Virus record (IMG/VR): IMGVR_UViG_3300032323_001214
Span: 124,001-188,000 of that record
DNA length: 64,000 nt
Reading direction: 5' to 3' (one strand)
Below are positions 1 to 64,000 of this stretch, piece after piece. The notes under the pieces are model-generated. The model was not told where the DNA came from. It saw only the letters and a list, made by a program, of their open reading frames with translations, and did not search any database. How positions within the stretch are numbered: the first letter of the stretch is position 1; the number at the start of each line of letters is the position of its first letter. The position numbers and the translations under genes were made by a program.

Positions 1-1
1 T

Positions 2-184
2 AATTTACAAAAACATCTGCACGGTATTAAACAGCAGTTGATAAGTACTCCTGTTAATAAAGCAGAAGTTGCTAATTTAGTAGGTTTTTTAGATGAAATA
101 GATAGACGTAGAAATCGAAATTGGAGGAAGGTATTTCCACAAATCGAACAAATAGTAAATACTATTAACACAGGAGAATTATAA
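2..184 (+). CDS. 3' end of a gene starting before the window; possibly a phage radical SAM protein
   Basis: Open frame from base 2 to TAA at 182-184 (...FLDEIDRRRNRNWRKVFPQIEQ...). The LDxxDxRRxxxWRxxFP tail resembles C-termini I recall from phage radical SAM proteins; the catalytic part is not visible. Confidence 0.4.
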   Translation, partial: NLQKHLHGIKQQLISTPVNKAEVANLVGFLDEIDRRRNRNWRKVFPQIEQIVNTINTGEL

Positions 185-288
185 TGTTTAAATGGATTAA
201 AAATTTATACCACACTATTAAAGCAGAGATACGTTATAGAAAACGTATCAAAGAACTACGTAAACGTGACCCCTTCATTTATAAATGA
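184..288 (+). CDS. 34-aa basic small protein (not in the ORF track)
   Basis: MFKWIKNLYHTIKAEIRYRKRIKELRKRDPFIYK; TAATG overlap with the upstream stop and ATGA overlap with the downstream start. Confidence 0.7.
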   Translation: MFKWIKNLYHTIKAEIRYRKRIKELRKRDPFIYK

Positions 289-1133
289 GTACCGACATTG
301 CTAATCAAAAATCCAATCGCTATGCTACATTGAATTTAGTAAATTCGCAAGATATCACTGATCTTTTGCATTATGTACATAATGAAACACAATCTATAAA
401 ACCTGAAGGTGTAACAGTATTTGACTTTTATAGTATGGATGATTTGAACCATGCTGATAAATGGGACTATGAACACTTTGATTATAGAGTAAATCAATAT
501 GGCTTTAGGATGGAAGAGTTACCGAAAGAAGTAGATATTGCTGTATTCGGCTGTAGTTTTACCTTTGGTGTAGGTCTCCCCCCTCAATTTTTGTGGCATA
601 ACTTATTAGCAAAAGATTTAAATGTATCTTGCGCTAATTTTGGTATTGCAGGTGCCTCTGTCAAAACTATTATAGATGTATTTCTTATAGTATCTAAACA
701 TGTAAAGATTAAAAAAGCAATATTTTTATTTCCACCTTTTATGCGTTTTCAAGTGGCAAAGACAAACCTTCAAAATATTGTTAGTCATTTTGATGTTATA
801 CCGGGTCACAAATCACAGCTTTGTAAACGATATGGTATAGAAGGGGATATGGTTTACAAAACACTACCAAACGAAGAACTATTTAAGGTGGCAAAAGATT
901 CATTATATCTTGCAGAATATATTGCAAAAGATAGGAATATCGAAATTTTCTATAGTTGCTGGGAAGATGAATCTTGGTATTTTATCGAAAACATGAAATT
1001 TGAATATGCAAAATTGTTACCTAGATGGATGACGCCGGATGATTGTCAAGATGACTTAGCCAGAGATAAAATGCATCCAGGACCAAAGCATCATAATTAT
1101 TGGTTTTTATCAATTAACAGATTTTTAAAATGA
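285..1133 (+). CDS. SGNH/GDSL-like hydrolase or acyltransferase
   Basis: Block I-like AVFGCSFTFGVG, NFGIAGAS and C-terminal DKMHPG (DxxH). Confidence 0.55.
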   Translation: MSTDIANQKSNRYATLNLVNSQDITDLLHYVHNETQSIKPEGVTVFDFYSMDDLNHADKWDYEHFDYRVNQYGFRMEELPKEVDIAVFGCSFTFGVGLPPQFLWHNLLAKDLNVSCANFGIAGASVKTIIDVFLIVSKHVKIKKAIFLFPPFMRFQVAKTNLQNIVSHFDVIPGHKSQLCKRYGIEGDMVYKTLPNEELFKVAKDSLYLAEYIAKDRNIEIFYSCWEDESWYFIENMKFEYAKLLPRWMTPDDCQDDLARDKMHPGPKHHNYWFLSINRFLK

Positions 1134-2626
1134 ATTATTTAGGAATATCGTCGGGCTTCCATGATGCTGCCATTAGTGTAATAGATGACAACGGTAACAT
1201 TTTGTTTGCGGGTCATGGCGAACGTTATAGTAAACATAAACATGATAAACATTTGTCAATTGGTATAATTGAAGATGCATTGTCATACTGTACTAGCAAA
1301 GATATAGAAATTCATTACTACGAACGACCATGGATGAAATTTTTACGACAAGTTAGATCAGGTGAAAAGCCTAAATTATCTAATCTGTCTGTTAAAGAGA
1401 TAATTGGTACTGGATTGTTACACAAATTACAAGACGGCCGCAAGGGCAAAATTCACACGCATAATCATCATTTAAGTCATGCAGCCGCGGGTTTCCAAAC
1501 AAGTAGCTATGATGATGCTACTATAGTTATAATCGATGCTATCGGTGAGTTTGATACTATTAGTATTTGGAACGCTTGGTATGATAAGAACGGCAAGACA
1601 CAGTATAAGAAGTTATGGGGACAACGCTATCCAGATAGTATTGGATTGTTTTACTCGGCAATGACTGAACGTGTAGGTCTACGCCCATTAGATGAAGAAT
1701 ACATATTGATGGGTATGGCTGCATATGGTAATGACCGTCCGGTGAAAGATATGTCTAATGAGTTAATATCATCATTCAGCGACATTACTTTTAAAGATAA
1801 TTTACATACAGGCGTATCAAAATCTTTTCTTGAAGGGGAAGATGAAATGAACATAGCATGTAGCGCACAATTGATTGTTGAACAATTGATAATGAATGTT
1901 ATCAGTAAAGCAAAGATGTTAGGTGGTAGTAAGAACTTAGTGTATGGTGGTGGTGTCGCATTAAATTGTTTAGCAAATAGATTATTAGGAAACTTTTATG
2001 AAAACATTTGGATTATGCCTAATCCTGGCGATGCTGGTTCTAGTTTGGGCGCTGCCTGCCTTGGATACCGTAAACGTGTTAATTGGAATAACAGCTTTAT
2101 TGGTCATTGTATTGAAGGGACTTATCCCGTTAATTCTATTCTTGACTATCTGCTTAGTGATAGTATTGTTGGTGTTGCTAGTGGGCGGGCCGAATTCGGC
2201 CCGAGGGCCCTCGGGAACAGAAGTCTACTCGCCGACCCAAGAGGAAAAGAAATAAAGGATAAAGTAAATGAAATTAAACGAAGACAAAAATTCAGACCTT
2301 TTGCGCCAGTCATTTTGGAGGAGTATGCTGATATGTATTTTGATATGCCTCCTGGGTTCAGTAACAGTAGGTATATGCAAGTCGTCGCTCGTTGTAGGCA
2401 TCCTGACTTATTTCCTGCTATCGTTCACGCTGACGGGACTAGTCGTGTACAGACAGTTCCAAAAGATGGAAGTGGAATCAGAGAACTCCTTGAAAAATGG
2501 TATGTATTGACCGGTTGTCCAATGTTATTGAATACGTCATTGAACATCAGAGGTGAACCAATGGTAAATGATCGAAATGACGCAGATAGATTTGAATTAA
2601 AGTATAATGTAAAAGTTATATCATAA
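1130..2626 (+). CDS. Carbamoyltransferase (NodU/CmcH/TobZ family)
   Basis: HDAA, ERYS, HHLSHAA, IDAIGE, GGVALNC, PNPGDAGSSLGAA, EFGPRALGNRS, KRRQKFRPFAP, LNTSLNIRGEP. Confidence 0.95.
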   Translation: MNYLGISSGFHDAAISVIDDNGNILFAGHGERYSKHKHDKHLSIGIIEDALSYCTSKDIEIHYYERPWMKFLRQVRSGEKPKLSNLSVKEIIGTGLLHKLQDGRKGKIHTHNHHLSHAAAGFQTSSYDDATIVIIDAIGEFDTISIWNAWYDKNGKTQYKKLWGQRYPDSIGLFYSAMTERVGLRPLDEEYILMGMAAYGNDRPVKDMSNELISSFSDITFKDNLHTGVSKSFLEGEDEMNIACSAQLIVEQLIMNVISKAKMLGGSKNLVYGGGVALNCLANRLLGNFYENIWIMPNPGDAGSSLGAACLGYRKRVNWNNSFIGHCIEGTYPVNSILDYLLSDSIVGVASGRAEFGPRALGNRSLLADPRGKEIKDKVNEIKRRQKFRPFAPVILEEYADMYFDMPPGFSNSRYMQVVARCRHPDLFPAIVHADGTSRVQTVPKDGSGIRELLEKWYVLTGCPMLLNTSLNIRGEPMVNDRNDADRFELKYNVKVIS

Positions 2627-2636
2627 GTAAGTATCT

Positions 2637-5600
2637 ATGTTAAGAGATGTATTTTATTACGGTTTAAAACCAAACGCACACCCAAGAGAAAAACATGCCA
2701 TTGATTTAGCTGATGCTAGACAGCAATGTACTACCGAACATTTTTGGATAATCAATGAACATTGTGACTATAAACATTTTGATTGGGACTGGAGCTTTGA
2801 TTTTTTGCCAGATGAAGATGTCTGGGCAGAAGAACACAACAATGTCTGGCCTAGTCAATATCAGAAAGATAGTGGCACCTGGCTATGTTCAAAAGAATAC
2901 AGTGAAATAATAATTTATCGAGCCGATGTAGATCCAGTACCATTAAAAGATGAGATACTATCTAATTGGAAAATTATAGAATATATTGAAAAAAATAAAT
3001 TCGACTTCAAGTGGCATCCTGACCCAAGCGATCCCCCATATGTATATGTTTTTGGTAATCAGTGGTATCCTGGTACAGTTATGCCTACTGTTGAGTATCA
3101 CGTTAAAGGTGCTACATCACGTAAATACATAACAGAAAATATAGCGCACTTGTTACCTATACCTAAATTATTCAACATACTGCACGAAGTAGAATCATTT
3201 GATTATAGTTGGCGTCCTGACCCAACAAGTCCCCCTTACATATATGTATTTGGTAATACTCAATATCCTGCAAGTGTGATGCCTACAATAGAATTTCACG
3301 TAGAAGGTGCAACCGAACGTAAATTTATTGAAAATATAAAACCAAAACTAGTACAGCATCCTCAAGATTTTACTATACTTGATGATATCGATCCTGATAG
3401 CTTTGACTTCAGTTGGGTTCCTGATCCAAATGCGCCCCCATATATTTACGTATGGGGCAATCAATGGAATAAACCTGAAGACAAGGCAAGTATACAATAT
3501 GCAGTAGAAGGTGCAACTGAATATAAGTATATGGAAAAGCGAGTTAAACGCAAGCCTTCAATGACAAATTGGACAATCCCACATCAGGTAGTACGACAGA
3601 GTTTTGATTTTAGTTGGGAACCAAATCCTAACGACCCTCCATATTTGTATCAATTTGGTTCGCAATGGCAAAAGACAGGTGGACCTATTTTTACTGCACC
3701 TGGATGTAATACGGATACTGAAATCAAATATATTAATGTCATTAGCAGTAAACGAATTCCTGATGTTGAAAATAAAAATTGGAAAACGTTGTTACCTATA
3801 GCAAAATTTGATTATAGCTGGCACCCTGACAGCACAGAAGAACCATACATCTATGTTTTTGGTAATCAGTGGAATAGTGCTGAGTTAGAACCAACTATAG
3901 AGTATCGTGTACCTGGTGCAACACAGAAAAAATATGTTCATGATGTTGTAGCAGAAGTAGCTGCATATGAAGAGGGTTGGGAACTGATAGAAGAAATTCA
4001 CACCTTTGATTTTAGCTGGAGACCTAATCCAACTGATCCTCCCTACATATATGTGTTTGGTACTACTCAGTATCCCGGAACAATAATGCCATCAGTAAAA
4101 CTACATAAAGCTGGCGCAACACAAGAAAAGTTTATAGACGATATTGTAGCAAAACTTGTACAGAAACCTGAGTTATTTAAGAATACTGAGTTGATTAAAG
4201 AGTTTGATTATTCATGGAGACCGAATCCTAAGGATCCCCCATTCGTGTATCAGTTTGGTACACAATGGGCTAAAACACATGGTCCACAATTTACGGTAGA
4301 GGGGGCACTTGAGCACAAGTTTATTAGTGAACCTGTTGCTACTATTTTACCTGACATGTCTTATTGGGAAATTCCTAAAGATGTAGATACAACTAAGTTT
4401 GACTTTAGTTGGCACCCTGATAGTACTAGCCCTCCCTACATATATCAGTTTGGTACTATACTTGATGAAGATGATGGTCCTAAATATATTGTACCCGGCA
4501 ATACTGGTATAATTGTTAAACTTGAACGTCCAGAGATTATTCTTTCTGAATTAGATTTTCCTAAGTACTACTTAAAAACAACACTAGAAGATTTGATTGA
4601 AGAACACGAAGGTGAGATATTTTGGGCATTGAATCCAGAACTTGATTATTCTAATTTTGACTTCAAGTGGGTTCCAGATAAACAAAATGTTTATCACGTA
4701 AACGCATTTGGTAGTAAAGATAACATCAACACTCAAACTTACTTTGTTAACGGTAAGATGTGGCAGCGTGGATACAAAGATATAAACTACATCGAGGATA
4801 AAACAATTGATATTAGAACTAAAATTGATATGTTCTTTGTTGATAGAGGTAACAGCGAATCCAATGAGAGATTTGAAAAACTAAAAGAAAAACATAGTAA
4901 TATAATTAAGACACGATATTTAAATAGTTGGGTTGATACCATTAACCGTTGTATTAAAAAATCAAACACTAATTTATGTTGGATACTGAATAGTGAATTA
5001 GATTATAGTGAATTTGAATTTGATTTTTATCCTAGCCCATGGCAAATGAGACATGTGCATGTATTTGGTACTCAGTGGAGTCACTGGGGTACAACATTTA
5101 TGGTTAATAAAAACTCATTTGCAGATGATACCAAATATATCAAAATCATTGAGCATTTGAGCAACTTGAATTTTGTTAAGAGAAGAACGGCAAAAGCATC
5201 TAATTGTCTGTATAATATTTACGTGATAGATCATAAAAACAGTCACACACCAGATGTTGTAAAGCAGTTAGAAAGTAAAGCTACTGGTAAACAAGTAACT
5301 GTAGTTAAGTATGATACTAGCTATCTAAAAACATTTAAGGAAATTTTAAGATCATGTGAGAACAAAAACGAACATTATATTTGGGTTTGTGCAAGTGTGT
5401 GTGATTATGAAAATTTTGATTTTACATATGTGTGCGATCCGTTTGCAAAAGAGCAGTTGCATGTGTTCCCTAGTGATAAGCAAAAGTTTGGAGATACCTT
5501 TTTAATCGATGTTAATAAACTACGTGATTTGATTTCTAACATGTCAATGTTAGAAGACTATGAAAAAATAAATTATAATCAACATCAACGAGCTAAAAGA

Positions 5601-6569
5601 TTACCTGCTCCTAAAATTACAAGTTTAGATGATACTCACGTTAAAGATGCTAGCCAGCAGTTTGACTTCCCCTATGCAATACTTACAACACATGACAATA
5701 CTAATTTACAGGAAGTTGACCATGAACCAATGAGTTTATGGACTCCGGACAGTAAAAACTTAATTATCACCAGTACTGGTGCAACGAGAGTAGTAGTTCC
5801 TCAAGAAGCAAAGAACTATATAGAACGTGAGTTATATGATTACCCATATATAACTAGTTCTAGTAAACTTGCAAAATCTAAGCCACTGGATATAGTCTTC
5901 CTAAGCAACGGTGAAACTGGTGCTGACGAGAACTATGAACACTTACTAAAAGTGACTAAAGGATTATCCAATCGTGTTGTAAGAGTTGATGGAGTTAACG
6001 GTCGTGTTCAAGCCTACCATGCAGCGGCAGAAGCAAGCGAAACACCATGGATGTTTACTGTTTTTGCTAAGTTGCGTATAGATGATAAATTTGATTTTTC
6101 ATGGCAACCCGACAGATTGCAGGTATCAAAACATTATATTTTCAACGCAACTAATCCAGTCAATGGTTTAGTATACGGTCATCAAGCTATGATTGCTTAT
6201 AACAAAAAAATAGTGTTATCTAATAGTGGCAAGGGACTAGACTTCACGTTGGATGATGAGCACGAAGTTGTTGATATTAATTCAGGAATTGCAGTATACA
6301 ACACGGATGAATATATTACATGGAGAACTGCTTTTAGAGAGGCATTGAAATTAAAAAACACTATAGTCAAAAATCCAAATGACAATGCTTCTATTAGCCG
6401 TTTAATGACATGGTCTACCAAAGGTGACGGAAATTATGGGGAATACAGCGTAAAGGGTGCGTTGGATGCGATTGAATACTATGACGAAGTTAACGGTGAC
6501 ATGGATAAACTTAAATTGAGTTACGAATGGGCATGGCTCAAAGATAAATTTTCCTCATCGACTAAATAA
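2637..6569 (+). CDS. 1310-aa repeat protein with several glycosyltransferase-like (GT-A-derived) domains
   Basis: Eight tandem FD(F/Y)xWxP(D/N)...P(Y/F)xYxFG repeats, then three to four degenerate GT-A-like units; the last begins DIVFLSNGETGADENYEHL. Confidence 0.6.
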   Translation: MLRDVFYYGLKPNAHPREKHAIDLADARQQCTTEHFWIINEHCDYKHFDWDWSFDFLPDEDVWAEEHNNVWPSQYQKDSGTWLCSKEYSEIIIYRADVDPVPLKDEILSNWKIIEYIEKNKFDFKWHPDPSDPPYVYVFGNQWYPGTVMPTVEYHVKGATSRKYITENIAHLLPIPKLFNILHEVESFDYSWRPDPTSPPYIYVFGNTQYPASVMPTIEFHVEGATERKFIENIKPKLVQHPQDFTILDDIDPDSFDFSWVPDPNAPPYIYVWGNQWNKPEDKASIQYAVEGATEYKYMEKRVKRKPSMTNWTIPHQVVRQSFDFSWEPNPNDPPYLYQFGSQWQKTGGPIFTAPGCNTDTEIKYINVISSKRIPDVENKNWKTLLPIAKFDYSWHPDSTEEPYIYVFGNQWNSAELEPTIEYRVPGATQKKYVHDVVAEVAAYEEGWELIEEIHTFDFSWRPNPTDPPYIYVFGTTQYPGTIMPSVKLHKAGATQEKFIDDIVAKLVQKPELFKNTELIKEFDYSWRPNPKDPPFVYQFGTQWAKTHGPQFTVEGALEHKFISEPVATILPDMSYWEIPKDVDTTKFDFSWHPDSTSPPYIYQFGTILDEDDGPKYIVPGNTGIIVKLERPEIILSELDFPKYYLKTTLEDLIEEHEGEIFWALNPELDYSNFDFKWVPDKQNVYHVNAFGSKDNINTQTYFVNGKMWQRGYKDINYIEDKTIDIRTKIDMFFVDRGNSESNERFEKLKEKHSNIIKTRYLNSWVDTINRCIKKSNTNLCWILNSELDYSEFEFDFYPSPWQMRHVHVFGTQWSHWGTTFMVNKNSFADDTKYIKIIEHLSNLNFVKRRTAKASNCLYNIYVIDHKNSHTPDVVKQLESKATGKQVTVVKYDTSYLKTFKEILRSCENKNEHYIWVCASVCDYENFDFTYVCDPFAKEQLHVFPSDKQKFGDTFLIDVNKLRDLISNMSMLEDYEKINYNQHQRAKRLPAPKITSLDDTHVKDASQQFDFPYAILTTHDNTNLQEVDHEPMSLWTPDSKNLIITSTGATRVVVPQEAKNYIERELYDYPYITSSSKLAKSKPLDIVFLSNGETGADENYEHLLKVTKGLSNRVVRVDGVNGRVQAYHAAAEASETPWMFTVFAKLRIDDKFDFSWQPDRLQVSKHYIFNATNPVNGLVYGHQAMIAYNKKIVLSNSGKGLDFTLDDEHEVVDINSGIAVYNTDEYITWRTAFREALKLKNTIVKNPNDNASISRLMTWSTKGDGNYGEYSVKGALDAIEYYDEVNGDMDKLKLSYEWAWLKDKFSSSTK

Positions 6570-6592
6570 TTATGTTTACACAGGAGAACCGT

Positions 6593-7276
6593 ATGATAAA
6601 AAATATAGCAATTGCACTTACCGTAGCTGTCATGACAGTCGGGTGTGCCACCAACAATGATTACAAGTTATATGCTGAAACACAGCAAAAAATTGCACAC
6701 GCTCATGCCATGGCTGAGACTGCAAGATATGCTGCTCTCGCAGAAATTGCCAAAACCGCTGATCCCGGTGCACGGGTTGCTGCCGTTATGAGCATTAATT
6801 TTGGATCACAGTCTGGAAACAGCCCTAGACTTAACCAAGTTGCTGCCCCGAAAACATTAGGTGACACTGCCCTACAATGGACTAGCGTGTTGTTGCCAAG
6901 TTTAACACAATTTTACGGTATCAGTGCTAACCGTCAAGTTGCTATTACACAAAGCAACAATCAAGCAGCCATAGCACAGAGTACAAATGCAACATTTGCC
7001 ACAATGAACAGCAATATGGCAAAATCTAATACTGACATTGCTACCGCTGGATTTACGGCTGTAACCAATGTAGCTAACACAGGTATTGCACAAGTAGGAG
7101 CAACTGCGGCGGCTGGATTGACTGCGGTTACCACAGTAAATGCTAATAGCAACACTGCTATTACCAACGTAGCTAATGCGGCTAATAACAGTATTAAAGC
7201 AGTTGCGGATATTATTCCTTTGTTGCAACCAAATGTAACCACAACTACTACGAATAATAACACTGTGGCACCATAA
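6593..7276 (+). CDS. Ala/Thr/Asn-rich predicted lipoprotein
   Basis: GGAG Shine-Dalgarno before ATG 6593; signal peptide with lipobox TVGC. Confidence 0.7.
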   Translation: MIKNIAIALTVAVMTVGCATNNDYKLYAETQQKIAHAHAMAETARYAALAEIAKTADPGARVAAVMSINFGSQSGNSPRLNQVAAPKTLGDTALQWTSVLLPSLTQFYGISANRQVAITQSNNQAAIAQSTNATFATMNSNMAKSNTDIATAGFTAVTNVANTGIAQVGATAAAGLTAVTTVNANSNTAITNVANAANNSIKAVADIIPLLQPNVTTTTTNNNTVAP

Positions 7277-7290
7277 TATACCCAAAATAG

Positions 7291-7319
7291 TTGTAATCAA
7301 CTATGTGTTATAATATAAT
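7291..7319 (+). promoter_or_regulatory. sigma70-type promoter for the tmRNA locus
   Basis: TTGTAA-N17-TATAAT. Confidence 0.7.
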
Positions 7320-7325
7320 GTAAGT

Positions 7326-7390
7326 TAAGACTGTATGAAGTAGACAGAAAAGGATTCAAGACGCGGGGGCAGTGCCCGCCAGGTCCACCA
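7326..7390 (+). ncRNA. ssrA: Permuted tmRNA, acceptor piece (T-arm, 3' acceptor strand, encoded CCA); 5' end approximate
   Basis: GACGCGGGGGCAGTGCCCGCCAGGTCCACCA. CAGGTCC pairs with GGGCCTG at 7764 with a G3.U70 pair and A73; GATTCAA pairs with TTGGGTC; GACTGT pairs with ACAGTC. Confidence 0.9.
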
Positions 7391-7402
7391 TAAGGAAATT
7401 TG

Positions 7403-7762
7403 ATGCGTATTAAAGAACTAACCGAGAGTGTGAATATTCCTAGTGTGTTGTATCACGCTACGTACCGTCCATTGCTGAAAAGTATTAGGCAACACGGTTT
7501 AGGCGGAGATAAGGCCCAGGCTAAATGGGAAGATAGCAAGCCCGGTGTAGTCTATCTTGCGTTAGATCCTAACGTTGCGGAAAGTTACGCTGAAACAAGC
7601 GAAGCGGTACCCGACGAATGGTTAGATGAAATCATTATATTGAAGATTTCAACTGCTGGATTGGATCTATCTAAACTCAAGGTAGATGCTAATGTTCTTG
7701 ACAACGAAGGTGATACATTGGAGTATCACGGAGTAATACCCACTAAATTAGTTTCTTTATAA
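7403..7762 (+). CDS. ADP-ribosyltransferase-fold protein (Tpt1/KptA NAD-binding-lobe-like) inside the tmRNA intervening segment
   Basis: AAGGA Shine-Dalgarno directly after CCA; LYHAT..L.SI...GL, VYLA.D...A..YA, IILKI and EYHGVIP match the KptA C-lobe pattern. Confidence 0.65.
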   Translation: MRIKELTESVNIPSVLYHATYRPLLKSIRQHGLGGDKAQAKWEDSKPGVVYLALDPNVAESYAETSEAVPDEWLDEIIILKISTAGLDLSKLKVDANVLDNEGDTLEYHGVIPTKLVSL

Positions 7763-7763
7763 T

Positions 7764-7945
7764 GGGCCTGACACAGGATCGATTGGGTCAAGAGTACGGA
7801 AATGGACAGTCCGGCAATGTAGAAGCCGTTAGGATTGGGGTTACCCGGTCGAAGACACGCAAAAAGTAATCGCAAACGATTCACAATTCCTTCAAGCCGT
7901 TAACGCTTGATAGCGAGGGTGGTACCCTTGTCAAAGAATAACCCA
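7764..7945 (+). ncRNA. ssrA: Permuted tmRNA, coding piece (5' acceptor strand, pk1 region, tag ANDSQFLQAVNA); 3' end approximate
   Basis: GGGCCTGACACAGGATCGA start; resume context AAAAAGTAATC-GCA-AAC-GAT (E. coli AAAAAATAGTC-GCA-AAC-GAC); tag frame 7872-7910 ends TGA TAG. Confidence 0.88.
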
Positions 7946-7969
7946 AATAGGAGTGTACGCTCCTATTTG
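7944..7969. terminator. Hairpin between convergent tmRNA and endonuclease transcripts
   Basis: Perfect 10-bp stem CAAATAGGAG-tgtacg-CTCCTATTTG overlapping the endonuclease stop codon. Confidence 0.55.
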
Positions 7970-8628
7970 TTTGGGTATTCATATGTCCATGTTCCATCAG
8001 GCAAATATTTTCTTTTTCTACCAGTGACCGTCGCTGATTGTTTTCCTGCACTTTTCTTTCCATTCTCAGCCGCAGTTGGATTCGGCAAGCCCTTATTCCA
8101 GGCAGTACGCCCTTTTAATGATTCTCGCAGTTTTAAGTTTGATTTACCCAAAGATTTTTTACCACTACGCACCCCGTTACATTTATGCCCGCATACAAAT
8201 TCTTCTCTTATAGGATGATGACAAAATTCTAATCTAATAAAAACACCATTACAAATGACACATGTATAAGTTCGTTCTTCTTTTGGTTTAGTTTTTGCTT
8301 TTCGATTATATTCAGCTAAATCCTCTCGTTTAGATCCAGACATCGAAAACTTGGACATTGACTTCTGATAATGCCTGTTAAGTAAAAGTGGGTTACCCCA
8401 ATGGTCTTTTATGAGGTTATTTTCAAATTCAAACGCTGATATTTGGTCAACAAAATATGCTAGAATTTCAGAATCATATTCTGAAAAATTGTTTTTAACA
8501 TGCTTAGATGAAGTAAAATAGCAAATACCAAGGTCTTGCTCGGCCACTACTGTATTAGCTGACCTCATTCCTATATAAAATTTTCCTGTCGTGCGATGCT
8601 TCATGATGTAAACATATGGTAAAAACAT
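7963..8628 (-). CDS. Free-standing GIY-YIG (Seg-like) homing endonuclease
   Basis: PYVYIMKHRTTGKFYIGMR..YFTSS..E...I; basic AWNKGLP tail; own ATAAATA promoter (8645-8651, minus strand) and AAGGA Shine-Dalgarno. Confidence 0.85.
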   Translation of the reverse strand: MFLPYVYIMKHRTTGKFYIGMRSANTVVAEQDLGICYFTSSKHVKNNFSEYDSEILAYFVDQISAFEFENNLIKDHWGNPLLLNRHYQKSMSKFSMSGSKREDLAEYNRKAKTKPKEERTYTCVICNGVFIRLEFCHHPIREEFVCGHKCNGVRSGKKSLGKSNLKLRESLKGRTAWNKGLPNPTAAENGKKSAGKQSATVTGRKRKYLPDGTWTYEYPNK

Positions 8629-8709
8629 ATTCTATCCTTTCTTCTATTTATCAAATTATGATGAAAACGGTGCTATAGCAGCCTAATTTATACCTCGTAA
8701 CAGAAACTC

Positions 8710-8736
8710 AATAAAGGGCACTAGTTGCCCTTTATT
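8710..8736. terminator. Bidirectional intrinsic terminator
   Basis: AATAAAGGGCA-ctagt-TGCCCTTTATT. Confidence 0.75.
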
Positions 8737-8751
8737 CTTGGTTTCACGCAT

Positions 8752-8769
8752 TTGTCATCGTATTGTCAC
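8752..8769 (+). promoter_or_regulatory. Pho box (PhoB site) upstream of pstS
   Basis: TTGTCAT-cgta-TTGTCAC: two 7-bp repeats at 11-bp spacing matching the CTGTCAT-N4-CTGTCAC consensus; a weaker third half-site GTTTCAC lies at 8741. Confidence 0.8.
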
Positions 8770-8820
8770 AATTCTTGAAGTAAATACTTGTGTAATACTA
8801 ACACACAAGGAGACTATTAC

Positions 8821-9828
8821 ATGAAAAAACTAACAGCACTATTAGGTGCATTGTTAATATCAACTGTTGCATTCAGTGCAGACATAACAGGTGCAGGTGC
8901 TACCTTCCCATTCCCAATCTATGCCAAGTGGGCAGAAGCCTACAAGAAAGAAACTGGCATTGGGCTTAACTATCAATCAATTGGATCATCCGGCGGCATT
9001 CGTCAAATCAATGCTCGCACAGTGACTTTTGGTGCTACAGACGCTCCAGTCAAGGGCGAAGACTTAGACAAGCAGGGACAGGTGCAGTTTCCTGCTATCA
9101 TCGGCGGAACAGTTCCTGTAGTAAACTTAGATGGTTTTAAACCAGGTGAACTACGCATCACTGGACCAGTTATGGCAGAAGTGTTCTTGGGCACGATCAA
9201 TCGTTGGAATGATCCTAAACTAACAGCATTAAATCCTGGCAAAGCATTGCCAAACGCAGAAATCACAGTGGTGCACCGCGCTGATGGAAGTGGTACAACA
9301 TTTAACTGGACAGACTATCTTGCCACAGTCAGCCCCGAATGGTTACAACGTGCAGGTCGTGGTGCTACAATTAAATGGCCAGCTGCTAGTTCAGTAGGCG
9401 GCAAAGGCAACGAAGGTGTTGCTGCCAACGTGGCCAGAATCAAAGGTAGCATCGGTTATGTAGAGTATGCTTATGTTAAGAAAAACAATATGACTTTTCT
9501 ACAAATACAGAACAAAGCAGGTCGTTGGGTCAGTCCAGATGACTTGACATTTGCCGCAGCCGCTGACGGTGCTGATTGGTTCAGTGTTCCAGGTATGGGA
9601 TTGAGCATTGTGGATCAACGCAATCCCAATGCTTGGCCAGTGAGTTCTGCCAGTTTCATCATCATGTACAAGGATCCTGCTGACAAAAAAGCCAGTCAAG
9701 AAGTGTTGAAGTTTTTTGATTGGGCATTCCGCAACGGCAAGAAAGATGCTATTGATTTAGACTATGTACCATTGCCCGATGCATTGACACGCCAGATCCG
9801 TGAACGTGTTTGGACACAGATCAAATAA
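8821..9828 (+). CDS. pstS: Phosphate ABC transporter periplasmic binding protein PstS
   Basis: Signal peptide; ITGAGATFP.PIY.KW, YQSIGSSGGI, FGATDAP, HRADGSGTTF, GKGNEGVA, IGYVEYAY; GGAG Shine-Dalgarno before ATG 8821. Confidence 0.97.
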   Translation: MKKLTALLGALLISTVAFSADITGAGATFPFPIYAKWAEAYKKETGIGLNYQSIGSSGGIRQINARTVTFGATDAPVKGEDLDKQGQVQFPAIIGGTVPVVNLDGFKPGELRITGPVMAEVFLGTINRWNDPKLTALNPGKALPNAEITVVHRADGSGTTFNWTDYLATVSPEWLQRAGRGATIKWPAASSVGGKGNEGVAANVARIKGSIGYVEYAYVKKNNMTFLQIQNKAGRWVSPDDLTFAAAADGADWFSVPGMGLSIVDQRNPNAWPVSSASFIIMYKDPADKKASQEVLKFFDWAFRNGKKDAIDLDYVPLPDALTRQIRERVWTQIK

Positions 9829-9876
9829 ACCGCACACAAGATAGAGTGTGGCTGGAACTCGTAACCAGCATTTTTT
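9829..9876 (+). ncRNA. Two-hairpin element, copy 1, ending in a U-tract (terminator or attenuator)
   Basis: CGCACACAAGATAGAGTGTG-GCTGGAACTCGTAACCAGC-ATTTTTT; near-duplicate at 11520. Confidence 0.5.
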
Positions 9877-9891
9877 AAGGTTGGGAAAATT

Positions 9892-10734
9892 GTGAAAACA
9901 TACCGTTCAATCTTTGTCAGCGATGTTCATCTAGGTACTAAAGACTGCCAAGCGGACAAGTTGAACAATTTTCTCAAACACAACACCTGTGACGCATTGT
10001 ATCTTGTGGGTGATATAATAGATGCTTGGCGCATACAACAAAACAAATGGCGTTGGAAACAAAGTCATACCAATGTTGTTCGTAGGGTGTTGGGTCATGC
10101 TAAACGTGGCACTAAAGTCGTTTATATTGCAGGCAACCACGATGAGTTTTTAAGACCAATGATACCTTATGGTTTTAGTTTTGGTCTAGTAGAAATACAC
10201 AATCAAATAGAACACATAGGTGCTGACGGCAAACACTATCTAGTCACACACGGAGACTTGTTCGACGGTATCACTAGACTAGCACCTTGGCTGGGATTTT
10301 TAGGTGACAAGGCCTACGATTTTATTCTATATATAAACGGTAAGTTCAACTGGATACGGCACAAGATGGGTTTCGGTTATTGGTCATTGAGCAAGTATCT
10401 CAAATATAAAGTAAAAAAAGCAGTTGACTTTATGTTTCAGTTTGAAAAGAATCTTGCTGGCTACTGTAAGAAACGTGGCTTTGATGGAGTCATCTGTGGT
10501 CACATACATCACGCAGAGATTAAAGAGATAGACGGTGTTATGTATATGAATGATGGTGACTGGGTTGAGTCGTGTACTGCACTAGTTGAACACTGGGACG
10601 GACGCTGGGAAATCATAACTTGGACCAAGGAGAGAGATGATGTGGACATTGATACTACTGGCAGTTCACTTAAACGATCCAAAAGACGTGCCGGGACGAG
10701 TGGAACTCTTGTTCCAGGACCGAGCAACGTGTGA
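9892..10734 (+). CDS. plcP: PlcP-like metallophosphoesterase (LpxH2 / UDP-2,3-diacylglucosamine hydrolase-like family)
   Basis: SDVHLG, LVGDIIDAW, GNHDEFLR, HGDLFD, YWSLSK..K.KVKKAV.F...FE, GVICGHIH, NDGDWVESCTALVE; full-length resemblance to PlcP rather than the shorter LpxH. Confidence 0.75.
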   Translation: MKTYRSIFVSDVHLGTKDCQADKLNNFLKHNTCDALYLVGDIIDAWRIQQNKWRWKQSHTNVVRRVLGHAKRGTKVVYIAGNHDEFLRPMIPYGFSFGLVEIHNQIEHIGADGKHYLVTHGDLFDGITRLAPWLGFLGDKAYDFILYINGKFNWIRHKMGFGYWSLSKYLKYKVKKAVDFMFQFEKNLAGYCKKRGFDGVICGHIHHAEIKEIDGVMYMNDGDWVESCTALVEHWDGRWEIITWTKERDDVDIDTTGSSLKRSKRRAGTSGTLVPGPSNV

Positions 10735-10810
10735 ACAAAGTTTACAAACTATGACATATTGGTTAAAGTTTAGTCAATTCAAGATTGAAGGAAAGTGCGT
10801 AAAGAAATGA
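10637..10810 (+). CDS. 57-aa protein overlapping the plcP 3' end (not in the ORF track)
   Basis: AAGGAG Shine-Dalgarno; MMWTLILLAVHLNDPKDVPGRVELLFQDRATCEQSLQTMTYWLKFSQFKIEGKCVKK; ATGA-coupled to the GT2 gene. Confidence 0.65.
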   Translation: MMWTLILLAVHLNDPKDVPGRVELLFQDRATCEQSLQTMTYWLKFSQFKIEGKCVKK

Positions 10811-11517
10811 AACTGAGTGAAAAAATTACCATTGTTGTTCCTTGCAAGAATGAGGAAAACTATATTGCACATTTGCTAATGCATTTACGCCAGCAAAATA
10901 TAGGTGATACTAGAATTATCATCGCTGATTGTTCTACAGACTCAACAAGACAAGTTATACAAAACAACAGTACTGGATTGAATGTTGAAATTATTGAAGG
11001 CGGTCCTGTTAGTATTGCCAAAAACAACGGGGCACGTTTGGTCACTACGCCCTACATCCTGTTTATCGATGCGGACGTTCGCTTCTTTAAGAACACTGTA
11101 ATTCGTGACGCTGTTGACACAATTGAATCAAAGAATTTGGATCTTATCGGATTGAGTATCAAATGTTATGACAAGGACCCGAGAGCCAAGCTTGGGTTTA
11201 TTATTTTCAACACTATAAATCATGCATTAAAGTATTTCTCTCCTTTTGCAGTAGGAGCATTTATGCTGACACGCAGAGATCGGTTTGAAGAATTTGGTGG
11301 GTTTCCCGAAAAGTTTTCAACATCAGAGGATTATTTCTTATCAAAACTGTACAGTCCAAAAAAGTTTAGAATCATCAAACACCACTTTGGGCAAGACAGT
11401 CGCAGATTCAAGAAGATGGGCTACTTTGGCATGGCTCAGTATCTTGTGAAAAATTTTGTAAACCGCAACAACAAAGCCTACTGGGAAAATTTAGATTCCA
11501 CTCGATACTGGAATTAA
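10807..11517 (+). CDS. Family 2 glycosyltransferase
   Basis: ITIVVPCKNEE, IIADCS, NNGARLVTTPYILFIDAD (DxD), FEEFGGF, SEDY, DSRRF. Confidence 0.9.
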   Translation: MKLSEKITIVVPCKNEENYIAHLLMHLRQQNIGDTRIIIADCSTDSTRQVIQNNSTGLNVEIIEGGPVSIAKNNGARLVTTPYILFIDADVRFFKNTVIRDAVDTIESKNLDLIGLSIKCYDKDPRAKLGFIIFNTINHALKYFSPFAVGAFMLTRRDRFEEFGGFPEKFSTSEDYFLSKLYSPKKFRIIKHHFGQDSRRFKKMGYFGMAQYLVKNFVNRNNKAYWENLDSTRYWN

Positions 11518-11519
11518 AA

Positions 11520-11560
11520 TTGCACACAATATAGAGTGTTGCTGAACCTCGTATCCAGTA
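11520..11560 (+). ncRNA. Two-hairpin element, copy 2
   Basis: TTGCACACAATATAGAGTGTTGCTGAACCTCGTATCCAGTA, directly after the GT2 stop codon. Confidence 0.45.
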
Positions 11561-11598
11561 CTAATCCACTGTTAACATAGACACATACATAATTTTGG

Positions 11599-11627
11599 TT
11601 GACATAAATACCATAATATGCTATAAT
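11599..11627 (+). promoter_or_regulatory. Consensus sigma70 early promoter
   Basis: TTGACA-N17-TG-extended TATAAT. Confidence 0.85.
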
Positions 11628-11633
11628 GTCACT

Positions 11634-11882
11634 ATGAAAATAAAACACGCAATCGACTTCCAAACGTTGGATCTAAAACGTGAGTTAGATTCAATTGGGT
11701 ACAATCCTGACCTTAAAAAAATGTACAACAATATTACTAATATGGTCACTGAATTGAGTAAACTTGAAGTCACTGCCCGTAGAATCAACAGAGACAGTTA
11801 TACCAGTCCATTGTTAGAAAAAATCAATTTGGCTATTGATCACCTTGAAAAACTGATTCTTATGGCTAAATTAATGAAATAG
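11634..11882 (+). CDS. Hypothetical protein, probably leaderless
   Basis: ATG 7 nt after the -10 box; 82-aa helical ORF. Confidence 0.7.
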   Translation: MKIKHAIDFQTLDLKRELDSIGYNPDLKKMYNNITNMVTELSKLEVTARRINRDSYTSPLLEKINLAIDHLEKLILMAKLMK

Positions 11883-11883
11883 G

Positions 11884-11912
11884 TTGACAATAAATCCAAA
11901 TAGTGATACAAT
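11884..11912 (+). promoter_or_regulatory. Early promoter of the TTGACAATAAAT family
   Basis: TTGACA-ataaatccaaatagtga-TACAAT. Confidence 0.85.
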
Positions 11913-11945
11913 ACATGTATTGACACTGAAATCAAGGATTAACAA

Positions 11946-12254
11946 ATGGCACTGACTCCACTCACAGAACGTCAAAAAACTCTGATTGTCTCTAACGTAG
12001 TTAAGGCATGCAAGAATATTGACAATCTGAACAAAACGGGTTACAAGTATATCAACCTTTGTTCTGGGTTCATTGCACACTACGACCTGTATGGTTTCAT
12101 TGCAGCCTACAGCACTCCAAATTCTCTCAAGCGTGATATCATATCTTACGCAGGACAGAATCAATGGAACAACTTTCGCCCCGGCGAACGTGACTACGAA
12201 TACATGATGGCAAAGAAGGATGTGTACAACCGCATCATTGCCCAAATCATGTAA
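11946..12254 (+). CDS. Hypothetical early protein
   Basis: AAGGA Shine-Dalgarno; 102-aa ORF behind its own promoter. Confidence 0.8.
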   Translation: MALTPLTERQKTLIVSNVVKACKNIDNLNKTGYKYINLCSGFIAHYDLYGFIAAYSTPNSLKRDIISYAGQNQWNNFRPGERDYEYMMAKKDVYNRIIAQIM

Positions 12255-12261
12255 AATAAAT

Positions 12262-12290
12262 TTGACGATAAATCAAATTTCTGATACACT
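12262..12290 (+). promoter_or_regulatory. Early promoter
   Basis: TTGACG-ataaatcaaatttctga-TACACT. Confidence 0.75.
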
Positions 12291-12328
12291 ACACTTTCTT
12301 TCTTTTTAACACTATCTAGGAGCATATT

Positions 12329-13432
12329 ATGGCATCGCCCATCTCTGACAATCTGACAATCACTTCTGTTCAAGTCCGTAAAGCACTATTGACTGCATTC
12401 AAAGCAAAACGTCCCGTATTCTTGTGGGGCCCTCCCGGCATCGGTAAGAGTGAGGTTGTTGCCGAGGTAGCTGAGGAACTTAAAGGTCCTGTAATTGACT
12501 TGCGTATGGCACAGATGGAACCAACTGACATTCGTGGTATCCCTTACTTCAATAAAGATATCAACAAGATGGATTGGGCAGAACCAGTTGACTTGCCAAG
12601 CAAAGAGTTTGCCGCACAATATCCCATTGTTGTTTTGTTCCTTGATGAAATGAACTCAGCACCCCCAGCAGTGCAGGCTGCAGGTTATCAGTTGATTCTG
12701 AACCGTCGTGTTGGTAAGTATGTACTCCCCGATAACGTTGTTATCGTTGCGGCAGGTAATCGTGACAGTGACAAAGGTGTTACATATCGTATGCCGATGC
12801 CCCTCGCTAATCGTTTCGTTCACGTTGAAATGCGAGCCGACTTTGCTTCTTGGCAGAACTGGGCTGTGAACAAAGGCATTCACAAAGACGTTGTTGGCTA
12901 CTTGAGTTTTGCGAAACAAGACTTGTACGACTTTGATAGCAAATCTGCATCACGTGCGTTTGCTACACCTCGTAGCTGGTGCTTTGTGTCTGATTTGTTG
13001 AAGGATGAAGATGATGTTGACACCGACACATTGTTCAACCTCACTGCAGGTGCAGTCGGTGAAGGTCTTGCAGTTAAGTTTGCCGCACACCGAAAAATTG
13101 CAGGTCGTATGCCCGAGCCCTCAGATATTCTGAGTGGTAAAGTCAAGGATCTTGCTGTGAAAGAAATCTCAGCAATGTATTCGTTGACAATTTCTATGTG
13201 CTACGAATTGCGTGATGCACTCGAACACAAGAAAGTGGACAACAAAAAGTTTCACGAAATGGCAGATAACTTCTTCAACTACATCATGGCTAACTTTGAA
13301 ACTGAGTTGGTTGTTATGGGTGCAAAGATTGCATTGAAGACTTACAAACTCCCAATCGAGCCAAGTCAGTTGAAGAACTTTGACGAATTCCATAAGAAGT
13401 ACGGTAAGTACATCGTGGAGGCAGGTAACTGA
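12329..13432 (+). CDS. MoxR-like AAA+ ATPase
   Basis: Walker A GPPGIGKS, DLRMAQMEPTDIRGIP, Walker B LFLDEMN, AAGN, ANRF, ATPRSW. Confidence 0.9.
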   Translation: MASPISDNLTITSVQVRKALLTAFKAKRPVFLWGPPGIGKSEVVAEVAEELKGPVIDLRMAQMEPTDIRGIPYFNKDINKMDWAEPVDLPSKEFAAQYPIVVLFLDEMNSAPPAVQAAGYQLILNRRVGKYVLPDNVVIVAAGNRDSDKGVTYRMPMPLANRFVHVEMRADFASWQNWAVNKGIHKDVVGYLSFAKQDLYDFDSKSASRAFATPRSWCFVSDLLKDEDDVDTDTLFNLTAGAVGEGLAVKFAAHRKIAGRMPEPSDILSGKVKDLAVKEISAMYSLTISMCYELRDALEHKKVDNKKFHEMADNFFNYIMANFETELVVMGAKIALKTYKLPIEPSQLKNFDEFHKKYGKYIVEAGN

Positions 13433-13449
13433 TAGTTACATGCTTTACA

Positions 13450-13482
13450 GGGTGAGTGTAGCAATATGCTCACCCTTTTTTT
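13450..13482 (+). terminator. Intrinsic terminator
   Basis: GGGTGAGTGTA-gcaa-TATGCTCACCC followed by a T-run. Confidence 0.8.
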
Positions 13483-13495
13483 ATTAAGGATTGTT

Positions 13496-13648
13496 ATGTC
13501 AGGTAAAAAGTATTTTTATGCACTTGGTCAACGGACCCGAGCAAATGGTCTTACAAAAGATCAAGGTATGACAATGTACGCTATTGAAAAGGCACAGTTT
13601 TATGCACGGATTGCATTTGACGCAGGTTATCGAGGTTTGTCTCTATGA
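13496..13648 (+). CDS. Small hypothetical protein
   Basis: AAGGA Shine-Dalgarno before ATG 13496; the ORF-track start lies inside the terminator. Confidence 0.6.
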   Translation: MSGKKYFYALGQRTRANGLTKDQGMTMYAIEKAQFYARIAFDAGYRGLSL

Positions 13649-13929
13649 CTGAAAAAAAGAAAATGGAAGTAGTGTTCGCACCAGGCTGTTTCGACCATTT
13701 CGATGGTACGCAGGAAGAATTGGATCAATTGATTAAAGAGATTCAGGAACATGCAGAAAATGGAACTCTGTTTGAAAACTCTAATCCAGTCTCTATTGAG
13801 AATCTGTTAGAAGAATTAAGCGAGGAAGAAGTCGATGACCTGCTAAGTACCATTGAAGGATTGAAACTTGACGGTAATGAAGAATTAGGACTTGCTAACC
13901 TCAATGGTCCTCGCCGAACATTGCAATAA
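13645..13929 (+). CDS. Acidic hypothetical protein
   Basis: ATGA-coupled 94-aa ORF. Confidence 0.75.
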   Translation: MTEKKKMEVVFAPGCFDHFDGTQEELDQLIKEIQEHAENGTLFENSNPVSIENLLEELSEEEVDDLLSTIEGLKLDGNEELGLANLNGPRRTLQ

Positions 13930-13930
13930 T

Positions 13931-13959
13931 TTGACAATAAATCACGGCTGTGCTATAAT
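13931..13959 (+). promoter_or_regulatory. Early promoter of the TTGACAATAAAT family
   Basis: TTGACA-ataaatcacggctgtgc-TATAAT. Confidence 0.9.
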
Positions 13960-13983
13960 GTTAGTAACAGTTAAGGAGTATAT

Positions 13984-15258
13984 ATGAGTGCAGTAATTGA
14001 TAAATCTAAGTCTAAAAAGACACGAAGCGACAAGTTTGAAAAGCTTGTTGGACCCACTGATCCCAAAATTGACTTGCAGGCCCGTGAGCGATTGGTGACC
14101 GCACGTATTGGTCTGTTGTTGCGTCAGTCATTTTTTGGTAATCTCGCTACTCGGCTGACACTAGTAAATGCCGATGAATGGTGTAGTACTGCGGCAACTG
14201 ACGGTTTGAAATTTTATTACAACAGCCGCTTCATTATGATGTTGAAGCCTAAAGAAGTTGAATTCTTAGTTGGTCACGAGGTCCTTCACGTTGTTTACGA
14301 TCACATGGGTCGCCGAGGTACACGTGACCCGCAACTCTTTAACATTGCAAACGATTATGCAGTCAATGCCGATTTGAAGCGACACAAGGTTGGACAATTC
14401 ATTACTACTGTACCTTGCTTGTATGAGCAAAAGTATGATGGCAAATCATCAGAGGAAATTTATGATGACTTGATGAAGAATGTTCAAAAAATTGATATTA
14501 ATTCATTGGTCGACCAAATGATTGACGATCACCTAGACGGTGATGGCGAAGGTGACGGTGAGGGCGATGGTGAAGGCAATGGTAAGCGTCCCAAGATGAG
14601 TCCTGAGGAACGTGAACGTGTTCGGCAAGAAGTTAAGCAAGCAATTATCAATGCCGCACAATCAGCAGAAGCAGGTACTCTACCGCTGGGTGTTGAACGA
14701 CTAATCAAGCAACATGTTAATCCAGTAATGCCCTGGCGTGAACTGATTCAGACTAACTTGACCAGTGCTATTCGCACTGACTTTAGTTGGATGCGTCCAT
14801 CACGTAGGTCTTGGCATATGGATGCTATCATGCCCGGTATGACTCCGGGTGAAGAGATTGACGTGGTTGTTGCAATCGACATGTCAGGCTCTATTTCTAA
14901 TCATCAAGCACAAGCATTCTTGGGTGAGATTGGTGGCATGATGGATAGTTTCGATGGTTACAAGGTCCATGTGTTCTGTTTCGATACTGACACATATAAC
15001 CCGCAAGATTTTACAAGTGAGAATCTTGACTCTATTGATTCATATGAGCCAATGGGCGGTGGCGGTACTGACTTTGATTGTATTTTTGATTATTTGAAGA
15101 AAGTGGGTAATGTGCCCAAGCGGTTGATCTGCTTCACTGACGGTTACCCTTGTGGTTCTTGGGGTGATGCTGATTACTGTGACACTACATGGATCATTCA
15201 TGGTGACCCTAATCCGAATCCCCCGTTCGGTACTTATGCACTGTATGATGAAAAGTGA
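13984..15258 (+). CDS. Metallopeptidase-like domain plus VWA domain (DUF2201-like), MoxR partner
   Basis: TAATDG, HEVLH zincin motif, FNIANDYAVN, GDGE linker, VAIDMSGSI MIDAS, GGGGTDF, FTDGYP. Confidence 0.88.
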   Translation: MSAVIDKSKSKKTRSDKFEKLVGPTDPKIDLQARERLVTARIGLLLRQSFFGNLATRLTLVNADEWCSTAATDGLKFYYNSRFIMMLKPKEVEFLVGHEVLHVVYDHMGRRGTRDPQLFNIANDYAVNADLKRHKVGQFITTVPCLYEQKYDGKSSEEIYDDLMKNVQKIDINSLVDQMIDDHLDGDGEGDGEGDGEGNGKRPKMSPEERERVRQEVKQAIINAAQSAEAGTLPLGVERLIKQHVNPVMPWRELIQTNLTSAIRTDFSWMRPSRRSWHMDAIMPGMTPGEEIDVVVAIDMSGSISNHQAQAFLGEIGGMMDSFDGYKVHVFCFDTDTYNPQDFTSENLDSIDSYEPMGGGGTDFDCIFDYLKKVGNVPKRLICFTDGYPCGSWGDADYCDTTWIIHGDPNPNPPFGTYALYDEK

Positions 15259-15286
15259 TATATGATTTCATAGATGAAAGATATGG

Positions 15287-15529
15287 ATGATTAAGTCGCA
15301 TGAAGAAATAATTATTTACGAAGGTCAAGACGGCGATAAGACGATCTACTCACGCAAGAGTGGATCGTCTGACAGAACTTTGATAAAAGAAGATGCCGCA
15401 AAACATTATATCACTAGGTGGTATGACTGGCGAGAAATTCTTAAATTAGCAGAAACAGAACCTTCATTAGCAAACGCTATTAACAAAGCAGAGATGGTAT
15501 ATGCCCTCGTTAAGAAAGAACAAAACTAA
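15287..15529 (+). CDS. Hypothetical protein
   Basis: 80-aa ORF in operon context. Confidence 0.7.
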   Translation: MIKSHEEIIIYEGQDGDKTIYSRKSGSSDRTLIKEDAAKHYITRWYDWREILKLAETEPSLANAINKAEMVYALVKKEQN

Positions 15530-15875
15530 ACACTACTTGGCAATGTGGGACTCTAACGGTCTTGAATGCTTGTATGATGTTGATTTATACATGTACAAGT
15601 ATAACGAATGGGAAAAGCTAAAAGTTGTTGCTATTCTTAAAGAAGAAAAACTTCCAGAAAAGCCACCTATAATCCCATTAGCAATGATGCTACTACGTGC
15701 AAGGGTCAACAGTCAACGTGTGTATGAGATTTATGAATTCAATAGCACTCTAGGGTATGATGAACTTAAAGAAGCATTTACCGGCGATCCTCAACCAGTT
15801 GTTGAATGGGTCAGAAAGAACGGTATAAAAGTTTACAGTGACTATGTTAAACAAGATAGAAAGATGATTGTATGA
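15501..15875 (+). CDS. Hypothetical protein
   Basis: 124-aa ORF overlapping its neighbours. Confidence 0.75.
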   Translation: MPSLRKNKTKHYLAMWDSNGLECLYDVDLYMYKYNEWEKLKVVAILKEEKLPEKPPIIPLAMMLLRARVNSQRVYEIYEFNSTLGYDELKEAFTGDPQPVVEWVRKNGIKVYSDYVKQDRKMIV

Positions 15876-16282
15876 TGTATATTGGTACAAGTTTGGGTAG
15901 ATGTTTGCGTAGTATCCTCTTAGGCGAAGTGTCCGAGGATGATGTTTTATTGATTATTACTCGCACTATGACTCCTGATTTAGAAGGATTTCTTGCTGTG
16001 GTAAGACAGTACTACGATGAAGGTAATTATACATCACGTAATCCATCTGATTATGACCTTTCAGTTAAGTCTTGGGAAGAAGTAGAAGCACTTGCAACAC
16101 TTTTGTACACTACTGGCAAGATTCACCAACCTAGAAACTTTGTATCTTTAGGTAACCAGTTTGTTCATCCTGATCTACACAGTGATATTTGGGTAGAGGT
16201 ATCTCCCAAGAATCGCAACAGTACTCCTATGGTTGTCGAAGCTTATGAAAAGTATAAGATGTTGGATACACTTACAAAATGA
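15872..16282 (+). CDS. Hypothetical protein
   Basis: 136-aa ORF, ATGA overlaps at both ends. Confidence 0.8.
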   Translation: MMYIGTSLGRCLRSILLGEVSEDDVLLIITRTMTPDLEGFLAVVRQYYDEGNYTSRNPSDYDLSVKSWEEVEALATLLYTTGKIHQPRNFVSLGNQFVHPDLHSDIWVEVSPKNRNSTPMVVEAYEKYKMLDTLTK

Positions 16283-16524
16283 TTGAGTATCATATTGATC
16301 CCATCGTCTGGTTTGCTGAACGACAAGTTAGTTATCCCCCTCCTCATTTCATTACATCTATTACGGCACTGACAACAGAATCAAAACAATGGGTACTGGA
16401 TCATTTGCGTGGCAGATTTTCTATTACAATTGATTATGACAGTTTTCTTAGTATAGATTCACTGGGTCGAATTAGTTTTGAAGATCCAAGTGAAGCTACT
16501 ATTTTTGAATTAAAATGGTCATGA
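16279..16524 (+). CDS. Small protein of the FxL(K/R)W C-terminal-motif family
   Basis: Ends ISFEDPSEATIFELKWS, like the 43-45 kb array. Confidence 0.75.
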   Translation: MIEYHIDPIVWFAERQVSYPPPHFITSITALTTESKQWVLDHLRGRFSITIDYDSFLSIDSLGRISFEDPSEATIFELKWS

Positions 16525-17732
16525 CAAAAATACATATCATACTATTATCGTTCTTATTGGTACTGACTGGCTGCGGCGGTGGCGGGGCCAATCAATCAAA
16601 AAATAATGAAACTGTAATCCCAACAGAATCGGTGTCTCATTTTGAGGCTCCCGGTATAATACCCCACAATAAATTAAGATTAGCAAAAATTGATTACAGA
16701 TATGATACACCGAATAATCAAGTAGATATTAACGGATATCATACTACTTCTTTTGAATCAGTAAAACCAGTAGTTGATAATATTAAACAAATAGGATTTA
16801 CTGGTGTAATTTTATTATTACAAACACCAGTCGATAAAAATACGGGAAAAGTTATTACTGAAAAACCTATCCCCAAAGATACGTGGAAGTTAGTTGACTA
16901 CATTAAATCTCAGGGATTACAAGTTTGGTTATCATTACAAATTGTAGACAGTGTGACGGATGTATTATTAATTCCAGATTTCAATAAGTATACTGAACAA
17001 TATATGTTCAATAACATCATTGAGTATCAGCGCAATATTTCTATTACTGCACAACAATATAAGGTTGACGGAATTTTTATCAGCGAAGGTAATTATAATT
17101 TAGAATCGTATGATCATTTATTTTATTGGCAACAGCTAATATCTGAAGTTAGGAAAGTTTATTCAGGCAAATTATCTTATGCTACCTATTTGATAATGCC
17201 CACTGCTATTTGGAATTACTTGGATTACGCTAGTATTAATATGAATGACACCTTATCAAAGACACCGGTGTATGATTTAAAAACAATTATAAGCTTATAC
17301 TTTGGTGATGCTTACGGCAAGGATCAAATACAATTAATTAAAAATTTTCACATGGTGTATGGTAAAAAATTTATATTGACAACATCACCTACTATCACTG
17401 ATATGGGTGTAGGACATCTACCTAGCACTTTTTGGGAAAATGTAATTAACAATGTTTGGACAACAGTGTACAGTACACACACTGATAAACAAATGCAACA
17501 ACTGAAAATTCGTGCATTTATGGAAGTAGTTAATAAACATTTAATAGATATTACAGATGGTGTGGGCTTTGGTGAATTTGATCCTTGGCTACAACATGTA
17601 AATTTTAGTAAACAAGGTACCGGAATATATCATTATTATTGTTGTGGATTCGACTTAACTACTAACAAGGATGCCCAAAAAACTATAAATTCATATTTTA
17701 GTAAACAATGGGGTCACTATTCTATCCAATAA
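16521..17732 (+). CDS. Lipoprotein with a putative glycoside-hydrolase TIM barrel (GH5/GH113-like)
   Basis: Lipobox LTGC; GFTGVILL, GLQVWL, VDGIFISEG, LISEVRKVYSGKLSYA pattern. Confidence 0.55.
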   Translation: MTKIHIILLSFLLVLTGCGGGGANQSKNNETVIPTESVSHFEAPGIIPHNKLRLAKIDYRYDTPNNQVDINGYHTTSFESVKPVVDNIKQIGFTGVILLLQTPVDKNTGKVITEKPIPKDTWKLVDYIKSQGLQVWLSLQIVDSVTDVLLIPDFNKYTEQYMFNNIIEYQRNISITAQQYKVDGIFISEGNYNLESYDHLFYWQQLISEVRKVYSGKLSYATYLIMPTAIWNYLDYASINMNDTLSKTPVYDLKTIISLYFGDAYGKDQIQLIKNFHMVYGKKFILTTSPTITDMGVGHLPSTFWENVINNVWTTVYSTHTDKQMQQLKIRAFMEVVNKHLIDITDGVGFGEFDPWLQHVNFSKQGTGIYHYYCCGFDLTTNKDAQKTINSYFSKQWGHYSIQ

Positions 17733-17792
17733 AAATATTTGACACATTAATTTTAGTTAAATATATTCAACTTATACAAAAGGAAAAACAAT

Positions 17793-18458
17793 ATGGCTTT
17801 TTTAAGACACATCGGTAAACATGGAGACAGAAAAGTAGCTGTCGTATTCAGAGAAGTACCGGGCGAAACCCATATGTGCTTAGTTACATATACTGAAACA
17901 CTAAATCAACATATTCACGATCCAATGATGCAATGCATTGAAAGTGATATCGGACAAAATAGTGAAAATTTAGCTGACGCATTAAATCGTACTTATACTA
18001 AAGACGGTAGACCAATTCTTACATATCTTCACATGGAGGGTTTGTTGAAAAAAGTTAATACTGAACTAGTTATTATGACTCCCGCACCAAACACTAGAAT
18101 CAAGTTGAATGAACTAAACTCTATCCTAGACGAAATGAAGCAAGGTGAGAGTGCGGTGCGTAGACTAGCAGAACTTGATGCAAGTACAGGATTACAAGAC
18201 CCAGCTGATGTAGCTCGTAGACTACGCGGCGATCCTACTGCGACCTCAATTCCTAATGCACCTGATGGTATCTTAGGTGATACTACTTTAGCAAAACAAA
18301 GACTTGAACAAGCACACCGTATGGAACGTGAAGCAAAGGGATTACTAGCAGAAGCTCAACGATTAATCGAAGAAGCTAAGGCTATGGATCCGGGAGTTGC
18401 CCCAGTAGTAACACCAGCGCCTAAGGCAAGAAAAACAAAAGCAAAAGTTAGCGCATAA
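17793..18458 (+). CDS. Hypothetical protein with coiled-coil C-terminus
   Basis: AAGGA Shine-Dalgarno; 221-aa ORF. Confidence 0.8.
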   Translation: MAFLRHIGKHGDRKVAVVFREVPGETHMCLVTYTETLNQHIHDPMMQCIESDIGQNSENLADALNRTYTKDGRPILTYLHMEGLLKKVNTELVIMTPAPNTRIKLNELNSILDEMKQGESAVRRLAELDASTGLQDPADVARRLRGDPTATSIPNAPDGILGDTTLAKQRLEQAHRMEREAKGLLAEAQRLIEEAKAMDPGVAPVVTPAPKARKTKAKVSA

Positions 18459-18754
18459 TGTCACCTGAATTCATCGATAAGTGGGAACATATACTTGAAG
18501 ATGTTGAAAAAAATAAAATACCCGTACAGTTTATTAAAAAATTAATTATTAAACTGGAGGGTAAAAAACAACAGACAATCAATATTGAAAAATTTTTGTC
18601 ACAAGGATTGGACCCCGATCAGGTAGAAGATGCAGTTAGCAGAAAACTACATGAACTAGAAGACTTAATCGTCAGTGTAGAATTTATTCTAAACGTCCAA
18701 AGTATCGCTGATACAGTGCAACCAGAGACCGATAGACTACTAGGAAGATTATGA
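18458..18754 (+). CDS. Hypothetical protein
   Basis: TAATG-coupled 98-aa ORF. Confidence 0.75.
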   Translation: MSPEFIDKWEHILEDVEKNKIPVQFIKKLIIKLEGKKQQTINIEKFLSQGLDPDQVEDAVSRKLHELEDLIVSVEFILNVQSIADTVQPETDRLLGRL

Positions 18755-19203
18755 AACTAATCGTAGCATGTGACCCTAGCGGTGGTATAGGCTACAACAA
18801 TAAATTGCCCTGGAGTAAAATCGAGGGCGATTTGCCAAGATTCAAGGAACTGACAACAGGTAAAGTGATTCTTATGGGTCGCAATACCTGGGAAAGTTTA
18901 CCTAAACAACCTCTACCCAATCGCATTAATGTTGTAGTGTCCAGTAAGGATATACCAGAAATAACTACATTGACTAGCCTACCTGCTAGAGACACAATGG
19001 ATTTAGCAGATGTTTGGTTAATAGGTGGTGCAAAGCTCATCAATTCAAGTTGGCACTTAATTGACGAAGTGCATTTGAGTAGGACATTTGCCGAATACAC
19101 TTGTGATACATTCATTAATGTTGTAAAATTAGAACAAGAATTTATGTGTTGGTTCAAGGAACAACATACTGACCACTCATATGAAATTTGGAAAAGAAAA
19201 TGA
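18751..19203 (+). CDS. frd: Dihydrofolate reductase
   Basis: LIVA....GIG.NNKLPW..I.GDL..FK.LT.GK.ILMGR.TWESLP..PLPNR.NVVVS; IGG. Confidence 0.97.
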   Translation: MKLIVACDPSGGIGYNNKLPWSKIEGDLPRFKELTTGKVILMGRNTWESLPKQPLPNRINVVVSSKDIPEITTLTSLPARDTMDLADVWLIGGAKLINSSWHLIDEVHLSRTFAEYTCDTFINVVKLEQEFMCWFKEQHTDHSYEIWKRK

Positions 19204-20099
19204 AGCAATATCACGATTTACTACAAGATATATTAGACAACGGAGAACTTAAAGATGACAGAACTGGTGTTGGCACCTATAGTGTTTTTGGCCGTAATCT
19301 TCGCTTTGATTTGCGTAGGGGCTTTCCCGCAATCACTACTAAAAAGCTTGCATGGAAAGCTTGTGTCGGTGAACTTCTCTGGTTCATTGAAGGCTCTAGT
19401 GATGAGCGTAGACTGGCAGAACTCACCCATGGTACTGCCGAAGGCAAGGCTACTATCTGGACACCGAATGCGCTTGCGCCGTATTGGAAACCAAAAGCGA
19501 AATTTGAAGGTGATCTCGGCAGGGTCTATGGTGTTCAATGGCGGCATTGGAACAAAGACACGGTTGAAAAAGACATGGGTCCAGCGCACAAAGGTGGCAC
19601 ACGCCTCGCAGTAGACAGAACAGAAATTGATCAATTGACAAATCTCATAGAAGGACTGCAACAAGATCCTAATGGGCGCAGACACATTATAAGTGCCTGG
19701 AACGTGAGTGAGTTAGACCAAATGGCATTGCCACCTTGTCACGTTATGAGTCAATTCTATGTCAACAAAAATAAAGAACTATCTTGTCATATGTACCAGC
19801 GTAGTGTGGATGTGTTTCTTGGTTTACCTTTTAACATTGCTAGCTATGCGTTACTCACTCATTTGATTGCACATCACTGCGGATTGAAAGTAGGTGAGTT
19901 GATTATCAGTACAGGTGACACTCACATCTATAAGGATCATGTTGATCAAGTTAAAGAACAACTAACACGTGCTGAGTTTCCCGCTCCGTTATTGATGTTG
20001 AATTCTCAGAAGAATAACATCTTTGAAATGACAATGCAAGACATTCATTTAGAGAACTATCAAAGTCATGGCCCTATCAAAGCAACAATGGCAGTTTAA
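19200..20099 (+). CDS. thyA: Thymidylate synthase
   Basis: DDRTGVGT, ELLWFIEG, GRVYGVQWRHW, RRHIISAWN, LPPCH, YQRSVDVFLGLPFNIASY, GDTHIY. Confidence 0.98.
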   Translation: MKQYHDLLQDILDNGELKDDRTGVGTYSVFGRNLRFDLRRGFPAITTKKLAWKACVGELLWFIEGSSDERRLAELTHGTAEGKATIWTPNALAPYWKPKAKFEGDLGRVYGVQWRHWNKDTVEKDMGPAHKGGTRLAVDRTEIDQLTNLIEGLQQDPNGRRHIISAWNVSELDQMALPPCHVMSQFYVNKNKELSCHMYQRSVDVFLGLPFNIASYALLTHLIAHHCGLKVGELIISTGDTHIYKDHVDQVKEQLTRAEFPAPLLMLNSQKNNIFEMTMQDIHLENYQSHGPIKATMAV

Positions 20100-20400
20100 A
20101 GACGAGTTCACTCGACCCAAATATCAGGTACGACTATCTGATAGTGGTGAAGAGATGGTATCTATCACTCATGTAGTTCATACTATTAAATTAAGTGATG
20201 TTGAAGATCCTGATTTGTTAGTAGCACAACCTATATATGAGTGGCAACAAACAGAAGCAGGTAAGTGGATAATGGAAAATTCTATGCCCTCTCCCAGTTG
20301 GCATCGTCACCATGACATATATAATTATGGCTACACATATCAAATTAGAGCATATCTAACACCTAAACAATTAACATTTTGGAAGTTGAAATACGAATGA
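20068..20400 (+). CDS. Hypothetical protein, FxL(K/R)W/Y-type C-terminus
   Basis: Ends AYLTPKQLTFWKLKYE. Confidence 0.7.
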   Translation: MALSKQQWQFKDEFTRPKYQVRLSDSGEEMVSITHVVHTIKLSDVEDPDLLVAQPIYEWQQTEAGKWIMENSMPSPSWHRHHDIYNYGYTYQIRAYLTPKQLTFWKLKYE

Positions 20401-21362
20401 AAATACTAGTTACGGGCGGTCTCGGCCTTATAGGACACAACGTAGTAAATAAATTACAACAACAAGGTCATAGTGTTGTAATTACTGATACTCGCACTAC
20501 TTATGGTATTATTCCACAAGATGAAATTGATTATTTAATGGCTGAACGACTAAAAAAGATTCAGCCAGGCCAAATACATGCTATAGATATTATTAGTGAC
20601 AGTATTGATTGGTTGTTTGAAAGATATAAGTTTGATATGGTGATACACATGGCAAGCTTCCCTAGACAAAAAGTTGTTAATGCTAATCCTAGACTAGGAG
20701 CAAAAACAATGATGGAAGGTTTATTAAACTTATGTGAAGCAAGTAAAAAACATAATGTAAAGAAGTTCATTTACATTAGTTCAAGTATGGTATACGGAGA
20801 TTTCACTAATGATGTGACTGAGGATTATGACTGTAAACCTCAAGGTCAATATGGAATTATGAAATTAGCAGGGGAACACCTTGTCAAGGATTATAGCCGT
20901 CGTGGTTGCTTCACTCATACTATCATTCGTCCTAGTGCTGTATACGGAGAACTAGATGTTGAAGACCGTGTCATTGCTAAGTTTATGCTTACTGCAATGC
21001 GTGGCGGCACATTGAACGTTAATGGTGAAAATGAAACATTAGACTTTACGTATGTTGAGGATGCCGCAGATGGTATCGTTGGTGCCGCATTAAGTGATAA
21101 TACTGATAACAAAACATATAATATCACTAAGTCACATAGCAGAACATTACTTGATGCCGCAAACTTAGCAGTTAAATGTGCAGGTAAAGGTTCAATCAAT
21201 GTCAGGGGCAAGGACGCAGACTTCCCAAGTCGTGGTGCATTAAATATTGATGCGGCACGTAGAGACTTTGGGTATGATCCTAAAGTAGACGTAGAAGAAG
21301 GCTTTGAAAGATATTATGAGTGGCTTATTAATTCCCCATTTTGGTCTAGCAAGACAATATAA
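20397..21362 (+). CDS. NAD-dependent nucleotide-sugar epimerase/dehydratase
   Basis: ILVTGGLGLIG, YISSSMVYG, YGIMK (YxxxK), IIRPSAVYG, DFTYVEDAA. Confidence 0.93.
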   Translation: MKILVTGGLGLIGHNVVNKLQQQGHSVVITDTRTTYGIIPQDEIDYLMAERLKKIQPGQIHAIDIISDSIDWLFERYKFDMVIHMASFPRQKVVNANPRLGAKTMMEGLLNLCEASKKHNVKKFIYISSSMVYGDFTNDVTEDYDCKPQGQYGIMKLAGEHLVKDYSRRGCFTHTIIRPSAVYGELDVEDRVIAKFMLTAMRGGTLNVNGENETLDFTYVEDAADGIVGAALSDNTDNKTYNITKSHSRTLLDAANLAVKCAGKGSINVRGKDADFPSRGALNIDAARRDFGYDPKVDVEEGFERYYEWLINSPFWSSKTI

Positions 21363-22389
21363 GAATATCGGTGAAGAGTTGCTAGATGCAACTCACCGTG
21401 TCCTTAAAGATGGGCAATTAGTAGGTGGACATTATACCCGCTCGTTTGAAGAATGGCTTAAACACTGTACTAAAACAAAGTATGCTATAACAGTTCACAG
21501 TGGGACCCAAGCACTAGAAATTATTGCACGATGGAAAAAGATCAAGCATAATCAAACTATGGAGGGTAATCCTAAAGTTCGTCTACCTAATCTGACATAT
21601 CCAGCAACACTAAATGCATTTTTAACTGCGGGCTGGGACGTTGAATTAGGTGATACTGACAAGAATGGTATATTGAGCCGAGAGCCTAGAACAAGTGGGA
21701 TTTATGATTGTCTTATGGGATTTGCCGGACGTAAGCCATGGCCCGATGCACGATATGAAGATAGCTATGGAATCATAGTCGACGGAGCACAGCATTGGCT
21801 AGTAGCTGGCGGCAATGTTGGCAGTGGTATGGCAATAAGTTTTGACCCTACAAAGAATTTAAATAGTAGTGGCAACGGTGGTGCTATTGTAACTAATGAT
21901 GAAAAATTATATTTGTATGCATCAAGTTACAGGGACAATTGTAAACCTTACTTCCATGATGTAGGAACTAACAGTAAGATGAGTGAGATAGACTGCGCAC
22001 ACCTGTTAGTTAGAATAAAACACATTGATGCTTGGCAAATTCGTAGAGCAACAATAAGCAATTACTGGTGTGAGCAATTTAAAAATTTACCTATGACTTG
22101 CTTATCTGATACTAGAGATCCACACGCACATCAGAAATTTGTAATGTATATGGCTGATCGTAATTCACTTCATACTCATTTAATAACTGATGGTATAGAT
22201 AGTAAGATTCATTATGAGTATGTGCTTGGAGATTTACCGATAGCACAAGATAGAAACATTAGCAGACCAGATTTAATGGCTACCAGCGTAATGCTTTCTA
22301 GGGGAGTATTGAGTCTACCTATATACCCTGAACTTACGGATGTTGAAGTAGAGTATATCGCTGGTAAAGTTACAGACTTTTATAAATAA
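21316..22389 (+). CDS. DegT/DnrJ/EryC1/StrS PLP-dependent sugar aminotransferase
   Basis: SGTQAL, TYPAT.NA, IIVDGAQ, SFDPTKNL..SGNGGAI, NSKMSEI, LSLPIYPELT. Confidence 0.93.
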   Translation: MSGLLIPHFGLARQYKNIGEELLDATHRVLKDGQLVGGHYTRSFEEWLKHCTKTKYAITVHSGTQALEIIARWKKIKHNQTMEGNPKVRLPNLTYPATLNAFLTAGWDVELGDTDKNGILSREPRTSGIYDCLMGFAGRKPWPDARYEDSYGIIVDGAQHWLVAGGNVGSGMAISFDPTKNLNSSGNGGAIVTNDEKLYLYASSYRDNCKPYFHDVGTNSKMSEIDCAHLLVRIKHIDAWQIRRATISNYWCEQFKNLPMTCLSDTRDPHAHQKFVMYMADRNSLHTHLITDGIDSKIHYEYVLGDLPIAQDRNISRPDLMATSVMLSRGVLSLPIYPELTDVEVEYIAGKVTDFYK

Positions 22390-22449
22390 TTGGTGAAAAT
22401 ATTTTCTTTTTTTGACCAAAATACTTCTTAAAATTAAACACCCGACGGC

Positions 22450-22456
22450 ATAAATA
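22450..22456 (+). promoter_or_regulatory. Late-type promoter ATAAATA
   Basis: T4-late-like motif 8 nt before the spanin ATG. The motif also recurs at 23292, 25692, 27582, 29151, 34867, 41191, 47045, 50303, 53284, 54732, 56865 and 59853. Confidence 0.7.
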
Positions 22457-22464
22457 CGAATACT

Positions 22465-22962
22465 ATGTGGATACTAACAATTTTACCAGAAGCCGCAATA
22501 CATATAATCTTTGGATTAGGTGTTTTGGGCACAATAGCAGGATTCGTCCTAGGATTCATTCCTTTTGTCAAAGCCTATAAACTAGCTATTCAGGTCATAA
22601 GCCTGTTAGTATTAGTTTTAGGTGTCTATCTTGAGGGTGGATTAGCCGACTATAAAGAGTGGGAACTTAAAGTCAAAGAGATGGAAGCTAAAGTTGCACA
22701 GGCTGAAGCACAATCTGCAAACAAGAATGTAGAAATACAGGAAAAAGTTGTAGAAACAACTAAAATTGTACGTGAAAAAGGTCGAGATATCATCAAATAT
22801 GTTGATAGATGGAACACTAAAGAAGTAATCAAGGAAGTTGAAGGTCCTGAAAGAATCAGGCGTGAAGAAGTTATCAAGTACATCGAAAACTGCCCTGTTC
22901 CTAAGGAAATGATAGATATTCATAATCAAGCAACTGAACTGAATAAGGGCATTAAGAAATGA
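22465..22962 (+). CDS. Inner-membrane spanin (Rz-like)
   Basis: N-terminal transmembrane segments then a coiled coil; ATGA-coupled to a lipoprotein gene. Confidence 0.7.
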   Translation: MWILTILPEAAIHIIFGLGVLGTIAGFVLGFIPFVKAYKLAIQVISLLVLVLGVYLEGGLADYKEWELKVKEMEAKVAQAEAQSANKNVEIQEKVVETTKIVREKGRDIIKYVDRWNTKEVIKEVEGPERIRREEVIKYIENCPVPKEMIDIHNQATELNKGIKK

Positions 22963-23219
22963 AATATCTATTAATTGTTCTATTACTTGCCGGATGTACT
23001 ACCACAGTACCGGTAACTCGCAAATTTCCAAACCCTACCCCGGAGTTAATGAAACAATGCGAAAATCTCAAAAGAGTTGACGGAGATAGAGTTTCTATCA
23101 CTGATATGTTAAAAGTTGTGGTCCATAACTATTCACTGTATTACGAATGTTCAACTAAAGTGGATGGTTGGCAAGAATGGTACAATGAGCAGAAAAAGAT
23201 ATTCGATTCTGCTAAATGA
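22959..23219 (+). CDS. Outer-membrane lipoprotein spanin (Rz1-like)
   Basis: MKYLLIVLLLAGC lipobox, Pro-rich start, two further Cys. Confidence 0.75.
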   Translation: MKYLLIVLLLAGCTTTVPVTRKFPNPTPELMKQCENLKRVDGDRVSITDMLKVVVHNYSLYYECSTKVDGWQEWYNEQKKIFDSAK

Positions 23220-23320
23220 TTTTATACAAAATACAGCAATAAAATCTACTATATTCGTCAAATATCTAAAGCAGAATTGGTTTAGCTTCTGATAAATACA
23301 TTATAGACTAGGATTTTATA

Positions 23321-24172
23321 ATGACCACGCCAGAGATAATTAATACAGGTGATTTGCCCAACGATGGTTCCGGTGACCCTCTACGTCTAGCATTTGATAA
23401 AATTAATAATAACTTTGCAAACTTGTTTGCTATTACTGCGGTTGAAGGGGAGCTGATTCCAGTAGAAGAATTAGTTGATGAACAGATATCTGGAAATGTA
23501 TTCAGTGGTAATATTAACATAGGGTTAGTTGCAAACAATGTCTACTATACTTTACCCGATAGTGCAACACCAGTGCAAGTTGCACAATTTGATACTTTTG
23601 CGTATGTTGCTAATTTAATTACCCCTACTGGCCCATACGGTGCTCAAGAATATATCAATATTGGTGCTCAGGCCAACGATGGTGAAGGTGACCCACTACG
23701 CACAGCGTTTGCAAAGATTAATAATAACTTTTCAAACTTATTTTTTACTACGACTAGTACAAGCAATACGTTTACTGTTGGCTTAGATACTAACCAAGTT
23801 ATTTACGAAACACCCGCAGATACATTTTCACAGGCTAGATTTCAGATTAGGTCTAGTGATCCGGGAACTGATGATATGCAAGATATCACTATTACCGCAT
23901 CTATTACTAACAATCTAGCGGGAGTAAGATTTACCGGTTATGGCACGTTATTTGAAGGTAATCCGTTATGTCGATATGACATGGATGTACTAGACGGCAA
24001 TGTTAGATTATTAATCAATCCTATAAAAGATGCTGTAATATTGCATTTTATCGCTTCAGAAGTAACTTTTATTGGTACTTCTCCACCGGGCGTGGAAATA
24101 GCATTAGATGGCTATCCTCCAAACTCATTATTGGGAACTGAAGACGACTTAATATTGACGACTGAATCATAA
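23321..24172 (+). CDS. Virion structural protein with two gp9/gp10-like N-terminal motifs
   Basis: INTGDLPNDGSGDPLRLAFDKINNNF and INIGAQANDGEGDPLRTAFAKINNNF. Confidence 0.7.
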   Translation: MTTPEIINTGDLPNDGSGDPLRLAFDKINNNFANLFAITAVEGELIPVEELVDEQISGNVFSGNINIGLVANNVYYTLPDSATPVQVAQFDTFAYVANLITPTGPYGAQEYINIGAQANDGEGDPLRTAFAKINNNFSNLFFTTTSTSNTFTVGLDTNQVIYETPADTFSQARFQIRSSDPGTDDMQDITITASITNNLAGVRFTGYGTLFEGNPLCRYDMDVLDGNVRLLINPIKDAVILHFIASEVTFIGTSPPGVEIALDGYPPNSLLGTEDDLILTTES

Positions 24173-24173
24173 A

Positions 24174-24569
24174 ATGAGAGCAAAAGAATTTATTACAGAA
24201 CAAAGAACAGATGGACTAACAGTTGTATCTTACTCTTTGCCCAACACCTACATCATGCCTGATTTAAAAAATAATGATTTCTATGAGTTATATAGATTTG
24301 GCGTAGCGTTTGCTGCTGTTAGAGGTGAAGGCGGTCAAGATGACGGTGTTCAAAATGAATTTAAAAATGAATTTCAGGCAGAAACATCTTGGGGAGAGCA
24401 TCAATTAGTTTCTTCCGAATTCGATGAAGACCTAGGCAATACTATTGACAAAACCTTGAAAAAAGTAGGAAAGACTGGTAAAAAATTAGTCACCAGTGCT
24501 AATAGTAATGAAATACCTAACACCAATGTACAATCAACTCTCAAACCCTTTAAAGGATACACAAGATGA
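24174..24569 (+). CDS. Putative head-internal protein, paralogue A
   Basis: Starts MRAKEFITE; ends KPFKGYTR. Confidence 0.6.
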   Translation: MRAKEFITEQRTDGLTVVSYSLPNTYIMPDLKNNDFYELYRFGVAFAAVRGEGGQDDGVQNEFKNEFQAETSWGEHQLVSSEFDEDLGNTIDKTLKKVGKTGKKLVTSANSNEIPNTNVQSTLKPFKGYTR

Positions 24570-24943
24570 GAGCAAATGAATTTGTGTCTGAATCTAAGAT
24601 GGGTAAAATATCTGACCACCAACAACAAGCAACTCGTGGGTTAAATATTTTTTCAAAGAAGATAGACAGCTATGATAGACTATATGATTTAAATCGTTTA
24701 ATGATGGCTGTAGCAAGTAGCGATGGAATAAACCCAATTGAAATGCCTGCAGAAAGTTGGGTAGGTAAACACAATACTGCACACGCCTACACTAAAGAAG
24801 AACAAGATATGCTCAAATTAGCATATGAAGCCGCGGGTCTAGAGTATATAGATATAAACAAAGGTGATTTAGATAGTGAAGAATTAGAGTCAACTAACAC
24901 CCAAAGCATTGCAAAACCCTTCAAGGGCTATAAAAGAAAATAA
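24566..24943 (+). CDS. Putative head-internal protein, paralogue B
   Basis: Starts MRANEFVSE; ends KPFKGYKRK. Confidence 0.6.
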   Translation: MRANEFVSESKMGKISDHQQQATRGLNIFSKKIDSYDRLYDLNRLMMAVASSDGINPIEMPAESWVGKHNTAHAYTKEEQDMLKLAYEAAGLEYIDINKGDLDSEELESTNTQSIAKPFKGYKRK

Positions 24944-24995
24944 TTTCACTGTCAGTTTTGAGAATAAGTAATTGTATCAAATTACAGGATTTTCA

Positions 24996-25688
24996 ATGCT
25001 TATAGATATAAACACAACACTAGACCTAATCAAACTCAAATTTTATAATGAGTGGCTATATACTGCACACATTTACGATGAGGGGGATAGTCAGTTTCAC
25101 AAAGACCTGACTGCACAGGTTGTAAAACAATATATAGACCCACTTAACATTCCTAAAAATGCTAAAATCTTAGACCTGGGTTGCGGTCCTGGATATTTCT
25201 TAGATGAGATGAAAGCACGTGAATATACCGATCTTACCGGAGTTACATTAAGTCCAGGAGATATCAAGCTATGTGAAAGTAAAGGTCACACAATCAAACC
25301 ATATGATTTGACTTTTATTCCACAAAAAGATGGGTATCATGACGAATCAGTGGATTTTGTATTTTTGCGACATGCATTGGAACACAGTCCATATCCTATC
25401 TTTAGTTTAATGGAGTATAATCGTATACTAAAACAATTTGGCAAGATTTACATTGAAGTGCCTGCACCAAATTGCGATAGAAAACACGAATGGAATTTAA
25501 ATCACTACAGCATTTTAGGTGAACAGCAGTTGGCTGCACTATTAGTTCGTTGCGGTTTTAACATAGACAAATTTGAAAACTTAGAGTTTGAATTAGGTGT
25601 ACCTGATGAAACTGGAGAAATCAAAAAAGTAAAAGAAAAATACTATTGTATTGTTGCGACTAAGCAAAGACCACTAGATATTAAATAA
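24996..25688 (+). CDS. Class I SAM-dependent methyltransferase
   Basis: ILDLGCGPG, GVTLS, DESVDFVFLRHALEH, RILKQFGKIYIEVP. Confidence 0.92.
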   Translation: MLIDINTTLDLIKLKFYNEWLYTAHIYDEGDSQFHKDLTAQVVKQYIDPLNIPKNAKILDLGCGPGYFLDEMKAREYTDLTGVTLSPGDIKLCESKGHTIKPYDLTFIPQKDGYHDESVDFVFLRHALEHSPYPIFSLMEYNRILKQFGKIYIEVPAPNCDRKHEWNLNHYSILGEQQLAALLVRCGFNIDKFENLEFELGVPDETGEIKKVKEKYYCIVATKQRPLDIK

Positions 25689-25693
25689 ACGAT

Positions 25694-25724
25694 AAATACT
25701 CACTAACAAGTGAGTATTTTTTTT
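25694..25724 (+). terminator. Terminator hairpin overlapping a late promoter
   Basis: AAATACTCAC-taacaa-GTGAGTATTT plus T-run; its 5' arm overlaps ATAAATA at 25692-25698. Confidence 0.65.
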
Positions 25725-27566
25725 ATGGCCTATCCAGAACCAAGTAACGTTGCGCCGTGGTATTTACGCAACATCAATCAAGCATTAGCATTAGATGAAG
25801 CATCCGGGAACGTTTTTGTTCGTACTGGATTCGAAGGTAATATTATCATTACTGGTAATGTTGAAATTCCAGGCACAGTAACAGTAAATAGTTCTGCTGA
25901 AGATCCCGTACACGTTCACCTAGATGAAATTGGTACATCCGGTATTCTTGATGTACCTTATATGCCAATCGGCGGCAATGTAATAGTAACTTCAGGTAAC
26001 ATTAATGCTAATGTAACTGGTAGTAATGTTGGATTAACTGGTAATCTTGCTGGTATAACGGGTAATGTTAATATTGGCACTATGCCGGCAATTACGGGTA
26101 ATGTAAATGCTAATATTACCGGTGGCAATGTTAATGCCGCAGTAACCGGTACAGTGACAGTAAGCACTATATCATCTAATGTTACTGTGGTAGACGGTGG
26201 TGGTAGTTTAACTATTGACGGTAATGTTGGAGTTACCGGTAATGTTAACATTGGCACAATGCCAAATGTTAATGCAAACATCACTGGTGGCAATGTAACC
26301 GTAAGTCAGGGTACAAATCCATGGGTAGTGACTGGTAATCTTACTGCTACTATCGACAATAACACTAGTGTAATCATTTCAGGCTTCAGTGGTGCAACAA
26401 GTGATGCGTTTGGTAGATTGCGTGTAAGCGAACCATATACACTATTTGATACTCAATCTCGCTATTACGATCATGGTCAATTTTCTAGTTCAATATCAGG
26501 CACCGCTAATGTGGTGTATGTAGAAGCACAAAGTTCTTTCCAATTAAATGTAGGAACTACTAACGGTGATTCAGTAATTAGAGAAACAAAACGAGTTTTT
26601 CCTTATCAACCTGGTAAGAGCCAACTAACATTAAACACATTCTGTTTCAGCACACCCAAAACAAACTTGCGTCAGCGTGTTGGTTTGTTTGGTGCCACTG
26701 ATGGTGTGTTCTTTGAGAATGACGGAACATATAATTATATGGTTATTCGTTCAGGGTCCACTGGGGTAGAAGAACGAGTAAGACAAGATGCTTGGAATGG
26801 TGATAGGTTGACAGGTGCCGGCGGAGTCAACAATCCATCAGGAATTACATTATATCCAGATCGTACACAGATTTATTATGCTGATGTTGAATGGTTAGGT
26901 GTAGGTAGTGTACGTGTTGGATTTGTTATCAACGGAGCTTATGTACTATGCCACACATTTAACCACGCTAACCAAACTGGCAATACCAAAGTGTATATGA
27001 CCACTGCTACATTACCAATTCGTTATGAGATAACTAACACGGGCGCAACTGCTGGTGCTAGTATGATGACGCAAATTTGTAGTACAGTTATCAGTGAGGG
27101 TGGTTACAACAGTTTTGGAACTACACAAACAGCAGGAACCGGCACCACACAAAAACGATTAGCTAACGCAAATACATATTATCCTGTTGTAAGCATTAGA
27201 TTGGCATCAAATAGATTAGATAGTATTGTTTTCCCTAGACAGGTTGATGTATTAAGCCCTAGTGTTAACTACTACCGCTGGGTATTGTTGCTGAATCCAA
27301 CATTAACCGGTGCTACTTTTGCCGGAACCAGTCCAACTGGTACGGTCCAATATGATTTGGCAGCCACAGCGATATCGGGTGGAACAGAAATTCAATCAGG
27401 ATATGCTGCATCCAGAGAACTTACTCAACTGAGTGCTATTGACTTCTTCCAGTTTCAATTAGGAAGAACATTAGCTGGTGTTAGTGATGTTGTTACATTG
27501 GCTCTTGCTGCTACTGCAAATAACGCTGATGTACTAGCTGAGTTGGGCTGGCAAGAATTAACTTAA
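25725..27566 (+). CDS. Virion structural protein with N/V/T/G-rich repeats
   Basis: Repeated VTGNVNIGTMP..NANITGGNV units; beta-rich C-terminal domain starting DAFGRLRVSEP; late promoter upstream. Confidence 0.65.
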   Translation: MAYPEPSNVAPWYLRNINQALALDEASGNVFVRTGFEGNIIITGNVEIPGTVTVNSSAEDPVHVHLDEIGTSGILDVPYMPIGGNVIVTSGNINANVTGSNVGLTGNLAGITGNVNIGTMPAITGNVNANITGGNVNAAVTGTVTVSTISSNVTVVDGGGSLTIDGNVGVTGNVNIGTMPNVNANITGGNVTVSQGTNPWVVTGNLTATIDNNTSVIISGFSGATSDAFGRLRVSEPYTLFDTQSRYYDHGQFSSSISGTANVVYVEAQSSFQLNVGTTNGDSVIRETKRVFPYQPGKSQLTLNTFCFSTPKTNLRQRVGLFGATDGVFFENDGTYNYMVIRSGSTGVEERVRQDAWNGDRLTGAGGVNNPSGITLYPDRTQIYYADVEWLGVGSVRVGFVINGAYVLCHTFNHANQTGNTKVYMTTATLPIRYEITNTGATAGASMMTQICSTVISEGGYNSFGTTQTAGTGTTQKRLANANTYYPVVSIRLASNRLDSIVFPRQVDVLSPSVNYYRWVLLLNPTLTGATFAGTSPTGTVQYDLAATAISGGTEIQSGYAASRELTQLSAIDFFQFQLGRTLAGVSDVVTLALAATANNADVLAELGWQELT

Positions 27567-27594
27567 TAGGTTAATGCCCAAATAAATACTCATT

Positions 27595-29142
27595 ATGAGT
27601 AACGCACCTTCGTTAGTTAAAAATCCTTATACTAAAACAGTTTTTAAAACTGATAAAGAACTACAGGATTTCATCAAATGCTGTGATCCGGATACAGGTT
27701 ATCTATACTTCATGGATAACTTCTTCTACATACAACACCCTACAAAGGGTAGTATGTTGTATCATCCATGGGATTATCAAAAACGATTGATTGATACATA
27801 TCATAGATATCGCTATTCGATCAGCCTGATGCCTCGTCAATCAGGTAAGTCTACATCAGCCGCAGGATACTTACTTTGGTACGCAATGTTTTGTCCAGAC
27901 AGTACTATCTTAGTTGCCGCACACAAGTATACAGGCGCACAAGAGATTATGCAACGGATACGCTATGCATATGAAAATTGTCCTGACTACATTAAAGCAG
28001 GTGTAACAACATATAATAAAGGCTCACTAGACTTTGAGAACGGCAGTCGTATCGTTTCGGCAACCACTACTGAAAATACTGGTCGTGGTATGTCTATTAC
28101 ACTACTATACCTAGACGAATTTGCATTCGTTCGTCCAAGTATTGCTAAAGAATTCTGGACAGCTATTACACCCACATTGTCAACTGGTGGTAAAGCAATT
28201 ATTACAAGTACCCCAAACAGCGATGAAGATCAGTTTGCGTTCATTTGGAAAAGTGCTAACAAGACAGAAGATGAGTTTGGTAACACTACTGAACTTGGCA
28301 TAAATGGCTTTAGAGCATATAGAGCATATTGGAATGAACAGCCTGGTAGAGATCAAAAGTGGGCTGATGAAATGAAAGCACAGCTTGGTGAGGATCGTTT
28401 CAACCGAGAGATTGGTTGCGAGTTTATTATTGCTGATGAAACATTGATTAATCCAAACACACTAATTCAGTTAGAAGGTATTGAACCTATATCACGCATG
28501 GGTCAAGTACGCTGGTATAAGAAGCCTACAAAGGGCAATATATATTGTGTAGGTCTAGATCCAAGTTTAGGCACGGGTGGTGATCCAGCCGCAATTCAAA
28601 TATTTGAAGCAAACACTACTACACAAATAGGTGAATGGAAACACAATAAAACCGATATCCCTAATCAAATCAAGCTATTAGCTGAAATTAACAAATATAT
28701 AGTAGAATGCACCGGTGAACCCAATAGTATATATTATTCTGTAGAAAACAACAGTATAGGAGAGGCTTCACTTATATCACTCAATGAATACGGAGAAAGT
28801 AATATCCCGGGTTTATTTTTGAGCGAAGCTGGTAAAAAGCGTAAGGGCTTCAATACTACTCAAAAAGTCAAATTAACTGCTTGTGCTAAATTTAAAACAT
28901 TATTAGAGAGCAAAAAAATGAAGATCCATAGTAGGTCTTTAATTAGTGAATTAAAAGCATTTGTTGCTAATGGCGGAAGTTATGCGGCTAAAATAGGCGA
29001 TACTGACGATTTGGTCATGAGTTCATTGTTGGTGATTAGAATGCTACAAACATTAAGCGATTATCACTATAATTTGGAAGAACAGATTAGAGATCACGAT
29101 GAATATATCGCACCCTTACCGTTTTTTGCTGTTATATCCTAA
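27595..29142 (+). CDS. terL: Terminase large subunit
   Basis: LMPRQSGKST Walker A, LYLDEFAFV Walker B, TSTPN, GLDPSLG, DDLVMS. Confidence 0.96.
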   Translation: MSNAPSLVKNPYTKTVFKTDKELQDFIKCCDPDTGYLYFMDNFFYIQHPTKGSMLYHPWDYQKRLIDTYHRYRYSISLMPRQSGKSTSAAGYLLWYAMFCPDSTILVAAHKYTGAQEIMQRIRYAYENCPDYIKAGVTTYNKGSLDFENGSRIVSATTTENTGRGMSITLLYLDEFAFVRPSIAKEFWTAITPTLSTGGKAIITSTPNSDEDQFAFIWKSANKTEDEFGNTTELGINGFRAYRAYWNEQPGRDQKWADEMKAQLGEDRFNREIGCEFIIADETLINPNTLIQLEGIEPISRMGQVRWYKKPTKGNIYCVGLDPSLGTGGDPAAIQIFEANTTTQIGEWKHNKTDIPNQIKLLAEINKYIVECTGEPNSIYYSVENNSIGEASLISLNEYGESNIPGLFLSEAGKKRKGFNTTQKVKLTACAKFKTLLESKKMKIHSRSLISELKAFVANGGSYAAKIGDTDDLVMSSLLVIRMLQTLSDYHYNLEEQIRDHDEYIAPLPFFAVIS

Positions 29143-29161
29143 GGAAAAAGATAAATACATT

Positions 29162-31459
29162 ATGCCAAAAAGCAACGACTCAATAAACCGTGAATTATTT
29201 GACCTATTAAGCACCCGTGGGTATAGACCTACCATGCTTGATACCTCAGGTAAGGAAATTCCAGTACCGGAAGAAGCTGAAGTCTTTCAATTTAATTTTG
29301 TCAAAGACGATGTAGATTATGGTGTAGTCACTATATCTATTGATGGACTACACAAACTAGTCATATATTTTAATGATAAAATAGCAGATAGCGAAAAAGA
29401 AACATCAGATACTGATGATGTGTCTTGGTATAGGTTGTTAAATCACTTAAAACGTTTTGCAAAAAACCGTCAACTTAGCTTCCAAGTTAAAAATACAGAC
29501 CATTTGAAACATGATATGGCGAAAAGGGATCATATGAAAAAATTAGACGAAGGATATTACCCAATGGGTAAAAATAAGAGTTACAGTGATGCTGTTCCTC
29601 AAGTTAAAATTGTTATCGAACACACTAGAAATATAGTCGAAGGTGAACAACGATATCGCAATGTAGCCCGTATATTTGTAGAAAACACTGACGGAGAGCG
29701 TTTCTTGTTACCTACAACTAAGCCAGGTATCGCTAGAGTTTATGCTAGACACATAGCTGAAGGTGGCACACCATATGATGATAGAGCCAATCATATTACA
29801 TCACTTGTTGAAGAATACAACAAAATGGCAGGATTCGTTCGTGCTACTAGAAACGGTCAATTTAATGAATCTGCACAACGTCTAGTATTAGAGGGTGCAA
29901 ATCACTATACTAAATTACGTGAGACATTAAGTCGTATGGCTGGTAGTAGAGGTTACAATACATATTTTGAAAGTTGGACTCCATCATTGATGGAAGATGA
30001 AATTGAAGAAGCTAACCTGAATGAATTGTTTGTTCAAGAAACACTTGACCCTCGTATTGAAAGTGTAATGCCAATATTATCTAAGTTACAAAAGAACTTA
30101 GGTGAAATGAAAGAAGTTAATGCGTTGGCTGAATGGGCAGATAGTTTGCTTGAGGGCGGTGATGGTGGTGAAGCGAGTGAAGAACCGCCCGAGTCCAAAG
30201 AAGGTGAAACTGCCGAAGACGGTAATGAATCTCCGGAAGATGATTTGTCAGAAGCTGCTGGTGCAGAAACATTAGCACATAATGATGAAACTGAAGAAGG
30301 TAACTTAAAAGCTTTTGACTTAGACGAAGGTATATTAGATACTGTTAAAAAAGTCGGTGGTAAAGTGCTAGACAAACTAGGTCACAGTAGTGATGAAGAT
30401 TTGTTGAAAGACTTGAAAAAGAGAGCAGGCGTCCGTAACCCAGAAACAGGGAAACCAAGTATGGCACAATCTGATGTTGAGAAGCGTGTCGATGAAGTTG
30501 ACATGGGTCAGTATGATGCTCGTAAATCAACTACCAAAGGTGAAACTACTCCGGAACAGGAAAAAAGCTTCCGTGAAAAAGTAAAGCAATATTCTAAAGA
30601 ATTAGAGCAACGTCAAAATAAAAAGCAAGGCATGACAGAAAGCAATTCTTGGGATCGGTTATCAGGTGATACTAGCAATGTAGATCCTGAACATCTGGAA
30701 TATTTACAAAAACAAGCTGAGATTTCAAGAAGAACAGGGTTAGCAGTTGGTGATCGTGTTACCTTAAAAAATAGACCTGGCTTTGAAGGCGAAATAGTAC
30801 ACGATTGGGGCGGTGGAGATTATACTATTTCCGGTGAAGGTGGTGGAATGAAGCAAAGCAATAATCATAGAGCAAATGCAAGGATTATACAAAAAATCCA
30901 AGGCATGGCGGAAGGCGGTGCAAAAGATCGTCAATGGTCTAACAAAGACATGGAGAGGTTGCGTGTTGCCACCCGAGACTTTGATGATATAATGGCATCT
31001 GATGGGCCTGACCAAACCAAACAAGATTTAATCAAGAAGCGAATTCAAACAAAACCCATGGCAGGTCCCAGGGGAGTATTGCCCGAGCAAGGTGTAGCGG
31101 AAGCAGCAACACCAGCCAGTGTCAGCAAAGTATTGAGACTAATACAACGACATAAACCAGAATGGTTTGACAATTATGGCATAGGCGAAGTTGAAGACGT
31201 TGTAGTTGATATGGCAGAAATGGGTCAGTTTCGAGGCACGAGCGATCGGGTCGCCATGGCTCTAGTAGGCCAAGAACTTGAATCAATGTACGGTCAGCAA
31301 GGTATGGCAGAAGGTGAGTTTGCAGGCGACTATGCTACAGGTGAAGCAGGTCAATGGCGTAACAAAGGACCCAAAGCACACAAACCGGCAACAATCGGTG
31401 ATTTAGTTGGTGAAGGCCAAGAAGACTTAAACGCAATAAAGCGTTTATTGGGTAAGTAA
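29162..31459 (+). CDS. Large acidic putative head/core protein with a modular C-terminal half
   Basis: Late promoter 4 nt before ATG; four QG(M/V)(A/T)E motifs delimit short modules. Confidence 0.6.
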   Translation: MPKSNDSINRELFDLLSTRGYRPTMLDTSGKEIPVPEEAEVFQFNFVKDDVDYGVVTISIDGLHKLVIYFNDKIADSEKETSDTDDVSWYRLLNHLKRFAKNRQLSFQVKNTDHLKHDMAKRDHMKKLDEGYYPMGKNKSYSDAVPQVKIVIEHTRNIVEGEQRYRNVARIFVENTDGERFLLPTTKPGIARVYARHIAEGGTPYDDRANHITSLVEEYNKMAGFVRATRNGQFNESAQRLVLEGANHYTKLRETLSRMAGSRGYNTYFESWTPSLMEDEIEEANLNELFVQETLDPRIESVMPILSKLQKNLGEMKEVNALAEWADSLLEGGDGGEASEEPPESKEGETAEDGNESPEDDLSEAAGAETLAHNDETEEGNLKAFDLDEGILDTVKKVGGKVLDKLGHSSDEDLLKDLKKRAGVRNPETGKPSMAQSDVEKRVDEVDMGQYDARKSTTKGETTPEQEKSFREKVKQYSKELEQRQNKKQGMTESNSWDRLSGDTSNVDPEHLEYLQKQAEISRRTGLAVGDRVTLKNRPGFEGEIVHDWGGGDYTISGEGGGMKQSNNHRANARIIQKIQGMAEGGAKDRQWSNKDMERLRVATRDFDDIMASDGPDQTKQDLIKKRIQTKPMAGPRGVLPEQGVAEAATPASVSKVLRLIQRHKPEWFDNYGIGEVEDVVVDMAEMGQFRGTSDRVAMALVGQELESMYGQQGMAEGEFAGDYATGEAGQWRNKGPKAHKPATIGDLVGEGQEDLNAIKRLLGK
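30626..31314 (+). repeat. Four dispersed CAAGG(C/T)(A/G)T(G/A)(G/A)C(A/G)GAA repeats
   Basis: Copies start at 30626, 30899, 31088 and 31298; spacings 273, 189 and 210 nt are all in frame. Confidence 0.75.
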
Positions 31460-31514
31460 GTTCACAAAAACCTCACATAAAAAGTGAGGTTTACCATATC
31501 TGGCATAAATATAC

Positions 31515-31543
31515 TTGACACTAGAAGAAAGTACTGCTATACT
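31515..31543 (+). promoter_or_regulatory. sigma70 promoter for gp32
   Basis: TTGACA-N17-TATACT with extended TG. Confidence 0.85.
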
Positions 31544-31621
31544 TACTCTTGTGTTAGTCACTAATAGGTAGTGGCGACTATTAAAAAAAGAGACCATCTC
31601 AATTTATAAGGAAATAAAATC

Positions 31622-32620
31622 ATGGCATCATTAGCAGAAATTCGTGCTCGTATCGCGGCACAAGAAAACAAGTCACAAAACAAGGGTTCTAACACCCAAA
31701 CAGACAATTCAGTTTACCCCCACTGGAATATGGATGAAGGCACTACTGCTACAATTCGTTTCTTGCCGGATGGTGATTCAAAGAATGATTTCTTCTGGGT
31801 TGAAAAACAAATCATCAAATTGCCATTTAATGGCGTCAAAGGTGATCCTAATATCAAACAAACAGTTGTACAAGTTCCATGCATGGAAATGTATGGCGAT
31901 GCTTGCCCTATCTTGGCAGAAGTTCGTCCTTGGTACAAAGACGAAACATTGAAAGAAATGGCAAACAAATACTGGAAGAAGCGTAGTTATTTGTTTCAGG
32001 GCTTTGTTCGTCAAAACCCACTAGGCGATGACAAGACTCCTGCAAATCCTATTCGTAGATTCATCATCAGCCCACAAATCATTCCAATCGTTAAAGCTGG
32101 ATTGATGGATCCAGAGATTGAAGAATTGCCAACAGATTTTATGCGTGGTCTTGATTTTAATATTAAGAAAACGTCTAAAGGCGGTTATGCAGATTATTCT
32201 ACAAGTAACTGGGCACGTAAAGAAAGTGCATTGACCGAAGCAGAACAAACCGCTATTGAAGCACACGGCTTGTTCAACTTGAAAGACTTCTTGCCTAAGA
32301 AGCCTACAGAGGCAGAAGTACGTATCATCAAAGAAATGTTTGAAGCATCAGTAGATGGTCAGCCATTCGACAATGAGCGTTGGGGTGCATACTATCGTCC
32401 TTATGGACTAGAGGCCCCATCTGGAGCGACAGCGGAAAAACCAACAGCGTCTGCTGGTACCAGCGCCCCCGCAGTGGCATCTAGTACTGAATCAACTCCA
32501 CCTTGGGAAGATGAACCAGTCGCAACTACTGCACCTATTCAAGTACCAAGCGCGGGTACGTCAAGTGACAAAGCACAAGACATTCTAGCAATGATTCGTG
32601 CTAGACAAAACAAGTCTTGA
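31622..32620 (+). CDS. gp32: T4 gp32-like single-stranded DNA-binding protein
   Basis: ATIRFLPD, VPC.EMYGDACPI (Zn site), YWKKRSY, RGLDFNIKK..KGGYADYSTS; acidic/Pro-rich tail. Confidence 0.92.
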   Translation: MASLAEIRARIAAQENKSQNKGSNTQTDNSVYPHWNMDEGTTATIRFLPDGDSKNDFFWVEKQIIKLPFNGVKGDPNIKQTVVQVPCMEMYGDACPILAEVRPWYKDETLKEMANKYWKKRSYLFQGFVRQNPLGDDKTPANPIRRFIISPQIIPIVKAGLMDPEIEELPTDFMRGLDFNIKKTSKGGYADYSTSNWARKESALTEAEQTAIEAHGLFNLKDFLPKKPTEAEVRIIKEMFEASVDGQPFDNERWGAYYRPYGLEAPSGATAEKPTASAGTSAPAVASSTESTPPWEDEPVATTAPIQVPSAGTSSDKAQDILAMIRARQNKS

Positions 32621-32628
32621 TAGGTGAT

Positions 32629-32650
32629 AGGGGCTTCGGCCCCTTCCTTA
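32629..32650 (+). terminator. Intrinsic terminator with UUCG loop
   Basis: AGGGGC-ttcg-GCCCCT-TCCTT. Confidence 0.8.
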
Positions 32651-32660
32651 GGAGAACAAC

Positions 32661-32888
32661 ATGACACTACCTGATGAACGCTACCGCGCCCTTAAACAAG
32701 GTAAAAAGTTATTGGAAGAATTATGCGACCCCGGTCGTACTCCTCGTGTTCCTAGCCTTGTTAGGGACAGAGCAAGAGGTGCATTGCGACATTACCCATC
32801 TGACTATGAATTGGAGCGTATGGCAGAAAAATGCCCCGAATTACTTGATACACAACCATTTGGTGTGTACACTACAATAAACAAATAA
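32661..32888 (+). CDS. Hypothetical protein
   Basis: GGAG Shine-Dalgarno; MTLPDERYRA...RARGALRHYP. Confidence 0.8.
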   Translation: MTLPDERYRALKQGKKLLEELCDPGRTPRVPSLVRDRARGALRHYPSDYELERMAEKCPELLDTQPFGVYTTINK

Positions 32889-32896
32889 GGATTATA

Positions 32897-33091
32897 ATGG
32901 CAAAAAAACTAAGTAAACTAGCAAAAGTAAATGAATCATTTACTGTTAATCGTTATGACAACGGCTACATGATTGAAGTCGGTGGAAGAGACAAAGAAAA
33001 TGATTGGAAGACTGCTAAGGTAATGTGTGCCACTGATGCAGAACTCTTTGACGTAATCAAAGAAGCACTATCAATGGAATTGGATAATTAA
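32897..33091 (+). CDS. Hypothetical protein
   Basis: AAGGA Shine-Dalgarno; 64 aa. Confidence 0.75.
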   Translation: MAKKLSKLAKVNESFTVNRYDNGYMIEVGGRDKENDWKTAKVMCATDAELFDVIKEALSMELDN

Positions 33092-33092
33092 A

Positions 33093-34160
33093 ATGGCAAA
33101 ACCTTTTGATATCAGTAAATTCCGTAAGGACATTACAAAAAGTATTGATGGTCTATCAATAGGATTCAACGATCCTACTGATTGGATCTCGACAGGAAAT
33201 TATGCTCTCAACTATCTCATTAGTGGTGATTTTAATAAAGGCGTTCCTCTTGGTAAAGTTACTGTCTTTGCCGGAGAGTCAGGAGCAGGAAAGAGTTTCA
33301 TCTGCTCAGGAAACCTTGTTAGACACGCACAAGAACAAGGAATCTTTGTAGTCTTAATCGATACAGAAAATGCACTTGATGAAGCATGGCTACATGCTCT
33401 CGGTGTATCAACAGCAGAAGATAAACTATTGAAACTAAACATGGCTATGATTGATGACGTAGCTAAAACTATTTCAGAGTTTATGAAGTCATACAAAACA
33501 TTACCTGAAACAGATAAACCTAAAGTCTTATTTGTGCTTGACTCATTGGGTATGTTGTTGACACCCACTGACGTTAATCAGTTTGAAGCAGGTGATATGA
33601 AAGGTGATATGGGTCGTAAACCCAAAGCACTAACAGCACTTGTTCGTAACTGTGTTAATATGTTCGGTAGTCACAATGTAGGATTAGTTGCGACTAATCA
33701 CACGTATGCTTCACAAGATATGTTTGACCCAGATGATAAAATCAGTGGTGGTCAAGGCTTTGTTTATGCATCAAGTATTGTTGTTGCTATGAAGAAATTG
33801 AAACTGAAAGAAGATGAAGATGGTAATAAGATTAGTGATGTTCGAGGTATTCGTGCGTCATGTAAGATTATGAAAACTCGTTATGCGAAACCATTTGAAT
33901 CTGTGCAAGTTAAGATTCCTTATGAAACAGGTATGAGTCCTTACTCAGGTATGCTAGACATGATTGAGAAGGCTGAACTTGTTAAGAAAGAAGGCAACAG
34001 TCTTGTGTACACAACACTTGACGGTGAAATCATTAAGAAGTTTCGTAAAGCATGGGAAGCAAATGCAGATGGATGCTTAGACAAAGTTATGAGCGAATAT
34101 GGACAAAAGGCAACAACAAAGATAAGTAATGTAACATCGGAGGAGGATGTTGCAGAATGA
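33093..34160 (+). CDS. uvsX: UvsX/RecA-like recombinase
   Basis: ISTGNYALN, GESGAGKS, LIDTENA, VLDSLG, NHTY, SGGQGFVYASSIV. Confidence 0.96.
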   Translation: MAKPFDISKFRKDITKSIDGLSIGFNDPTDWISTGNYALNYLISGDFNKGVPLGKVTVFAGESGAGKSFICSGNLVRHAQEQGIFVVLIDTENALDEAWLHALGVSTAEDKLLKLNMAMIDDVAKTISEFMKSYKTLPETDKPKVLFVLDSLGMLLTPTDVNQFEAGDMKGDMGRKPKALTALVRNCVNMFGSHNVGLVATNHTYASQDMFDPDDKISGGQGFVYASSIVVAMKKLKLKEDEDGNKISDVRGIRASCKIMKTRYAKPFESVQVKIPYETGMSPYSGMLDMIEKAELVKKEGNSLVYTTLDGEIIKKFRKAWEANADGCLDKVMSEYGQKATTKISNVTSEEDVAE

Positions 34161-34408
34161 ACTTAGATTTTGTTGCAGAAGTATGGGACGCATTGCGTTC
34201 TCATATTGATTTCAATGACCGTAGCGATGCGGCCGATTCACTAGTCAATCTACTGATTGATAATAATTACGAAGCTGAAGATATCAAAGACGCCTTTAAA
34301 GGTGAAAAAGAAGTGCTAACTGCTGTTAAAGAGTATATGGCACAACAAGATACTGAAGAATCGTATGAAGATTATGATGAAGATGACGCAGACGAAGACT
34401 GGGATTAA
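34157..34408 (+). CDS. Acidic hypothetical protein
   Basis: ATGA-coupled, 83 aa. Confidence 0.75.
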   Translation: MNLDFVAEVWDALRSHIDFNDRSDAADSLVNLLIDNNYEAEDIKDAFKGEKEVLTAVKEYMAQQDTEESYEDYDEDDADEDWD

Positions 34409-34867
34409 ATGAATTGGTATACACGCATCACCCAAAATCTTGGTGTGATACCCGATTTCATAACTCACTATGAAGCTGAATTAATTTCGGCTAAACATGA
34501 AGTCAAGATATACGGCAATGTTGAAAAGAACATTGCCGCTATCCCTGGCGTCACTGAACATCGTTTCAATCAACTACAAGAGATAGAAGCCGTATTGAAC
34601 TATCTCAATATTCAATTACGGAAAATTCGCCGAAAACATTTTCAAAAATATTTAGAAGCGTATAATAGAGCATTGACAAGTCGTGATGCTGAAAAGTATG
34701 CTGAAGGTGAAGATGAAGTTATTGATATGGAAGTATTGATTAACGAAGTAGCACTATTACGTAATAGATGGCTTGGCATTATGAAGGCTTTGGAATCAAA
34801 GAATTTTATGCTAGGTCACATTGTTCGTTTGAGGGCGGCCGGAATGGAAGATATATCAATGCCTTGA
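34409..34867 (+). CDS. uvsY: UvsY-like recombination mediator
   Basis: Helical; KYLEAY.RAL..RDAEKY.EGEDEV..., GIMKALESKNFMLGHIVRLRAAG; located next to uvsX. Confidence 0.8.
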   Translation: MNWYTRITQNLGVIPDFITHYEAELISAKHEVKIYGNVEKNIAAIPGVTEHRFNQLQEIEAVLNYLNIQLRKIRRKHFQKYLEAYNRALTSRDAEKYAEGEDEVIDMEVLINEVALLRNRWLGIMKALESKNFMLGHIVRLRAAGMEDISMP

Positions 34868-34891
34868 TAAATAGATTAGAGGCGAAACAAA

Positions 34892-35554
34892 ATGTCAACA
34901 ATCTACTATGTATATCAATTAATCGATCCAAATACCGATCAACCATTTTATATAGGAAAGGGCAAGGGAGACCGAGCCCTTTCCCATTTAACACCAAATA
35001 AAAAGACCAACAATCCGCGAAAGGATGCTAAAATTGCTGAGATTAGAAGTTGCGGGCATGAACCTAAAATAATATACTTGTTTGAAAATCTTATGGATAC
35101 AGAAGCATATGTCAAAGAAGAAGAATTAATTAAGACTTTGGGAAGAATAGGATATGATGAAAATGGAATTTTAACTAATATAAAACTTAATGCAAAACCA
35201 CCTTCACAAAAAGGAAAAAAGAGAGTTTTTTCCGAAGAACATAAAAAAAAGCTATCAGCAAAATTAAAAGGCAAGAAAAAAACAACACCACCCTGGAATA
35301 AAGGTTTGACTAAAGATTCTGATAATAGGATTAAAGAAGGTGCAAAAAATAGAAGTATAGTAGGAAATCTTCATCAAGTAGGTCAACAATATTCTGATGA
35401 CCGAGTACAAAAAATAAAAGAAAAGCTAACCGGAAGAACAATGACAGACACCCAAATAGAAAAAATGTCAGTAGCAAAAAAGGGAAAGACATGGGAAGAA
35501 ATCTTTGGTGAAGAAGGAGCCAAACTTCGCCGCAATAGGGTAAAAAAAGTTTGA
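34892..35554 (+). CDS. GIY-YIG (LEM-3-like) homing endonuclease with NUMOD3-like tail
   Basis: YYVYQLIDP..DQPFYIGKG...R...H, EA...E..LI...GR, ILTN; SEEHKKKLS and PWNKGL motifs; own late promoter. Confidence 0.88.
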   Translation: MSTIYYVYQLIDPNTDQPFYIGKGKGDRALSHLTPNKKTNNPRKDAKIAEIRSCGHEPKIIYLFENLMDTEAYVKEEELIKTLGRIGYDENGILTNIKLNAKPPSQKGKKRVFSEEHKKKLSAKLKGKKKTTPPWNKGLTKDSDNRIKEGAKNRSIVGNLHQVGQQYSDDRVQKIKEKLTGRTMTDTQIEKMSVAKKGKTWEEIFGEEGAKLRRNRVKKV

Positions 35555-35579
35555 CATTTACTGCCATATAAGATATACT
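35551..35579 (+). promoter_or_regulatory. Early promoter
   Basis: TTGACA-N17-TATACT. Confidence 0.8.
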
Positions 35580-35612
35580 ATATTTTATCGAATACATATC
35601 GATAGGATAAAA

Positions 35613-36443
35613 ATGTCACATTGGAATAATAATCAAATAGCAATTAGTGGATCTGGCGTTGCGTTACAATCGCCTGGTCGTCATCTCAATACAATTTCAC
35701 TATCTAACATTGCAGGCGCACAGGGTTCAAGTCATAGTCTTAACTTTGATGAACTTGTGAATGGTATGAATAGATCCGATATTAAAAAATATGAAGTTTA
35801 TGAAATAAGCAAAGACCTACTTGCATTAAGTGTATGTTGGTCACGCCTACGTAAAGAACGTGATCAAGCTTATAATTTACTCTCGCCTACAATTACTAAA
35901 CTGTTAGACAGTGAATTATTCCGACTAACAACTCACGAAGATATTGAAAAAGCTAATATTATCCGTGATTATTATAGTAAGAAGATTATGGTATGGAAAC
36001 TTAAAAATATTAATCTATCTACATTTAGGCAAGATTTAAGTTCATTTATTCACAGTAATGGTCAAACTTTTAAAGAGTCTATGCTACCATTAGCATATCG
36101 TTTACCTGAGTTTTATGAATATGATGTTGAATTTGAAAAAATGACATTTGATTATAATAAAGAAATTAAATCTCATGACCCATATGCCGCCAGTGAAACA
36201 AAGCAGTTAACATTTGTAAAAAAATTATCAGTTAATAAAAGACATTCTAAAACTAAAGAATACTGGTTTAGTGACACACATAATAATCTGGTAAATCTTA
36301 ATTTAGATTCTAATAATCCGTTATTATCTCTATTGGATAATGTAGTTACTAAGGGTAATTTAGTTATTAATGCAAGATACAAGAAAAGTTGTCGGGACGG
36401 TAATGAACATTTGACATTAACTAATAAGTTTACAATTGTGTAA
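35613..36443 (+). CDS. Hypothetical protein
   Basis: AGGA Shine-Dalgarno; 276 aa. Confidence 0.8.
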   Translation: MSHWNNNQIAISGSGVALQSPGRHLNTISLSNIAGAQGSSHSLNFDELVNGMNRSDIKKYEVYEISKDLLALSVCWSRLRKERDQAYNLLSPTITKLLDSELFRLTTHEDIEKANIIRDYYSKKIMVWKLKNINLSTFRQDLSSFIHSNGQTFKESMLPLAYRLPEFYEYDVEFEKMTFDYNKEIKSHDPYAASETKQLTFVKKLSVNKRHSKTKEYWFSDTHNNLVNLNLDSNNPLLSLLDNVVTKGNLVINARYKKSCRDGNEHLTLTNKFTIV

Positions 36444-36455
36444 CAATACCAAAAT

Positions 36456-36484
36456 TTGACAATAAATGGTCTTTGTGTTACAAT
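36456..36484 (+). promoter_or_regulatory. Early promoter of the TTGACAATAAAT family
   Basis: TTGACA-ataaatggtctttgtgt-TACAAT. Confidence 0.88.
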
Positions 36485-36517
36485 ACTTGTATTGACACTG
36501 AGAACTAGGAGTTGTTT

Positions 36518-36730
36518 ATGGGTTACAAAGTTGTTGCTGATAAGTATCAAATGGATGATATGCGTGACAAGTACGGTCCACGCAAAGGCTTAGAAGGTCC
36601 GTTCAACTTCAGCGGTCGAGTGTTGTATTATGACAACAAAGAGGGTCAGTACTACGACCCTCGTTCCGATTTCTATGTAGAGCAGTCGGAAATGAACGAA
36701 ATCCATGCTAATTTGATAGCCAAAATTTGA
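36518..36730 (+). CDS. Small early hypothetical protein
   Basis: AGGAG Shine-Dalgarno; YGPRKGLEGPF...VLYYD.KEGQYYDP. Confidence 0.8.
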   Translation: MGYKVVADKYQMDDMRDKYGPRKGLEGPFNFSGRVLYYDNKEGQYYDPRSDFYVEQSEMNEIHANLIAKI

Positions 36731-36755
36731 CAATAAATGGGCATTGTGTTATACT
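36727..36755 (+). promoter_or_regulatory. Early promoter of the TTGACAATAAAT family
   Basis: TTGACA-ataaatgggcattgtgt-TATACT. Confidence 0.88.
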
Positions 36756-36785
36756 ATGTCTATAGATTGATTAAAGGAGTTCGAA

Positions 36786-37022
36786 ATGAAAGTTCTGTAC
36801 ACTAGCCCAGTTTTCAAAAATGCCGATGGTTCTGGTCGTCAATTTATGATTCCCCTGAACGCAATCAAAACATATGCAAAACGTGACGCCGCACTGTTGG
36901 CAATGATGGAAATGGGTGGCATCTACGCTAAACTGACTCCTGAGTTCGTAGCACAGCGTAAGGCTATGATGTCCGCAAAGCGTAAGATTGAACGTGAAGG
37001 TTGGTTCTGCACAGTGGTTTAA
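36786..37022 (+). CDS. Small early hypothetical protein
   Basis: AAGGAG Shine-Dalgarno; 78 aa. Confidence 0.8.
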   Translation: MKVLYTSPVFKNADGSGRQFMIPLNAIKTYAKRDAALLAMMEMGGIYAKLTPEFVAQRKAMMSAKRKIEREGWFCTVV

Positions 37023-37024
37023 AT

Positions 37025-37053
37025 TTGACAATAAATGGGTATTGTGCTATAAT
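37025..37053 (+). promoter_or_regulatory. Early promoter of the TTGACAATAAAT family
   Basis: TTGACA-ataaatgggtattgtgc-TATAAT. Confidence 0.9.
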
Positions 37054-37085
37054 AGAGTCTTATTCAGTTAACTAAAGGAAACAAA

Positions 37086-38093
37086 ATGTCAAGCATCGTT
37101 CGCATCACTTCTGGTTCTTATCGCAACGAATCTATCAAAGGTGAAGTGTTCACCTTGGTAAAAGGTTATCAACTTGGAAGTAAAGGTGGTTTTGTGACAG
37201 TAAAAAATGAAGGTCAGTTCCCCGGTCGTCCCGATCAAGTTCGTGTGAATGTTGACAATCAATCAATGATTGAATTTGTGTCAGGTCGTGATGCTGTGAA
37301 AGTTGAGACACCTAAAGAATCTGACGAAGAAGCAATGGACCGTATTGCTTCACGTTTTGCTGTTCTTGACGAAATGTCTGGTGCATGTATCGCTGGTAAC
37401 ATTCGTGCTATGATTGTGACAGGTCCTGCAGGTATTGGCAAGTCACACGGTGTGACATTGCAAATGGAAAAGGCATCTATGTTTGATAAAATCTCAGGCA
37501 AGCGCCCTCGCTTTGAGATTGTCAAAGGTGCTATCAGTGGTATCGGTCTGTTCGCTACACTGTACAAGTACTCCGATGCTAAAAACGTTTTGGTGTTTGA
37601 TGATTGTGATGTGTGGGAAGATCAGGATGCATTGAACGTACTGAAAGGTGCGTTGGATTCAGGTAAGACTCGCCGTATCTCTTGGAACAAGGATAGTCGT
37701 CTGTTGCGTGAAGAAGGTGTGCCAAACACTTTCAACTTCAATGGATCCATCATCTTTATCACTAACAAGACTTTTGACAGCAAAAAGGCTAGCAAAATTC
37801 AACCTCACTTGGATGCTCTCCAGTCTCGTTGTCACTTTCTGGACTTGACTGTGGACAGTGAGCGTGACAAGATGCTCCGCATCAAGCAAGTTCACCGCGA
37901 TGCCGATGGTGGTTTGTTCGCTGACTATGATTTTACTCAGGAACAAACTGACGAAATTATGTCGTTTATTGACACCAATCACGGCAAATTGCGTGAAGTG
38001 TCCTTGCGTATGTGTCTCAAGATTGCAGACTTGGTTAAGATTAGTGCTAACTGGCGCGAACTGGCTAAGGCAACTTGCATGAAGGCTATTTGA
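37086..38093 (+). CDS. AAA+-type P-loop ATPase with a small beta-rich N-terminal domain
   Basis: GPAGIGKS, VLVFDDCD, IIFITN, ALQSR. Confidence 0.85.
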   Translation: MSSIVRITSGSYRNESIKGEVFTLVKGYQLGSKGGFVTVKNEGQFPGRPDQVRVNVDNQSMIEFVSGRDAVKVETPKESDEEAMDRIASRFAVLDEMSGACIAGNIRAMIVTGPAGIGKSHGVTLQMEKASMFDKISGKRPRFEIVKGAISGIGLFATLYKYSDAKNVLVFDDCDVWEDQDALNVLKGALDSGKTRRISWNKDSRLLREEGVPNTFNFNGSIIFITNKTFDSKKASKIQPHLDALQSRCHFLDLTVDSERDKMLRIKQVHRDADGGLFADYDFTQEQTDEIMSFIDTNHGKLREVSLRMCLKIADLVKISANWRELAKATCMKAI

Positions 38094-38121
38094 TATATTC
38101 GGTAACTGGTGGTAGCATTTT

Positions 38122-38145
38122 AGGGGACTTAGGTCCCCTTTTTTT
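38122..38145 (+). terminator. Intrinsic terminator
   Basis: AGGGGAC-ttag-GTCCCCT plus T-run. Confidence 0.85.
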
Positions 38146-38155
38146 GCCTATAGAT

Positions 38156-38184
38156 TTGTCATTCAATATACAATATGCTATAAT
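38156..38184 (+). promoter_or_regulatory. sigma70 promoter, leaderless start
   Basis: TTGTCA-N17-TATAAT; ATG at 38190. Confidence 0.7.
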
Positions 38185-38189
38185 ATTGA

Positions 38190-39200
38190 ATGGATTTTAA
38201 AACATTAAATGATGTAGCTGGGTGGATGCTTACTAACATACGGTTAAGTAGGTATGATGAACAGTTTGTCAATAATTTAACTTTTTACTCGCTTCAACAT
38301 AATAGAATTACTAGTAATCAGGATTTATTGTTTAAAAAAGTTACCAGTAAATACAAAAAACAATTTACATACAATAAGATTGTAGTAGAAGATTTACTAA
38401 AGTTACCCTGGAATGTAAAAGTAGTAGCCAGTATTCCTGAATATACCGGTGCCTCTATTACAGTAGAAGATGATAGAATCATTTTTCGGTCACCTTATAA
38501 CAAAAACTTTTTAACTGCGCTTAGGAAAAACCCTTTGTACTCACTAGAATGGCATAAGGATAAGAGGCAATATGAAGCAAAGTATAGCCCAACTACATTA
38601 AAACAATTAATATATCTGTCAGCGGATTATTATGAAACTTTGAATTATTGTGACAAAGTTACACACATCATCAATAGTTTGGGAGAGTATGAAACAATTA
38701 AGTATTGGGTTCCAACATTGATATATAAAGATAATAGATATTATATTGCCGCTATCAACGAACACCTTTATAACGCAATCAAACATGTTGAAATAAAAAG
38801 TGAATTAAAAACTGTAGCCACTCTAGTCAAGTACGGAGTCAACATCGATGAATCGGTAATATCACACTTTTTAAAAACTGAACCTCCCGAAAAGGTTCGT
38901 TTTGCATCAAGCTTTGAAGCACAAGTTGAAATTAAAGATGCAAATACAGTTATGAATTGGTTACATGAGTTTGGGTGTGATGCAATCAGTGAACCTAAAT
39001 CATTTTTGACTAAGAATACAATTCAGGTTGATGCAACTGATATAACTATATGTAAGAATATCAAAGATTTGATAGACTATGATAATCCTGTTATAGCTTA
39101 TCAGAAGGGTACTTTTTCATTAGCAAGTGAAAAGCCCTTGAAGTTGTTTAAGATAATCAAATTCATAAACTCAGAGCCAGTAGATTTAGGACCCAAATGA
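38190..39200 (+). CDS. Hypothetical protein upstream of uvsW
   Basis: 336-aa ORF, ATGA-coupled to the helicase gene. Confidence 0.8.
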   Translation: MDFKTLNDVAGWMLTNIRLSRYDEQFVNNLTFYSLQHNRITSNQDLLFKKVTSKYKKQFTYNKIVVEDLLKLPWNVKVVASIPEYTGASITVEDDRIIFRSPYNKNFLTALRKNPLYSLEWHKDKRQYEAKYSPTTLKQLIYLSADYYETLNYCDKVTHIINSLGEYETIKYWVPTLIYKDNRYYIAAINEHLYNAIKHVEIKSELKTVATLVKYGVNIDESVISHFLKTEPPEKVRFASSFEAQVEIKDANTVMNWLHEFGCDAISEPKSFLTKNTIQVDATDITICKNIKDLIDYDNPVIAYQKGTFSLASEKPLKLFKIIKFINSEPVDLGPK

Positions 39201-40675
39201 AACAATGTAAATTACTAATTAAAGATGAAGTAAACGCTAAGATTGAAGGATTGGAATTAGGTGATCGCAAAACACTAATGAAGATGTTTGAATTTGAGGT
39301 GCCAGGAGCGAGGTATTTGCCGAGTGTCCGGTTAGGTAGATGGAATGGCAAGACAAGTTATTTCAGCTTGGGAGGTAGTACATACATTAATTTGTTACCA
39401 GAGATATTACCTCTATTAGATCAAGCCGGATATGATATTGAGTTAACTGATACTAGGGATTATAGAACTACTTTTGAGTTTGCAAAGGTAACAGAAGATA
39501 CATTCAAACATAAAGTATGGCCTGCAAAACATCCAATGGCAGGACAGCCCATTGTACTGCGTGATTATCAAATTGAAATCATCAACAACTATCTAACAAG
39601 CCTACAGAGTCTGCAAGAAATTGCTACGGGTGCAGGTAAGACATTAATAACTGCGGCATTGAGTTCAAGCATTGAACCATATGGTCGTTCAATAGTTATT
39701 GTCCCTAACACTAGTCTTGTTACACAAACAGAAGCAGACTATATCAATTTGGGTCTTGATGTGGGTGTGTATTATGGTGGTAGAAAAGAATACGACAGGA
39801 CACATACTATCTGCACTTGGCAAAGTCTTGGTAACATGTTAAAGAAAACAAAAGCCGATGAAGCAGAAGTTCCCTTCCAAGACTTTATCGAGGGTGTGGT
39901 CTGTGTTATTGTAGATGAGGTTCATCAAGCTAAAGCCGATGTATTGAAGTCACTGCTTACCGGTGTCATGAGTCAGATACCAATTCGTTGGGGACTAACA
40001 GGAACTATTCCTAAAGCTAAAGCCGAATCAATGTCATTGACAGTTAGCTTAGGTCCGGTTATAGGCAGTTTATCAGCAAGTACACTACAAGAGATGGGTG
40101 TGTTAAGTAATTGCCATGTCAATATTGTTCAACTTCAAGACAGTGTAGAGTTTACTAACTATCAAAGTGAACTTAAATTCCTAACCAGTGACGACAAAAG
40201 AATGCAAAAGATTGCTGAGTTGGCTAATACAGTCAAAGATACAGGTAATACATTGATTCTTGTTGACAGGATTGAAGCCGGTCAACTACTTCACTTGAAA
40301 CTAGAAGAACTGGGCGTACCCGAAGAGAATGTTGTGTTCGTATCCGGTGGTACTAAAGGTACAACAAGAACCGAACACTATGATGATATTGCTACTGCCA
40401 CTAATAAGATTATCATTGCTACATATGGTGTTGCGGCAGTTGGTATTAACATTCCTCGCATCTTTAATGTAATGTTGCTTGAACCGGGCAAGAGTTTTGT
40501 TCGGGTAATTCAGAGTATTGGGCGAGGCATCCGTAAAGCAGAAGACAAAGATTTTGTGCAGATTTGGGACATAACAAGTTCATGTAAGTTTGCCAAACGA
40601 CACTTGACACAACGGAAAGCATTTTACAAAGATGCGTCATACCCGTTCTCAATTGAAAAACTCAAATATAAATGA
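39197..40675 (+). CDS. uvsW: UvsW-like superfamily 2 helicase
   Basis: LRDYQ, ATGAGKT, IVDEVH, GLTGT, ATYG..AVGINIPR, QSIGRGIR. Confidence 0.93.
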   Translation: MKQCKLLIKDEVNAKIEGLELGDRKTLMKMFEFEVPGARYLPSVRLGRWNGKTSYFSLGGSTYINLLPEILPLLDQAGYDIELTDTRDYRTTFEFAKVTEDTFKHKVWPAKHPMAGQPIVLRDYQIEIINNYLTSLQSLQEIATGAGKTLITAALSSSIEPYGRSIVIVPNTSLVTQTEADYINLGLDVGVYYGGRKEYDRTHTICTWQSLGNMLKKTKADEAEVPFQDFIEGVVCVIVDEVHQAKADVLKSLLTGVMSQIPIRWGLTGTIPKAKAESMSLTVSLGPVIGSLSASTLQEMGVLSNCHVNIVQLQDSVEFTNYQSELKFLTSDDKRMQKIAELANTVKDTGNTLILVDRIEAGQLLHLKLEELGVPEENVVFVSGGTKGTTRTEHYDDIATATNKIIIATYGVAAVGINIPRIFNVMLLEPGKSFVRVIQSIGRGIRKAEDKDFVQIWDITSSCKFAKRHLTQRKAFYKDASYPFSIEKLKYK

Positions 40676-40686
40676 TATAATACATT

Positions 40687-41187
40687 ATGCGTATATTAAC
40701 TTTAGAAAATTCCTACTACAACTTAGAAACATTACCGGATGAAATCGATGATCTTAGATTTGCCATACTAGATAATTCAAATCCCGGCAATGTAGATTAT
40801 CATTATATTCCGTTGATTTTTTTAGAATCATTCAACAGTCCTGCACTGGTACTACGAATAGGTAATCAAACTATCAAGATGCCAGTTGATTGGCAAATAC
40901 TAATAGGAGAACAAGAACACGGTGACTTAGAGACACTGCCATTGACTAGTATCAATGACAGAGGATTTAATGCATTCGAATTTAATCCTCTTAGTGCGTT
41001 CAGTCCTAGCTTTTTACCCATAGAGATCGTGGATATATATCATGATGTAACTTGGTATGCTCCTAGATTGAAGAACGGACAATTCTTGTGTGTTCCTATC
41101 GAAGATGGTCCTAAGCCTAGATGTGTATATTTTGTAAAAGAGATTAGTCGTAACTGTGAAATAGTAGACTATTCAATGGCTTTCTGA
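40687..41187 (+). CDS. Hypothetical protein with a possible degenerate Hint (intein-like) fold
   Basis: Strand pattern aligns by eye with intein blocks; catalytic residues are absent. Own TTGAAA-N17-TATAAT promoter at 40653-40681. Confidence 0.45.
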   Translation: MRILTLENSYYNLETLPDEIDDLRFAILDNSNPGNVDYHYIPLIFLESFNSPALVLRIGNQTIKMPVDWQILIGEQEHGDLETLPLTSINDRGFNAFEFNPLSAFSPSFLPIEIVDIYHDVTWYAPRLKNGQFLCVPIEDGPKPRCVYFVKEISRNCEIVDYSMAF

Positions 41188-41189
41188 CA

Positions 41190-41268
41190 TATAAATATTA
41201 GTGTAGTTCGCGGGCGTAGGAACCCCAACTACTCTAATGCTATATAGGAGCACCAGCATGACTATTTA
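41190..41268 (+). promoter_or_regulatory. TATAAATA late promoter with a structured leader over the endonuclease start
   Basis: TTAG.GTAGTT/AACTAC.CTAA stem, TGCT/AGCA stem over GGAG, and TAAATA/TATTTA closing pair. Confidence 0.6.
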
Positions 41269-41995
41269 CTATTTGTGTGTAAAAACACATTCTATTACCG
41301 GCTTGAAATATCTTTGTCAAACTACAAAATCCGACCCATATAAATATCTGGGATCAGGAAAATATTGGAGGTTACACCTTAAAAAACATGGATATGAGCA
41401 TTTAACTGAAGTGATTAAAGAATGTAATACCAAAGAAGAAGTCAAAGAGTGGGGAGTTCATTTTAGTAAGCTTTGGAATGTAATAGAAAGTGATGAATGG
41501 GCAAACTTAATGGAAGAGAACGGCGGAGGTGGCAAAACAACACCTGTGCCGTGGAACAAAGGAAAGAAGTCCTCACATAAAACAATACAAAAACAAAAAG
41601 ATGCTGTTACTAAAAGAACAACCGAAACTAAACAAAAAATGATTGAATCTGGTAAACGATCCTACGAAAAAACCTTTAAGCTCTTAACAAAAGAACAACG
41701 ACAAGAAAAGTATAAAAATAGTCTAGGTAAACTTACTACAGAACAACGTAGAGAAATAGGAAAAAAATCAGAAAACAAGGGCGGAGAAGTATGGAGTAAA
41801 GCATCAGCTGGCAAGGTTACGGTTACTGATAAGTTAGGAAATAGTAAACGGATACCGCAAGACTTGTTTAATCAAATGAAAAATGATATGATTATTAATA
41901 ATGTTCCGATGCTAGACTGGGAATTTGTTCAAGTTAGTTCATTGGAGTCAAAGCGTAGAAGAAATAATGGCAACGAAAAAGAATACCCCAACTGA
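41258..41995 (+). CDS. Seg-like (GIY-YIG variant) homing endonuclease
   Basis: YYLCVKTHSITGLKYLCQT...YKYLGSG.YW..HLKKHG, WANL.EE.G.GG, PWNKG. Confidence 0.82.
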   Translation: MTIYYLCVKTHSITGLKYLCQTTKSDPYKYLGSGKYWRLHLKKHGYEHLTEVIKECNTKEEVKEWGVHFSKLWNVIESDEWANLMEENGGGGKTTPVPWNKGKKSSHKTIQKQKDAVTKRTTETKQKMIESGKRSYEKTFKLLTKEQRQEKYKNSLGKLTTEQRREIGKKSENKGGEVWSKASAGKVTVTDKLGNSKRIPQDLFNQMKNDMIINNVPMLDWEFVQVSSLESKRRRNNGNEKEYPN

Positions 41996-42557
41996 TGAGA
42001 AGTTTGAAGGGCAAGACTTCAATTTGTTTGAAGCACTTGCAGCCATGGATCGAAAAGATTATGGGTACTATGATAGACTAACAGAAGAACAACAGAAAAA
42101 GTTTGTACCGTATATGATGACTCATTGGATGAGTGCTATTAAGGGCGCAGGTGATCTGCAAGGATACTATATACGTAGCACAGACCTTCATGCAAATAAA
42201 CATTTGTTCAATGAAAATATTCAGAAACATCCTAAACTACAATGGTATATGTTATGCACAATAAGCCCGGGATTAGGAAAACAAGATCATAAATGGGTAC
42301 CTCAACTGGGTGTAAGTATTCGCACTCTAAGAGAACCTGCTAAACTAAAAGACGTTAAGGAATATTTTACTAAAATTTATCCTAAAGCAAATATAGACGA
42401 TATTGCAGAATTTGCAAATTCATTTGTAGCAGACCATAAAAAAAAATGTTATCTAGCTACAACATATCCTAATCTAAAACAAAGCGACATTGAAGTTTTA
42501 TCACAACTGATAACAAATGAAGATATTAAACAGTATGAAAAAGAAAGAGGAAATTGA
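41967..42557 (+). CDS. Possible gp62-like clamp-loader small subunit
   Basis: FVPYMMTHWMS...NKH...HPKLQWYML...KW pattern loosely resembles gp62. Confidence 0.4.
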   Translation: MATKKNTPTDEKFEGQDFNLFEALAAMDRKDYGYYDRLTEEQQKKFVPYMMTHWMSAIKGAGDLQGYYIRSTDLHANKHLFNENIQKHPKLQWYMLCTISPGLGKQDHKWVPQLGVSIRTLREPAKLKDVKEYFTKIYPKANIDDIAEFANSFVADHKKKCYLATTYPNLKQSDIEVLSQLITNEDIKQYEKERGN

Positions 42558-43239
42558 TAAAGCAGAAGTATTCGGGTGTGAATTCTGCAACAGAGAATTC
42601 CTACGAAAATCTACTGTAATTAAACATCTATGCGAAAATAAACAACGCTGGTTAAACAAAGACCTTCAAGGTAATCGTTTGGGTTTTCAATCTTGGTTGC
42701 AATTTTATAAAAAGAATACTGCAAGTAAGAAAAACAAAACTTACGAAGAATTTATTCGTAGTGCATATTATAGTGCTTTTGTAAAGTTTGGTAATTACTG
42801 TGTAGACGTTAATGTTATCAATGTCAGTAGATATGCAGATTGGTTACTAAAGAATCAAATTAGTATTGACACATGGACAAAAGATACAAATTATACAAAA
42901 TTTCTAATTGAGTATATACGCAGCGAAGATCCACTGGATGCAATCGCTAGAAGTATTCAAACAACGATTGACCTTGCTCAAATTGAACAGATACAAAGTA
43001 AAGATTATTTGCGTTATGGTAATGTAAATAAAATATGCTATGAGATTACTAAGGGAAAAATTAATCCATGGATTTTATATCAGTCTGAAAGTGGTTTGAA
43101 ATTTTTAGATAGTTTAAATGAATCTCATGTTGCTATGATAATCGACTATATTAATCCAGAATTGTGGAAGATCAAGTTCAATCGTGAACCCGAGAATGTT
43201 AAACAAGTCAAGGAGTTGTTGAATGCCGGCGGGTACTAG
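42535..43239 (+). CDS. Zn-finger-containing hypothetical protein
   Basis: CEFC..F.....HLC near the N-terminus. Confidence 0.7.
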   Translation: MKKKEEIDKAEVFGCEFCNREFLRKSTVIKHLCENKQRWLNKDLQGNRLGFQSWLQFYKKNTASKKNKTYEEFIRSAYYSAFVKFGNYCVDVNVINVSRYADWLLKNQISIDTWTKDTNYTKFLIEYIRSEDPLDAIARSIQTTIDLAQIEQIQSKDYLRYGNVNKICYEITKGKINPWILYQSESGLKFLDSLNESHVAMIIDYINPELWKIKFNREPENVKQVKELLNAGGY

Positions 43240-43408
43240 AGTTCGTATTCCTTGGCTAAGAAATGACTGGAATGTAGCCTGCGCCTGGGCAATAGAACAG
43301 TATGGATTGCCTGATGCGAGATTTACCACACAACCAAGTGATGAAGGAATGGATTTCTATTTTGCAGATGAACGTGACGCTATTTTATTTGAGTTGACTT
43401 GGGGATGA
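43223..43408 (+). CDS. Small FxL(K/R)W-family protein
   Basis: Ends FYFADERDAILFELTWG. Confidence 0.75.
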   Translation: MPAGTRVRIPWLRNDWNVACAWAIEQYGLPDARFTTQPSDEGMDFYFADERDAILFELTWG

Positions 43409-43620
43409 AACAAGTAACTCTATACATTGATGTTAATAAAACACTACAAATAGTCAGTGAATTAAAACAAATGGGTTGGGTTACTGGTATAGATTTTGAT
43501 TTTGCCTATAATAAAGCAGTTTGGGATGGTTTTAGTTCAGGTCTCAACCAAGAGCAACATTGTGTGTTCACTTTTTATAATGATAGTAATGCTAGTTATT
43601 TTATGTTGAGGTGGGGATGA
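43405..43620 (+). CDS. Small FxL(K/R)W-family protein
   Basis: Ends FTFYNDSNASYFMLRWG. Confidence 0.75.
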   Translation: MKQVTLYIDVNKTLQIVSELKQMGWVTGIDFDFAYNKAVWDGFSSGLNQEQHCVFTFYNDSNASYFMLRWG

Positions 43621-43865
43621 AACATCATCTAGAATATTATGATTGGACTAGGGGTTGGGAAGATGACCACCCTTACTGGTATATTCATGATGTAGTTGCC
43701 CAAAATCAAACTGAACTAGATTTATTACATAAAGAAGTAGTACATTGGCTATATAAAAATACAGATAACCCAGAGAGACATTGCCGTTGGACTAGACAAG
43801 TATTGACTATTAGTGTAAAATTCAGACATGAGCGGGATTACTTGTGGTTTAAATTGAGATTTTGA
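43617..43865 (+). CDS. Small FxL(K/R)W-family protein
   Basis: Ends VKFRHERDYLWFKLRF. Confidence 0.75.
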   Translation: MKHHLEYYDWTRGWEDDHPYWYIHDVVAQNQTELDLLHKEVVHWLYKNTDNPERHCRWTRQVLTISVKFRHERDYLWFKLRF

Positions 43866-44113
43866 TGACATTAGAAAATGAAATATTAGACAAATTGGCG
43901 GATGATATGGCAAAAGAAATGGACTATGATATGCTTTCTGAATTGTTAAACTGGACAAAAGTTGAACTGCCGCCGTTTACTGATAGATATAGTGCTATTG
44001 ATATTGCTGAATGGTGCAATGATAACTGTACAGGTAAGTTTATGAGTTTTGGCGTTAAGTTTGCGTTTGAAAAAAGTAAAGATGCTGAGTGGTTCATCCT
44101 GAGATGGAAATGA
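43865..44113 (+). CDS. Small FxL(K/R)W-family protein
   Basis: Ends FAFEKSKDAEWFILRWK. Confidence 0.75.
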   Translation: MTLENEILDKLADDMAKEMDYDMLSELLNWTKVELPPFTDRYSAIDIAEWCNDNCTGKFMSFGVKFAFEKSKDAEWFILRWK

Positions 44114-44439
44114 AAAATCAATGGAACCGAAGCATTGTATGGAATATTGACAACGATATTGTATTAGGTAAAGACGGAAGTTATTATTTACGCTGGGGCG
44201 ACAAGGAGAAGAAATTGGATTACACTATTGTTACAGACGGAGCAGATTGCTATCCATGGACAGAAACATTTGTTATCTGGCCAAGAAGAAGTATCAGTGG
44301 TGCACCTCTATTCTTTACTAAAGCATACAAGCGTAAAGTTTGGGTAATATGGGGTAGAGGCTTTCATATGGAGCCTGAAACTCAATATGCAACATTATTT
44401 GATTTATTAACACATGGCGATCAAAATACCTTTACTTAA
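44110..44439 (+). CDS. Hypothetical protein with an internal YYLRWG motif
   Basis: ATGA-coupled; the family motif sits at about residue 30. Confidence 0.65.
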   Translation: MKNQWNRSIVWNIDNDIVLGKDGSYYLRWGDKEKKLDYTIVTDGADCYPWTETFVIWPRRSISGAPLFFTKAYKRKVWVIWGRGFHMEPETQYATLFDLLTHGDQNTFT

Positions 44440-44635
44440 TAATTTGACAGGAGAGCAAGAACAGTGGCTTGCTAAGAATGTGGGTCCACGTATGCACTAT
44501 CTTCATAATAGTATTGGCGGACAAGGATGGATTGCCAAACATGAATGGGATCCGGGTTTGGTAAACAAACGATGGTATCTCACTTTAGAAGATGAAAAAT
44601 TAGCTACATTCTTTACAATTAAGTTTTCATCATGA
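44414..44635 (+). CDS. Small FxL(K/R)W-family protein
   Basis: Ends LTLEDEKLATFFTIKFSS. Confidence 0.75.
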   Translation: MAIKIPLLNNLTGEQEQWLAKNVGPRMHYLHNSIGGQGWIAKHEWDPGLVNKRWYLTLEDEKLATFFTIKFSS

Positions 44636-44844
44636 TTCAAATTAAGTTATCAACCATGAAGCCTGATACGATACTAAACATAGTAAAGGAATTACGTTCC
44701 AAAGGGTACGTTCAGGGTATGGATTTTGATTTCGCTTATTATCAAAGCAATTGGGACGATTATATTGGAGAAATCCCTAGCGAAACTATCTTTACTTTTT
44801 ACAAAGACGAACTAGCTACATGGTTTGAACTACTATACAAATGA
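44632..44844 (+). CDS. Small FxL(K/R)W-family protein, close paralogue of 43405
   Basis: IVKELRSKGYVQGMDFDFAY versus IVSELKQMGWVTGIDFDFAY. Confidence 0.75.
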   Translation: MIQIKLSTMKPDTILNIVKELRSKGYVQGMDFDFAYYQSNWDDYIGEIPSETIFTFYKDELATWFELLYK

Positions 44845-45116
44845 GTAAAATACCTAAAGATTTTCAAGATTACGATGACGATGATCCTAATATAGAACAA
44901 CGTAAAAAACGATGGGACTATTGGGCGGCATTAAAACTTGTGCGTAGAGAATATCAGGAACAAAACAAATATACAGATTTTGATGCATATGATTTTGAAG
45001 ATTACCTTGAAGGTAAGTACGGTGTAAAGATGAATATAGTCAATGGTAACATAACAGATGGTTATCAGATAGTAGACGAGAAGAAATACCTAATATTTTT
45101 ATTAAAATTCCAATGA
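44841..45116 (+). CDS. Small FxL(K/R)W-family protein
   Basis: Ends IVDEKKYLIFLLKFQ. Confidence 0.75.
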   Translation: MSKIPKDFQDYDDDDPNIEQRKKRWDYWAALKLVRREYQEQNKYTDFDAYDFEDYLEGKYGVKMNIVNGNITDGYQIVDEKKYLIFLLKFQ

Positions 45117-45463
45117 ACAATTCACCCTTTGAATTATACACAACTGATTTTGGCAATCATGTGGTACACTGGCCTACATTTAAAAACATCAGAGATGTAG
45201 ATACTAGAATAAAATTCCTAGACATTTTGTTTGGAGAAGTAAAATGTTTTGAAGTAGGATTAGGTCTGTTGTTACAAGGCGGTGATCTTGACACATTGTG
45301 GATTAAATTTAGTGCTTGGGCACAAGATACTAATCATAGTTATAGTGAATACTTACAGGACATGTATGAGATTCGTGCTGTTGTGTTCCGAGACAAGACT
45401 GAAGCAATAAAGTTTCAAGACATACTAGAAAAGAAATACATATGGAAAATGTTAAAGGCATAA
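45113..45463 (+). CDS. Hypothetical protein
   Basis: ATGA-coupled; VVFRDKTEAIKF resembles the array motif. Confidence 0.7.
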   Translation: MNNSPFELYTTDFGNHVVHWPTFKNIRDVDTRIKFLDILFGEVKCFEVGLGLLLQGGDLDTLWIKFSAWAQDTNHSYSEYLQDMYEIRAVVFRDKTEAIKFQDILEKKYIWKMLKA

Positions 45464-45464
45464 T

Positions 45465-46028
45465 ATGGCAAATGATATAATGGTTGACATTGAAAGTTTA
45501 GATACAACACCTAACTGTGTTATCTTAACTATCGGTGCAGTAAGATTCGATCCTAAAGGTAGTGGTGTAGTTGAACGACTAGAATTACGACCTACTGTTG
45601 AGGATCAAACAGAGATTTACAATAGAAGCATCAACGAAGATACATTGCGTTGGTGGAGTGAGCAGAGTCCTGAGGCACTTGAAGAAGCTATGGGAGACAA
45701 TGGACGTATGCCATTTAAAGAATGTATGGAGATATTGTATAAGTTTTGTTGGAACCGTCGTGCTGTTTGGAGCAACGGTGCATCATTCGATTGTGTAGTG
45801 ATGGAACATGCTTGGAGACAAACAAGTGACAAGCCCAATCCTATTCCCTGGCCTTTCTGGACAGTTAGAGATACACGAACATTATATGAAATAACGGGTG
45901 TAAGTCTCAAAGATGGTGGGCATAGTACAAGTCACAAAGCAGTAGAAGATGCCGAACGACAAGCAATTGTTGTACAAAAAGCGTATACTAAACTAATTAA
46001 AGCAGAATTGGTAGCACTCCCAAGATGA
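45465..46028 (+). CDS. DEDDh 3'-5' exonuclease (Rv2179c-like)
   Basis: IMVDIESL, ILTIGAV.F, VWSNGASFD, RDTRT, HKAVEDA. Confidence 0.88.
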   Translation: MANDIMVDIESLDTTPNCVILTIGAVRFDPKGSGVVERLELRPTVEDQTEIYNRSINEDTLRWWSEQSPEALEEAMGDNGRMPFKECMEILYKFCWNRRAVWSNGASFDCVVMEHAWRQTSDKPNPIPWPFWTVRDTRTLYEITGVSLKDGGHSTSHKAVEDAERQAIVVQKAYTKLIKAELVALPR

Positions 46029-46609
46029 GAATAGATTCAGATATTGATATTGACTTTGGATCAAGGGATGACTTATTAAAGTTGATACCGCATACAGCAG
46101 CGGCAATGCGTAATGTTACTCCAAATCGTAAACATGCTACTGGTGTGTATGTTACCGATATACCATACGATCCAATCAATGATATGGCAAGTATTGATTA
46201 CACTGAAGCAGATAAACGAGGATACTTTAAACTTGACTTGTTAAATGTACATGTTTACAGTCAAGTACGTGATGAAATGCACTTAATCGAATTGATGGGA
46301 GATCCAGATTGGTCGCGCCTTAAAGATAAAAACTTTGTAGAGAAACTGATTCACTTGAACAATCAATATTATAATCTACAAAAGATGCCAGAACCGGTGG
46401 ACAGTATCCCAAGATTAGCTATGTTCTTAGCTGTTATAAGACCGGGCAAGAAGCATCTGATAGGAAAAAACTGGGTTGAAGTTGCAAAAACTGTATGGGA
46501 TAAAGGTACAGATGGGTATACATTCAAAAAAAGTCATAGTCTTGCCTACAGTCAATTAGTAGTAGTTCACATGAATTTATTATGTGAGCAGGAACGTAAA
46601 GGTATATGA
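46025..46609 (+). CDS. Minimal DnaE (Pol III alpha)-like catalytic core
   Basis: DIDIDF, KHATGVYV, GYFKLDLL, LAVIRPG, GYTFKKSHSLAY. Confidence 0.85.
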   Translation: MRIDSDIDIDFGSRDDLLKLIPHTAAAMRNVTPNRKHATGVYVTDIPYDPINDMASIDYTEADKRGYFKLDLLNVHVYSQVRDEMHLIELMGDPDWSRLKDKNFVEKLIHLNNQYYNLQKMPEPVDSIPRLAMFLAVIRPGKKHLIGKNWVEVAKTVWDKGTDGYTFKKSHSLAYSQLVVVHMNLLCEQERKGI

Positions 46610-46990
46610 TTACAAGAGGCGTTTAACTAACGTGATACTACGGCGTTTAGATCGCCTTTTGTTAAGATCGCTTATACTGCACGTGGGCCCGTGTAGTATA
46701 GTTAAACTTTTGTTATTGAATGTTCTTAAATAAGGCTTGAAAATAGTCCATTCATCCTTGAGGAATAGATTGATAGGAATTAGTCTATTAGATTCCCACC
46801 ACCATATATCACCCAATTCTAAGAATTTTTCTCTAACAATAGTATCTACAATAGAACCATAGTCGTATATAGTGGTGACAATATCATCTCTATTCTGTAC
46901 TATTCCAACATAGTCTTGGTTGGCGTATGAACAGATAGTGATAAACGGGTGATTTTCGCTTAGTTTCTTGAAAAAATCGTTTTGAATCAT
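46610..46990 (-). CDS. Hypothetical protein, opposite strand
   Basis: ATG at 46990 lies 8 nt after a minus-strand GTAAATA; divergent from the 47057 gene. Confidence 0.75.
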   Translation of the reverse strand: MIQNDFFKKLSENHPFITICSYANQDYVGIVQNRDDIVTTIYDYGSIVDTIVREKFLELGDIWWWESNRLIPINLFLKDEWTIFKPYLRTFNNKSLTILHGPTCSISDLNKRRSKRRSITLVKRLL

Positions 46991-47056
46991 TATTGTTGTA
47001 TTTACCGAAATATTTATCATAGGATTAAACAGTATTATATTTTGATAAATATGACT

Positions 47057-47830
47057 ATGTATTCAACTCAAGTTTTCGTCTATACACAGCGACAGATCGT
47101 TGTACTTTTAACCGGATTTTCACCTAGGAGCTATATGCCTCAGTATGCCAAGCCATTAACTCTACACAAGGGTGTAGACAATCAAATTCAATTTCAGTTC
47201 TTAAATCAGGAACAAAAACCTGTCAATATTACAGGTAAATCTATTACATGCCGTATCATCAATTCGCAAGGTAATGCAACACTTATTCAAAAGGCTTTAA
47301 CTTTGCAATTGCCGGCTACTGGTATTGCTAGTTTATACCTAAATGCTGCTGATATTGAAAATATTGACACACAAAAAGCATACTATTCACTGGAGATTCC
47401 TACAGGAGAATTTGACTTCCCCGTGTTTGTAGACCAAAATGCAGGAGCACGTGGTGATATGAATATTGTCAACAGCGTTCTACCTAGTTTTGTTCCTAGT
47501 TATCCTGTTACTATTCCAACTGGCCAACCTTTCCCTAATTTAGATCCTAACGCCAATTCAAGTAGCAATTCTCAAACTTATTATACCAGTGTGATTTCAT
47601 CGGATGACAATCCTATCATGACTTTCCAAGCAACATATACAGATTATTATGGGAATGTTTTAGTAGAAGGTTCTACAATACCCGATGGTGACTGGTATCC
47701 AATTCTAGCGGATACTGGGTATAGCAATGTCAATGATACTAAAGGGTATGTTATTAACGGATATCACCCATATGTCCGAATTCAATTTGAAAGTAACGTC
47801 GGTGCAGTAACTAATGTATTGGTAAGATAA
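47057..47830 (+). CDS. Virion structural protein (Ig/BppU-N-like beta domains)
   Basis: Late promoter 5 nt upstream; L.LHKGVDNQIQFQFLNQEQKPVNIT; beta-rich. Confidence 0.55.
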   Translation: MYSTQVFVYTQRQIVVLLTGFSPRSYMPQYAKPLTLHKGVDNQIQFQFLNQEQKPVNITGKSITCRIINSQGNATLIQKALTLQLPATGIASLYLNAADIENIDTQKAYYSLEIPTGEFDFPVFVDQNAGARGDMNIVNSVLPSFVPSYPVTIPTGQPFPNLDPNANSSSNSQTYYTSVISSDDNPIMTFQATYTDYYGNVLVEGSTIPDGDWYPILADTGYSNVNDTKGYVINGYHPYVRIQFESNVGAVTNVLVR

Positions 47831-47834
47831 TCTC

Positions 47835-47863
47835 TTGATTATCTGTATCAACTATGTTATACT
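47835..47863 (+). promoter_or_regulatory. sigma70 promoter, leaderless primase start
   Basis: TTGATT-N17-TATACT; ATG 7 nt later. Confidence 0.65.
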
Positions 47864-47869
47864 GACTAG

Positions 47870-48850
47870 ATGTTTGATATTCTATCAATAATTCCCGGTA
47901 AGAAAAAACTCACACAAGGTGGATGGCACAGCTTCAATGCTGTATGCTGTAACCATCGTGGGCACAAGATCGACACCCGTAGTCGAGGTGGTGTGAAGTT
48001 TGACGGACAAACAAATTGGTCGTATCATTGTTTTAATTGTGGGTTCAAATGTGGGTTTAGTTTAGGTAAGAGTTTATCAAAGAACACACGACAATTACTA
48101 TTATGGTCTGGAGTTGATGATACGCAAATTAGTAAGTGGAGTTTAGAAAGTTTACAACAAAAAGATATACTAGACTTTACTAAGCCTAAAAAGAAAATTA
48201 AGATTAAGTTTGATGAACACAAGTTACCCGAAGATGCAGAACTACTTGATAAAAATAATACCTTACACAAAAAATATGTAGACTATCTGGAAGCGAGAGG
48301 TATAAGTAGTAGTGAATATCCCTTCATGGTCACACCCAACGAACCAAGTCGCATGGGAAATCGCATCATTATTCCCTATACGTACAAAAATAAGATTGTT
48401 GGTCACACTAGTAGATTCTTAGATAATAAGATTCCAAAATATATCAATGAACAACAGCCTGGTTATGTATTTGGATATGATTTTCAACAACCTCAACAAA
48501 GTGTTTGTATTCTAGTCGAGGGCATTTTTGATGCACTAAGTCTAGGCGCTTGTGCATTAACTCATAATACAATTAATGATGATCAAGCAGAACTACTAGC
48601 ACAACTTAACAGACAAATCATCTTTGTCCCCGACCGTGATAAAACAGGATTTGATTCTTGTGACAGGGCTATTCAACTAGGCTATAGTGTTAGCATTCCT
48701 AATTGGGGGAGTGATGTAAAAGACGTTAATGATGCCGTTGTCAAATATGGCAGACTACCTACACTACTCAGTATATTACGGTCTGCAACGATGAGCAAAA
48801 TTAAAATAGAAATACAAAGGAAGAAAATTGCAAAACAAAACGGATTCTAA
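47870..48850 (+). CDS. gp61: DNA primase (gp61-like)
   Basis: Zn-binding CC.H...HCFNC, RIIIPY, KY, TOPRIM VEGIFDAL, PDRD, KDVND. Confidence 0.92.
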   Translation: MFDILSIIPGKKKLTQGGWHSFNAVCCNHRGHKIDTRSRGGVKFDGQTNWSYHCFNCGFKCGFSLGKSLSKNTRQLLLWSGVDDTQISKWSLESLQQKDILDFTKPKKKIKIKFDEHKLPEDAELLDKNNTLHKKYVDYLEARGISSSEYPFMVTPNEPSRMGNRIIIPYTYKNKIVGHTSRFLDNKIPKYINEQQPGYVFGYDFQQPQQSVCILVEGIFDALSLGACALTHNTINDDQAELLAQLNRQIIFVPDRDKTGFDSCDRAIQLGYSVSIPNWGSDVKDVNDAVVKYGRLPTLLSILRSATMSKIKIEIQRKKIAKQNGF

Positions 48851-50288
48851 GAAGCAGATTGATTACACACCGGAAGTACAAAAGCTTTTTTTAAGAATGA
48901 TGATGACTAACGCTGAGTTATATACTCGGGTTATGAACATTATGAATAGCGAAAACTTTGACAAAAGCCTGCGCCCAGTTGCAGATATGTTCAAAGAACA
49001 CACAGACAAATACAAAGTATTACCTGATGTAAATCAAGTTAAAGCTATGACAGGTGTAGAGATAGAACCTATTCCTGAGATGAGCGAAGGTCACAGTGAA
49101 TGGTTCTTTGATGCATTTGAATCATTTACAAAAAGACAAGAACTAGAACGAGCTATTCTTAAAGCGGCTGACTTACTTGAGAAAGGTGACTTTAGTCCTG
49201 TTGAAAAACTAATCAAAGATGCAGTGCAGATTAGTCTACAGCGAGACATGGGTACCGATTATTTCTTTGACCCTAAAGGTCGTATTAACAAATACTTCAA
49301 TGCAGGCGGACAAGTCTCGACAGGCTGGCCGCAAATGGATCGTATCTTGTATGGTGGCATGAGTCGAGGTGAACTCAACATCTTTGCAGGTGGTTCGGGT
49401 TCAGGCAAATCTCTTGTTATGATGAACATTGCATTGAACTGGTTACAGACAGGTATGAGCGGTGTATACATCACACTTGAATTGAGTGAGGAGCTAACAT
49501 CACTGCGTACTGATGCTATGTTGACACAGATGGGCACGAAGTCAATTCGCAAAGACATTGATACTACCGATCTTAAAGTTAAGATGGTAGGTAAGAAGTC
49601 TGGTAAGTATCGTGTTAAAGGATTGCCCGCACAAAGTAATGTGAATGATATTCGTGCTTATCTTAAAGAAGTGCAGATTCAAACAGGTATTAAAATTGAC
49701 TTTGTTATGGTGGACTATCTTGATTTGGTTATGCCTGTTTCTGTTAAAGTTAATCCTAACGATCAGTTCATCAAGGACAAGTATGTTGCAGAAGAATTGC
49801 GTAACTTGGCAAAAGAGATGGGTATCTTATTAGTGACAGCAAGTCAGTTGAATCGTAGCGCGGTTGATGAAATTGAATTCGATCATAGTCACATTGCAGG
49901 TGGTATCAGTAAGATTAACACTGCTGACAACGTGTTTGGTATTTTCACAAGTCGTAGTATGCGTGAACGCGGTAAGTATCAGATTCAATGTATGAAAAGT
50001 CGCAGTTCAACTGGTGTAGGTATGAAGATTGATTTAGATTACGACATTGAAACAATGCGTATCAGTGACAGTGATCCTGATGGCTATGCTGACCAACAAG
50101 CAAAATACAGACCCTCCCCTAGCCCAACCGACATTATGAAACAAGTAAAAACACAATCAACATTAGTATCATCAGATCCTATCATAAATCAAGCTACAGG
50201 AGAGATATTAGAACCGGAAAACAAGCGTATTATAGCAGATGTTCAGAGTAATAAACTCAAATCTCTGCTTAATTCTTTAAAGAAATAA
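48828..50288 (+). CDS. gp41: Replicative DnaB-like helicase (gp41-like)
   Basis: STGW..MD, AGGSGSGKS, TLELSE, VDYLDL, TASQLNR, KSR. Confidence 0.94.
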   Translation: MQNKTDSKKQIDYTPEVQKLFLRMMMTNAELYTRVMNIMNSENFDKSLRPVADMFKEHTDKYKVLPDVNQVKAMTGVEIEPIPEMSEGHSEWFFDAFESFTKRQELERAILKAADLLEKGDFSPVEKLIKDAVQISLQRDMGTDYFFDPKGRINKYFNAGGQVSTGWPQMDRILYGGMSRGELNIFAGGSGSGKSLVMMNIALNWLQTGMSGVYITLELSEELTSLRTDAMLTQMGTKSIRKDIDTTDLKVKMVGKKSGKYRVKGLPAQSNVNDIRAYLKEVQIQTGIKIDFVMVDYLDLVMPVSVKVNPNDQFIKDKYVAEELRNLAKEMGILLVTASQLNRSAVDEIEFDHSHIAGGISKINTADNVFGIFTSRSMRERGKYQIQCMKSRSSTGVGMKIDLDYDIETMRISDSDPDGYADQQAKYRPSPSPTDIMKQVKTQSTLVSSDPIINQATGEILEPENKRIIADVQSNKLKSLLNSLKK

Positions 50289-50325
50289 TTATTGCTGTTA
50301 GAATAAATACTATTAGGATAATTAT

Positions 50326-50574
50326 ATGCAAAAACAAACTCGCAGCCTGTTACAGGAATTAGAGGCTATCGGTAATCACCGTGATACTAATCATATCATT
50401 GAAAGCCGAGGCCACAATATTATCACTAGTGCAATTAATCTATTAGAAATGATTAACCGTCACTATACGCCTGAACAAGCGGCAGTATTAGAGAGAAAAT
50501 TGCTACATGCTATCAAAAGCAAGGATCAAACTAAATTTGCCAAATCTTTAAGGAAAAATCGTGAAATTGAATGA
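50326..50574 (+). CDS. Hypothetical late protein
   Basis: ATAAATA at 50303 and AGGA Shine-Dalgarno. Confidence 0.75.
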   Translation: MQKQTRSLLQELEAIGNHRDTNHIIESRGHNIITSAINLLEMINRHYTPEQAAVLERKLLHAIKSKDQTKFAKSLRKNREIE

Positions 50575-52111
50575 ATTTAAACAAAAAACAAGTAACCGTA
50601 AATTAAATGAATCACAACTGTCTGAACTAGATATGAGTGACGTTATAGGTAATTACGGAGCAGCCGGCGTAAAAACGATAGCTGATAAGATCAATCCTTT
50701 TAGCAAAGGTTCTGGAAAGATCAGCGTTAAAGATAAAATGGCTAGTGAAATGTTCGTTAAAGATTTCATAGGTCGTGCAAGTGAAGATTTAGCTAGGGGA
50801 ATAAAAGCCGGTTTAGTAAATCCAAAGCCAGCAGTGGCAGCAGCTCCTGACTCAGAAAAGGTTGATCCTTATAAGCCGGCCGGTAAAACACCAGCTACAA
50901 CACCCACTGGATCAGACGATAGAATTGAACCTACAATGGACCCGGTAAAAGCAACTGCACCGACTGCTCCAACAGCGCCCGGCGCCACAGCACCTGGACC
51001 TGCATCATTAGCGGCAGCAGGCGCAAAGGCTCAAAAACAGACTAACCAAAACTTAAATGCTTATGTGCAAAATGCAGCCAAGACTTTAAATTCTGCAACA
51101 AGTCCGCAACAGAAAATGGCTCTAACTAAAGAGTTGGTTAATTTTATGGCTGACCGCAAATCTTATCCTGAATGGGATAACGCAGTAGCAACAGTACAAC
51201 AAGTCATCAAGCGTGGCGGTTTAAATCCTAACTTTGCTAATTCTGCTATGAATAGGGTTAAAGCTGGTCAGACTATGGCAGAATCATGGCAAATATATGC
51301 TATTAACAAATTACTTGAAGCAGTTAATATTTCTTGGGATGATTTGAATCTAGTAGCGTTGAACGAAAGTAAAAATTCTTGGAAAGTTGTTGATACAAAA
51401 TATCATAAACTAAACAATATATTTGAAAGCATATTAGAAGCAGACAATCAATACCCTGACACAATAAGTTCGTACTTGCAAAAAATGTTTAAGAAGTACA
51501 CAAAGGATATTGTGGTAGACCCTGCTGTCATCAATAGCGTTAAGCAAATTGCTGACCAAGCAGAACAAAATTATAACAGCATGAATCCAATGAAACGAGG
51601 TGCAAGACAAGAACTTGCAAAGCTTGGTAACATGGCGTATGCTCTATCTTACAGAGATAGTGAAGGCTATAAGCACGATAAATTTAGCGCAGCCGATGCA
51701 CAGTCTACACCGCAAACTGGTTCAGGTGAGACTTCTGGTTTAGATGCGCTAAGAGGCAGATCAAGTCCTGAAGCATCCTCAACTGCAGCCACAGCGGCAG
51801 CATCCGGTGAAGAAGGAATAGAACCGGCTACTAAGCAAATGGCTAACCTCATAAACAAAATGACTACCGCAGAGTCAGGCGATGATCTTTCACAGATTGT
51901 CAAGTTATCATTGCAGAAGTTATACAAAGTAGACAAAGCGGCATACAGTGCATTAATGAAGGAACTTAGAGGAAACACTAATGTTGCTAAAGCAGAAAAG
52001 CCGGCTACTTCATTCGTTCCACCTGCAGCACCCGCACCGGCTACTGCAAGTAGACCTGCAGTGACTGCTGAAAGCAAAATAAAAACATATAAAAAATGGG
52101 GACAGCCGTGA
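50561..52111 (+). CDS. Ala/Pro-rich putative head-internal protein
   Basis: Starts MKLNEF; many (L/M/T)xE motifs. Confidence 0.55.
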   Translation: MKLNEFKQKTSNRKLNESQLSELDMSDVIGNYGAAGVKTIADKINPFSKGSGKISVKDKMASEMFVKDFIGRASEDLARGIKAGLVNPKPAVAAAPDSEKVDPYKPAGKTPATTPTGSDDRIEPTMDPVKATAPTAPTAPGATAPGPASLAAAGAKAQKQTNQNLNAYVQNAAKTLNSATSPQQKMALTKELVNFMADRKSYPEWDNAVATVQQVIKRGGLNPNFANSAMNRVKAGQTMAESWQIYAINKLLEAVNISWDDLNLVALNESKNSWKVVDTKYHKLNNIFESILEADNQYPDTISSYLQKMFKKYTKDIVVDPAVINSVKQIADQAEQNYNSMNPMKRGARQELAKLGNMAYALSYRDSEGYKHDKFSAADAQSTPQTGSGETSGLDALRGRSSPEASSTAATAAASGEEGIEPATKQMANLINKMTTAESGDDLSQIVKLSLQKLYKVDKAAYSALMKELRGNTNVAKAEKPATSFVPPAAPAPATASRPAVTAESKIKTYKKWGQP

Positions 52112-53253
52112 ATTTATCTGAATCCCTAAGGCTGTTAAAAGATAAAATCAATCAAATAGAATTGGTTGAAGATAAAGGACATTTAGATCATCCTGAAGAT
52201 TTGATATTTTTGGGAGGATCACAGGGGGCTAATCGTGCTGTTCAATCTACTATTGCTACAGTTAAAAATCCAGCGACAGTTACAATCAAGTGGGATGGCT
52301 ATCCTGCACTGATTTTTGGTCGTGGAACCAACGGCAAGTTTACTATTATGGACAAGCATATGTTCAATAAGAAAGACCAAACTGGCCGTCAAGTATTCAG
52401 CCCTCAACAGTTTGTTCAGTATGACCAAGCACGTGGTGTGGACCGTTCAGGGTTATATCAGATTATAGCAGACATATGGCCAGGGCTTGAAAAAGCAGAT
52501 AATAGCAAGGGTTTTTATTGGGGCGACTTGTTGTTCACTCAACCACTACAAGACCAAAACGGTATGTACAAGTTCAAAGCTAACCCCAATGGTATTACTT
52601 ATACAGTTGAAGCCGATAGTGAAGTAGGACAATTATTTAAAGGCAAGCAAGCTGCTATTGTTGTTCACCAATTTATTCCTGCAACTGCTGCAACTACAGA
52701 TGAAGCAACACCATTAGATGGTGGTATAGGTGCTTTAAAGAACAATAGCAATGTAGCGATTGTTCCTGCAAAAATGCCCAACACTCCTAAACTAACAATA
52801 AACAATAAGTTAGTTAATAAAGCTAATAGTGATATTAAAAAATATGGAGCCGCTGTGGATCAATTGATGAACACCGCCCCTCAAGCCGCTAATGCATTTA
52901 AAGGACTGTTTACAGTTTATATCAATAAGAAGATTGTTGCAGGTGACTTGAATAATCTAGTAGACGGATTCATGGAATTTTTTAATAGCAGACCAATGAC
53001 TGATTCTATGAGAACTAAGTTAACACAACACTTAGAAGCTAATAAAGAAGGACTAGTTGGTGCATTCACTATCTGGGCTAGCTTATATCAGTTGAAAATG
53101 TCTGTTGTAGACCAGCTTAACAAAGCCGCAGAAGCAAGCCCTGTCAAAGGCTATTTACAAGACGGAACACAAACCCAAGAGGGTTTTGTCGCTAACGGAC
53201 TCAAATTTGTAGATAGAATGGGATTTAGTCGGCAGAATCTAGCCGGAAGATAA
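52108..53253 (+). CDS. Protein with ligase-superfamily-like KxDG motif
   Basis: GHLDHPED, TIKWDGYPALIFG, FYWGDLLF, late EGFV motif; GTGA overlap with the upstream gene. Confidence 0.55.
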   Translation: MNLSESLRLLKDKINQIELVEDKGHLDHPEDLIFLGGSQGANRAVQSTIATVKNPATVTIKWDGYPALIFGRGTNGKFTIMDKHMFNKKDQTGRQVFSPQQFVQYDQARGVDRSGLYQIIADIWPGLEKADNSKGFYWGDLLFTQPLQDQNGMYKFKANPNGITYTVEADSEVGQLFKGKQAAIVVHQFIPATAATTDEATPLDGGIGALKNNSNVAIVPAKMPNTPKLTINNKLVNKANSDIKKYGAAVDQLMNTAPQAANAFKGLFTVYINKKIVAGDLNNLVDGFMEFFNSRPMTDSMRTKLTQHLEANKEGLVGAFTIWASLYQLKMSVVDQLNKAAEASPVKGYLQDGTQTQEGFVANGLKFVDRMGFSRQNLAGR

Positions 53254-53335
53254 GCCCAAATCCTGGATTTTTTTGTACCAGGCATAAATAATACTATGAA
53301 TCAGTAGGATTCAAAATATTTAAAGGAATACTAAA

Positions 53336-53731
53336 ATGGCACAATTTACACGTGTAAACGGCGACTTTTTACCGTTGATCAACTATGATACAGATGCATA
53401 CACAAACTCTGGCGTTAACGCTATCACATCTGGCGCAACAGTACAACCAGCTGGTCCTAAGCTAGCTTTCGGAACTATCACATTCACTGGTGCAACTACA
53501 CCAAGTGGTGCTGACTTGCAAAAGACTTTCCAGATCATTCAGCAGTTAGCTACTATCATGACATATGAGTACACTGAAGTTGGTGACAACAGTGATACAT
53601 TAGCACTTGCTATCTATCCAGTTGGCGCATGGGACTTTACAAACGGTGGTGATCTTGATGCTGCATTGACAGCAGCTACAGGTCTAAACTATGCCGTAAC
53701 TACAGCAGCTACAGCTACATTCACAAACTAA
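53336..53731 (+). CDS. Small virion structural protein
   Basis: Late promoter at 53284, AAGGA Shine-Dalgarno, A/T/G-rich composition, terminator downstream. Confidence 0.65.
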   Translation: MAQFTRVNGDFLPLINYDTDAYTNSGVNAITSGATVQPAGPKLAFGTITFTGATTPSGADLQKTFQIIQQLATIMTYEYTEVGDNSDTLALAIYPVGAWDFTNGGDLDAALTAATGLNYAVTTAATATFTN

Positions 53732-53750
53732 TCTAATTAGTTTTGTAAAC

Positions 53751-53777
53751 AACCCGAGATTTATTCTCGGGTTTTTT
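53751..53777 (+). terminator. Intrinsic terminator
   Basis: AACCCGAGA-tttat-TCTCGGGTT plus T-run. Confidence 0.85.
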
Positions 53778-53796
53778 ACGGCTATTAAATAGCTGT

Positions 53797-54255
53797 ATGA
53801 GTTTTAAAATTTCTTGCTATACCCTATTTGACATCACTAATACCGGTGTGTTAAACCGTAGCAAACCTGATCCTGAAATAGAACTCAAAGAATGGTTACA
53901 AAAGAGAAATACTCAGTGTAACTTTGATACAATACTTCAAGCTATTTCGTTGCGTTCACAACCTGAAATTATTAATCTTCCTAATATAATGAAAATTAAA
54001 TTTGATGATACTCATGAGTTTGGATTTTTATTTGATCAAGAAGAGGTAACAGAATATAACTGTTGGACCTTTGACTTTGAGATACAACATCCTAGTGTTT
54101 TTGATAATGGTATTTCTGAACTAGGTGCATTATATGATGATTGTGACAGGGTACCCATGATAAAAGTAGGTACAGAATGGGAGAAACTTCCAGAGTTCCT
54201 AGATACGTCTGATGAATTGAAAAACATATATTTTAAGATTGCCCAACATGAATAA
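53797..54255 (+). CDS. Hypothetical late protein
   Basis: TTAAATA 5 nt before ATG. Confidence 0.75.
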   Translation: MSFKISCYTLFDITNTGVLNRSKPDPEIELKEWLQKRNTQCNFDTILQAISLRSQPEIINLPNIMKIKFDDTHEFGFLFDQEEVTEYNCWTFDFEIQHPSVFDNGISELGALYDDCDRVPMIKVGTEWEKLPEFLDTSDELKNIYFKIAQHE

Positions 54256-54721
54256 TCAGCGCAGAATAGAAAAGTTTATAAACCAAGAGATTTTGCATAA
54301 TTTGCAAGATATCGTTATATTCCAAGAGGATGATGGTAGCTACAAATTGTTCAATGCTTATACTATCTCCAAGAATTCACAAAAAGAATACATTGTAACC
54401 GGTAATACTACTATTACTCCCAGCAAGTTTTATGTATTGAAAAATGCAGTTTCTTGGTGTATATTTGATAAACGAAACAAAATGTACGAAGCCAGAAGAA
54501 TTGCAGAATTAGACAATAAATTGATTTCGGTAGACGTTGACATACATATACACCAATCTTTATACAAAAAAGCTAAAACACCTGATGACAAATTGATATA
54601 TCTAGCCAAATTAAATGAAGACAGGATTAGAAAAAAGAATGTGATAAAGGAACTAGAAGATTATGTATCTGAGTCAAATATTTGGCAAAGTAAAAGATTT
54701 AACAGAAAACCACAACAATAA
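54248..54721 (+). CDS. Hypothetical protein
   Basis: Overlapping ORF, 157 aa. Confidence 0.75.
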   Translation: MNNQRRIEKFINQEILHNLQDIVIFQEDDGSYKLFNAYTISKNSQKEYIVTGNTTITPSKFYVLKNAVSWCIFDKRNKMYEARRIAELDNKLISVDVDIHIHQSLYKKAKTPDDKLIYLAKLNEDRIRKKNVIKELEDYVSESNIWQSKRFNRKPQQ

Positions 54722-54764
54722 GCCATAAAAGATAAATACTTTATACTAGTCTTGGAATAACACT

Positions 54765-55487
54765 ATGAAACTAAACGATTTTGATAATAAGCCAGTAGCA
54801 ACTGCTACTAAAGCACTTAAGCAACATTTTGAATTACCTTTCCAGGTAGAAAAAATGTCTATGCCTGCAACCCAAACTATGCTACGTAAAGTACGTGGTT
54901 TGATGAGCGAAACAAAACAACAACCAAAGTTTTATCAAAGCCAAAATAATGCAAGTTATATGAAATTGGTTTTTATGGAGCAAGCGTTGTCTCAACACTA
55001 CAGTGAACTAAGATCACATCCACAAACACGTATTGTTGTTGAAAACGAAGAAGTAGAAAAATCACAGACTATTCTTGCCGCACAAGATATGGTTGACTCC
55101 ATTCAGAAGATGGTTGAGCAAGTTAGTGATATGATTGTTAAAGAATTACCAGCATTGGTTGATTCAGTTCAATCTGAGATTGGTGTTAACGAGAGTTCAT
55201 CATTCCAACAACAAGCTTCAGAAGCATTGACTTCATTGCAAGCTGCATTGACCCAAAGCCAAACTACAATGAAGTCTGCCGTTAACGGTATCACTGGTCA
55301 AGGTGGTGCTGAAGCGTTTGACGATGCTTCAGGTATGGGTGGTGAATTAGCTGCTCCTATGCCAGGCGAAGAAGAAATTGGTATGGATGCATCCTTTGAT
55401 GACGATAACAGTGACATAGAAGTTTCTGCTGATATCGAAGAACCTGAAATCAGTGCTGTTGGTCCAGTAGGTCGTGCAAAAAGATAA
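54765..55487 (+). CDS. Putative prohead core/scaffold-like protein
   Basis: Late promoter; MKLNDF start; helical body with an acidic tail. Confidence 0.5.
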   Translation: MKLNDFDNKPVATATKALKQHFELPFQVEKMSMPATQTMLRKVRGLMSETKQQPKFYQSQNNASYMKLVFMEQALSQHYSELRSHPQTRIVVENEEVEKSQTILAAQDMVDSIQKMVEQVSDMIVKELPALVDSVQSEIGVNESSSFQQQASEALTSLQAALTQSQTTMKSAVNGITGQGGAEAFDDASGMGGELAAPMPGEEEIGMDASFDDDNSDIEVSADIEEPEISAVGPVGRAKR

Positions 55488-55492
55488 TAACT

Positions 55493-55810
55493 ATGTTATT
55501 GCATGAACTTAGTCCTAGTCCATTGCTGGTTAAATTAGTAGCTGTTGTCAGTCAACTGAAAAGTCAAATTGACAATGGTGAAGAAAAAAGCGAATGGACT
55601 GTTGACGAATTTCTAGACTATTTGAAAAACAATGATATCATACTAGACAAGTCAGACTTGTATAACATGATACAGAAACCCCCGCTTAATTCAAAAATAT
55701 CTAACATACAAGCAAACAACGTTATATTCAAAGGATATGATACTGAGGCTGCACCAGAAGATGATAGTAAAAAAATCGTCAAACAAATGGCTAAAAATGC
55801 TATAAAATAA
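55493..55810 (+). CDS. Hypothetical protein
   Basis: Starts MLLHEL; 105 aa. Confidence 0.7.
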   Translation: MLLHELSPSPLLVKLVAVVSQLKSQIDNGEEKSEWTVDEFLDYLKNNDIILDKSDLYNMIQKPPLNSKISNIQANNVIFKGYDTEAAPEDDSKKIVKQMAKNAIK

Positions 55811-55812
55811 AC

Positions 55813-56133
55813 ATGATTAGTCTAACTGAAAAAGCATCAAACAGAGTTAAACAAACACTTACTAAGCGAGGCAAAGGCCTGGGAATTCGGATTGGCGTAA
55901 AGACAACGGGTTGCTCAGGCTTAGCCTATGTACTTGAGTATGTTGACAATCCACAAGAGCATGATATCAAAGTAGATTGTAACGGTTGTACTTTATTCAT
56001 TGATCCTAAAAGTTGTGCTTATATTCAAGGCTTAGAAATTGATTTTGTACGCAATGGCCTAAATGAAGGTTTTGAATTCAATAACCCTAACGAACGTGAC
56101 CGTTGTGGTTGTGGTGAATCTTTCCGTATTTGA
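55813..56133 (+). CDS. iscA: Iron-sulfur cluster assembly A-type carrier
   Basis: GVKTTGCSGLAY, GLEIDFVRNGLNEGFEFNNPN, CGCGESF. Confidence 0.96.
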   Translation: MISLTEKASNRVKQTLTKRGKGLGIRIGVKTTGCSGLAYVLEYVDNPQEHDIKVDCNGCTLFIDPKSCAYIQGLEIDFVRNGLNEGFEFNNPNERDRCGCGESFRI

Positions 56134-56162
56134 TTGCTTTAGCATTATAGAGGTGCTATAAT
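56134..56162 (+). promoter_or_regulatory. sigma70 promoter, leaderless start
   Basis: TTGCTT-N17-TATAAT with extended TG; ATG 7 nt later. Confidence 0.7.
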
Positions 56163-56168
56163 ATCTCT

Positions 56169-56855
56169 ATGTACATACCAAATAAATATAATTATATCCC
56201 TATGAGTAGGGTTGAAATAGACGGCAAACGCCGATATGCTACCCCAGATGGTGAAAAGCTACCTAGCGTTACTACTATCTTAGACGCAACAAAACCCGAA
56301 GAAGCTAAAAAAGCATTACAAGAATGGCGTAATAGAGTCGGTCATAAACAAGCACAGCAAATCACTACAGAAGCAGCAGGTCGTGGCACACGAATGCACA
56401 AGTGGCTAGAAGATTTTGTAAAGACTGGACAAATAGGTACTCCGGGGTCCAATCCATATAGCATTCAAAGCCATAAAATGGCACAGTCTATCATTTACCA
56501 AGGTCTTAGTAAATGTAATGAATATTGGGGTACAGAAGTTCCACTTTACTTTCCCAAAGTATATGCAGGAACAACTGACTTAGTTGGCGTTCATGATGGT
56601 TCTCCTGCTATCATGGATCACAAACAAGCTAACAAACTAAAAAAGAAAGAATGGATTAGTGATTATTTTATTCAGTTAGCCGCGTATGCAAATGCACATA
56701 ACGAAGTGCATGGTACGGACATTCGTAAGGGTGTGATTTTTATGTGTACCGCTGACAATATCTATCAGGAATTCATCATTGAAGGAACTGAATTCGATTA
56801 TTGGACTAATGAGTGGTTTAAGCGAGTAGAACAATATTACATGCAATTCTTGTAA
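56169..56855 (+). CDS. PD-(D/E)xK exonuclease
   Basis: LPSVTTIL, GTRMH, EVPLY, AGTTDL, IMDHK, QLAAY. Confidence 0.9.
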   Translation: MYIPNKYNYIPMSRVEIDGKRRYATPDGEKLPSVTTILDATKPEEAKKALQEWRNRVGHKQAQQITTEAAGRGTRMHKWLEDFVKTGQIGTPGSNPYSIQSHKMAQSIIYQGLSKCNEYWGTEVPLYFPKVYAGTTDLVGVHDGSPAIMDHKQANKLKKKEWISDYFIQLAAYANAHNEVHGTDIRKGVIFMCTADNIYQEFIIEGTEFDYWTNEWFKRVEQYYMQFL

Positions 56856-56896
56856 CCAATTATGATAAATAAGTGTAATATTGAGAACTTACACTT

Positions 56897-59539
56897 ATGG
56901 CCATTGTACAAATATCAAAGATTCAACAAAGATCCGGAAATCTAGTTGACCTACCTCAGCTGGATGATGCAGAATTCGGATGGGCTAATGATGAAAAACG
57001 ACTATTCATCGGTAAAACATCCCCCAACGAAAACATCGAAGTATTAACTTCATATTCTAACATCAGTTTCAGTCAAATTGACGGCGCTAGTAACGCAAAC
57101 TTAAATCTATCTAATACTGCTAATGGGCAAATTTTAGGTATTGAAACTATCGGGTCTAATGTTTATGTTGTGAATAAGGGTGGTAATCCCAACGTTTCTA
57201 ATAGTCCCGGTGGATTAGTTAACTTAGGTAATGTCAGTAACATAAAAATGTACGGCGGGGCTATTGGTTACGTATTAGAAACTGATGGTACTGGTAATCT
57301 ATCTTGGACAACTAAAGGTACAATATTAGCTAATATTATTGCATTGTCTAATGCTACTCCTATCATAATGCGAGTTGCAAACACTACTCCGTATGTTAAC
57401 TCTACTGAAATTACTATTACTGGCGTTAACGGTACTGCTAATTCAAACGTCAATAGTGTGAATTTTTTCGTGAAACTTGCAACGGATTATCCAACATCCG
57501 GCAATGTAGAATTATACACTGACTCGGGTTTATCAACACCTGCTATTGGTACAAGTCTTACATATACTAACTCACCCAATGCTATAGCAACAACATCTTT
57601 GGCAGGTGGTGGATCAGGTAATGTTGGTGGATCAAATACTACTATACAATTCAATAATAATAATATTTTAGACGGTGATGCTGATTTTACTTGGGACTAC
57701 ACTACCAATTTATTAGATGTAAACGGCACTGCTAACATCATTGATGTTAACGCAAATGGAAATGTTAGAGCTAATCTATTATTTTCAAACGTAGCGACTG
57801 GTACTGCGCCAATCACAGTAACATCTACTACCAGAGTTGCAAATCTCAACGTAAGCCATGCTAACGTAAGTGATTTTGAAGCAGTTACTACACAATCTAC
57901 GGGAACGTTTTATCCTGTATTTGTTAATGCAAATACAACAGCCAACTATGCATTAGGATCGAACGCTTCATTCAGATTCAATGCAGCAACAGGTAACCTG
58001 ATAGCAACATTGTTGACTGGCACAATAACAACGGCTGCTCAACCCAATATTACTAGTGTTGGTTCATTGACTTCATTAACTGTAACTGGTAATGCAAACG
58101 TAGGTAACTTGGGTACTGCAGGATTAATTACAGCAACAGGTAACATTACCGGAGGCAATCTAATAAGTTCTGGTATTTTAAGAATCACCGGCAACAGTAA
58201 TGTAGGGAATATAAACGTAACAGGTAACATAATACCAACTGCAAATATAACATATGATCTAGGAAATAATACAAACAGATTTAAAGATATATATTTGGCA
58301 AATAGCACAATTTATATTGGTAATCAAACTATAAGTAGTAATTCTACATCAGTTACAGTATCAGGCACATTGGTTGCAAATATTTCAGGTAATGTTTCTA
58401 CTGGCTTGATTACATTAACTAACGGTGCAATAATTAAAGATACAACAGGAAACGCAATATCGTTTGGTGAAAATGCAGGTACAACAACACAAGGGCAATC
58501 TGCTGTTGCTATTGGTATTAATGCCGGAACAAGTACTCAAGGTTTATCCGCAATCGCAGTAGGTAATGGGGCTGGTAGCACTACACAAGGATCAAATGCT
58601 ATAAGTATAGGCACAGATGCAGGTGCCCTTAATCAAGGAGTATCTGGCATTGGTTTAGGTGCGCAGGCAGCATTCACTGACCAACTATCTGATGCAATCG
58701 CTATTGGTAGAAACGCAGGTTATTTAAATCAAGGAACTGCTGCAATTGCGATTGGTGTTAACGCCGGGCAAACACTACAAGCAAATAATTCAATTATTTT
58801 AAATGCAACTGGTTCAGGTTTAAATCAAACAGTAGCGAACACATTCACCGTTGCACCAATAAGAAATGATGTTTCAAATGTAGGGCAAATATTATTTTAT
58901 AATACTACGAGCAAAGAAATTACATACGGAAATACTTTAAGTATTTCAGGAAACGCTACCGTTTCAGGTATCAAAACTAACAACTACTACTATGCGAATG
59001 GTGACTCCGTTAGTTTTGCTGGTACATATAGTAATAGTAATGTAGCTAACTATCTACCCACATTCACCGGTACAGTGGGTGCAACTCAATTAACAACTGG
59101 CGCAAATACCACAGCCGGAACAATCACAGGAAATTGGACTTTAACTTCTGGCTCACGTTTACAAGCGACTTATGCTGACTTGGCAGAATACTATGAAGCA
59201 GATTCTAACTATGAGCCCGGGACTGTATTATCGTTTGGTGGCGAAAAAGAAGTCACTATTGCTGAAGATGGTACTACTAGAGTTGCAGGAGTAGTATCAA
59301 CTAATCCTGCATATGCAATGAATGCAAACTGTAAAGGTATAGCAGTAGCTATCGCTCTACAAGGTCGTGTGCCTACTAAAGTACGAGGTACAGTTCGTAA
59401 AGGTGACATGATGGTTAGTGCAGGTAATGGATTTGCAAGACCATGGAATAACCCATTAATGGGAACAGTTATCGGCAAAGCATTAGAAAACTTTGATGGT
59501 GTTGAGGGCATTATTGAAGTTGCCGTCGGAAGATTATAA
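56897..59539 (+). CDS. Tail fibre: Mtd-N-like start, YadA-head-like repeats, C-terminal chaperone/autocleavage-like domain
   Basis: IQQRSG...LPQLDDAEFGWANDEKRLFIG; A(I/V)A(I/V)G repeats every 14-15 aa; ADLAEYY...GVVSTNP...GRVP.KV...IGKALE. Confidence 0.85.
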   Translation: MAIVQISKIQQRSGNLVDLPQLDDAEFGWANDEKRLFIGKTSPNENIEVLTSYSNISFSQIDGASNANLNLSNTANGQILGIETIGSNVYVVNKGGNPNVSNSPGGLVNLGNVSNIKMYGGAIGYVLETDGTGNLSWTTKGTILANIIALSNATPIIMRVANTTPYVNSTEITITGVNGTANSNVNSVNFFVKLATDYPTSGNVELYTDSGLSTPAIGTSLTYTNSPNAIATTSLAGGGSGNVGGSNTTIQFNNNNILDGDADFTWDYTTNLLDVNGTANIIDVNANGNVRANLLFSNVATGTAPITVTSTTRVANLNVSHANVSDFEAVTTQSTGTFYPVFVNANTTANYALGSNASFRFNAATGNLIATLLTGTITTAAQPNITSVGSLTSLTVTGNANVGNLGTAGLITATGNITGGNLISSGILRITGNSNVGNINVTGNIIPTANITYDLGNNTNRFKDIYLANSTIYIGNQTISSNSTSVTVSGTLVANISGNVSTGLITLTNGAIIKDTTGNAISFGENAGTTTQGQSAVAIGINAGTSTQGLSAIAVGNGAGSTTQGSNAISIGTDAGALNQGVSGIGLGAQAAFTDQLSDAIAIGRNAGYLNQGTAAIAIGVNAGQTLQANNSIILNATGSGLNQTVANTFTVAPIRNDVSNVGQILFYNTTSKEITYGNTLSISGNATVSGIKTNNYYYANGDSVSFAGTYSNSNVANYLPTFTGTVGATQLTTGANTTAGTITGNWTLTSGSRLQATYADLAEYYEADSNYEPGTVLSFGGEKEVTIAEDGTTRVAGVVSTNPAYAMNANCKGIAVAIALQGRVPTKVRGTVRKGDMMVSAGNGFARPWNNPLMGTVIGKALENFDGVEGIIEVAVGRL

Positions 59540-59552
59540 TCAGGAAAACAAA

Positions 59553-59840
59553 ATGTCATCAGCAATTTACACAGCAAACGGCACAAGCCAATTAACAGCA
59601 ATAGCAACTACTGATAAAGTACGTATTGCCACAACAACATCAGCAATCGCTGTAGCGGTAGGTAACTCTAGCATTACTGCTAATCTAACAACAGGTGAGA
59701 TTATTCCTGCAAACACAGTAGACAATAACTTTCTAGTTGGTCAAGGTAATTATATAGCATATATCAACGTTGCGGGTACAGCAGGCGCATTCAGTATTAG
59801 TACGTTGGGCATGAACCACGCTAATACAGGTACAGAATAA
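59553..59840 (+). CDS. Small virion protein
   Basis: AGGA Shine-Dalgarno before ATG 59553; A/T/N-rich beta composition. Confidence 0.65.
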   Translation: MSSAIYTANGTSQLTAIATTDKVRIATTTSAIAVAVGNSSITANLTTGEIIPANTVDNNFLVGQGNYIAYINVAGTAGAFSISTLGMNHANTGTE

Positions 59841-59852
59841 TACCCATTTAAG

Positions 59853-59943
59853 ATAAATACATAATACACTCTTAATTCTGAGAGTTTATGCAGTACCCAC
59901 TGCGTAGCGGCTAGAACCCGCAATCTATATTAAGGAAAATCAA
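59853..59943 (+). promoter_or_regulatory. Late promoter plus three-hairpin 5' leader
   Basis: ATAAATA then ACTCT/AGAGT, TATGCAGT/ACTGCGTA and GCGG/CCGC stems ahead of an AAGGA Shine-Dalgarno. Confidence 0.55.
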
Positions 59944-61326
59944 ATGGGACGTCCTCTAAAAATCGCAAAGGCTCAAGCAGTCTTAACAATCACCGGCACT
60001 AATGCTACAACTGAAGAAGTAACTGTTTCACAAAATCTAACAACTTTGGGTGTCATCAAAGGTATGCCATTCGTCACAGCAAGTTCAACTGGTGGCCTAA
60101 TTGCTAACACAACTTACTGGATTTTAAATGTAACAGGTAATAGCACATTTACAGTATCGGCAACAGACTTAAGTGCAAACCCAACATACACTCCAGTTAA
60201 CTTATCCGGAACATCTGGTACATCAGTATCAGCCTCAGTCGGTGTTGTTGATGCTTATTTCAACAATCCAGTAGGTGGTGCAGGTTTCCCAGCAACTAAT
60301 GCTAATACTTATGGTGTAGTTGGTGGTAACACCGCAATCATTGGTAAACAAGTTCTATGTAACGTAGCATTTGGTCAAAATGGTACAGGTACAATTATTG
60401 CAGATACAGCAAGTGACATAGTAGTCGGTGTAGGTACTGACTTTGCAAACGTAGCGGCAGGTACAATTCTGTTTGCTGTATATGACGCCGGTGCTGGCCC
60501 AGCTACATTAGTTGGTACTACATCAGCAACCGGGGGTAATATAACTGTTGCTGTTGCTAACACGCAAAATACAGGTAACATCATTGGTACATCCGGTAAT
60601 GCTCAAACATTAGTAGAAGGTGGTCCAGTTACATTTAGTGCTAACTTAGGTGGCTTAGTGACAGGTACTCAATACTGGGTATTGAACGTTGCTAACGCAA
60701 GTGCATTCACTGTTTCTACTAGACCAGGTGGTGCTGAAGTTGATTTATCAAATGCAACAGGTACTCCAACTGCATCACAACAACAAGTTGTATTGACTGG
60801 TAATGCAGCAAATCCAGCAGTTGGTGTTACTAGTCAAGGTGACCCATTCGTTCAAGCATTACCAGAAGCAGGTTATATCGTTCGTCAGAAGGGTAAGACA
60901 AAGTACTTGGTAACAGGTGCAACTACAGGTATTACTGGTGCAGTATATACAGCTAACGTTGCTAACACTGCATTGACACCAAACACAATGTCTATCATTG
61001 GAACTAATGCGGCTTCAGGTACACAATATATTTCAAGTATCAATGATTACAACAGTGAAGTGTTCCCAGCAACAGTTGCTTCAGGTTCATTAAGTGCTGG
61101 TACTGTTTATACAATTTACAGTGCAGGTACTACAAACTGGACTTCAGTTGGTGCTATGGCTAACATGACAGGCATTACATTCACTGCAACTGGTACTGCT
61201 TCAGGTACAGGTCTTGCTGTATTGGCTAACGTCAATCCTGACATTATTGCTACATTCAACACAGCCGCTGTTGCGAATGCAGCTAATGGTCAGCCGAACC
61301 CAATCGTTACAATTAATGGCGTATAA
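59944..61326 (+). CDS. Virion structural protein with repeated GGL..T.YW(I/V)LNV...FTVS modules
   Basis: Two copies of the module; G/T/A/N-rich; late promoter. Confidence 0.7.
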   Translation: MGRPLKIAKAQAVLTITGTNATTEEVTVSQNLTTLGVIKGMPFVTASSTGGLIANTTYWILNVTGNSTFTVSATDLSANPTYTPVNLSGTSGTSVSASVGVVDAYFNNPVGGAGFPATNANTYGVVGGNTAIIGKQVLCNVAFGQNGTGTIIADTASDIVVGVGTDFANVAAGTILFAVYDAGAGPATLVGTTSATGGNITVAVANTQNTGNIIGTSGNAQTLVEGGPVTFSANLGGLVTGTQYWVLNVANASAFTVSTRPGGAEVDLSNATGTPTASQQQVVLTGNAANPAVGVTSQGDPFVQALPEAGYIVRQKGKTKYLVTGATTGITGAVYTANVANTALTPNTMSIIGTNAASGTQYISSINDYNSEVFPATVASGSLSAGTVYTIYSAGTTNWTSVGAMANMTGITFTATGTASGTGLAVLANVNPDIIATFNTAAVANAANGQPNPIVTINGV

Positions 61327-61637
61327 TGTCTAGAACTATTAACATGCCAGCACAGACTACTAAAACCGATATCGCTGTACTTCAAGTTCAAGTTAAAAAT
61401 ATTGAACAAGATGTCAGCGAAATCAAAAGTAGCCTGAAAGAGATGCATGAATGTCTTGACCGTAACGCAACTGAAACTAGAGATATGTTGAAAGAAATGC
61501 GTGAGGAAGATACTAAGGCACACAAAGAACTAGGATCAAAAGTCTCTGCTTTAGAAAAGTGGAGATGGATGATGATGGGCGCAGGTATAGTGATAGGATC
61601 ACTTGGATTTGATACAGTAGCAAACTTACTAAAATAA
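61326..61637 (+). CDS. Coiled-coil protein with a C-terminal membrane anchor (holin- or XhlA-like)
   Basis: Heptad-rich body then KWRWMMMGAGIVIGSLG. Confidence 0.5.
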   Translation: MSRTINMPAQTTKTDIAVLQVQVKNIEQDVSEIKSSLKEMHECLDRNATETRDMLKEMREEDTKAHKELGSKVSALEKWRWMMMGAGIVIGSLGFDTVANLLK

Positions 61638-61663
61638 AAAAAGCGACTTAGGTCGCTTTTTTT
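61636..61663. terminator. Bidirectional terminator between convergent late operons
   Basis: AAAAAAAGCGAC-ttag-GTCGCTTTTTTT. Confidence 0.88.
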
Positions 61664-62064
61664 GTTAATGTGTTTAATTTATCTTGTACTACATCAAAAT
61701 TAACTGTACTGAATAATCCCGGATGTAATGGTTTGGGATATTGATTTCCACCCACCCAAGCATACCCGCAATGTTCTTCATTTAGTGTTGGTGTAAATTC
61801 TTCTGATACTTCACAGAAGAAAGTATGGTATGTAAATGTGTGATTTACAAATTTTTGTATGGGAATCAACTTAGCTTTCTTTGGAAAATATCCAATTTCT
61901 TCTTCACATTCTCTAGCAATTCCCTCAAGTAGTGTTTCATCTGATTCTATTTTACCACCTGGAATTCCCCAATTGCCCGGGTTCTTATTATCAGTTCGTA
62001 GTAAGTAAAGGTAACGTTCTGTTTTTTTCGAATAAAAGAAAACACCACCGGACGTATTGTTCAT
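61648..62064 (-). CDS. Nudix hydrolase
   Basis: WGIPGGKIESDETLLEGIARECEEEIG (Nudix box). Confidence 0.93.
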   Translation of the reverse strand: MNNTSGGVFFYSKKTERYLYLLRTDNKNPGNWGIPGGKIESDETLLEGIARECEEEIGYFPKKAKLIPIQKFVNHTFTYHTFFCEVSEEFTPTLNEEHCGYAWVGGNQYPKPLHPGLFSTVNFDVVQDKLNTLTKKAT

Positions 62065-62088
62065 TTTTAAATTATAACATTTAGTAAA

Positions 62089-63453
62089 TTAAATTACAAT
62101 ACTATAATCACCCTGTCCATACCAACCTTCCCAACTCTTCATCCAAATACCTTCAGTATATCGATACTGCACGTTAGTAGATAAATTAGTCACATATTGT
62201 ATGTCTGATAAATTAAAACTGTCAAATGCCACAGACCACGCACCTGAACTATATTCGATGATATCGTTTGCATTGGCTACCAGATCACCCCATGCAGTAG
62301 TAGTATCACCCGGACTTCCTATACTCTCAACAATCAAATATCTGCGACCGTTAACTGGTCCGGGTAATCCAGCATTGGGACCAGTAACTAACGGGTTTAT
62401 CACACCGTCAACCGGATCTAATGTATTTTGTGGTAGTGTGTCTGGATCGATAGTGTATATCAATAATCTATCATCAACTGGATCTGGTACAATAGTACCT
62501 ACAATCTCAGTATCCATATATGGGTTTTGTAACCATATCTGGCTAATACCGGGTCTTAATGTGCCGTACACGTTCAATAAACTGCTCCAATATAAACTTG
62601 TATTGGGGCTTGGTGGCAAATTCAAATCTTCATTATCAGGGTAAAAATCTTGATTAGCTGGTAATAACTGCAACGTGTTACCTAATAACAATAATTTATA
62701 ACCATATGGTGTAATCTTTTGACGAGTACCTAACAATAAATCATCATCTTGTATATCAGTGAGTGCTGTACCTCTGAATATACTTGCAATAATCTTTTGA
62801 ATGACACCAAACTTTTTAAGTTTAGCTGATGTGCTAATCCATATAGGCATGTAGAATTTCCAAGTTAACACATCGATCGGATTACCTGTGCCTTGTGGAA
62901 TACTGCGACTACTGAAAGTTAATCCATCTTGATATACCACACTCAAACTAGTCCAATCAATGAAGTTATCAGTGGATTGAATTTCTAATGAAGGATTGAA
63001 TAATGTTCCCAATTGTTCAATCAACTCTAATTTCTGATTGTAATTAGTAGTCCAAAAGTCAACAGTAATACGTAATGTATATGGTACTGGCATTAAACGT
63101 TCTACAGTAAATGCTTGTCCTTGTGTTTGTTCATAGCTTTGTGTATCAGCATTGTAAGCCCTCTGTCTAACGTTTATTCTATCAACAAACGTCGGGTCTT
63201 GTGTTCTTTTTTGATCATACTCTAAACCACTTATGTAGAATGTAATCAGAGGAGCACTTGGTAAGTTACTAGCGGTGTTATCAGCAAGGATAGTACTAGC
63301 TTGTCTACTACTATCACCATACATAACAGGTACACGAACATAGATATCGTTACCTGCAGGGTCTTTGCCTTTAGTTACTTGCCAGTTGCTAAAGATTTTT
63401 GCAAATTGAATTAAGAATCTGCGTATTTGATTATCGTAGAAAAATTGTGCCAT
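62089..63453 (-). CDS. gp15: T4 gp15-like tail sheath stabiliser/completion protein with C-terminal extension
   Basis: FFYDNQIRRFLIQFAKIFS, VPVMYG, LEYDQKR, PVPYTL......WT.....K..LIEQL..LFNP. Confidence 0.75.
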   Translation of the reverse strand: MAQFFYDNQIRRFLIQFAKIFSNWQVTKGKDPAGNDIYVRVPVMYGDSSRQASTILADNTASNLPSAPLITFYISGLEYDQKRTQDPTFVDRINVRQRAYNADTQSYEQTQGQAFTVERLMPVPYTLRITVDFWTTNYNQKLELIEQLGTLFNPSLEIQSTDNFIDWTSLSVVYQDGLTFSSRSIPQGTGNPIDVLTWKFYMPIWISTSAKLKKFGVIQKIIASIFRGTALTDIQDDDLLLGTRQKITPYGYKLLLLGNTLQLLPANQDFYPDNEDLNLPPSPNTSLYWSSLLNVYGTLRPGISQIWLQNPYMDTEIVGTIVPDPVDDRLLIYTIDPDTLPQNTLDPVDGVINPLVTGPNAGLPGPVNGRRYLIVESIGSPGDTTTAWGDLVANANDIIEYSSGAWSVAFDSFNLSDIQYVTNLSTNVQYRYTEGIWMKSWEGWYGQGDYSIVI

Positions 63454-63456
63454 GTG

Positions 63457-64000
63457 TTAAGTTACCGGTGGTATTGGGTCTGGTGCTATTGTTAATATTG
63501 AAGACAACGGTTGTGCTTGTGTAGTCGTAGTGCCGTCTGTCAATACAGTAACATTACTGTTATTTATGAAGCTAGAAGTCTGTGACAAATCTCCTGACGT
63601 AAATCCAGTCTGCGTTCTTACATTTTCTGATATACGAACCCACAGTCTTCCGTCCCAGCGATATAATATATTAGGAAGATAATCAATCCGTAAGAAGTAA
63701 TCACCCACTTGAGGATTTTGCGGGAACACTATACCTGCCCCTGTAGGTAATCCGTTAGGAGCAGTACCGTCACCATCTAAATATCCCATTGTATAACCGA
63801 ATGTTCTAGGTGTACTACGTGCGATAAATTGGTATGCCGGATCACAGTCTGCTCTAAAGTCCATTTGAGTAGAAATAGTTCCAGTGAAACCTGGCAATTC
63901 TGGATTTTGGTCTGCTGTAGCATAAGTATTATCCGCAGTACCATATGGACCAGTTATTGCGCCTAGTGAATTGACAACTAGTACTCTGTCTCCCTCAACA
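63457..64000 (-). CDS. 3' part of a neck/head-completion-like (possibly gp14-like) protein continuing beyond the window
   Basis: The frame stays open from 63457 to the window edge (...VEGDRVLVVNSLGAITGPYG...); it lies directly upstream of the gp15-like gene. Confidence 0.5.
   Translation of the reverse strand, partial: VEGDRVLVVNSLGAITGPYGTADNTYATADQNPELPGFTGTISTQMDFRADCDPAYQFIARSTPRTFGYTMGYLDGDGTAPNGLPTGAGIVFPQNPQVGDYFLRIDYLPNILYRWDGRLWVRISENVRTQTGFTSGDLSQTSSFINNSNVTVLTDGTTTTQAQPLSSILTIAPDPIPPVT

What the first reader, a model, noticed from the sequence alone, without database searches (positions are those of the whole stretch)
8741..11517. Pho-box-controlled pstS, plcP-like and glycosyltransferase module: candidate phage-driven lipid remodelling
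Seen: a Pho box precedes pstS, followed by a metallophosphoesterase, a 57-aa ORF and a GT2. Known: cyanophage pstS can be switched on by host PhoB through a Pho box. In Sinorhizobium and marine heterotrophs, PhoB-regulated PlcP (often annotated LpxH2-like) strips phospholipids to diacylglycerol, which glycosyltransferases convert to phosphorus-free glycolipids. Inference: the phage both imports phosphate and mines the host membrane for it while back-filling with glycolipid. The usual PlcP partner Agt is GT4, so a GT2 partner is unusual.
Basis: partly seen in the sequence, partly recalled or inferred. Interest (0 to 1): 0.85.

Follow-up and report, generated by a model that had tools for sequence, protein, structure and literature searches.

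The report
Phage phosphate-starvation lipid-remodelling gene cassette
A 250-kb freshwater-type jumbo phage carries a cassette that looks switched on by host phosphate starvation: a phosphate-binding protein, a PlcP-type phospholipase, a previously unnoticed 56-residue overlapping gene and a glycosyltransferase, so it probably strips phosphorus from host membrane lipids and refills the membrane with sugar lipids.

Summary
A Pho box of three 11-bp-spaced TGTCAY repeats plus a TAAATA -10 precedes pstS. Then come a metallophosphoesterase (MPE), a short overlapping ORF and a GT2.

- **MPE:** it belongs with PlcP, not LpxH. It is 53-55% identical to proteins of bacterial plcP-agt operons and 23% identical to E. 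coli LpxH. It fails both LpxH equivalog cut-offs.
- **Distribution:** more than 600 IMG/VR contigs carry this MPE, many of them 200-520 kb.
- **GT slot:** in 84 loci the position after the MPE holds either this GT2 (60 loci) or an Agt-like GT4 (22 loci).
- **MPE-GT2 pairing:** it persists in distant phages, down to 34% GT2 identity, in both gene orders.
- **Regulation:** the direct-repeat motif occurs 95 times in 883 kb of related loci, against about 3 expected. Every copy lies at or beside the module, and all 17 distinct pstS promoters have it.
- **Short ORF:** it is a real overprinted gene, open in 61 of 61 variants, with a coding-type codon pattern and a confident predicted fold. It has no known relatives.

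No biochemistry was tested, and the GT2 acceptor is inferred from gene context only. I found no paper describing phage-encoded PlcP. I rate this a new variant of a known pathway, of high interest.

The parts
8710..8736 (.). Bidirectional terminator-like hairpin (11-bp stem, T-runs on both sides) that insulates the cassette from the upstream minus-strand homing-endonuclease gene
   Evidence: sequence. Equivalent GC-rich hairpins precede the Pho box in relatives.
8741..8769 (+). Pho box: three direct repeats with an 11-bp period (GTTTCAC, TTGTCAT, TTGTCAC) in the -35 position
   Evidence: Conserved upstream of all 17 distinct pstS promoters, and in 34 of 52 distinct MPE promoters of related phages.
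8781..8786 (+). TAAATA -10 element, 11 nt after the last Pho-box repeat
   Evidence: Read from the sequence. The same TAAATA follows the repeats in nearly all related pstS and MPE promoters.
8821..9828 (+). pstS: periplasmic phosphate-binding protein with an N-terminal Sec-type signal peptide and no lipobox
   Evidence: NCBIfam PstS equivalogs at 385.6 bits (cut-off 339) and 362.4 bits (cut-off 205); PBP_like_2; PHROG 'phosphate transporter subunit' at 3e-61.
9832..9876 (+). 3' element of pstS: two short hairpins (CACAC/GTGTG and GCTGG/CCAGC) followed by a T-run. Probably a weak terminator or attenuator between pstS and the MPE gene
   Evidence: fold -14.8 kcal/mol, z -1.6. It follows pstS in 12 of 16 occurrences in related loci.
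9892..10734 (+). PlcP-family metallophosphoesterase (280 aa, GTG start). All metal-binding motifs are intact (D11, H13, D41, N82-H83, H120, H204, H206). It ends 14 codons early relative to 293-294-aa relatives because of a CGA-to-TGA change
10640..10810 (+). Overprinted small gene (56 aa from the conserved Met-Trp start; 57 aa from the ATG at 10637). It lies out of frame over the MPE tail, and its TGA stop overlaps the GT2 ATG
10807..11517 (+). GT2 (GT-A fold) glycosyltransferase, 236 aa, with a DAD motif and no transmembrane segment. Candidate diacylglycerol glycosyltransferase
   Evidence: Gene-pair conservation with the MPE. Positional alternation with GT4.
11522..11558 (+). Second, degenerate copy of the pstS 3' element, so the MPE-small ORF-GT2 unit is bracketed by direct repeats
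   Evidence: (2 matches against 0.00 expected).
11599..11627 (+). Perfect sigma-70-type promoter (TTGACA, 17 nt, TATAAT, with TG) that starts the next transcription unit and marks the 3' border of the cassette

Best explanation
The cassette is a phage-borne, Pho-regulon-controlled unit for phosphate acquisition and membrane-lipid renovation.

Proposed mechanism, with the basis for each step:
1. In a phosphate-starved Gram-negative host, phosphorylated host PhoB binds the three TGTCAY repeats that replace the -35 element and recruits RNA polymerase to the TAAATA -10. This is inferred from the promoter anatomy and its conservation.
2. The transcript covers pstS and reads through a weak hairpin into plcP, the small ORF and GT2. 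The last two are translationally coupled through an ATGA overlap. Read-through is inferred; the overlap is seen in the sequence.
3. PstS is exported and feeds the host PstCAB importer. Family membership is shown; the pairing with the host transporter is inferred.
4. The PlcP-type Mn-metallophosphoesterase cleaves the phosphorylated head group from host phospholipids (PE, PG), leaving diacylglycerol and releasing phosphorus for replication of a ~250-kb genome. Orthology is shown; the activity is inferred from characterised PlcPs.
5. The GT2 glycosylates the diacylglycerol from a nucleotide sugar, so the membrane stays intact until lysis. This is the job done by the Agt-type GT4 in bacteria and in sister phages. 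It is inferred from gene-pair conservation and from positional replacement by GT4.
6. The 56-aa beta-beta-alpha-beta protein is a phage-specific accessory factor of this pathway, with an unknown role.
For: **PlcP identity**
- The 80 closest hits in bacterial genomes are 48-60% identical. In 66 of them a GT4 follows directly, which is the published plcP-agt arrangement (PMC4796936; PMC8528852).
- The window MPE is 53-55% identical to the Pseudomonas, Mesorhizobium, Pelagibacter, Caulobacter and Aquitalea members. Those are 47-68% identical to each other. E. coli LpxH is 23% identical.
- In the tree all 62 phage MPEs form one clade (SH-aLRT 96) beside the bacterial plcP-agt set, and LpxH sits on a branch of length ~10.
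- LpxH equivalog models score 45 and 34 bits against cut-offs of 134 and 190. PDB LpxH chains score only 25 bits.
- The metal ligands are invariant.

**GT coupling**
- In 84 related phage loci the slot after the MPE and small ORF holds GT2 in 60 and GT4 in 22. The two partners are intermixed on the MPE tree.
- The phage GT4 is 38-46% identical to the GT4 at the agt position in bacteria.
- GT2 relatives at 34-46% identity lie next to, or overlap, a Metallophos gene in phage contexts.
- Of 80 further IMG/VR GT2 loci, 76 have the MPE adjacent, in either order.

**Regulation**
-. The same repeat-plus-TAAATA promoter drives pstS in 17 of 17 distinct promoters and the MPE operon in 34 of 52.

**Phage origin**
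- The window encodes a large terminase, a tail sheath and virion proteins. It is part of a 249.6-kb IMG/VR contig.
Against: - No activity, binding or expression data exist.
- The GT2 acceptor cannot be read from sequence or fold. The nearest solved structures are wall-teichoic-acid, polyprenyl-phosphate and oligosaccharide transferases: TarS, PcManGT, WrtF and TarP.
- None of the 80 closest bacterial plcP loci has this GT2, so no characterised precedent exists for this exact pair.
- In this window the MPE has no Pho box of its own. A hairpin with a T-run lies between pstS and the MPE gene, so co-induction is assumed.
- Many relatives use TGTAAY rather than TGTCAY half-sites. Another OmpR-family regulator could in principle bind them.
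- In the window alone the Pho-box match is not statistically significant.
- No characterised PlcP sequence (S. meliloti, MED193, PAO1) could be placed in the tree. Orthology rests on synteny and on identity levels.
Confidence: 0.68

Rival explanations
1. Envelope remodelling for a purpose other than phosphorus economy. The PlcP-GT pair changes membrane or surface lipid composition to block superinfection, alter receptor display or prepare lysis. Phosphate starvation serves only as the host-state cue.
For: Lipid remodelling changes phage attachment and predator susceptibility in bacteria (abstracts of PMC9938194 and PMC9457565, seen). One distant GT2-MPE pair lies near a T4 Imm-like superinfection-immunity gene. 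The cassette sits among moron-like genes beside a homing endonuclease.
Against: The cassette is tightly linked and co-regulated with pstS, whose only known role is phosphate capture. The enzymatic steps would be the same as in the main explanation, so this rival concerns the selective benefit and not the mechanism.
Confidence: 0.15
2. The GT2 does not act on diacylglycerol. The MPE and GT2 act on another phosphorylated or nucleotide-linked envelope precursor, such as a lipid A, polyprenyl-phosphate or wall-polymer intermediate, or the GT2 glycosylates a different acceptor while the PlcP works alone.
For: The nearest structures and models for the GT2 are TarS, TarP, PcManGT and WrtF, plus a weak N-terminal GtrB-like PHROG hit. 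The best NCBIfam hit is an arsenosugar-type GT far below its cut-off. Pelagibacter phage Mosig and Synechococcus phage S-SRM01 carry the MPE without any adjacent GT.
Against: An Agt-like GT4 takes exactly the same slot in sister phages. The MPE-GT2 pair is kept in both gene orders over deep divergence. The GT2 has no transmembrane segments of the GtrB or DPMS kind (sequence). The MPE is clearly not LpxH.
Confidence: 0.12
3. The direct-repeat operator is not a PhoB site. It is bound by another OmpR-family response regulator or by a phage factor, so the cassette is not phosphate-controlled.
For: Most relatives have TGTAAY half-sites (27 of 34 MPE promoters that carry the motif). From memory, these resemble sites of other OmpR-family regulators such as CpxR (GTAAA-N5-GTAAA). 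The host and its PhoB are unknown.
Against: The window and several relatives have canonical TGTCAY repeats in the same position. Both variants occur in front of pstS, the archetypal Pho-regulon gene. The motif is confined to this module rather than spread across phage promoters. Bacterial plcP operons are reported to have Pho boxes (PMC4796936, PMC8528852).
Confidence: 0.05

Closest known systems
PlcP-Agt lipid-renovation pathway of bacteria (S. meliloti SMc00171; Phaeobacter sp. MED193 MED193_17359; SAR11 HTCC7211 PB7211_983/PB7211_960; P. aeruginosa PA3219/PA3218)
   Same: The same MPE family: 48-60% identity to proteins in plcP-agt operons, which matches the spread within the family. A glycosyltransferase lies directly downstream, and the promoter is of Pho-box type. 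Sister phages even carry the Agt-like GT4 (PMC4796936; PMC8528852).
   Different: It is encoded by a jumbo phage. In this window the partner is a 236-aa GT-A/GT2 enzyme rather than a GT-B/GT4. A 56-aa gene overprinted on the MPE 3' end lies between the two. pstS is fused into the same unit.
LpxH (UDP-2,3-diacylglucosamine diphosphatase), the name public annotations give these phage proteins
   Same: Calcineurin-like metallophosphoesterase with the same metal-binding motifs. LpxH chains are the only hits in the solved-structure search.
   Different: Only 22-28% identity. Scores of 45 and 34 bits fall far below the equivalog cut-offs of 134 and 190. The tree branch to LpxH has length ~10. The gene context is plcP-type, not lipid A-type.
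Host-PhoB-controlled pstS and phoA of cyanophages (Zeng and Chisholm 2012, from memory)
   Same: A phage pstS behind a Pho box, so a phage auxiliary gene is plugged into the host phosphate-starvation regulon.
   Different: Here the regulon is extended to a membrane-lipid pathway. The half-sites are proteobacterial TGTCAY/TGTAAY, not the cyanobacterial type. The host is probably a heterotrophic Gram-negative bacterium.
Pgt, the processive GT21 glycolipid synthase of Mesorhizobium loti, and other non-Agt GTs found next to plcP (types 3 and 5 in PMC4796936)
   Same: A precedent for plcP paired with a GT other than Agt. The window GT2 also touches Pfam Glyco_transf_21 (28.1 bits against a cut-off of 21.7).
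   Different: The much stronger match is to generic PF00535 (69.9 bits). From memory, Pgt is larger, but no Pgt sequence was available here to compare. Membership was not established.
Pelagibacter phage Mosig EXVC030M (MT647606.1) and Synechococcus phage S-SRM01 'UDP-2,3-diacylglucosamine hydrolase' genes
   Same: These are the only cultured-phage relatives, at 49.6% and 34% identity. In Mosig the gene sits back to back with pstS and is followed by an overlapping small ORF.
   Different: Neither has an adjacent glycosyltransferase. The Mosig small ORF shows no sequence similarity to the 56-aa protein. The genome announcement does not mention lipid or phosphate.

Membership tests
PlcP (Mn-dependent metallophosphoesterase phospholipase C of lipid renovation) | Calcineurin-like phosphoesterase domain with a complete set of metal ligands | tested here: met
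   PF00149 at 38.5 bits against a cut-off of 21.5. D11, H13, D41, N82, H83, H120, H204 and H206 are invariant in alignment A1.
PlcP (Mn-dependent metallophosphoesterase phospholipase C of lipid renovation) | Groups with proteins of plcP-agt operons and apart from LpxH | tested here: met
   66 of the 80 closest genome hits have a GT4 directly downstream. Identity is 53-55% to those proteins and 23% to E. coli LpxH. See also the tree. Caveat: no experimentally characterised PlcP sequence was in the tree.
PlcP (Mn-dependent metallophosphoesterase phospholipase C of lipid renovation) | Pho-box-controlled expression | tested here: inconclusive
   In the window the Pho box lies in front of pstS, and a weak hairpin lies before the MPE gene. 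In 34 of 52 distinct relatives' promoters the motif lies directly upstream of the MPE gene. Binding and induction could not be tested.
PlcP (Mn-dependent metallophosphoesterase phospholipase C of lipid renovation) | Hydrolyses PE, PG or PC to diacylglycerol plus the phosphorylated head group | not testable with these tools
   Needs an enzyme assay or lipidomics.
LpxH (UDP-2,3-diacylglucosamine diphosphatase) | Reaches the NCBIfam equivalog cut-offs (NF003743, TIGR01854) | tested here: not met
   45.3 bits against 134, and 33.7 bits against 190. PDB LpxH chains reach only E 8e-5 and 25 bits, over the N-terminal half.
Agt (GT4 diacylglycerol glucosyl/glucuronosyl transferase) | GT-B fold, GT4 family (Glycos_transf_1 and Glyco_transf_4 domains) | tested here: not met
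   The window enzyme is PF00535 GT2 with a confident GT-A model, pLDDT 95.3. Sister phages do carry a GT4 in the same slot.
Pgt-type GT21 glycolipid synthase | Best described by the Glyco_transf_21 model and similar in architecture to Pgt | tested here: inconclusive
   PF13506 scores 28.1 bits (cut-off 21.7) over residues 81-193 only, while PF00535 scores 69.9 bits. No Pgt reference sequence was available.
PstS (phosphate ABC transporter substrate-binding protein) | Reaches the equivalog cut-offs and has an export signal | tested here: met
   NF008171 at 385.6 bits against 339; TIGR00975 at 362.4 bits against 205. A hydrophobic N-terminal signal is visible in the translation.
Pho box (PhoB operator) | Two or more 7-nt TGTCAY-type direct repeats with an 11-bp period in place of the -35 element, about 10 bp upstream of a -10 | tested here: met
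   Three repeats at 8741-8769, with TAAATA at 8781-8786. Conserved in relatives. The consensus CTGTCATNNNNCTGTCAT is quoted in PMC8528852.
Pho box (PhoB operator) | Bound by phosphorylated PhoB, with transcription induced by phosphate limitation | not testable with these tools
   Needs an EMSA, a reporter assay or transcriptomics. The host is unknown.

The most novel reading that the evidence does not exclude
A very large clade of jumbo phages, and more distant T4-like phages, runs its own PhoB-triggered lipid-renovation programme built from parts bacteria do not use together. These are a PlcP, a phage-specific GT2 glycolipid synthase interchangeable with Agt, and a new 56-aa protein created by overprinting the PlcP 3' end. 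On this reading the host phospholipid pool is a significant phosphorus source for building 250-500-kb genomes, and the genes move as Pho-box cassettes bounded by a short repeated element.
Probability: 0.4. Interest if true: 0.85.

Novelty: new variant of a known kind. Interest (0 to 1): 0.74.

Why it matters
**Significance for phosphorus-limited waters**
- Phosphorus limits phage production in many waters.
- The known phage responses are uptake (pstS) and ester hydrolysis (phoA).
- A phage-encoded PlcP-GT pathway would add a third route: mining the host's own membrane while keeping it intact.
- It would also mean that viruses contribute to the phospholipid-to-glycolipid shift used as a marker of P stress in natural communities.

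**Scale**
- More than 8000 protein clusters match the MPE at E ≤ 1e-10 (the cap of that search, so the set also includes bacterial PlcPs). More than 600 IMG/VR contigs carry close relatives, so the effect could be ecologically relevant.
- From general knowledge, an E. coli-sized cell holds roughly 2×10^7 phospholipids. That is about the phosphorus content of some 40 genomes of 250 kb. This is my own estimate, not a computed result.

**What else it offers**
- A candidate new family of GT2 diacylglycerol glycosyltransferases.
- A clean example of a gene born by overprinting.
- Evidence that the current public annotation of these genes as LpxH is misleading.

Tried and rejected
- **DNA search of the cassette against 50,697 phage records.** It found only short 72-73% patches, so there is no close cultured relative.
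- **Small ORF against the overlapping 72-aa ORF of phage Mosig.** No similarity.
- **Family searches for the small ORF.** Pfam, NCBIfam and PHROGs gave nothing. Foldseek against the PDB gave nothing significant; the best hit was PurS at E 0.19. Its role stays unknown.
- **The small ORF as a chance ORF or a frameshifted MPE tail.** Rejected. It is open in 61 of 61 variants, while the MPE stop wanders between 261 and 296 codons.
- **Acceptor specificity of the GT2 from PDB sequence and fold searches.** Only generic GT-A relatives turned up.
- **LpxH function.** Rejected.
- **GtrB-like O-antigen conversion.** Only a 26-bit N-terminal hit, and the protein has no transmembrane helices.
- **Closest bacterial hits without a GT4 (Hyphomonas, Methylotenera).** Their neighbours are HNH and helicase genes or small unknown ORFs, possibly phage-derived, and are uninformative.
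- **The 215-aa ORF that also carries a Pho box in relatives.** It has no family match.
- **Literature.** Five searches combining PlcP or lpxH with phage terms, plus a look inside two papers, found no report of phage-encoded PlcP.
- **Reference sequences and host.** I could not obtain a characterised PlcP, Agt or Pgt sequence, and I could not identify the host.


Full report
**1. What is in the window**

Positions 8710-11627 form one insulated plus-strand unit.
- A bidirectional terminator hairpin at 8710-8736.
- Three direct repeats with an 11-bp period: GTTTCAC at 8741, TTGTCAT at 8752 and TTGTCAC at 8763.
- A TAAATA -10 at 8781-8786, an AAGGAG ribosome-binding site, then pstS (ATG 8821 to 9828).
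- A 63-nt spacer with two small hairpins and a T-run.
- A metallophosphoesterase gene (MPE; GTG 9892 to 10734).
- A short ORF (10637/10640 to 10810) that overlaps the MPE 3' end in another frame.
- A GT2 gene whose ATG (10807) overlaps the short ORF's TGA stop.
- A perfect sigma-70-type promoter at 11599-11627 for the next gene.

The window belongs to a phage. It encodes a large terminase, virion proteins, a tail sheath and a DnaB-type helicase. It is part of the 249.6-kb contig IMGVR_UViG_3300032323_001214.

**2. The genes**

- **pstS.** It passes both NCBIfam PstS equivalog cut-offs. It starts with a Sec-type signal peptide without a lipobox, which fits a Gram-negative host.
- **MPE.** It matches Pfam Metallophos and keeps every metal ligand. 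Public pipelines call its relatives LpxH, but it misses the LpxH equivalog cut-offs by a wide margin: 45 bits against 134, and 34 against 190. Solved LpxH structures match at only 25 bits.
- **GT2.** It matches PF00535. The model is a confident GT-A fold with pLDDT 95.3. It has the DAD motif and no transmembrane segment.

**3. The MPE belongs to the PlcP family**

- One scan of 185,579 species-representative genomes returned 80 best hits, all 48-60% identical. They come from Alpha-, Beta- and Gammaproteobacteria, including Pseudomonas, Mesorhizobium, Caulobacter and Pelagibacter.
- In 66 of the 80, a GT4 lies immediately downstream. This is the plcP-agt arrangement described by Sebastian et al. 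2016 (PMC4796936) and by Jones et al. 2021 for PA3219/PA3218 (PMC8528852).
- The window protein is as close to these proteins (53-55%) as they are to one another (47-68%). E. coli LpxH is 22-28% identical to all of them.
- In a maximum-likelihood tree the 62 distinct phage proteins form one clade (SH-aLRT 96) next to the bacterial plcP-agt set, and LpxH sits on a very long branch.
- Limitation: none of the experimentally characterised PlcPs was among the sequences I could fetch. Orthology rests on synteny and on identity levels that match the published ones (47% and 46% for PA3219 against the MED193 and S. meliloti PlcPs; PMC8528852).

**4. The glycosyltransferase slot**

- More than 8000 protein clusters match the MPE at E ≤ 1e-10, the cap of that search. 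The 120 best listed are 82-91% identical. More than 600 IMG/VR contigs carry close relatives, many of them 200-520 kb.
- In 84 fetched loci the MPE is followed by GT2 in 60 and by a GT4 in 22. In both cases the GT start overlaps the stop of the short ORF.
- The phage GT4 is 38-46% identical to the bacterial GT4 at the agt position. Its best NCBIfam neighbours are membrane-lipid GT4 enzymes.
- GT2- and GT4-bearing phages are interleaved on the MPE tree, so the partner has been exchanged repeatedly.
- Independently, GT2 relatives at only 34-46% identity lie next to, or overlap, a Metallophos gene in clearly phage-like contexts. The MPE tested there is 45% identical to the window's.
- Of 80 further IMG/VR loci retrieved with one such GT2, 76 have the MPE adjacent, either as MPE-GT2 or as GT2-MPE.
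- A gene pair that survives this much divergence and an inversion of order, and whose second member is replaceable by Agt, is strong contextual evidence that the GT2 works on the PlcP product.
- None of the 80 bacterial loci has this GT2, so among the loci examined the pairing was seen only in phage-like contigs.
- The acceptor cannot be deduced from structure. The nearest PDB folds are TarS, PcManGT, WrtF and TarP.

**5. Regulation**

- In the window alone, one exact TGTCAYN5TGTCAY match against 0.19 expected proves little.
- Across 883 kb of related loci, the motif TGT[AC]A[CT]N5TGT[AC]A[CT] occurs 95 times, against 0-7 in shuffles. Of these, 56 lie within 90 nt upstream of the MPE gene and 25 within 110 nt upstream of pstS. 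The other 14 lie on the same strand beside the module.
- All 17 distinct pstS promoters have it, with either TGTCAY or TGTAAY half-sites followed by TAAATA. So do 34 of 52 distinct MPE promoters in phages without an upstream pstS.
- The motif is therefore specific to this module and is not a general phage promoter. It links the lipid genes to the archetypal Pho-regulon gene.
- In this window the MPE gene has no box of its own, so it must be reached by read-through of the weak hairpin after pstS. That step is inferred.

**6. The short ORF is a real, overprinted gene**

- Its frame is open in all 61 distinct variants, while both other frames contain stops in all 61.
- Mean pairwise amino-acid identity is 0.61 in its frame and 0.38 in the MPE frame.
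- Variability by codon position is 0.81, 0.51 and 1.09, a coding pattern.
- The MPE stop meanwhile wanders between codons 261 and 296. In this window it comes 14 codons early through a CGA-to-TGA change. The MPE tail is therefore the unconstrained frame.
- Eleven positions are invariant, including two cysteines.
- AlphaFold gives a confident beta-beta-alpha-beta fold, pLDDT 92.9, with no significant structural neighbour.
- The large protein database holds 536 clusters of it. All those listed (the best 120) lack a Pfam domain, and any name they carry is 'hypothetical protein'.
- It is absent from the bacterial plcP loci. Several closely related phages also lack it, with the GT2 following the MPE directly.
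- It is therefore a dispensable accessory protein found so far only in phage-like contigs. Its role is unknown.

**7. Comparison with what is known, and novelty**

- The mechanism matches the bacterial PlcP-Agt lipid-renovation pathway and the cyanophage habit of placing pstS under host PhoB control.
- The differences are the viral carrier, the GT2 partner, the overprinted gene and the fusion with pstS.
- Sebastian et al. already list plcP next to other glycosyltransferases, one of them the processive Pgt. A non-Agt partner therefore has a precedent, although I could not test membership of the window GT2 in that family.
- Five literature searches, and a look inside two papers, found no paper that describes phage-encoded PlcP.
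- The only cultured relatives, phages Mosig and S-SRM01, annotate the gene as an LpxH-type hydrolase and have no adjacent GT.
- I rate it a new variant of a known kind.

**8. Verdict**

| Claim | My confidence |
|---|---|
| The MPE is a PlcP-family enzyme | about 0.9 |
| The cassette is under Pho-type control | about 0.8 |
| The GT2 makes a diacylglycerol glycolipid | about 0.6 |
| The whole model | 0.68 |

Noticed in passing
window 9832-9870 and 11522-11558: A ~40-nt element (GCACACAA.ATAGAGTGT.GCTG...CCAG, two small hairpins) occurs exactly twice in the window: right after pstS and right after the GT2 (0.00 expected). The MPE-small ORF-GT2 unit is therefore bracketed by direct repeats. In relatives the element mostly follows pstS (12 of 16). 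It may mark cassette borders or act as an RNA 3' element.
   Followed up: partly
L045:7709-8356 and L022:5198-5845: A 215-aa ORF with no Pfam, NCBIfam or PHROG match carries its own Pho-box-type promoter next to the module in several relatives. It is a candidate further member of the phage phosphate-starvation set.
   Followed up: partly
relatives, 110 nt upstream of the MPE start (for example L018, L024, L057): In MPE promoters the TAAATA -10 ends only about 4-10 nt before the ATG, and no Shine-Dalgarno sequence is visible. This suggests leaderless or near-leaderless mRNAs. The pstS promoters have a ~30-nt leader with AAGGAG.
   Followed up: no
window 7963-8628 (minus strand): A homing-endonuclease-like gene (PHROG 314) lies immediately upstream of the cassette. 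This fits a recombination-prone moron region.
   Followed up: no
window 12329-13432 and 13984-15258: A MoxR/CobS-like AAA ATPase and a large protein with an HExxH motif and a VWA-like C-terminal region (PHROGs 1297 and 1314) lie just downstream. This conserved pair has an unclear role in large phages.
   Followed up: no
L226:1579-2469 (also L229): A RimK-like ATP-grasp gene is inserted between the MPE and the GT2 in some relatives.
   Followed up: partly
L003:1859-3203; L045:8489-10612: Contigs of 350-380 kb that carry the module also encode curli secretion components CsgF and CsgG, or an amino-acid-type solute-binding protein plus a sodium:dicarboxylate symporter. This is an unusual cargo for phages.
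   Followed up: no
L001:4900-5000 (Pelagibacter phage Mosig): The spacer between the divergent pstS and MPE genes holds TTTAAC/CTTAAC repeats 11 bp apart and a TAAATA just before the MPE ATG. This may be an AT-rich Pho-box equivalent. A 72-aa ORF overlaps the MPE 3' end there too, but it is unrelated in sequence to the 56-aa protein.
   Followed up: partly
L097:2874-4976 (Methylotenera MAG, 670-kb contig): The bacterial hit that branches next to the phage MPE clade sits among small ORFs with no family matches and has no GT4. It may be a prophage or a phage-derived island, and it could hint at a methylotroph host.
   Followed up: partly
L178-L257 (for example L178, L181, L209) and the P0183 contig: More distant phages have the reverse order, GT2 then MPE, with overlapping stop and start codons. 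One of these pairs lies near a T4 Imm-like superinfection-immunity gene.
   Followed up: partly

Follow-up and report, generated by a model that had tools for sequence, protein, structure and literature searches.

A T4-like N-terminal tag that probably marks packaged, injected proteins in an uncultured freshwater jumbo phage

The tagged genes of the window

The window analysed here is a 64-kb stretch (64,000 nucleotides) of a freshwater viral contig of 249,606 bp, which derives from an uncultured jumbo phage. By terminase, the nearest cultured lineage is Pseudomonas phage PA5oct, whose TerL shares about 50% identity with the large terminase subunit encoded in the window (27595..29142; this and all other ranges given below are on the plus strand). 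A sequence-only reading had singled out six N-termini in the window, and all of them are present where it placed them. Five follow an ATG start, namely MRIKELTE (7403), MRAKEFITE (24174), MRANEFVSE (24566), MKLNDF (54765) and MLLHEL (55493), and the sixth, at 50561, follows a GTG start with a TAAGGA ribosome-binding site ahead of it and reads VKLNEF.

Two of the tagged genes form a tandem pair behind the gene of a 283-aa T4 gp9/gp10-like baseplate protein (23321..24172; PF07880, 31.2 bits, with matches to baseplate PHROGs), which stops 1 nt before the first of them. The first gene of the pair (24174..24569, 131 aa, type A) has its tag at 24174-24200 and a KPFKGY tail at 24543-24560; the second (24566..24943, 125 aa, type B) has its tag at 24566-24592 and the same tail at 24914-24931, and its start overlaps the stop of the first (ATGA). 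The two proteins share 27% identity (E 3e-6), and both end in KPFKGY plus two to three basic residues, so that the common tail ascribed to these paralogues is confirmed. They belong to a family, hereafter the FKGY family, of at least 805 proteins, in which the KPFKGYK[KR] tail is conserved at the protein level and its codons (TTTAAAGGA, a possible ribosome-binding site for the next gene) show free synonymous variation. M1, R2, E5, F6 and E9 are invariant in a diverse alignment of 24174 homologues, and the family also has an invariant S-x-E near the C-terminus. It is near-universal, with one to three divergent copies, a middle region that diverges quickly, a recurrent A-B tandem order and a location adjoining head and packaging genes. 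The predicted fold of the 24174 protein is a generic alpha/beta, ferredoxin-like arrangement for which no informative structural match was found, and tblastn of this protein against 50,697 phage records returned nothing.

Downstream of the pair lie a methyltransferase-domain gene (24972..25688; PF13489, 55.5 bits), given here for context, and a gene for a virion structural protein (25725..27566; phrog_1645), which is preceded by GATAAATACT at 25691 and served as the anchor for fetching 80 related loci. The PA5oct gene immediately 5' of the large terminase (gp281), which is equated with 25725..27566 by position only, has a record of mass-spectrometric detection in virions. Because of its location upstream of TerL, the FKGY family was also considered as the small terminase subunit, and this assignment was rejected: a small terminase has a helical DNA-binding/oligomerisation fold, is single-copy and lies directly upstream of TerL, whereas the FKGY proteins are ferredoxin-like, occur in one to three copies and are here separated from TerL by two other genes.

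The third clearly tagged protein (7403..7762, 119 aa) consists of the tag (7403-7426), a short linker and, from LYHAT at residue 15, directly behind the tag, an ART-fold domain. Its structure model has a pLDDT of 79, with values below 50 at tag residues 1-9, and its best Foldseek matches are tRNA 2'-phosphotransferases (E 1e-4, probability 1.0, TM 0.52-0.58). The family profile matches Tpt1 residues 87-122 (E 0.006; aligned consensus kvLYhatYkpllksikkkGL), with Y17, H18 and T20 invariant in the family, and the protein has the NAD-binding ART-fold lobe and LYHGT-type motif of Tpt1/KptA. A Tpt1 orthologue would be expected to have two lobes over about 180 aa, the N-terminal one binding RNA, and this architecture is not present; given its length, the position of its domain and a profile match that begins at Tpt1 residue 87, the 7403 protein is Tpt1-like in fold only. 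Among its homologues some have the canonical tag ahead of the same domain, others a different, lineage-specific leader and others no leader, which indicates that the tag is a separable module. Upstream of the gene lies a sigma-70-like promoter-like site (7291..7319; TTGTAA, 17 nt, TATAAT), identified by consensus match only, and its expression may accordingly be early rather than late. With PHROGs and Pfam, the 7403, 24174 and 24566 proteins matched no family at E <= 0.01, and no internal-protein or Alt family.

Enrichment and conservation of the tag

Gene calling on the whole contig gave 256 proteins of at least 40 aa, and the tag counts were compared with those in 5000 column shuffles, with motifs that were defined post hoc, after the data had been seen. 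The strict tag, ^M[KR]..E[FLI].?.E, begins five of the 256 proteins (0.07 expected) and the shorter ^M[KR]..E[FLI] begins six (0.75 expected), counts reached by none of the shuffles; the looser ^M[KR]..[ED][FLIMV] begins eight (1.6 expected), a count reached in one shuffle of 5000. The genome-wide scan that the sequence-only reading had proposed bears out its observation, the strict motif being enriched and confined to ORF starts across the six frames of the contig. Within the called proteins it never follows an internal Met, and a six-frame scan of start codons that open an ORF of 35 aa or more found it only six times, five of them 0-6 codons past the previous stop and the sixth, a 77-aa head-module gene, 32 codons past it. 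Outside the window there are two more strict members, at contig positions 192551 (MKISELLE) and 234283 (MRFNEILSE), and one member in the head module. MKLNEF, MKLNDF and MLLHEL match the loose pattern only.

The contention that the tag sits on unrelated proteins also holds, since apart from the tandem pair the tagged proteins share no similarity beyond the tag, which is a modular element carried by two or more unrelated folds (ART in 7403 and ferredoxin-like in 24174). In both structure models the tag residues are of low confidence or unstructured. None of the tagged proteins matched replication or tail families, and there are only four hints on their possible activities, the ART fold and, as weak family hits, GNAT, a T7 0.7-like kinase and a ParB-like nuclease.

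In the clade the consensus of the tag is M-R-A-x-E-F-[IVL]-x-E. Five large relatives (267-364 kb) have between one and nine pattern matches each, mostly at dispersed sites, with M-[KR]-[ASV]-x-E-[FL] in 23 of the 28 matches; a reversed-pattern control in the same genomes gave zero to one. All 23 tagged ORFs recovered from the fetched stretches start at the first Met of the ORF. The bodies of the relatives' tagged ORFs fall into 18 BLAST clusters (60-542 aa) and represent at least 15 BLAST-unrelated families, although most of those near the terminase are from one family. In another phage, a protein homologous to the body of 234283 starts MRAKEFIIE. The first tag residues are usually encoded by ATG AGA GC; the Arg, Thr and Glu codons vary among the tags of this contig and the Glu, Phe, Ile/Val and Thr codons among those of the relatives, which argues for selection acting on the peptide.

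A second class of N-termini

The remaining three N-termini form a weaker second class, of the form M-K-L-x-[ED]-[FL], with [LI]-x-[ED] at residues 3-5. The 50561 gene (50561..52111) encodes a 516-aa basic, Ala/Pro/Thr-rich, low-complexity protein that starts (V/M)KLNEFK and has two L-x-E sites in its leader; MKLN[ED][FL]K is retained in 66 homologues, at identities as low as about 33%, and a linker that varies separates it from a second [LV][DN]E[LF]. The 54765 gene (54765..55487) encodes a 240-aa acidic protein that matches phrog_14154, a virion structural protein (E 5.9e-11), and its orthologues in the five relatives start MKLNDL, MKLQEL or MKLHEL. Always directly 3' of it is the gene of the 105-aa MLLHEL protein (55493..55810), whose orthologues start MRLFEL, MKIFEV, MLIREF or MRINEV; all five relatives keep this pair in synteny. 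The class lacks the second glutamate, and 54765 has Asp at the position of the expected Glu, which counts against a targeting function.

The head module and a putative late-type promoter motif

A T4-type head module lies at 54-61 kb of the same contig and encodes a gp20-type portal (PF07230, 348 bits), a gp21-family prohead protease (Peptidase S77; PF03420, 97.7-98.2 bits) and a gp23-type capsid protein (PF07068, 329 bits), the only Gp23/24-type gene of the contig. The Pfam match of the capsid protein begins at residue 54, and an L-S-E ahead of it (residues 41-43) points to a propeptide of the T4 kind. The 77-aa protein mentioned above, which starts MKLFEMFE and occupies the position of T4 gp67, and an acidic 270-aa protein are scaffold candidates, picked by position and composition only.

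A T4-late-like motif, GATAAATA, is found upstream of 30 genes (1.8 expected) and sits before structural genes. A putative late-type promoter, GATAAATACA (23291..23300), lies 30 nt before the baseplate gene and would head an operon 23321-24174-24566; another, GATAAATACT (54731..54740), lies 34 nt before 54765, and the motif also precedes several tagged genes outside the window. It is absent upstream of 7403, 50561 and contig gene 192551, which counts against the targeting reading.

Proposed function and alternative explanations

The shared N-terminus is, in our view, likely to be a T4-type capsid targeting sequence, that is, a short unstructured propeptide. The capsid targeting sequence carried by the T4 internal proteins IPI, IPII and IPIII was described by Mullaney and Black (1996) and is reviewed in PMC9026906, PMC3012670 and PMC5694885. 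Its form, given correctly by the sequence-only reading, is MKTYQEFIAE at the start of ipII and ipIII (NC_000866), with cleavage after Glu (PMC9026906); the first 10 residues are sufficient for head targeting, residues 4 and 7 directing targeting and residues 8 and 10 processing (PMC9026906). The other propeptides in NC_000866 are MKTFKEF...ITE (ipI), MAKINELLRE (gp24) and MELITELFDE (alt). The Phe, Ile/Val and Glu of the window tag keep the order and spacing of T4 F7, I8 and E10, shifted one residue towards the N-terminus. Like a tag of this kind (about 10-20 residues with hydrophobic or aromatic targeting residues), it is short, stands at the extreme N-terminus and has Glu at the cleavage position, with Ile, Leu or Val two residues before; the second-class proteins conform only partly.

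By analogy with T4, the tag would attach the protein, once synthesised, to the scaffolding core of a prohead under assembly and the shell would close round core and cargo; the gp21-family serine protease would then cut after the Glu (E9, or E8 in the MRIKELTE and MKISELLE forms), and the mature protein would be kept in the head with the DNA and enter the host at infection. Because of its close resemblance to the T4 head-loading peptide, the tag probably marks packaged, injected proteins, as the sequence-only reading had proposed. This proposal gains from the protease, portal and capsid genes of the contig, from a portable label on unrelated proteins of the clade, and from three PA5oct proteins with similar N-termini that are recorded in virions by mass spectrometry. 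It has to be narrowed for the MKL and MLL proteins, which carry the weaker variant and may be prohead-core or structural proteins rather than cargo, and it is weakened by the host-type promoter-like site of 7403 and by the absence of homology to IPI, IPII, IPIII or Alt. The clear candidate cargoes in the window would be 7403 and the tandem pair. A further point against the proposal is that the first Glu of the tag forms A-x-E and the FKGY family has S-x-E near the C-terminus as well, so that the true cleavage rule may differ.

An alternative, which we regard as rather unlikely, is that the tag docks to a partner other than the prohead (a phage or host chaperone, an export route, a signal for timed degradation by host proteases or a shared regulatory partner) and marks an unpackaged, effector-like regulon. 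A modular tag conserved at the protein level would suit such a role, and the early-type promoter-like site of 7403 is as expected for action inside the infected cell. Against it stand the close likeness to T4 propeptides at functionally mapped positions, a genome with a T4-type protease and core, a tagged small protein within the head module, a late-type motif ahead of the baseplate gene with which the main family is predicted to be co-transcribed, and the virion record of the PA5oct proteins.

It also seems improbable that 50561, 54765, 55493 and possibly the FKGY family are scaffold or core proteins like T4 gp22, gp67 and gp68, which would be degraded or expelled and not injected; such a reading keeps the same tag and protease at work, and only what becomes of the proteins sets it apart. 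It draws on the acidic, virion-structural character of 54765, on the length, basic low-complexity composition and two leader L-x-E sites of 50561, on the 54765/55493 synteny, which fits core parts over variable cargo, and on the near-universal FKGY family next to head and packaging genes. However, these genes lie at 148 and 174-180 kb, far from the head module, have no homology to known scaffold proteins and, in the FKGY family, vary from one to three copies and diverge quickly in the middle, more like T4 internal proteins. The three second-class proteins themselves are more likely to be proteins of the prohead core, or internal structural ones, on which the same protease acts, than to be cargo.

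Finally, the similarity is very improbably a nucleic-acid signal or relic of common descent (a translation-initiation or downstream-box element, a cassette recombination boundary or the frozen N-terminus of a fast-evolving superfamily): the usual ATG AGA GC start, the single family behind most tagged ORFs near the terminase and the T-even internal-protein loci, highly variable save for the shared targeting sequence (PMC3012670), would fit, but the tag codons differ both in the contig and in the relatives, the tag occurs on unrelated folds, the ART domain is found both tagged and untagged, and the KPFKGY tail varies freely at synonymous sites.

Implications

Injected proteins are the first phage factors to face host defences, and those of T4 include a restriction-enzyme inhibitor and an enzyme that modifies the host RNA polymerase. 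Fast sequence evolution and the lack of family names make such proteins difficult to identify. If the proposed reading is true, the tag together with a T4-type prohead protease would be a simple rule to list the injected proteins of uncultured jumbo phages, which are common in lakes; dozens of unnamed families would be nominated as candidate early-acting effectors, and the T4 loading mechanism would reach well beyond the T-even phages. Given a cultured member of the clade, reporter proteins could also be loaded by means of the tag.

A bolder version, conceivable but doubtful, is that the tag is a clade-wide address label from which the complete injected set of this abundant freshwater lineage can be read in the sequence, and that the FKGY family may use two terminal signals. 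The set would then span at least 15 families, including an ADP-ribosyltransferase-fold enzyme and possibly, from the weak hits above, kinase, acetyltransferase and ParB-like nuclease domains. The two FKGY signals would be the N-terminal tag and a C-terminal peptide after the invariant S-x-E, releasable by the protease; such double-ended processing is not described for the T4 internal proteins.

Comparison with known systems

In the jumbo phages phiKZ, 201phi2-1 and SPN3US, a gp21-related protease cuts after Glu at [S/A/G]-x-E (PMC5694885). The resemblance lies in the jumbo-phage background, in many head-internal proteins and in the first site of the tag, here A-x-E; these phages differ in ejection or inner-body propeptides that are mostly longer than 100 residues, with no shared short tag, and in being without T4-like scaffold genes. 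In PA5oct, three structural proteins recorded by ESI-MS/MS virion detection, gp104 (MKILEFNLTE), gp105 (VRLNEINLIE) and gp254 (MRLDEI), have leaders that resemble the tag with a looser consensus, on bodies without homology to the window proteins; their processing or targeting is not discussed in the published PA5oct study. As the canonical tag is absent from the closest cultured phages, the support from PA5oct is one of looser resemblance, in two adjacent paralogues and one other protein.

The E-L-[LT]-(x)-E pattern of the T4 gp24 propeptide is matched by MKISELLE (192551) and MRIKELTE (7403); gp24 is a shell protein, whereas the tagged proteins here are not capsid-fold. The 7403 protein is functionally reminiscent of T4 Alt, a head-packaged, injected ADP-ribosyltransferase processed by gp21, in that an ADP-ribosyltransferase fold that uses NAD follows an L-x-E leader at its N-terminus. 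It differs in size (119 aa against 682 aa), in the host-type promoter-like site upstream and in a fold nearest the C-terminal lobe of Tpt1/KptA, with no sequence homology to Alt.

A further comparison is with IPI, IPII and IPIII. The tag is one residue shorter (M-R-A-x-E-F against M-K-T-Y-Q-E-F), its carrier is a distant freshwater jumbo phage, not a T-even phage, and the families it would load are neither notably basic nor related to the T4 internal proteins. What is alike is the core E-F-[IV]-x-E, in a tag some 10 residues long that stands at the very N-terminus, Glu at the expected cleavage position, a genome with a gp21-family protease and T4-type portal and capsid proteins, and, on otherwise unrelated small proteins, variable bodies behind a constant tag.

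The N-terminal tag in the contig

T4-like capsid targeting is the best-supported explanation, held here with moderate confidence, for a group of proteins opening with MR..E...E, and a plausible but weaker one for a second class opening with MKL or MLL; we infer that the tagged proteins would bind the prohead core, be cleaved, be present in the virion and be injected. The six N-termini that the sequence-only reading had likened to the T4 signal are all present, at window positions 7403 (MRIKELTE), 24174 (MRAKEFITE), 24566 (MRANEFVSE), 50561 (MKLNEF), 54765 (MKLNDF) and 55493 (MLLHEL), start positions which also serve as protein names below. Protein 50561 starts at a GTG codon with a good ribosome-binding site in front, and approximately 50 of its 66 homologues are recorded with a (M/V)KLN[ED][FL]-type start. 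The shared N-terminus is borne out and extends well beyond the window, as gene calling on the whole contig (256 proteins) places further tagged proteins at contig positions 192551 (MKISELLES, 127 aa) and 234283 (MRFNEILSES, 191 aa), and the N-terminus MKLFEMFE at 58765 (minus strand, 77 aa).

The strict pattern, M-[KR]-x-x-E-[FLI]-(x)-x-E, is found at the N-terminus of 5 proteins against 0.07 expected (N-terminal column shuffles, 0/5000), and the loose pattern, ^M[KR]..[ED][FLIMV], in 8 against 1.6 (1/5000 shuffles), figures which overstate formal significance because the motif was chosen after inspection of the data; the comparative data on relatives, described below, are independent of this post hoc choice. 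No internal Met in the called proteins of the contig is followed by the strict pattern. The genome-wide motif scan proposed as a check of the original observation gave, across the six frames, six strict matches that have a start codon and lead into an ORF of at least 35 aa, five of them 0–6 codons past the previous stop and one, the 77-aa gene of the head module, 32 codons past. Outside the tag, relatedness between the protein bodies is detectable for the tandem pair 24174/24566 only.

Conservation among relatives and diversity of the putative cargo

Public metagenomes contain 805 homologues of 24174, and in the best 120 of them conservation is highest over residues 1–9 (mean entropy 0.31 vs 0.44–0.89 elsewhere), and a K[PG]FKGYK[KR] tail is nearly fixed. 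Around the virion structural gene at window 25725 (phrog_1645), 80 related loci were retrieved, in which 120 ORFs open with the tag and the family of 24174 and 24566, here called FKGY after its tail, is present in 1–3 tandem copies per locus, usually with an ATGA overlap. A diverse alignment of 49 FKGY sequences comprises two types, corresponding to 24174 and 24566; in it M1, R2, E5, F6 and E9 do not vary at all, and A3 hardly does. Five large relatives, four of which are at least 91% complete, were scanned with a degenerate tag pattern and yielded 1–9 matches each, mostly dispersed, against 0–1 for a reversed-pattern control; 23 of the 28 matches have the form M-[KR]-[ASV]-x-E-[FL]. In the fetched stretches of relatives, the first Met of the ORF coincides with the tag start in 23/23 tagged ORFs.

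Once the tag is removed, the 148 collected tagged proteins fall into 18 BLAST clusters (60–542 aa), for which annotation is sparse, with weak matches to a GNAT acetyltransferase, a T7 0.7-like kinase, ParB-like nucleases and DUF6321. The MRFNEILSE protein of the contig is confirmed as a tag variant, because a homologue of its body opens with the canonical MRAKEFIIE. A DNA or RNA signal encoded in the same nucleotides could also keep the tag constant, yet tags within the contig use different codons for Arg, Thr and Glu, and those of the relatives vary in their Glu, Phe, Ile/Val and Thr codons; on this codon variation such a signal was rejected, in favour of selection acting on the peptide.

The 24174/24566 pair and its C-terminal tail

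The KPFKGY tail noted earlier in both tandem paralogues is indeed common to them and is followed by basic residues. It might be kept as the TTTAAAGGA ribosome-binding site of the next tandem gene, since TTT AAA GGA in the KPFKGY codons is the usual upstream context, but six of six codons vary synonymously among 88 family members, and the tail is still there in the final copy of every tandem array, where no further copy follows. For these reasons the ribosome-binding site was rejected, and KPFKGYK[KR] is best regarded as a protein feature. The family also has an invariant S-x-E 18 residues from the C-terminus (S111-x-E113 in 24174, window 24510–24518, with an equivalent site in 24566); behind it come a further invariant Ser and then the conserved tail, and this S-x-E may be a second protease site, freeing a basic C-terminal peptide.

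Searches of PHROGs and Pfam assigned neither 24174 nor 24566 to a family, and tblastn of 24174 against phage records gave no match. The fold of 24174 has no Foldseek match in the PDB at E ≤ 0.001, only generic ferredoxin-like matches in a wide VIA-align search (Z ≤ 5.1) and only unnamed viral clusters, below 0.9, in the Atlas feature search, and its profile retrieved nothing meaningful from the PDB sequences. The predicted fold of the family is the common ferredoxin-like arrangement, with no informative match. The family was also considered as the small terminase and rejected, because its predicted fold is alpha/beta, it occurs in 1–3 divergent copies and two other genes separate it from the large terminase gene.

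The 7403 protein: a tag in front of a known fold

The 7403 family, for which 236 homologues were detected and whose 7403 member matched no family in PHROGs or Pfam, was modeled from a 61-sequence alignment (pLDDT 79, with residues 1–9 below 50). The top structural matches are Tpt1/KptA tRNA 2'-phosphotransferases (Foldseek, E 1e-4, probability 1.0, TM 0.52–0.58), other ADP-ribosyltransferases rank lower, and the sequence profile matches Tpt1 residues 87–122, across the LYHGT motif, with E 0.006. These matches point to a stand-alone ADP-ribosyltransferase-fold domain behind the tag, as opposed to a two-lobe Tpt1; the low-ranked matches of the model to the A subunits of cholera and pertussis toxins reflect the common fold only.

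Among the 120 homologues listed of the 236, 19 open with the strict tag, many of these in MRAxEF forms, 32 have a looser form, and in 69 the domain either follows a different leader or comes first. This mixture is the clearest sign of the tag being a separable module placed before a pre-existing domain. Matches in phage records are confined to unannotated ORFs in nine Prevotella Lak megaphage genomes (33–38% identity), and no orthologue was found in the five large relatives. The case for 7403 is weaker because a sigma-70-like site lies 84 nt upstream and the late-type motif described below is absent.

The second class of N-termini

The leaders of 50561, 54765 and 55493 share [LI]-x-[ED] at residues 3–5, without the second Glu. 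In the five relatives the orthologues of 54765 (36–56% identity) start with MKLNDL, MKLQEL or MKLHEL, and those of 55493, the gene directly downstream, with MRLFEL, MKIFEV, MLIREF or MRINEV. For 50561 no orthologue was found in these five genomes; its homologues retain MKLN[ED][FL]K down to approximately 33% identity, followed by a variable linker, a second [LV][DN]E[LF] and then a conserved body. The 54765 protein matches a PHROG annotated as a virion structural protein, and its gene has the late-type motif upstream; for 50561 and 55493, PHROGs and Pfam give only marginal or unnamed matches. We take the three proteins to be likely substrates of the gp21-family prohead protease described below. 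Instead of being injected as cargo, they may belong to the core or be internal structural proteins. A DUF6267 protein (window 52096–53253, 134.7 bits) directly follows 50561 and overlaps its end.

Expression signals

A motif close in sequence to the T4 late promoter TATAAATA, namely GATAAATA, precedes 30 genes contig-wide against 1.8 expected (approximately 16-fold), typically 25–35 nt before structural genes and homing-endonuclease-like ORFs, and GATAAATA(C) is likely to be the late-promoter consensus of the clade. Within the window the sites are at 23291, 25691, 29150, 34866, 47044, 54731, 56864 and 59852. Among the genes behind these sites are the one at 23321 for the gp9/10-like baseplate protein, which ends 1 nt before 24174, the phrog_1645 gene, 54765 and the tail-fibre gene at 56897; several tagged genes elsewhere in the contig also have the motif upstream.

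Genomic context

The IMG/VR contig (249,606 bp) has an estimated completeness of 67%, and its proteins were read with genetic code 11 only. The 64-kb window spans its positions 124,001–188,000 and has a GC content of approximately 37%, most genes on the plus strand and no tRNA genes. No near relative was found by megablast of two window stretches against 50,697 phage records. The large terminase, TerL, is approximately 50% identical to those of Pseudomonas jumbo phage PA5oct and Sinorhizobium phage Phosso and approximately 44% identical to those of Rak2-like phages. Sequencing runs in which parts of the region recur bear the labels freshwater, lake-water or plankton metagenome, and the same search found no RNA run that contains it.

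The window encodes replication proteins (DnaB-like helicase, primase, UvsX-like recombinase, single-strand-binding protein and thymidylate synthase) and scattered structural ones (gp9/10-like baseplate, phrog_1645 virion protein, terminase, tail fibre and tail sheath). The auxiliary genes comprise two metabolic ones, for a Nol-like carbamoyltransferase (1130–2626, phrog_1601) and a phosphate-binding transporter subunit (8788–9828, phrog_5385), and, downstream of the 54765/55493 pair, one for an IscA/HesB-type protein of Fe-S cluster biosynthesis (55813–56133, PF01521). An IscU-like ORF is found at contig 15384–15773, and in relatives (loci L108–L110) such an ORF adjoins the IscA/HesB-type gene; together the two resemble a set of auxiliary genes for Fe-S assembly, here carried by a jumbo phage. 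GIY-YIG-type homing-endonuclease-like ORFs lie at window 34892–35554, 7963–8628 (minus) and 41258–41995 and at contig 56343–56969; their N-termini are M..YVY or M.IYY, and Pfam confirms one of them (LEM-3 GIY-YIG plus NUMOD3). Outside the window, contig 82835–102097 holds one 6,420-aa ORF after a run of 949–1,127-aa ORFs.

Comparison with PA5oct and T4

Four cultured relatives, PA5oct, Phosso, GAP32 and the jumbo Vibrio phage 2.275.O, have looser look-alikes only and no canonical MRAxEF tag. In the PA5oct record an ESI-MS/MS note marks proteins detected in virions; it is attached to three with similar leaders (gp104, MKILEFNLTE; gp105, VRLNEINLIE; gp254, MRLDEI) and not to gp103 (MKLSEICILE). 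Neither processing nor targeting is taken up in the PA5oct paper. Adjoining the head maturation protease of this phage is gp213 (NC_071039.1, 179881–180267), for which the true start may lie five codons downstream of the annotated one, MINIVMKIKEIILE, with an internal Met giving a tag-like MKIKEIILE.

The contig has a T4-type head module (54–61 kb, minus strand), comprising in order a gp20-type portal (PF07230, 348 bits), the 77-aa MKLFEMFE protein, a very acidic 270-aa protein, a prohead protease of the gp21 (S77) family (PF03420, 98 bits; contig 56966–57601), a homing-endonuclease-like ORF, a 369-aa ORF whose sole match is the unnamed phrog_10922 and whose Glu/Arg/Leu-rich repeats suggest a coiled coil, and a gp23-type major capsid protein (PF07068, 329 bits). 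The order mirrors 20-67-68-21-22-23 of T4; the homing-endonuclease-like ORF interrupts the module between the protease and the scaffold-like gene. The Pfam match of the capsid protein begins at residue 54, and an L-S-E at residues 41–43 followed by Ser, ahead of that match, makes a T4-like propeptide cut after Glu likely. No second Gp23/24-type gene is present in the contig.

The T4 signal quoted in the sequence-only reading, MKTYQEFIAE, is correct and leads both ipII and ipIII (NC_000866); other T4 leaders in that record are MKTFKEF...ITE (ipI), MAKINELLRE (gp24), MELITELFDE (alt) and MEGLIEA (gp67). In T4, residues 1–10 of IPIII are enough for head incorporation, targeting is set chiefly by residues 4 and 7 of the tag and processing by residues 8 and 10, and Asp at position 10 blocks processing while targeting is kept (PMC9026906). 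The T-even internal proteins are otherwise diverse, the tag being their only conserved part (PMC5694885, PMC3012670). Aligned with Q-E-F-I-A-E of T4, the window tag M-R-A-K-E-F-I-T-E places F6, I7 and E9 at T4 F7, I8 and E10, and the parallel between 7403 and T4 Alt is functional, not homologous. The mechanism is of an already known kind; the new element is that an uncultured, abundant lineage of freshwater jumbo phages apparently uses it, with a tag consensus of its own and a large unnamed cargo set.

What the first reader, a model, noticed from the sequence alone, without database searches (positions are those of the whole stretch)
45465..46609. 194-aa minimal C-family polymerase core coupled to a separate exonuclease
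Seen: the three catalytic aspartate positions (DIDID, KLDLL) and the KH..G, RPG and F.KSH..AY motifs are kept in order, but without PHP, clamp-binding or OB domains. In E. coli DnaE these motifs span roughly twice this length. A DEDDh exonuclease gene is ATGA-coupled upstream, and primase and helicase lie 1.3 kb downstream. Known: T4-like phages normally use a B-family gp43; none is in this window. Inference: a split replicase subunit, or a stripped-down nucleotidyltransferase with another job.
Basis: partly seen in the sequence, partly recalled or inferred. Interest (0 to 1): 0.7.

Follow-up and report, generated by a model that had tools for sequence, protein, structure and literature searches.

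The report
Half of a split mini polymerase
The 194-residue gene is the C-terminal half of a split, stripped-down bacterial-type (Pol III alpha-like) DNA polymerase that was described by comparative genomics in 2021 for Rak2/PA5oct-like jumbo phages; this uncultured freshwater phage is a new member, and it also has an ordinary T4-type polymerase outside the window.

Summary
ORF 46025-46609 (194 aa) carries, in order, the Pol III alpha motifs DxDxD, KH..G, KxD, RPG and Y.FKKSH. Its confident model (pLDDT 96) aligns end to end with E. coli alpha residues 397-784, twice its length, and with PolC. It is not a complete core. The NTP-binding part (GVGRGSS, matching E. coli 278-394) is a separate 169-aa gene 45 kb downstream, outside the window. 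The break falls just before the DxD strand and there is no intein. The two halves co-occur in about 95 jumbo-phage records, are predicted to bind (0.90 against best control 0.24), and occur fused as one 375-aa protein in three metagenomic clusters. Iyer et al. 2021 (PMC7824862) already described this split minimal Pol III of group 2.2 jumbo phages, which accompanies a family B polymerase. That polymerase is present here (905 aa, with exonuclease domain) at contig position 235.8-238.5 kb. The upstream DEDDh exonuclease is DexA/Rv2179c-like. It sits in an insertion island found only in the close freshwater clade and is absent from four cultured relatives, so a polymerase-proofreader pair is poorly supported. 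Verdict: a new member of a known, biochemically untested kind, probably a distributive, dNTP-selective accessory DNA polymerase.

The parts
46025..46609 (+). C-terminal half (194 aa) of the split minimal Pol III alpha-like polymerase. It carries the catalytic D6/D8 and D71, K69, the R139-P140-G141 template contact, and the Y165/F167/K169/S170/H171 helix-loop-helix with the sugar-gate histidine.
45465..46028 (+). DEDDh 3'-5' exonuclease of the Rv2179c/DexA-like family. Its stop overlaps the start of the polymerase half. It is a lineage-specific neighbour, not a family-wide partner.
   Evidence: PF16473 at 4.7e-33, phrog_255 at 6.2e-42. Relatives in 661 phage records, including T4-like dexA. Upstream of the C-half in 65 of 65 close IMG/VR loci, directly adjacent in 56. 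No match in the whole PA5oct, GAP32, Atu_ph07 and Vibrio 2.275.O records. Absent upstream in the outgroups.
43223..45463 (+). Island of nine small overlapping ORFs (61-116 aa) that, together with the exonuclease, is inserted between the conserved 240-aa gene and the polymerase half. Several share a C-terminal F.L(R/K)(W/F) tail.
   Evidence: ORF list. ORFs 43399-43620 and 44632-44844 are 43% identical, E 1.7e-14. The gap between the 240-aa gene and the C-half is 2.1-3.9 kb in close relatives, but the two genes abut or overlap in PA5oct and the nearest outgroups, with one or two short genes between them in the other three cultured relatives.
42517..43239 (+). Conserved 240-aa gene of unknown function (phrog_11058). 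Across the wider family it is the conserved upstream neighbour of the polymerase half.
   Evidence: phrog_11058 at 6e-58. tblastn finds it just upstream of the C-half in PA5oct, GAP32, Atu_ph07 and Vibrio 2.275.O. Genes of similar size lie directly upstream in the outgroups.
46610..47020 (-). Conserved convergent 136-aa gene of unknown function (phrog_11637) that abuts the 3' end of the polymerase half in every relative examined.
   Evidence: phrog_11637 at 1.2e-30. Present in the same position in four cultured relatives, in 79 of 80 IMG/VR loci, and behind the fused gene (E 2e-5). No lead from Pfam or the protein atlas.
47054..47830 (+). Homologue of a virion structural protein, part of the conserved gene block.
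   Evidence: phrog_1084 at 7.3e-14. The syntenic gene is annotated as a structural protein with MS evidence in PA5oct, and as a virion structural protein in GAP32 and Atu_ph07.
47870..48850 (+). DnaG-type primase (Toprim).
   Evidence: phrog_47 at 1e-37, PF13155 at 5.9e-5. Syntenic in all relatives.
48828..50288 (+). DnaB-like replicative helicase.
   Evidence: phrog_19 at 6.7e-68, PF03796 at 6.6e-19. Syntenic in all relatives.

Best explanation
ORF 46025-46609 is the C-terminal subunit of a two-piece, roughly 360-residue Pol III alpha-like (C-family) polymerase. This enzyme is typical of Rak2/PA5oct-like (group 2.2) jumbo phages.

The 169-aa N-terminal subunit is encoded 45 kb downstream, at contig C1:215009-215518, outside the window. 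It supplies the first palm strand with the R-G-S nucleotide-binding motif. The 194-aa subunit supplies:
- the metal-binding aspartates (D6, D8, D71);
- the essential primer-phosphate lysine (K69);
- the R-P-G template contact;
- the Tyr/Phe/Lys/Ser/His helix-loop-helix that roofs the nascent base pair and excludes ribonucleotides.

The two pieces assemble non-covalently, without an intein, into one Pol-beta-like nucleotidyltransferase domain.

Because the base-pair pocket and sugar gate are kept, the enzyme is most likely a template-directed, dNTP-selective DNA polymerase. Because the thumb, most of the index finger, PHP, clamp-binding and OB parts are gone, it is probably distributive. It would be an accessory enzyme beside the phage's own proofreading family B replicase.

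Its fixed place in a block with primase and DnaB helicase suggests a task at the primosome, such as extending primers. That last step is inference.

Shown: identity, fold, split point, partner gene, co-occurrence, purifying selection. Inferred: heterodimer formation (model only), polymerase activity, role.
For: Family and fold:
- phrog_11778 at 8.9e-56.
- 96 jumbo-phage records hold it at 38-45% identity.
- The family profile hits only Pol III alpha in the PDB, in three collinear segments: 399-418, 538-641 and 739-768 of E. coli alpha.
- AF2 pLDDT 96.
- The top 15 Foldseek hits are all Pol III alpha or C-family polymerase entries.

Partner:
- The only PF07733 match in the contig is a 169-aa ORF.
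- It matches phrog_11127 at 3.2e-36.
- The two halves therefore tile alpha 278-784, with the break at residues 394/397.

Co-occurrence:
- N-half in 95 and C-half in 96 phage records, of the same genera.
- N-half present in 4 of 5 large related contigs.

Natural fusions:
- P0285, P0391 and P0392 (375-376 aa) join both halves in one frame, and PF07733 spans the junction.
- The fused gene sits at the C-half locus.

Complex model:
- Score 0.90, best of 3 controls 0.24.
- The mark was reached by 58 of 80 solved complexes and 2 of 110 mismatched pairs. These counts hold only roughly because my own alignments were used.
- Runs agree in at least 97% of contacts, and the partner's pLDDT is at least 88.
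- The DxD strand (residues 1-12) touches the GVGRGSS loop (133-142).

Active-site residues are conserved. Their roles in E. coli alpha are given in bioRxiv 10.64898/2026.06.29.735100 and PMC8485763.

Selection: dN/dS 0.05-0.14.

Prior description: Iyer et al. 2021, PMC7824862.

Family B polymerase: present in this genome and in 5 of 5 relatives.
Against: - No biochemistry exists for any member. The held library yielded only the 2021 comparative-genomics paper.
- Missing parts may preclude templated synthesis. These are the thumb (minor-groove contacts) and the index-finger basic residues that touch the incoming dNTP in E. coli (R709, R710, K714, K715).
- The position of E. coli R390 is an invariant Glu in the N-half. 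In E. coli, the R390A mutation costs 27-fold in catalytic efficiency.
- The complex score may reflect the model's memory of intrachain packing in solved Pol III alpha structures rather than binding of these two chains (caveat).
- No RNA run was listed, so expression is not shown.
- The link to the primosome rests on conserved gene order alone.
Confidence: 0.85

Rival explanations
1. Polymerase-proofreader pair. The upstream DEDDh exonuclease would be the dedicated 3'-5' proofreading subunit of the mini polymerase, as epsilon is for alpha, and the ATGA overlap would ensure equimolar synthesis.
For: The exonuclease lies upstream of the C-half in 65 of 65 close relatives with enough flank, and directly abuts it in 56. 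A contig from an independent study bridges the junction. All five DEDDh residues are present and the PF16473 match is strong. The mini polymerase has no editing domain of its own.
Against: - No homologue was detected in the whole genomes of PA5oct, GAP32, Atu_ph07 or Vibrio phage 2.275.O, all of which have both polymerase halves.
- The nearest outgroups (53-57% identity) have the 240-aa gene directly upstream instead.
- The exonuclease belongs to the DexA-like family, found in 661 phage records; the listed hits are mostly small or T4-like phages and include none of the Rak2/PA5oct-like phages that carry the mini polymerase.
- It sits in a variable insertion island of 2.1-3.9 kb.
- 4-base overlaps are the norm in this gene row.
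- In bacteria, epsilon docks on the PHP domain, which is absent here.
Confidence: 0.12
2. A Pol-beta-fold nucleotidyltransferase with a non-replicative job. Examples are untemplated tailing, synthesis of a nucleotide signal, or handling of modified nucleotides. The Pol III scaffold would be reused without templated DNA synthesis.
For: - The thumb and the index-finger basic residues that grip DNA and dNTP in E. coli alpha are deleted.
- The R390 position is Glu.
- The phage already has a complete proofreading family B replicase.
- PA5oct DNA appears to carry a modified G (PMC12191111), so a specialised nucleotide enzyme is conceivable.
Against: The residues that contact the templating base (R139-P140) are nearly invariant across 96 diverse members, as is the sugar-gate histidine (H171). 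Those that stack on the incoming base (Y165, F167) are kept in most members: 73 of 96 each, F167 with 17 more Tyr. Such conservation is hard to explain without a templated dNTP substrate. The gene is locked in a block with primase and helicase in all relatives.
Confidence: 0.12
3. A decayed fragment of a full-length dnaE, or an assembly or frameshift artefact that splits one gene.
For: The protein is half the length of the matching stretch of DnaE. Pfam alone does not recognise it.
Against: - 374 clusters at 50% identity, and at least 7984 at 90%, nearly all 185-215 aa.
- dN/dS 0.05-0.14.
- The AF2 model is compact and very confident.
- No PHP or finger Pfam domain elsewhere in the contig.
- The other half is 45 kb away, at a comparable distance (about 34-53 kb) in PA5oct, GAP32 and three related contigs, though 182 kb in Atu_ph07.
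- The source run holds the stretch in one 41-kb contig with no differences.
Confidence: 0.01

Closest known systems
Split minimal DNA polymerase III alpha of group 2.2 jumbo phages (Iyer, Anantharaman, Krishnan, Burroughs, Aravind 2021, Viruses 13:63, PMC7824862)
   Same: - Two stand-alone proteins, an N-terminal NTP-binding one and a C-terminal Mg/template-binding one.
- The two genes lie far apart.
- A family B polymerase is present alongside.
- The same phage lineage: PA5oct, Rak2, GAP32, 121Q and Atu_ph07 are the cultured relatives at 38-45% identity.
   Different: Nothing essential differs. This is an uncultured freshwater member.

Added here, and not stated in the passages of that paper that I read:
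- the exact break (E. coli alpha 394/397);
- three natural unsplit 375-aa forms;
- a supportive complex model;
- retention of the Y754/H760-type base-pair pocket;
- a clade-specific DexA-like exonuclease inserted upstream.
Bacterial C-family replicases DnaE (E. coli, Thermus, M. tuberculosis) and PolC (Geobacillus)
   Same: - Pol-beta-like palm with D401/D403/D555 equivalents.
- K553 and the GS motif (supplied in trans).
- The R639-P640-G641 template contact.
- The Y754...H760 helix-loop-helix.
   Different: - About 360 residues in two chains, against 1160 in one.
- No PHP domain.
- No thumb: about 120 residues are replaced by about 30.
- About 97 residues of the index finger are missing, including R709/R710/K714/K715.
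- No clamp-binding, HhH, OB or tau-binding parts.
- The R390 position is Glu.
- The N-half carries a 72-residue N-terminal extension with no DnaE counterpart.
Bacillus subtilis DnaE working beside PolC (from my own knowledge: DnaE extends RNA primers and hands off to PolC)
   Same: A C-family polymerase acting as a second, non-main polymerase next to a different replicase. Here the gene is linked to primase and helicase.
   Different: This is a functional analogy only and was not tested. The main replicase here is family B, not PolC. The mini enzyme lacks clamp binding.
Cyanobacterial split DnaE joined by a split intein (from my own knowledge)
   Same: A dnaE-type catalytic subunit encoded in two distant genes.
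   Different: There are no intein fragments here. The N-half ends at the E. coli 394 equivalent and the C-half starts at 397, leaving no spare residues. Assembly must therefore be non-covalent. The split site also differs.
T4 DexA / Rv2179c-like DEDDh exonucleases (PF16473)
   Same: The upstream gene is a full-length member with all DEDDh residues. T4-like dexA genes are among its tblastn hits.
   Different: Here it abuts a polymerase half, but only within one freshwater clade.

Membership tests
C-family DNA polymerase catalytic core (Pol III alpha / PolC) | Pol-beta-like palm with three catalytic carboxylates (E. coli D401, D403, D555) | tested here: met
C-family DNA polymerase catalytic core (Pol III alpha / PolC) | GS nucleotide-binding motif (R362-G363-S364) on the first palm strand | tested here: not met
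   Absent from the 194-aa ORF. It is present as R137-G138-S139 (36/36) in the separate 169-aa N-half at C1:215009-215518. The feature is therefore met only by the two-protein unit.
C-family DNA polymerase catalytic core (Pol III alpha / PolC) | Essential lysine before the third aspartate (K553), the R639-P640-G641 template contact, and the Y754/F756/K758/S759/H760 helix-loop-helix with the sugar gate | tested here: met
   K69 96/96; R139 95/96; P140 96/96; Y165 73/96; F167 73/96 plus 17 Tyr; K169 78/96 plus 13 Arg; S170 73/96 plus 16 Ala; H171 94/96.
C-family DNA polymerase catalytic core (Pol III alpha / PolC) | PHP domain N-terminal to the palm | tested here: not met
   No PF02811 match anywhere in the 249.6-kb contig, while 14 of 14 control genomes ring. 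The N-half starts at the E. coli 278 equivalent, preceded by an unrelated 72-residue extension. The contig is estimated 67% complete.
C-family DNA polymerase catalytic core (Pol III alpha / PolC) | Thumb domain, full fingers, clamp-binding motif and OB domain | tested here: not met
   194 residues align across 388 of E. coli alpha. The segments 419-537 and 642-738 are unmatched, and the protein ends at about residue 784. No PF17657 match in the contig.
C-family DNA polymerase catalytic core (Pol III alpha / PolC) | Template-directed DNA polymerase activity | not testable with these tools
   Needs expression of both halves and primer-extension assays.
Split minimal Pol III alpha of group 2.2 jumbo phages (Iyer et al. 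2021) | Two stand-alone proteins (N-terminal NTP-binding, C-terminal Mg/template-binding) encoded by distant genes | tested here: met
   C-half at C1:170025-170609 and N-half at C1:215009-215518, 45 kb apart. phrog_11778 and phrog_11127.
Split minimal Pol III alpha of group 2.2 jumbo phages (Iyer et al. 2021) | Accompanies a family B DNA polymerase in the same genome | tested here: met
   905-aa ORF with PF00136 at 1.9e-39 and PF03104 at 9.9e-23, at C1:235793-238510. Homologues in 5 of 5 relatives.
Split minimal Pol III alpha of group 2.2 jumbo phages (Iyer et al. 2021) | Kinship with the Rak2/PA5oct/GAP32/Atu_ph07 jumbo myoviruses | tested here: met
   All 96 (C-half) and nearly all 95 (N-half) phage records holding the halves are jumbo phages of these lineages. 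The 240-aa gene, C-half, convergent gene, structural gene, primase and helicase come in the same order, with one or two short genes before the C-half in three of the four.
Split minimal Pol III alpha of group 2.2 jumbo phages (Iyer et al. 2021) | The halves reconstitute one enzyme | tested here: inconclusive
   The model supports binding: score 0.90, best control 0.24; the mark was reached by 58 of 80 solved complexes and 2 of 110 mismatched pairs (roughly, since my own alignments were used); contacts agree in at least 97%; partner pLDDT at least 88. Natural fusions exist. A model and a fusion are not a measurement.
alpha-epsilon type polymerase-proofreader pair | Exonuclease partner conserved wherever the polymerase occurs, docking on the polymerase | tested here: not met
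   The exonuclease is present beside the C-half only in the clade at 79% identity or more. No match was found in four cultured relatives' genomes (which has no positive control), and it is absent beside the C-half in three outgroup contigs. The PHP docking domain is absent. Binding itself was not tested.
Intein-split DnaE | Split-intein fragments at the C-terminus of the first piece and the N-terminus of the second | tested here: not met
   The N-half ends at the E. coli 394 equivalent and the C-half begins at 397, with no extra residues. In the natural fusion the two parts are joined by about 8 residues.

The most novel reading that the evidence does not exclude
The two-piece, roughly 360-residue enzyme would be the smallest active template-directed C-family DNA polymerase. 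It would work at the phage primosome, extending primase products before hand-off to the family B replicase. In the freshwater clade it would have recruited a DexA-like exonuclease as a trans-acting proofreader. The rare 375-aa fused forms would give a ready single-chain version for biochemistry and for asking what the ancestral Pol III module could do.
Probability: 0.15. Interest if true: 0.7.

Novelty: new member of a known kind. Interest (0 to 1): 0.4.

Why it matters
Family C polymerases are the bacterial replicases and are unrelated to the archaeal and eukaryotic ones, so how they arose is an open question. A natural enzyme reduced to the bare palm plus a stub of the fingers, and cut in two, shows which parts are dispensable. 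Iyer et al. proposed it as a picture of the ancestral module.

It has never been tested at the bench. The family is very abundant in freshwater and other metagenomes, with thousands of clusters. This report adds practical handles:
- the exact split point;
- the residues kept and those lost;
- a supportive heterodimer model;
- natural single-chain fusions that could be expressed directly.

It also removes a tempting but weak idea, the coupled proofreader. For the scan itself, the lesson is that the finding is real but already described, and that its key partner genes lie outside the window.

Tried and rejected
- **Pfam and single-sequence PDB search on the 194-aa protein.** Pfam found nothing. 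The PDB search gave only chance hits such as NarJ and phytase. Only the family profile and the fold reached Pol III alpha.
- **Co-aligning N-halves and C-halves onto the fused protein for one AF2 job.** MAFFT misplaced the N-halves on the C-terminal region in three attempts (A1, A2, A6). The fused protein was therefore not folded and the halves were folded separately.
- **Is the 200-aa gene upstream of the closest split relatives of the fused clade (L095) an adjacent N-half?** It is not.
- **Intein-mediated trans-splicing.** Rejected, because there are no spare residues at the break.
- **Decayed dnaE or assembly artefact.** Rejected.
- **Sole replicase replacing gp43.** Rejected, because a complete family B polymerase is present.
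- **Alignment-based scan of genome contigs.** It failed for lack of a conserved stretch. The single-protein scan found only three short MAG contigs, in line with a phage-restricted family, though that scan sees close relatives only.
- **RNA evidence.** No RNA run was listed, so co-transcription of the exonuclease and the C-half could not be examined.
- **Protein atlas search on the conserved convergent 136-aa gene.** No usable lead.
- **Exonuclease binding to the polymerase halves.** Not tested, because the single complex job went to the two halves.
Full report
**1. What is in the sequence**

The window is positions 124001-188000 of a 249,606-bp IMG/VR viral contig, estimated 67% complete. Sequencing runs that hold it are freshwater and lake metagenomes.

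- a 187-aa gene at 45465-46028;
- a 194-aa gene at 46025-46609.

The TGA stop of the first gene overlaps the ATG of the second.

The upstream protein is a full-length Rv2179c/DexA-like DEDDh exonuclease. It matches PF16473 at 4.7e-33. D8, E10, D109, H157 and D162 can be read from the sequence.

A DnaG-type primase starts 1.26 kb downstream at 47870, and a DnaB-like helicase follows at 48828.

The 4-base overlap is the local habit, not a mark of this pair. Four other junctions in the same row of + strand genes have it.

**2. The 194-aa protein is a genuine piece of a C-family polymerase**

Pfam does not see it. PHROGs does: phrog_11778, labelled 'DNA polymerase', at 8.9e-56 over the full length.

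A 96-sequence family alignment (A3) has:
- invariant K69, D71 and P140;
- near-invariant D6, D8, D10, H37, G40, R139, K142, K168 and H171.

A profile of that alignment hits nothing in the PDB except Pol III alpha chains. The match falls in three collinear pieces of E. coli alpha:
- 399-418 (PDFDVDF);
- 538-641 (KFDFLG ... RPG);
- 739-768 (GYGFNKSHSAAYAL).

|---|---|---|
| Thermus alpha | 459-841 | 9.6 |
| Geobacillus PolC | 968-1299 | 9.6 |
| M. tuberculosis DnaE1 | 416-811 | 9.3 |
| E. coli alpha | 397-784 | 8.2 |

The thumb (E. coli 419-537) and about 97 residues of the index finger (642-738) are missing, and the protein stops at about residue 784.

**3. It is only half of the core**

The Pol-beta-like fold needs a first strand with the GS motif (E. 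coli R362-G363-S364), which grips the incoming nucleotide. That strand is not in this ORF.

A search of the whole contig with PF07733 finds one match. It is a 169-aa ORF at C1:215009-215518, 45 kb downstream and outside the window. The evidence for it:
- PF07733 at 1.1e-7;
- phrog_11127 at 3.2e-36;
- an invariant GVGRGSS motif;
- its profile aligns to E. coli alpha 320-392;

The N-half ends ...DEFLKD and the C-half begins MRIDSDIDIDF. The two proteins therefore tile alpha 278-784, with the cut at 394/397, just before the DxD strand. There is no room for intein fragments.

The first 72 residues of the N-half have no DnaE counterpart.

**4. The two halves belong together**

- In the phage collection the C-half is in 96 records and the N-half in 95. 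Both sets are the same jumbo-phage genera: PA5oct-like Pseudomonas phages, the Rak2/121Q/GAP32/CBB group, Atu_ph07, Salicola SCTP-2 and Vibrio 2.275.O.
- In PA5oct the genes are 43.7 kb apart; here they are 45.0 kb apart.
- Four of five large related IMG/VR contigs hold the N-half too.
- The exhaustive representative search found 374 clusters at 50% identity, almost all 185-215 aa.
- One 375-aa protein, P0285, is a natural fusion. Its residues 75-181 match the N-half (35% identity, E 2e-13) and residues 190-370 match the C-half (40%, E 4e-38). PF07733 runs across the junction.
- Two more fused clusters (376 aa, 78-81% identical) come from other samples.
- The fused gene is followed by the same convergent small gene as in the window, so it sits at the C-half locus.
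- In a quick tree the three fusions form one clade (support 100) inside a 12-member clade (support 95) whose other nine members are split. This suggests a secondary fusion, but the root is not known.

A controlled complex prediction of the window's C-half with the N-half supports binding:
- score 0.90, best of 3 controls 0.24;
- the mark was reached by 58 of 80 solved complexes and 2 of 110 mismatched pairs. These counts hold only roughly because my own alignments were used;
- the runs agree in at least 97% of contacts, and the partner's pLDDT is at least 88;
- the DxD strand (residues 1-12) lies against the GVGRGSS loop (133-142).

Because the two chains correspond to neighbouring parts of solved single-chain enzymes, this pass may reflect likeness rather than independent evidence of binding.

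**5. Already described**

Iyer et al. [quoted passage not shown]

Every defining feature is met here. That includes the family B polymerase: a 905-aa ORF at C1:235793-238510, with PF00136 at 1.9e-39 and the exonuclease domain PF03104 at 9.9e-23. Homologues are present in all five relatives searched.

No other paper in the held library treats the enzyme. No biochemistry was found.

**6. What it probably does**

Recent E. coli Pol III structures (bioRxiv 10.64898/2026.06.29.735100) and dnaE genetics (PMC8485763) assign these roles:
- D401/D403/D555 bind the metals;
- K553 holds the primer phosphate, and K553A is dead;
- R639-P640-G641 touch the templating base;
- Y754 stacks on the incoming base;
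- H760 is the steric gate against ribonucleotides.

All have conserved equivalents here: D6/D8/D71, K69, R139-P140-G141, Y165 and H171, with F167, K169 and S170 alongside. That pattern is what a template-directed, dNTP-selective polymerase needs.

Lost features are:
- the thumb strands that track the minor groove;
- the index-finger residues R709, R710, K714 and K715;
- the PHP domain, with no PF02811 match in the contig;
- the clamp-binding, OB and tau-binding parts.

The R390 position is an invariant Glu.

I therefore expect a distributive enzyme that assists the family B replicase rather than replacing it.

The gene order is 240-aa gene, C-half, convergent 136-aa gene, virion protein, primase, DnaB helicase. 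It is kept in PA5oct, GAP32, Atu_ph07, the Vibrio phage and 80 IMG/VR loci, though in GAP32, Atu_ph07 and the Vibrio phage one or two short genes separate the 240-aa gene from the C-half. This points to a task at the primosome, such as primer extension. From my own knowledge, B. subtilis DnaE does this beside PolC. That is inference from gene order only.

The gene is under strong purifying selection, with dN/dS 0.05-0.14.

**7. The exonuclease**

Within the close clade (79-90% identity) the exonuclease is upstream of the C-half in all 65 loci with enough flank, and abuts it in 56. A contig from another study bridges the junction.

Outside that clade the link disappears:
- The four cultured relatives have no detectable homologue anywhere in their genomes. 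The search had no positive control.
- In the nearest outgroups (53-57% identity) a 208-240-aa gene, the same size as the window's 240-aa gene, directly abuts or overlaps the C-half.
- In the window clade the space between those two genes is a variable island of 2.1-3.9 kb. Here it holds nine small ORFs and the exonuclease.
- The exonuclease family is widespread in phages that lack the mini polymerase, including T4-like dexA.

A dedicated polymerase-proofreader pair is therefore poorly supported. It remains possible for this clade alone and was not tested by a complex model.

**8. Verdict**

It is wrong about the partner, about completeness and about the absence of gp43 from the phage.

This is a new, uncultured freshwater member of a kind described in 2021 and still untested at the bench. 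The additions with some value are:
- the exact split point;
- the inventory of kept and lost residues;
- the natural single-chain fusions;
- the supportive heterodimer model;
- the clade-restricted exonuclease insertion.

Noticed in passing
window 43223-45463 (+): Nine tightly packed small ORFs (61-116 aa) fill an insertion island between the conserved 240-aa gene and the exonuclease. Two of them (43399-43620 and 44632-44844) are clear paralogues (43% identity, E 1.7e-14). Most end in a similar F.L(R/K)(W/F)(G/K) tail. They have no Pfam or PHROG family. The island length varies from 2.1 to 3.9 kb among close relatives.
   Followed up: partly
window 46610-47020 (-): A 136-aa gene of unknown function (phrog_11637) converges on the 3' end of the polymerase half. 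It does so in every relative examined, including behind the fused 375-aa gene. It may be a functional partner. Pfam and the protein atlas gave no lead.
   Followed up: partly
L093:1066-2193 and L094:519-1649 (metagenomic contigs); proteins P0285, P0391, P0392: These are natural single-chain (unsplit) versions of the mini Pol III, 375-376 aa, in three clusters from different samples. In a quick tree they nest among split relatives.
   Followed up: yes
PA5oct NC_071039.1 216595-221815; Atu_ph07 NC_042013.1 211880-214846: The family B polymerase homologue matches in three separate pieces in PA5oct and in two separate open frames in Atu_ph07. Here it is one 905-aa ORF. This suggests inserted elements or split genes in those phages.
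   Followed up: no
G001 (contig of L072): C-half near 21 kb, N-half at 116153-116659: In this 303-kb relative the two halves lie about 95 kb apart on the minus strand, and the N-half is on the other side of the C-half compared with the other contigs. This points to a rearrangement or a different contig start.
   Followed up: no
L103:1210-1569: In one outgroup contig a ferredoxin-like (4Fe-4S) gene lies between the polymerase half and the convergent small gene.
   Followed up: no
protein P0348 (233 aa): This representative has the first 107 residues of the C-half followed by a pseudouridine synthase (PF00849) segment. It may be an assembly or gene-call chimera.
   Followed up: no
window 46602-46604: Contigs of related strains in three other samples show one base left out at 46602 and one put in behind 46604. 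This is a compensated shift confined to the last two codons of the polymerase half.
   Followed up: no
L097, L098, L099 (GTDB MAG contigs): The only matches among 185,579 species genomes are three short contigs binned into an archaeal (Natrialbaceae), an Elusimicrobia and a gammaproteobacterial MAG. They are most likely phage contigs that were binned by mistake.
   Followed up: no
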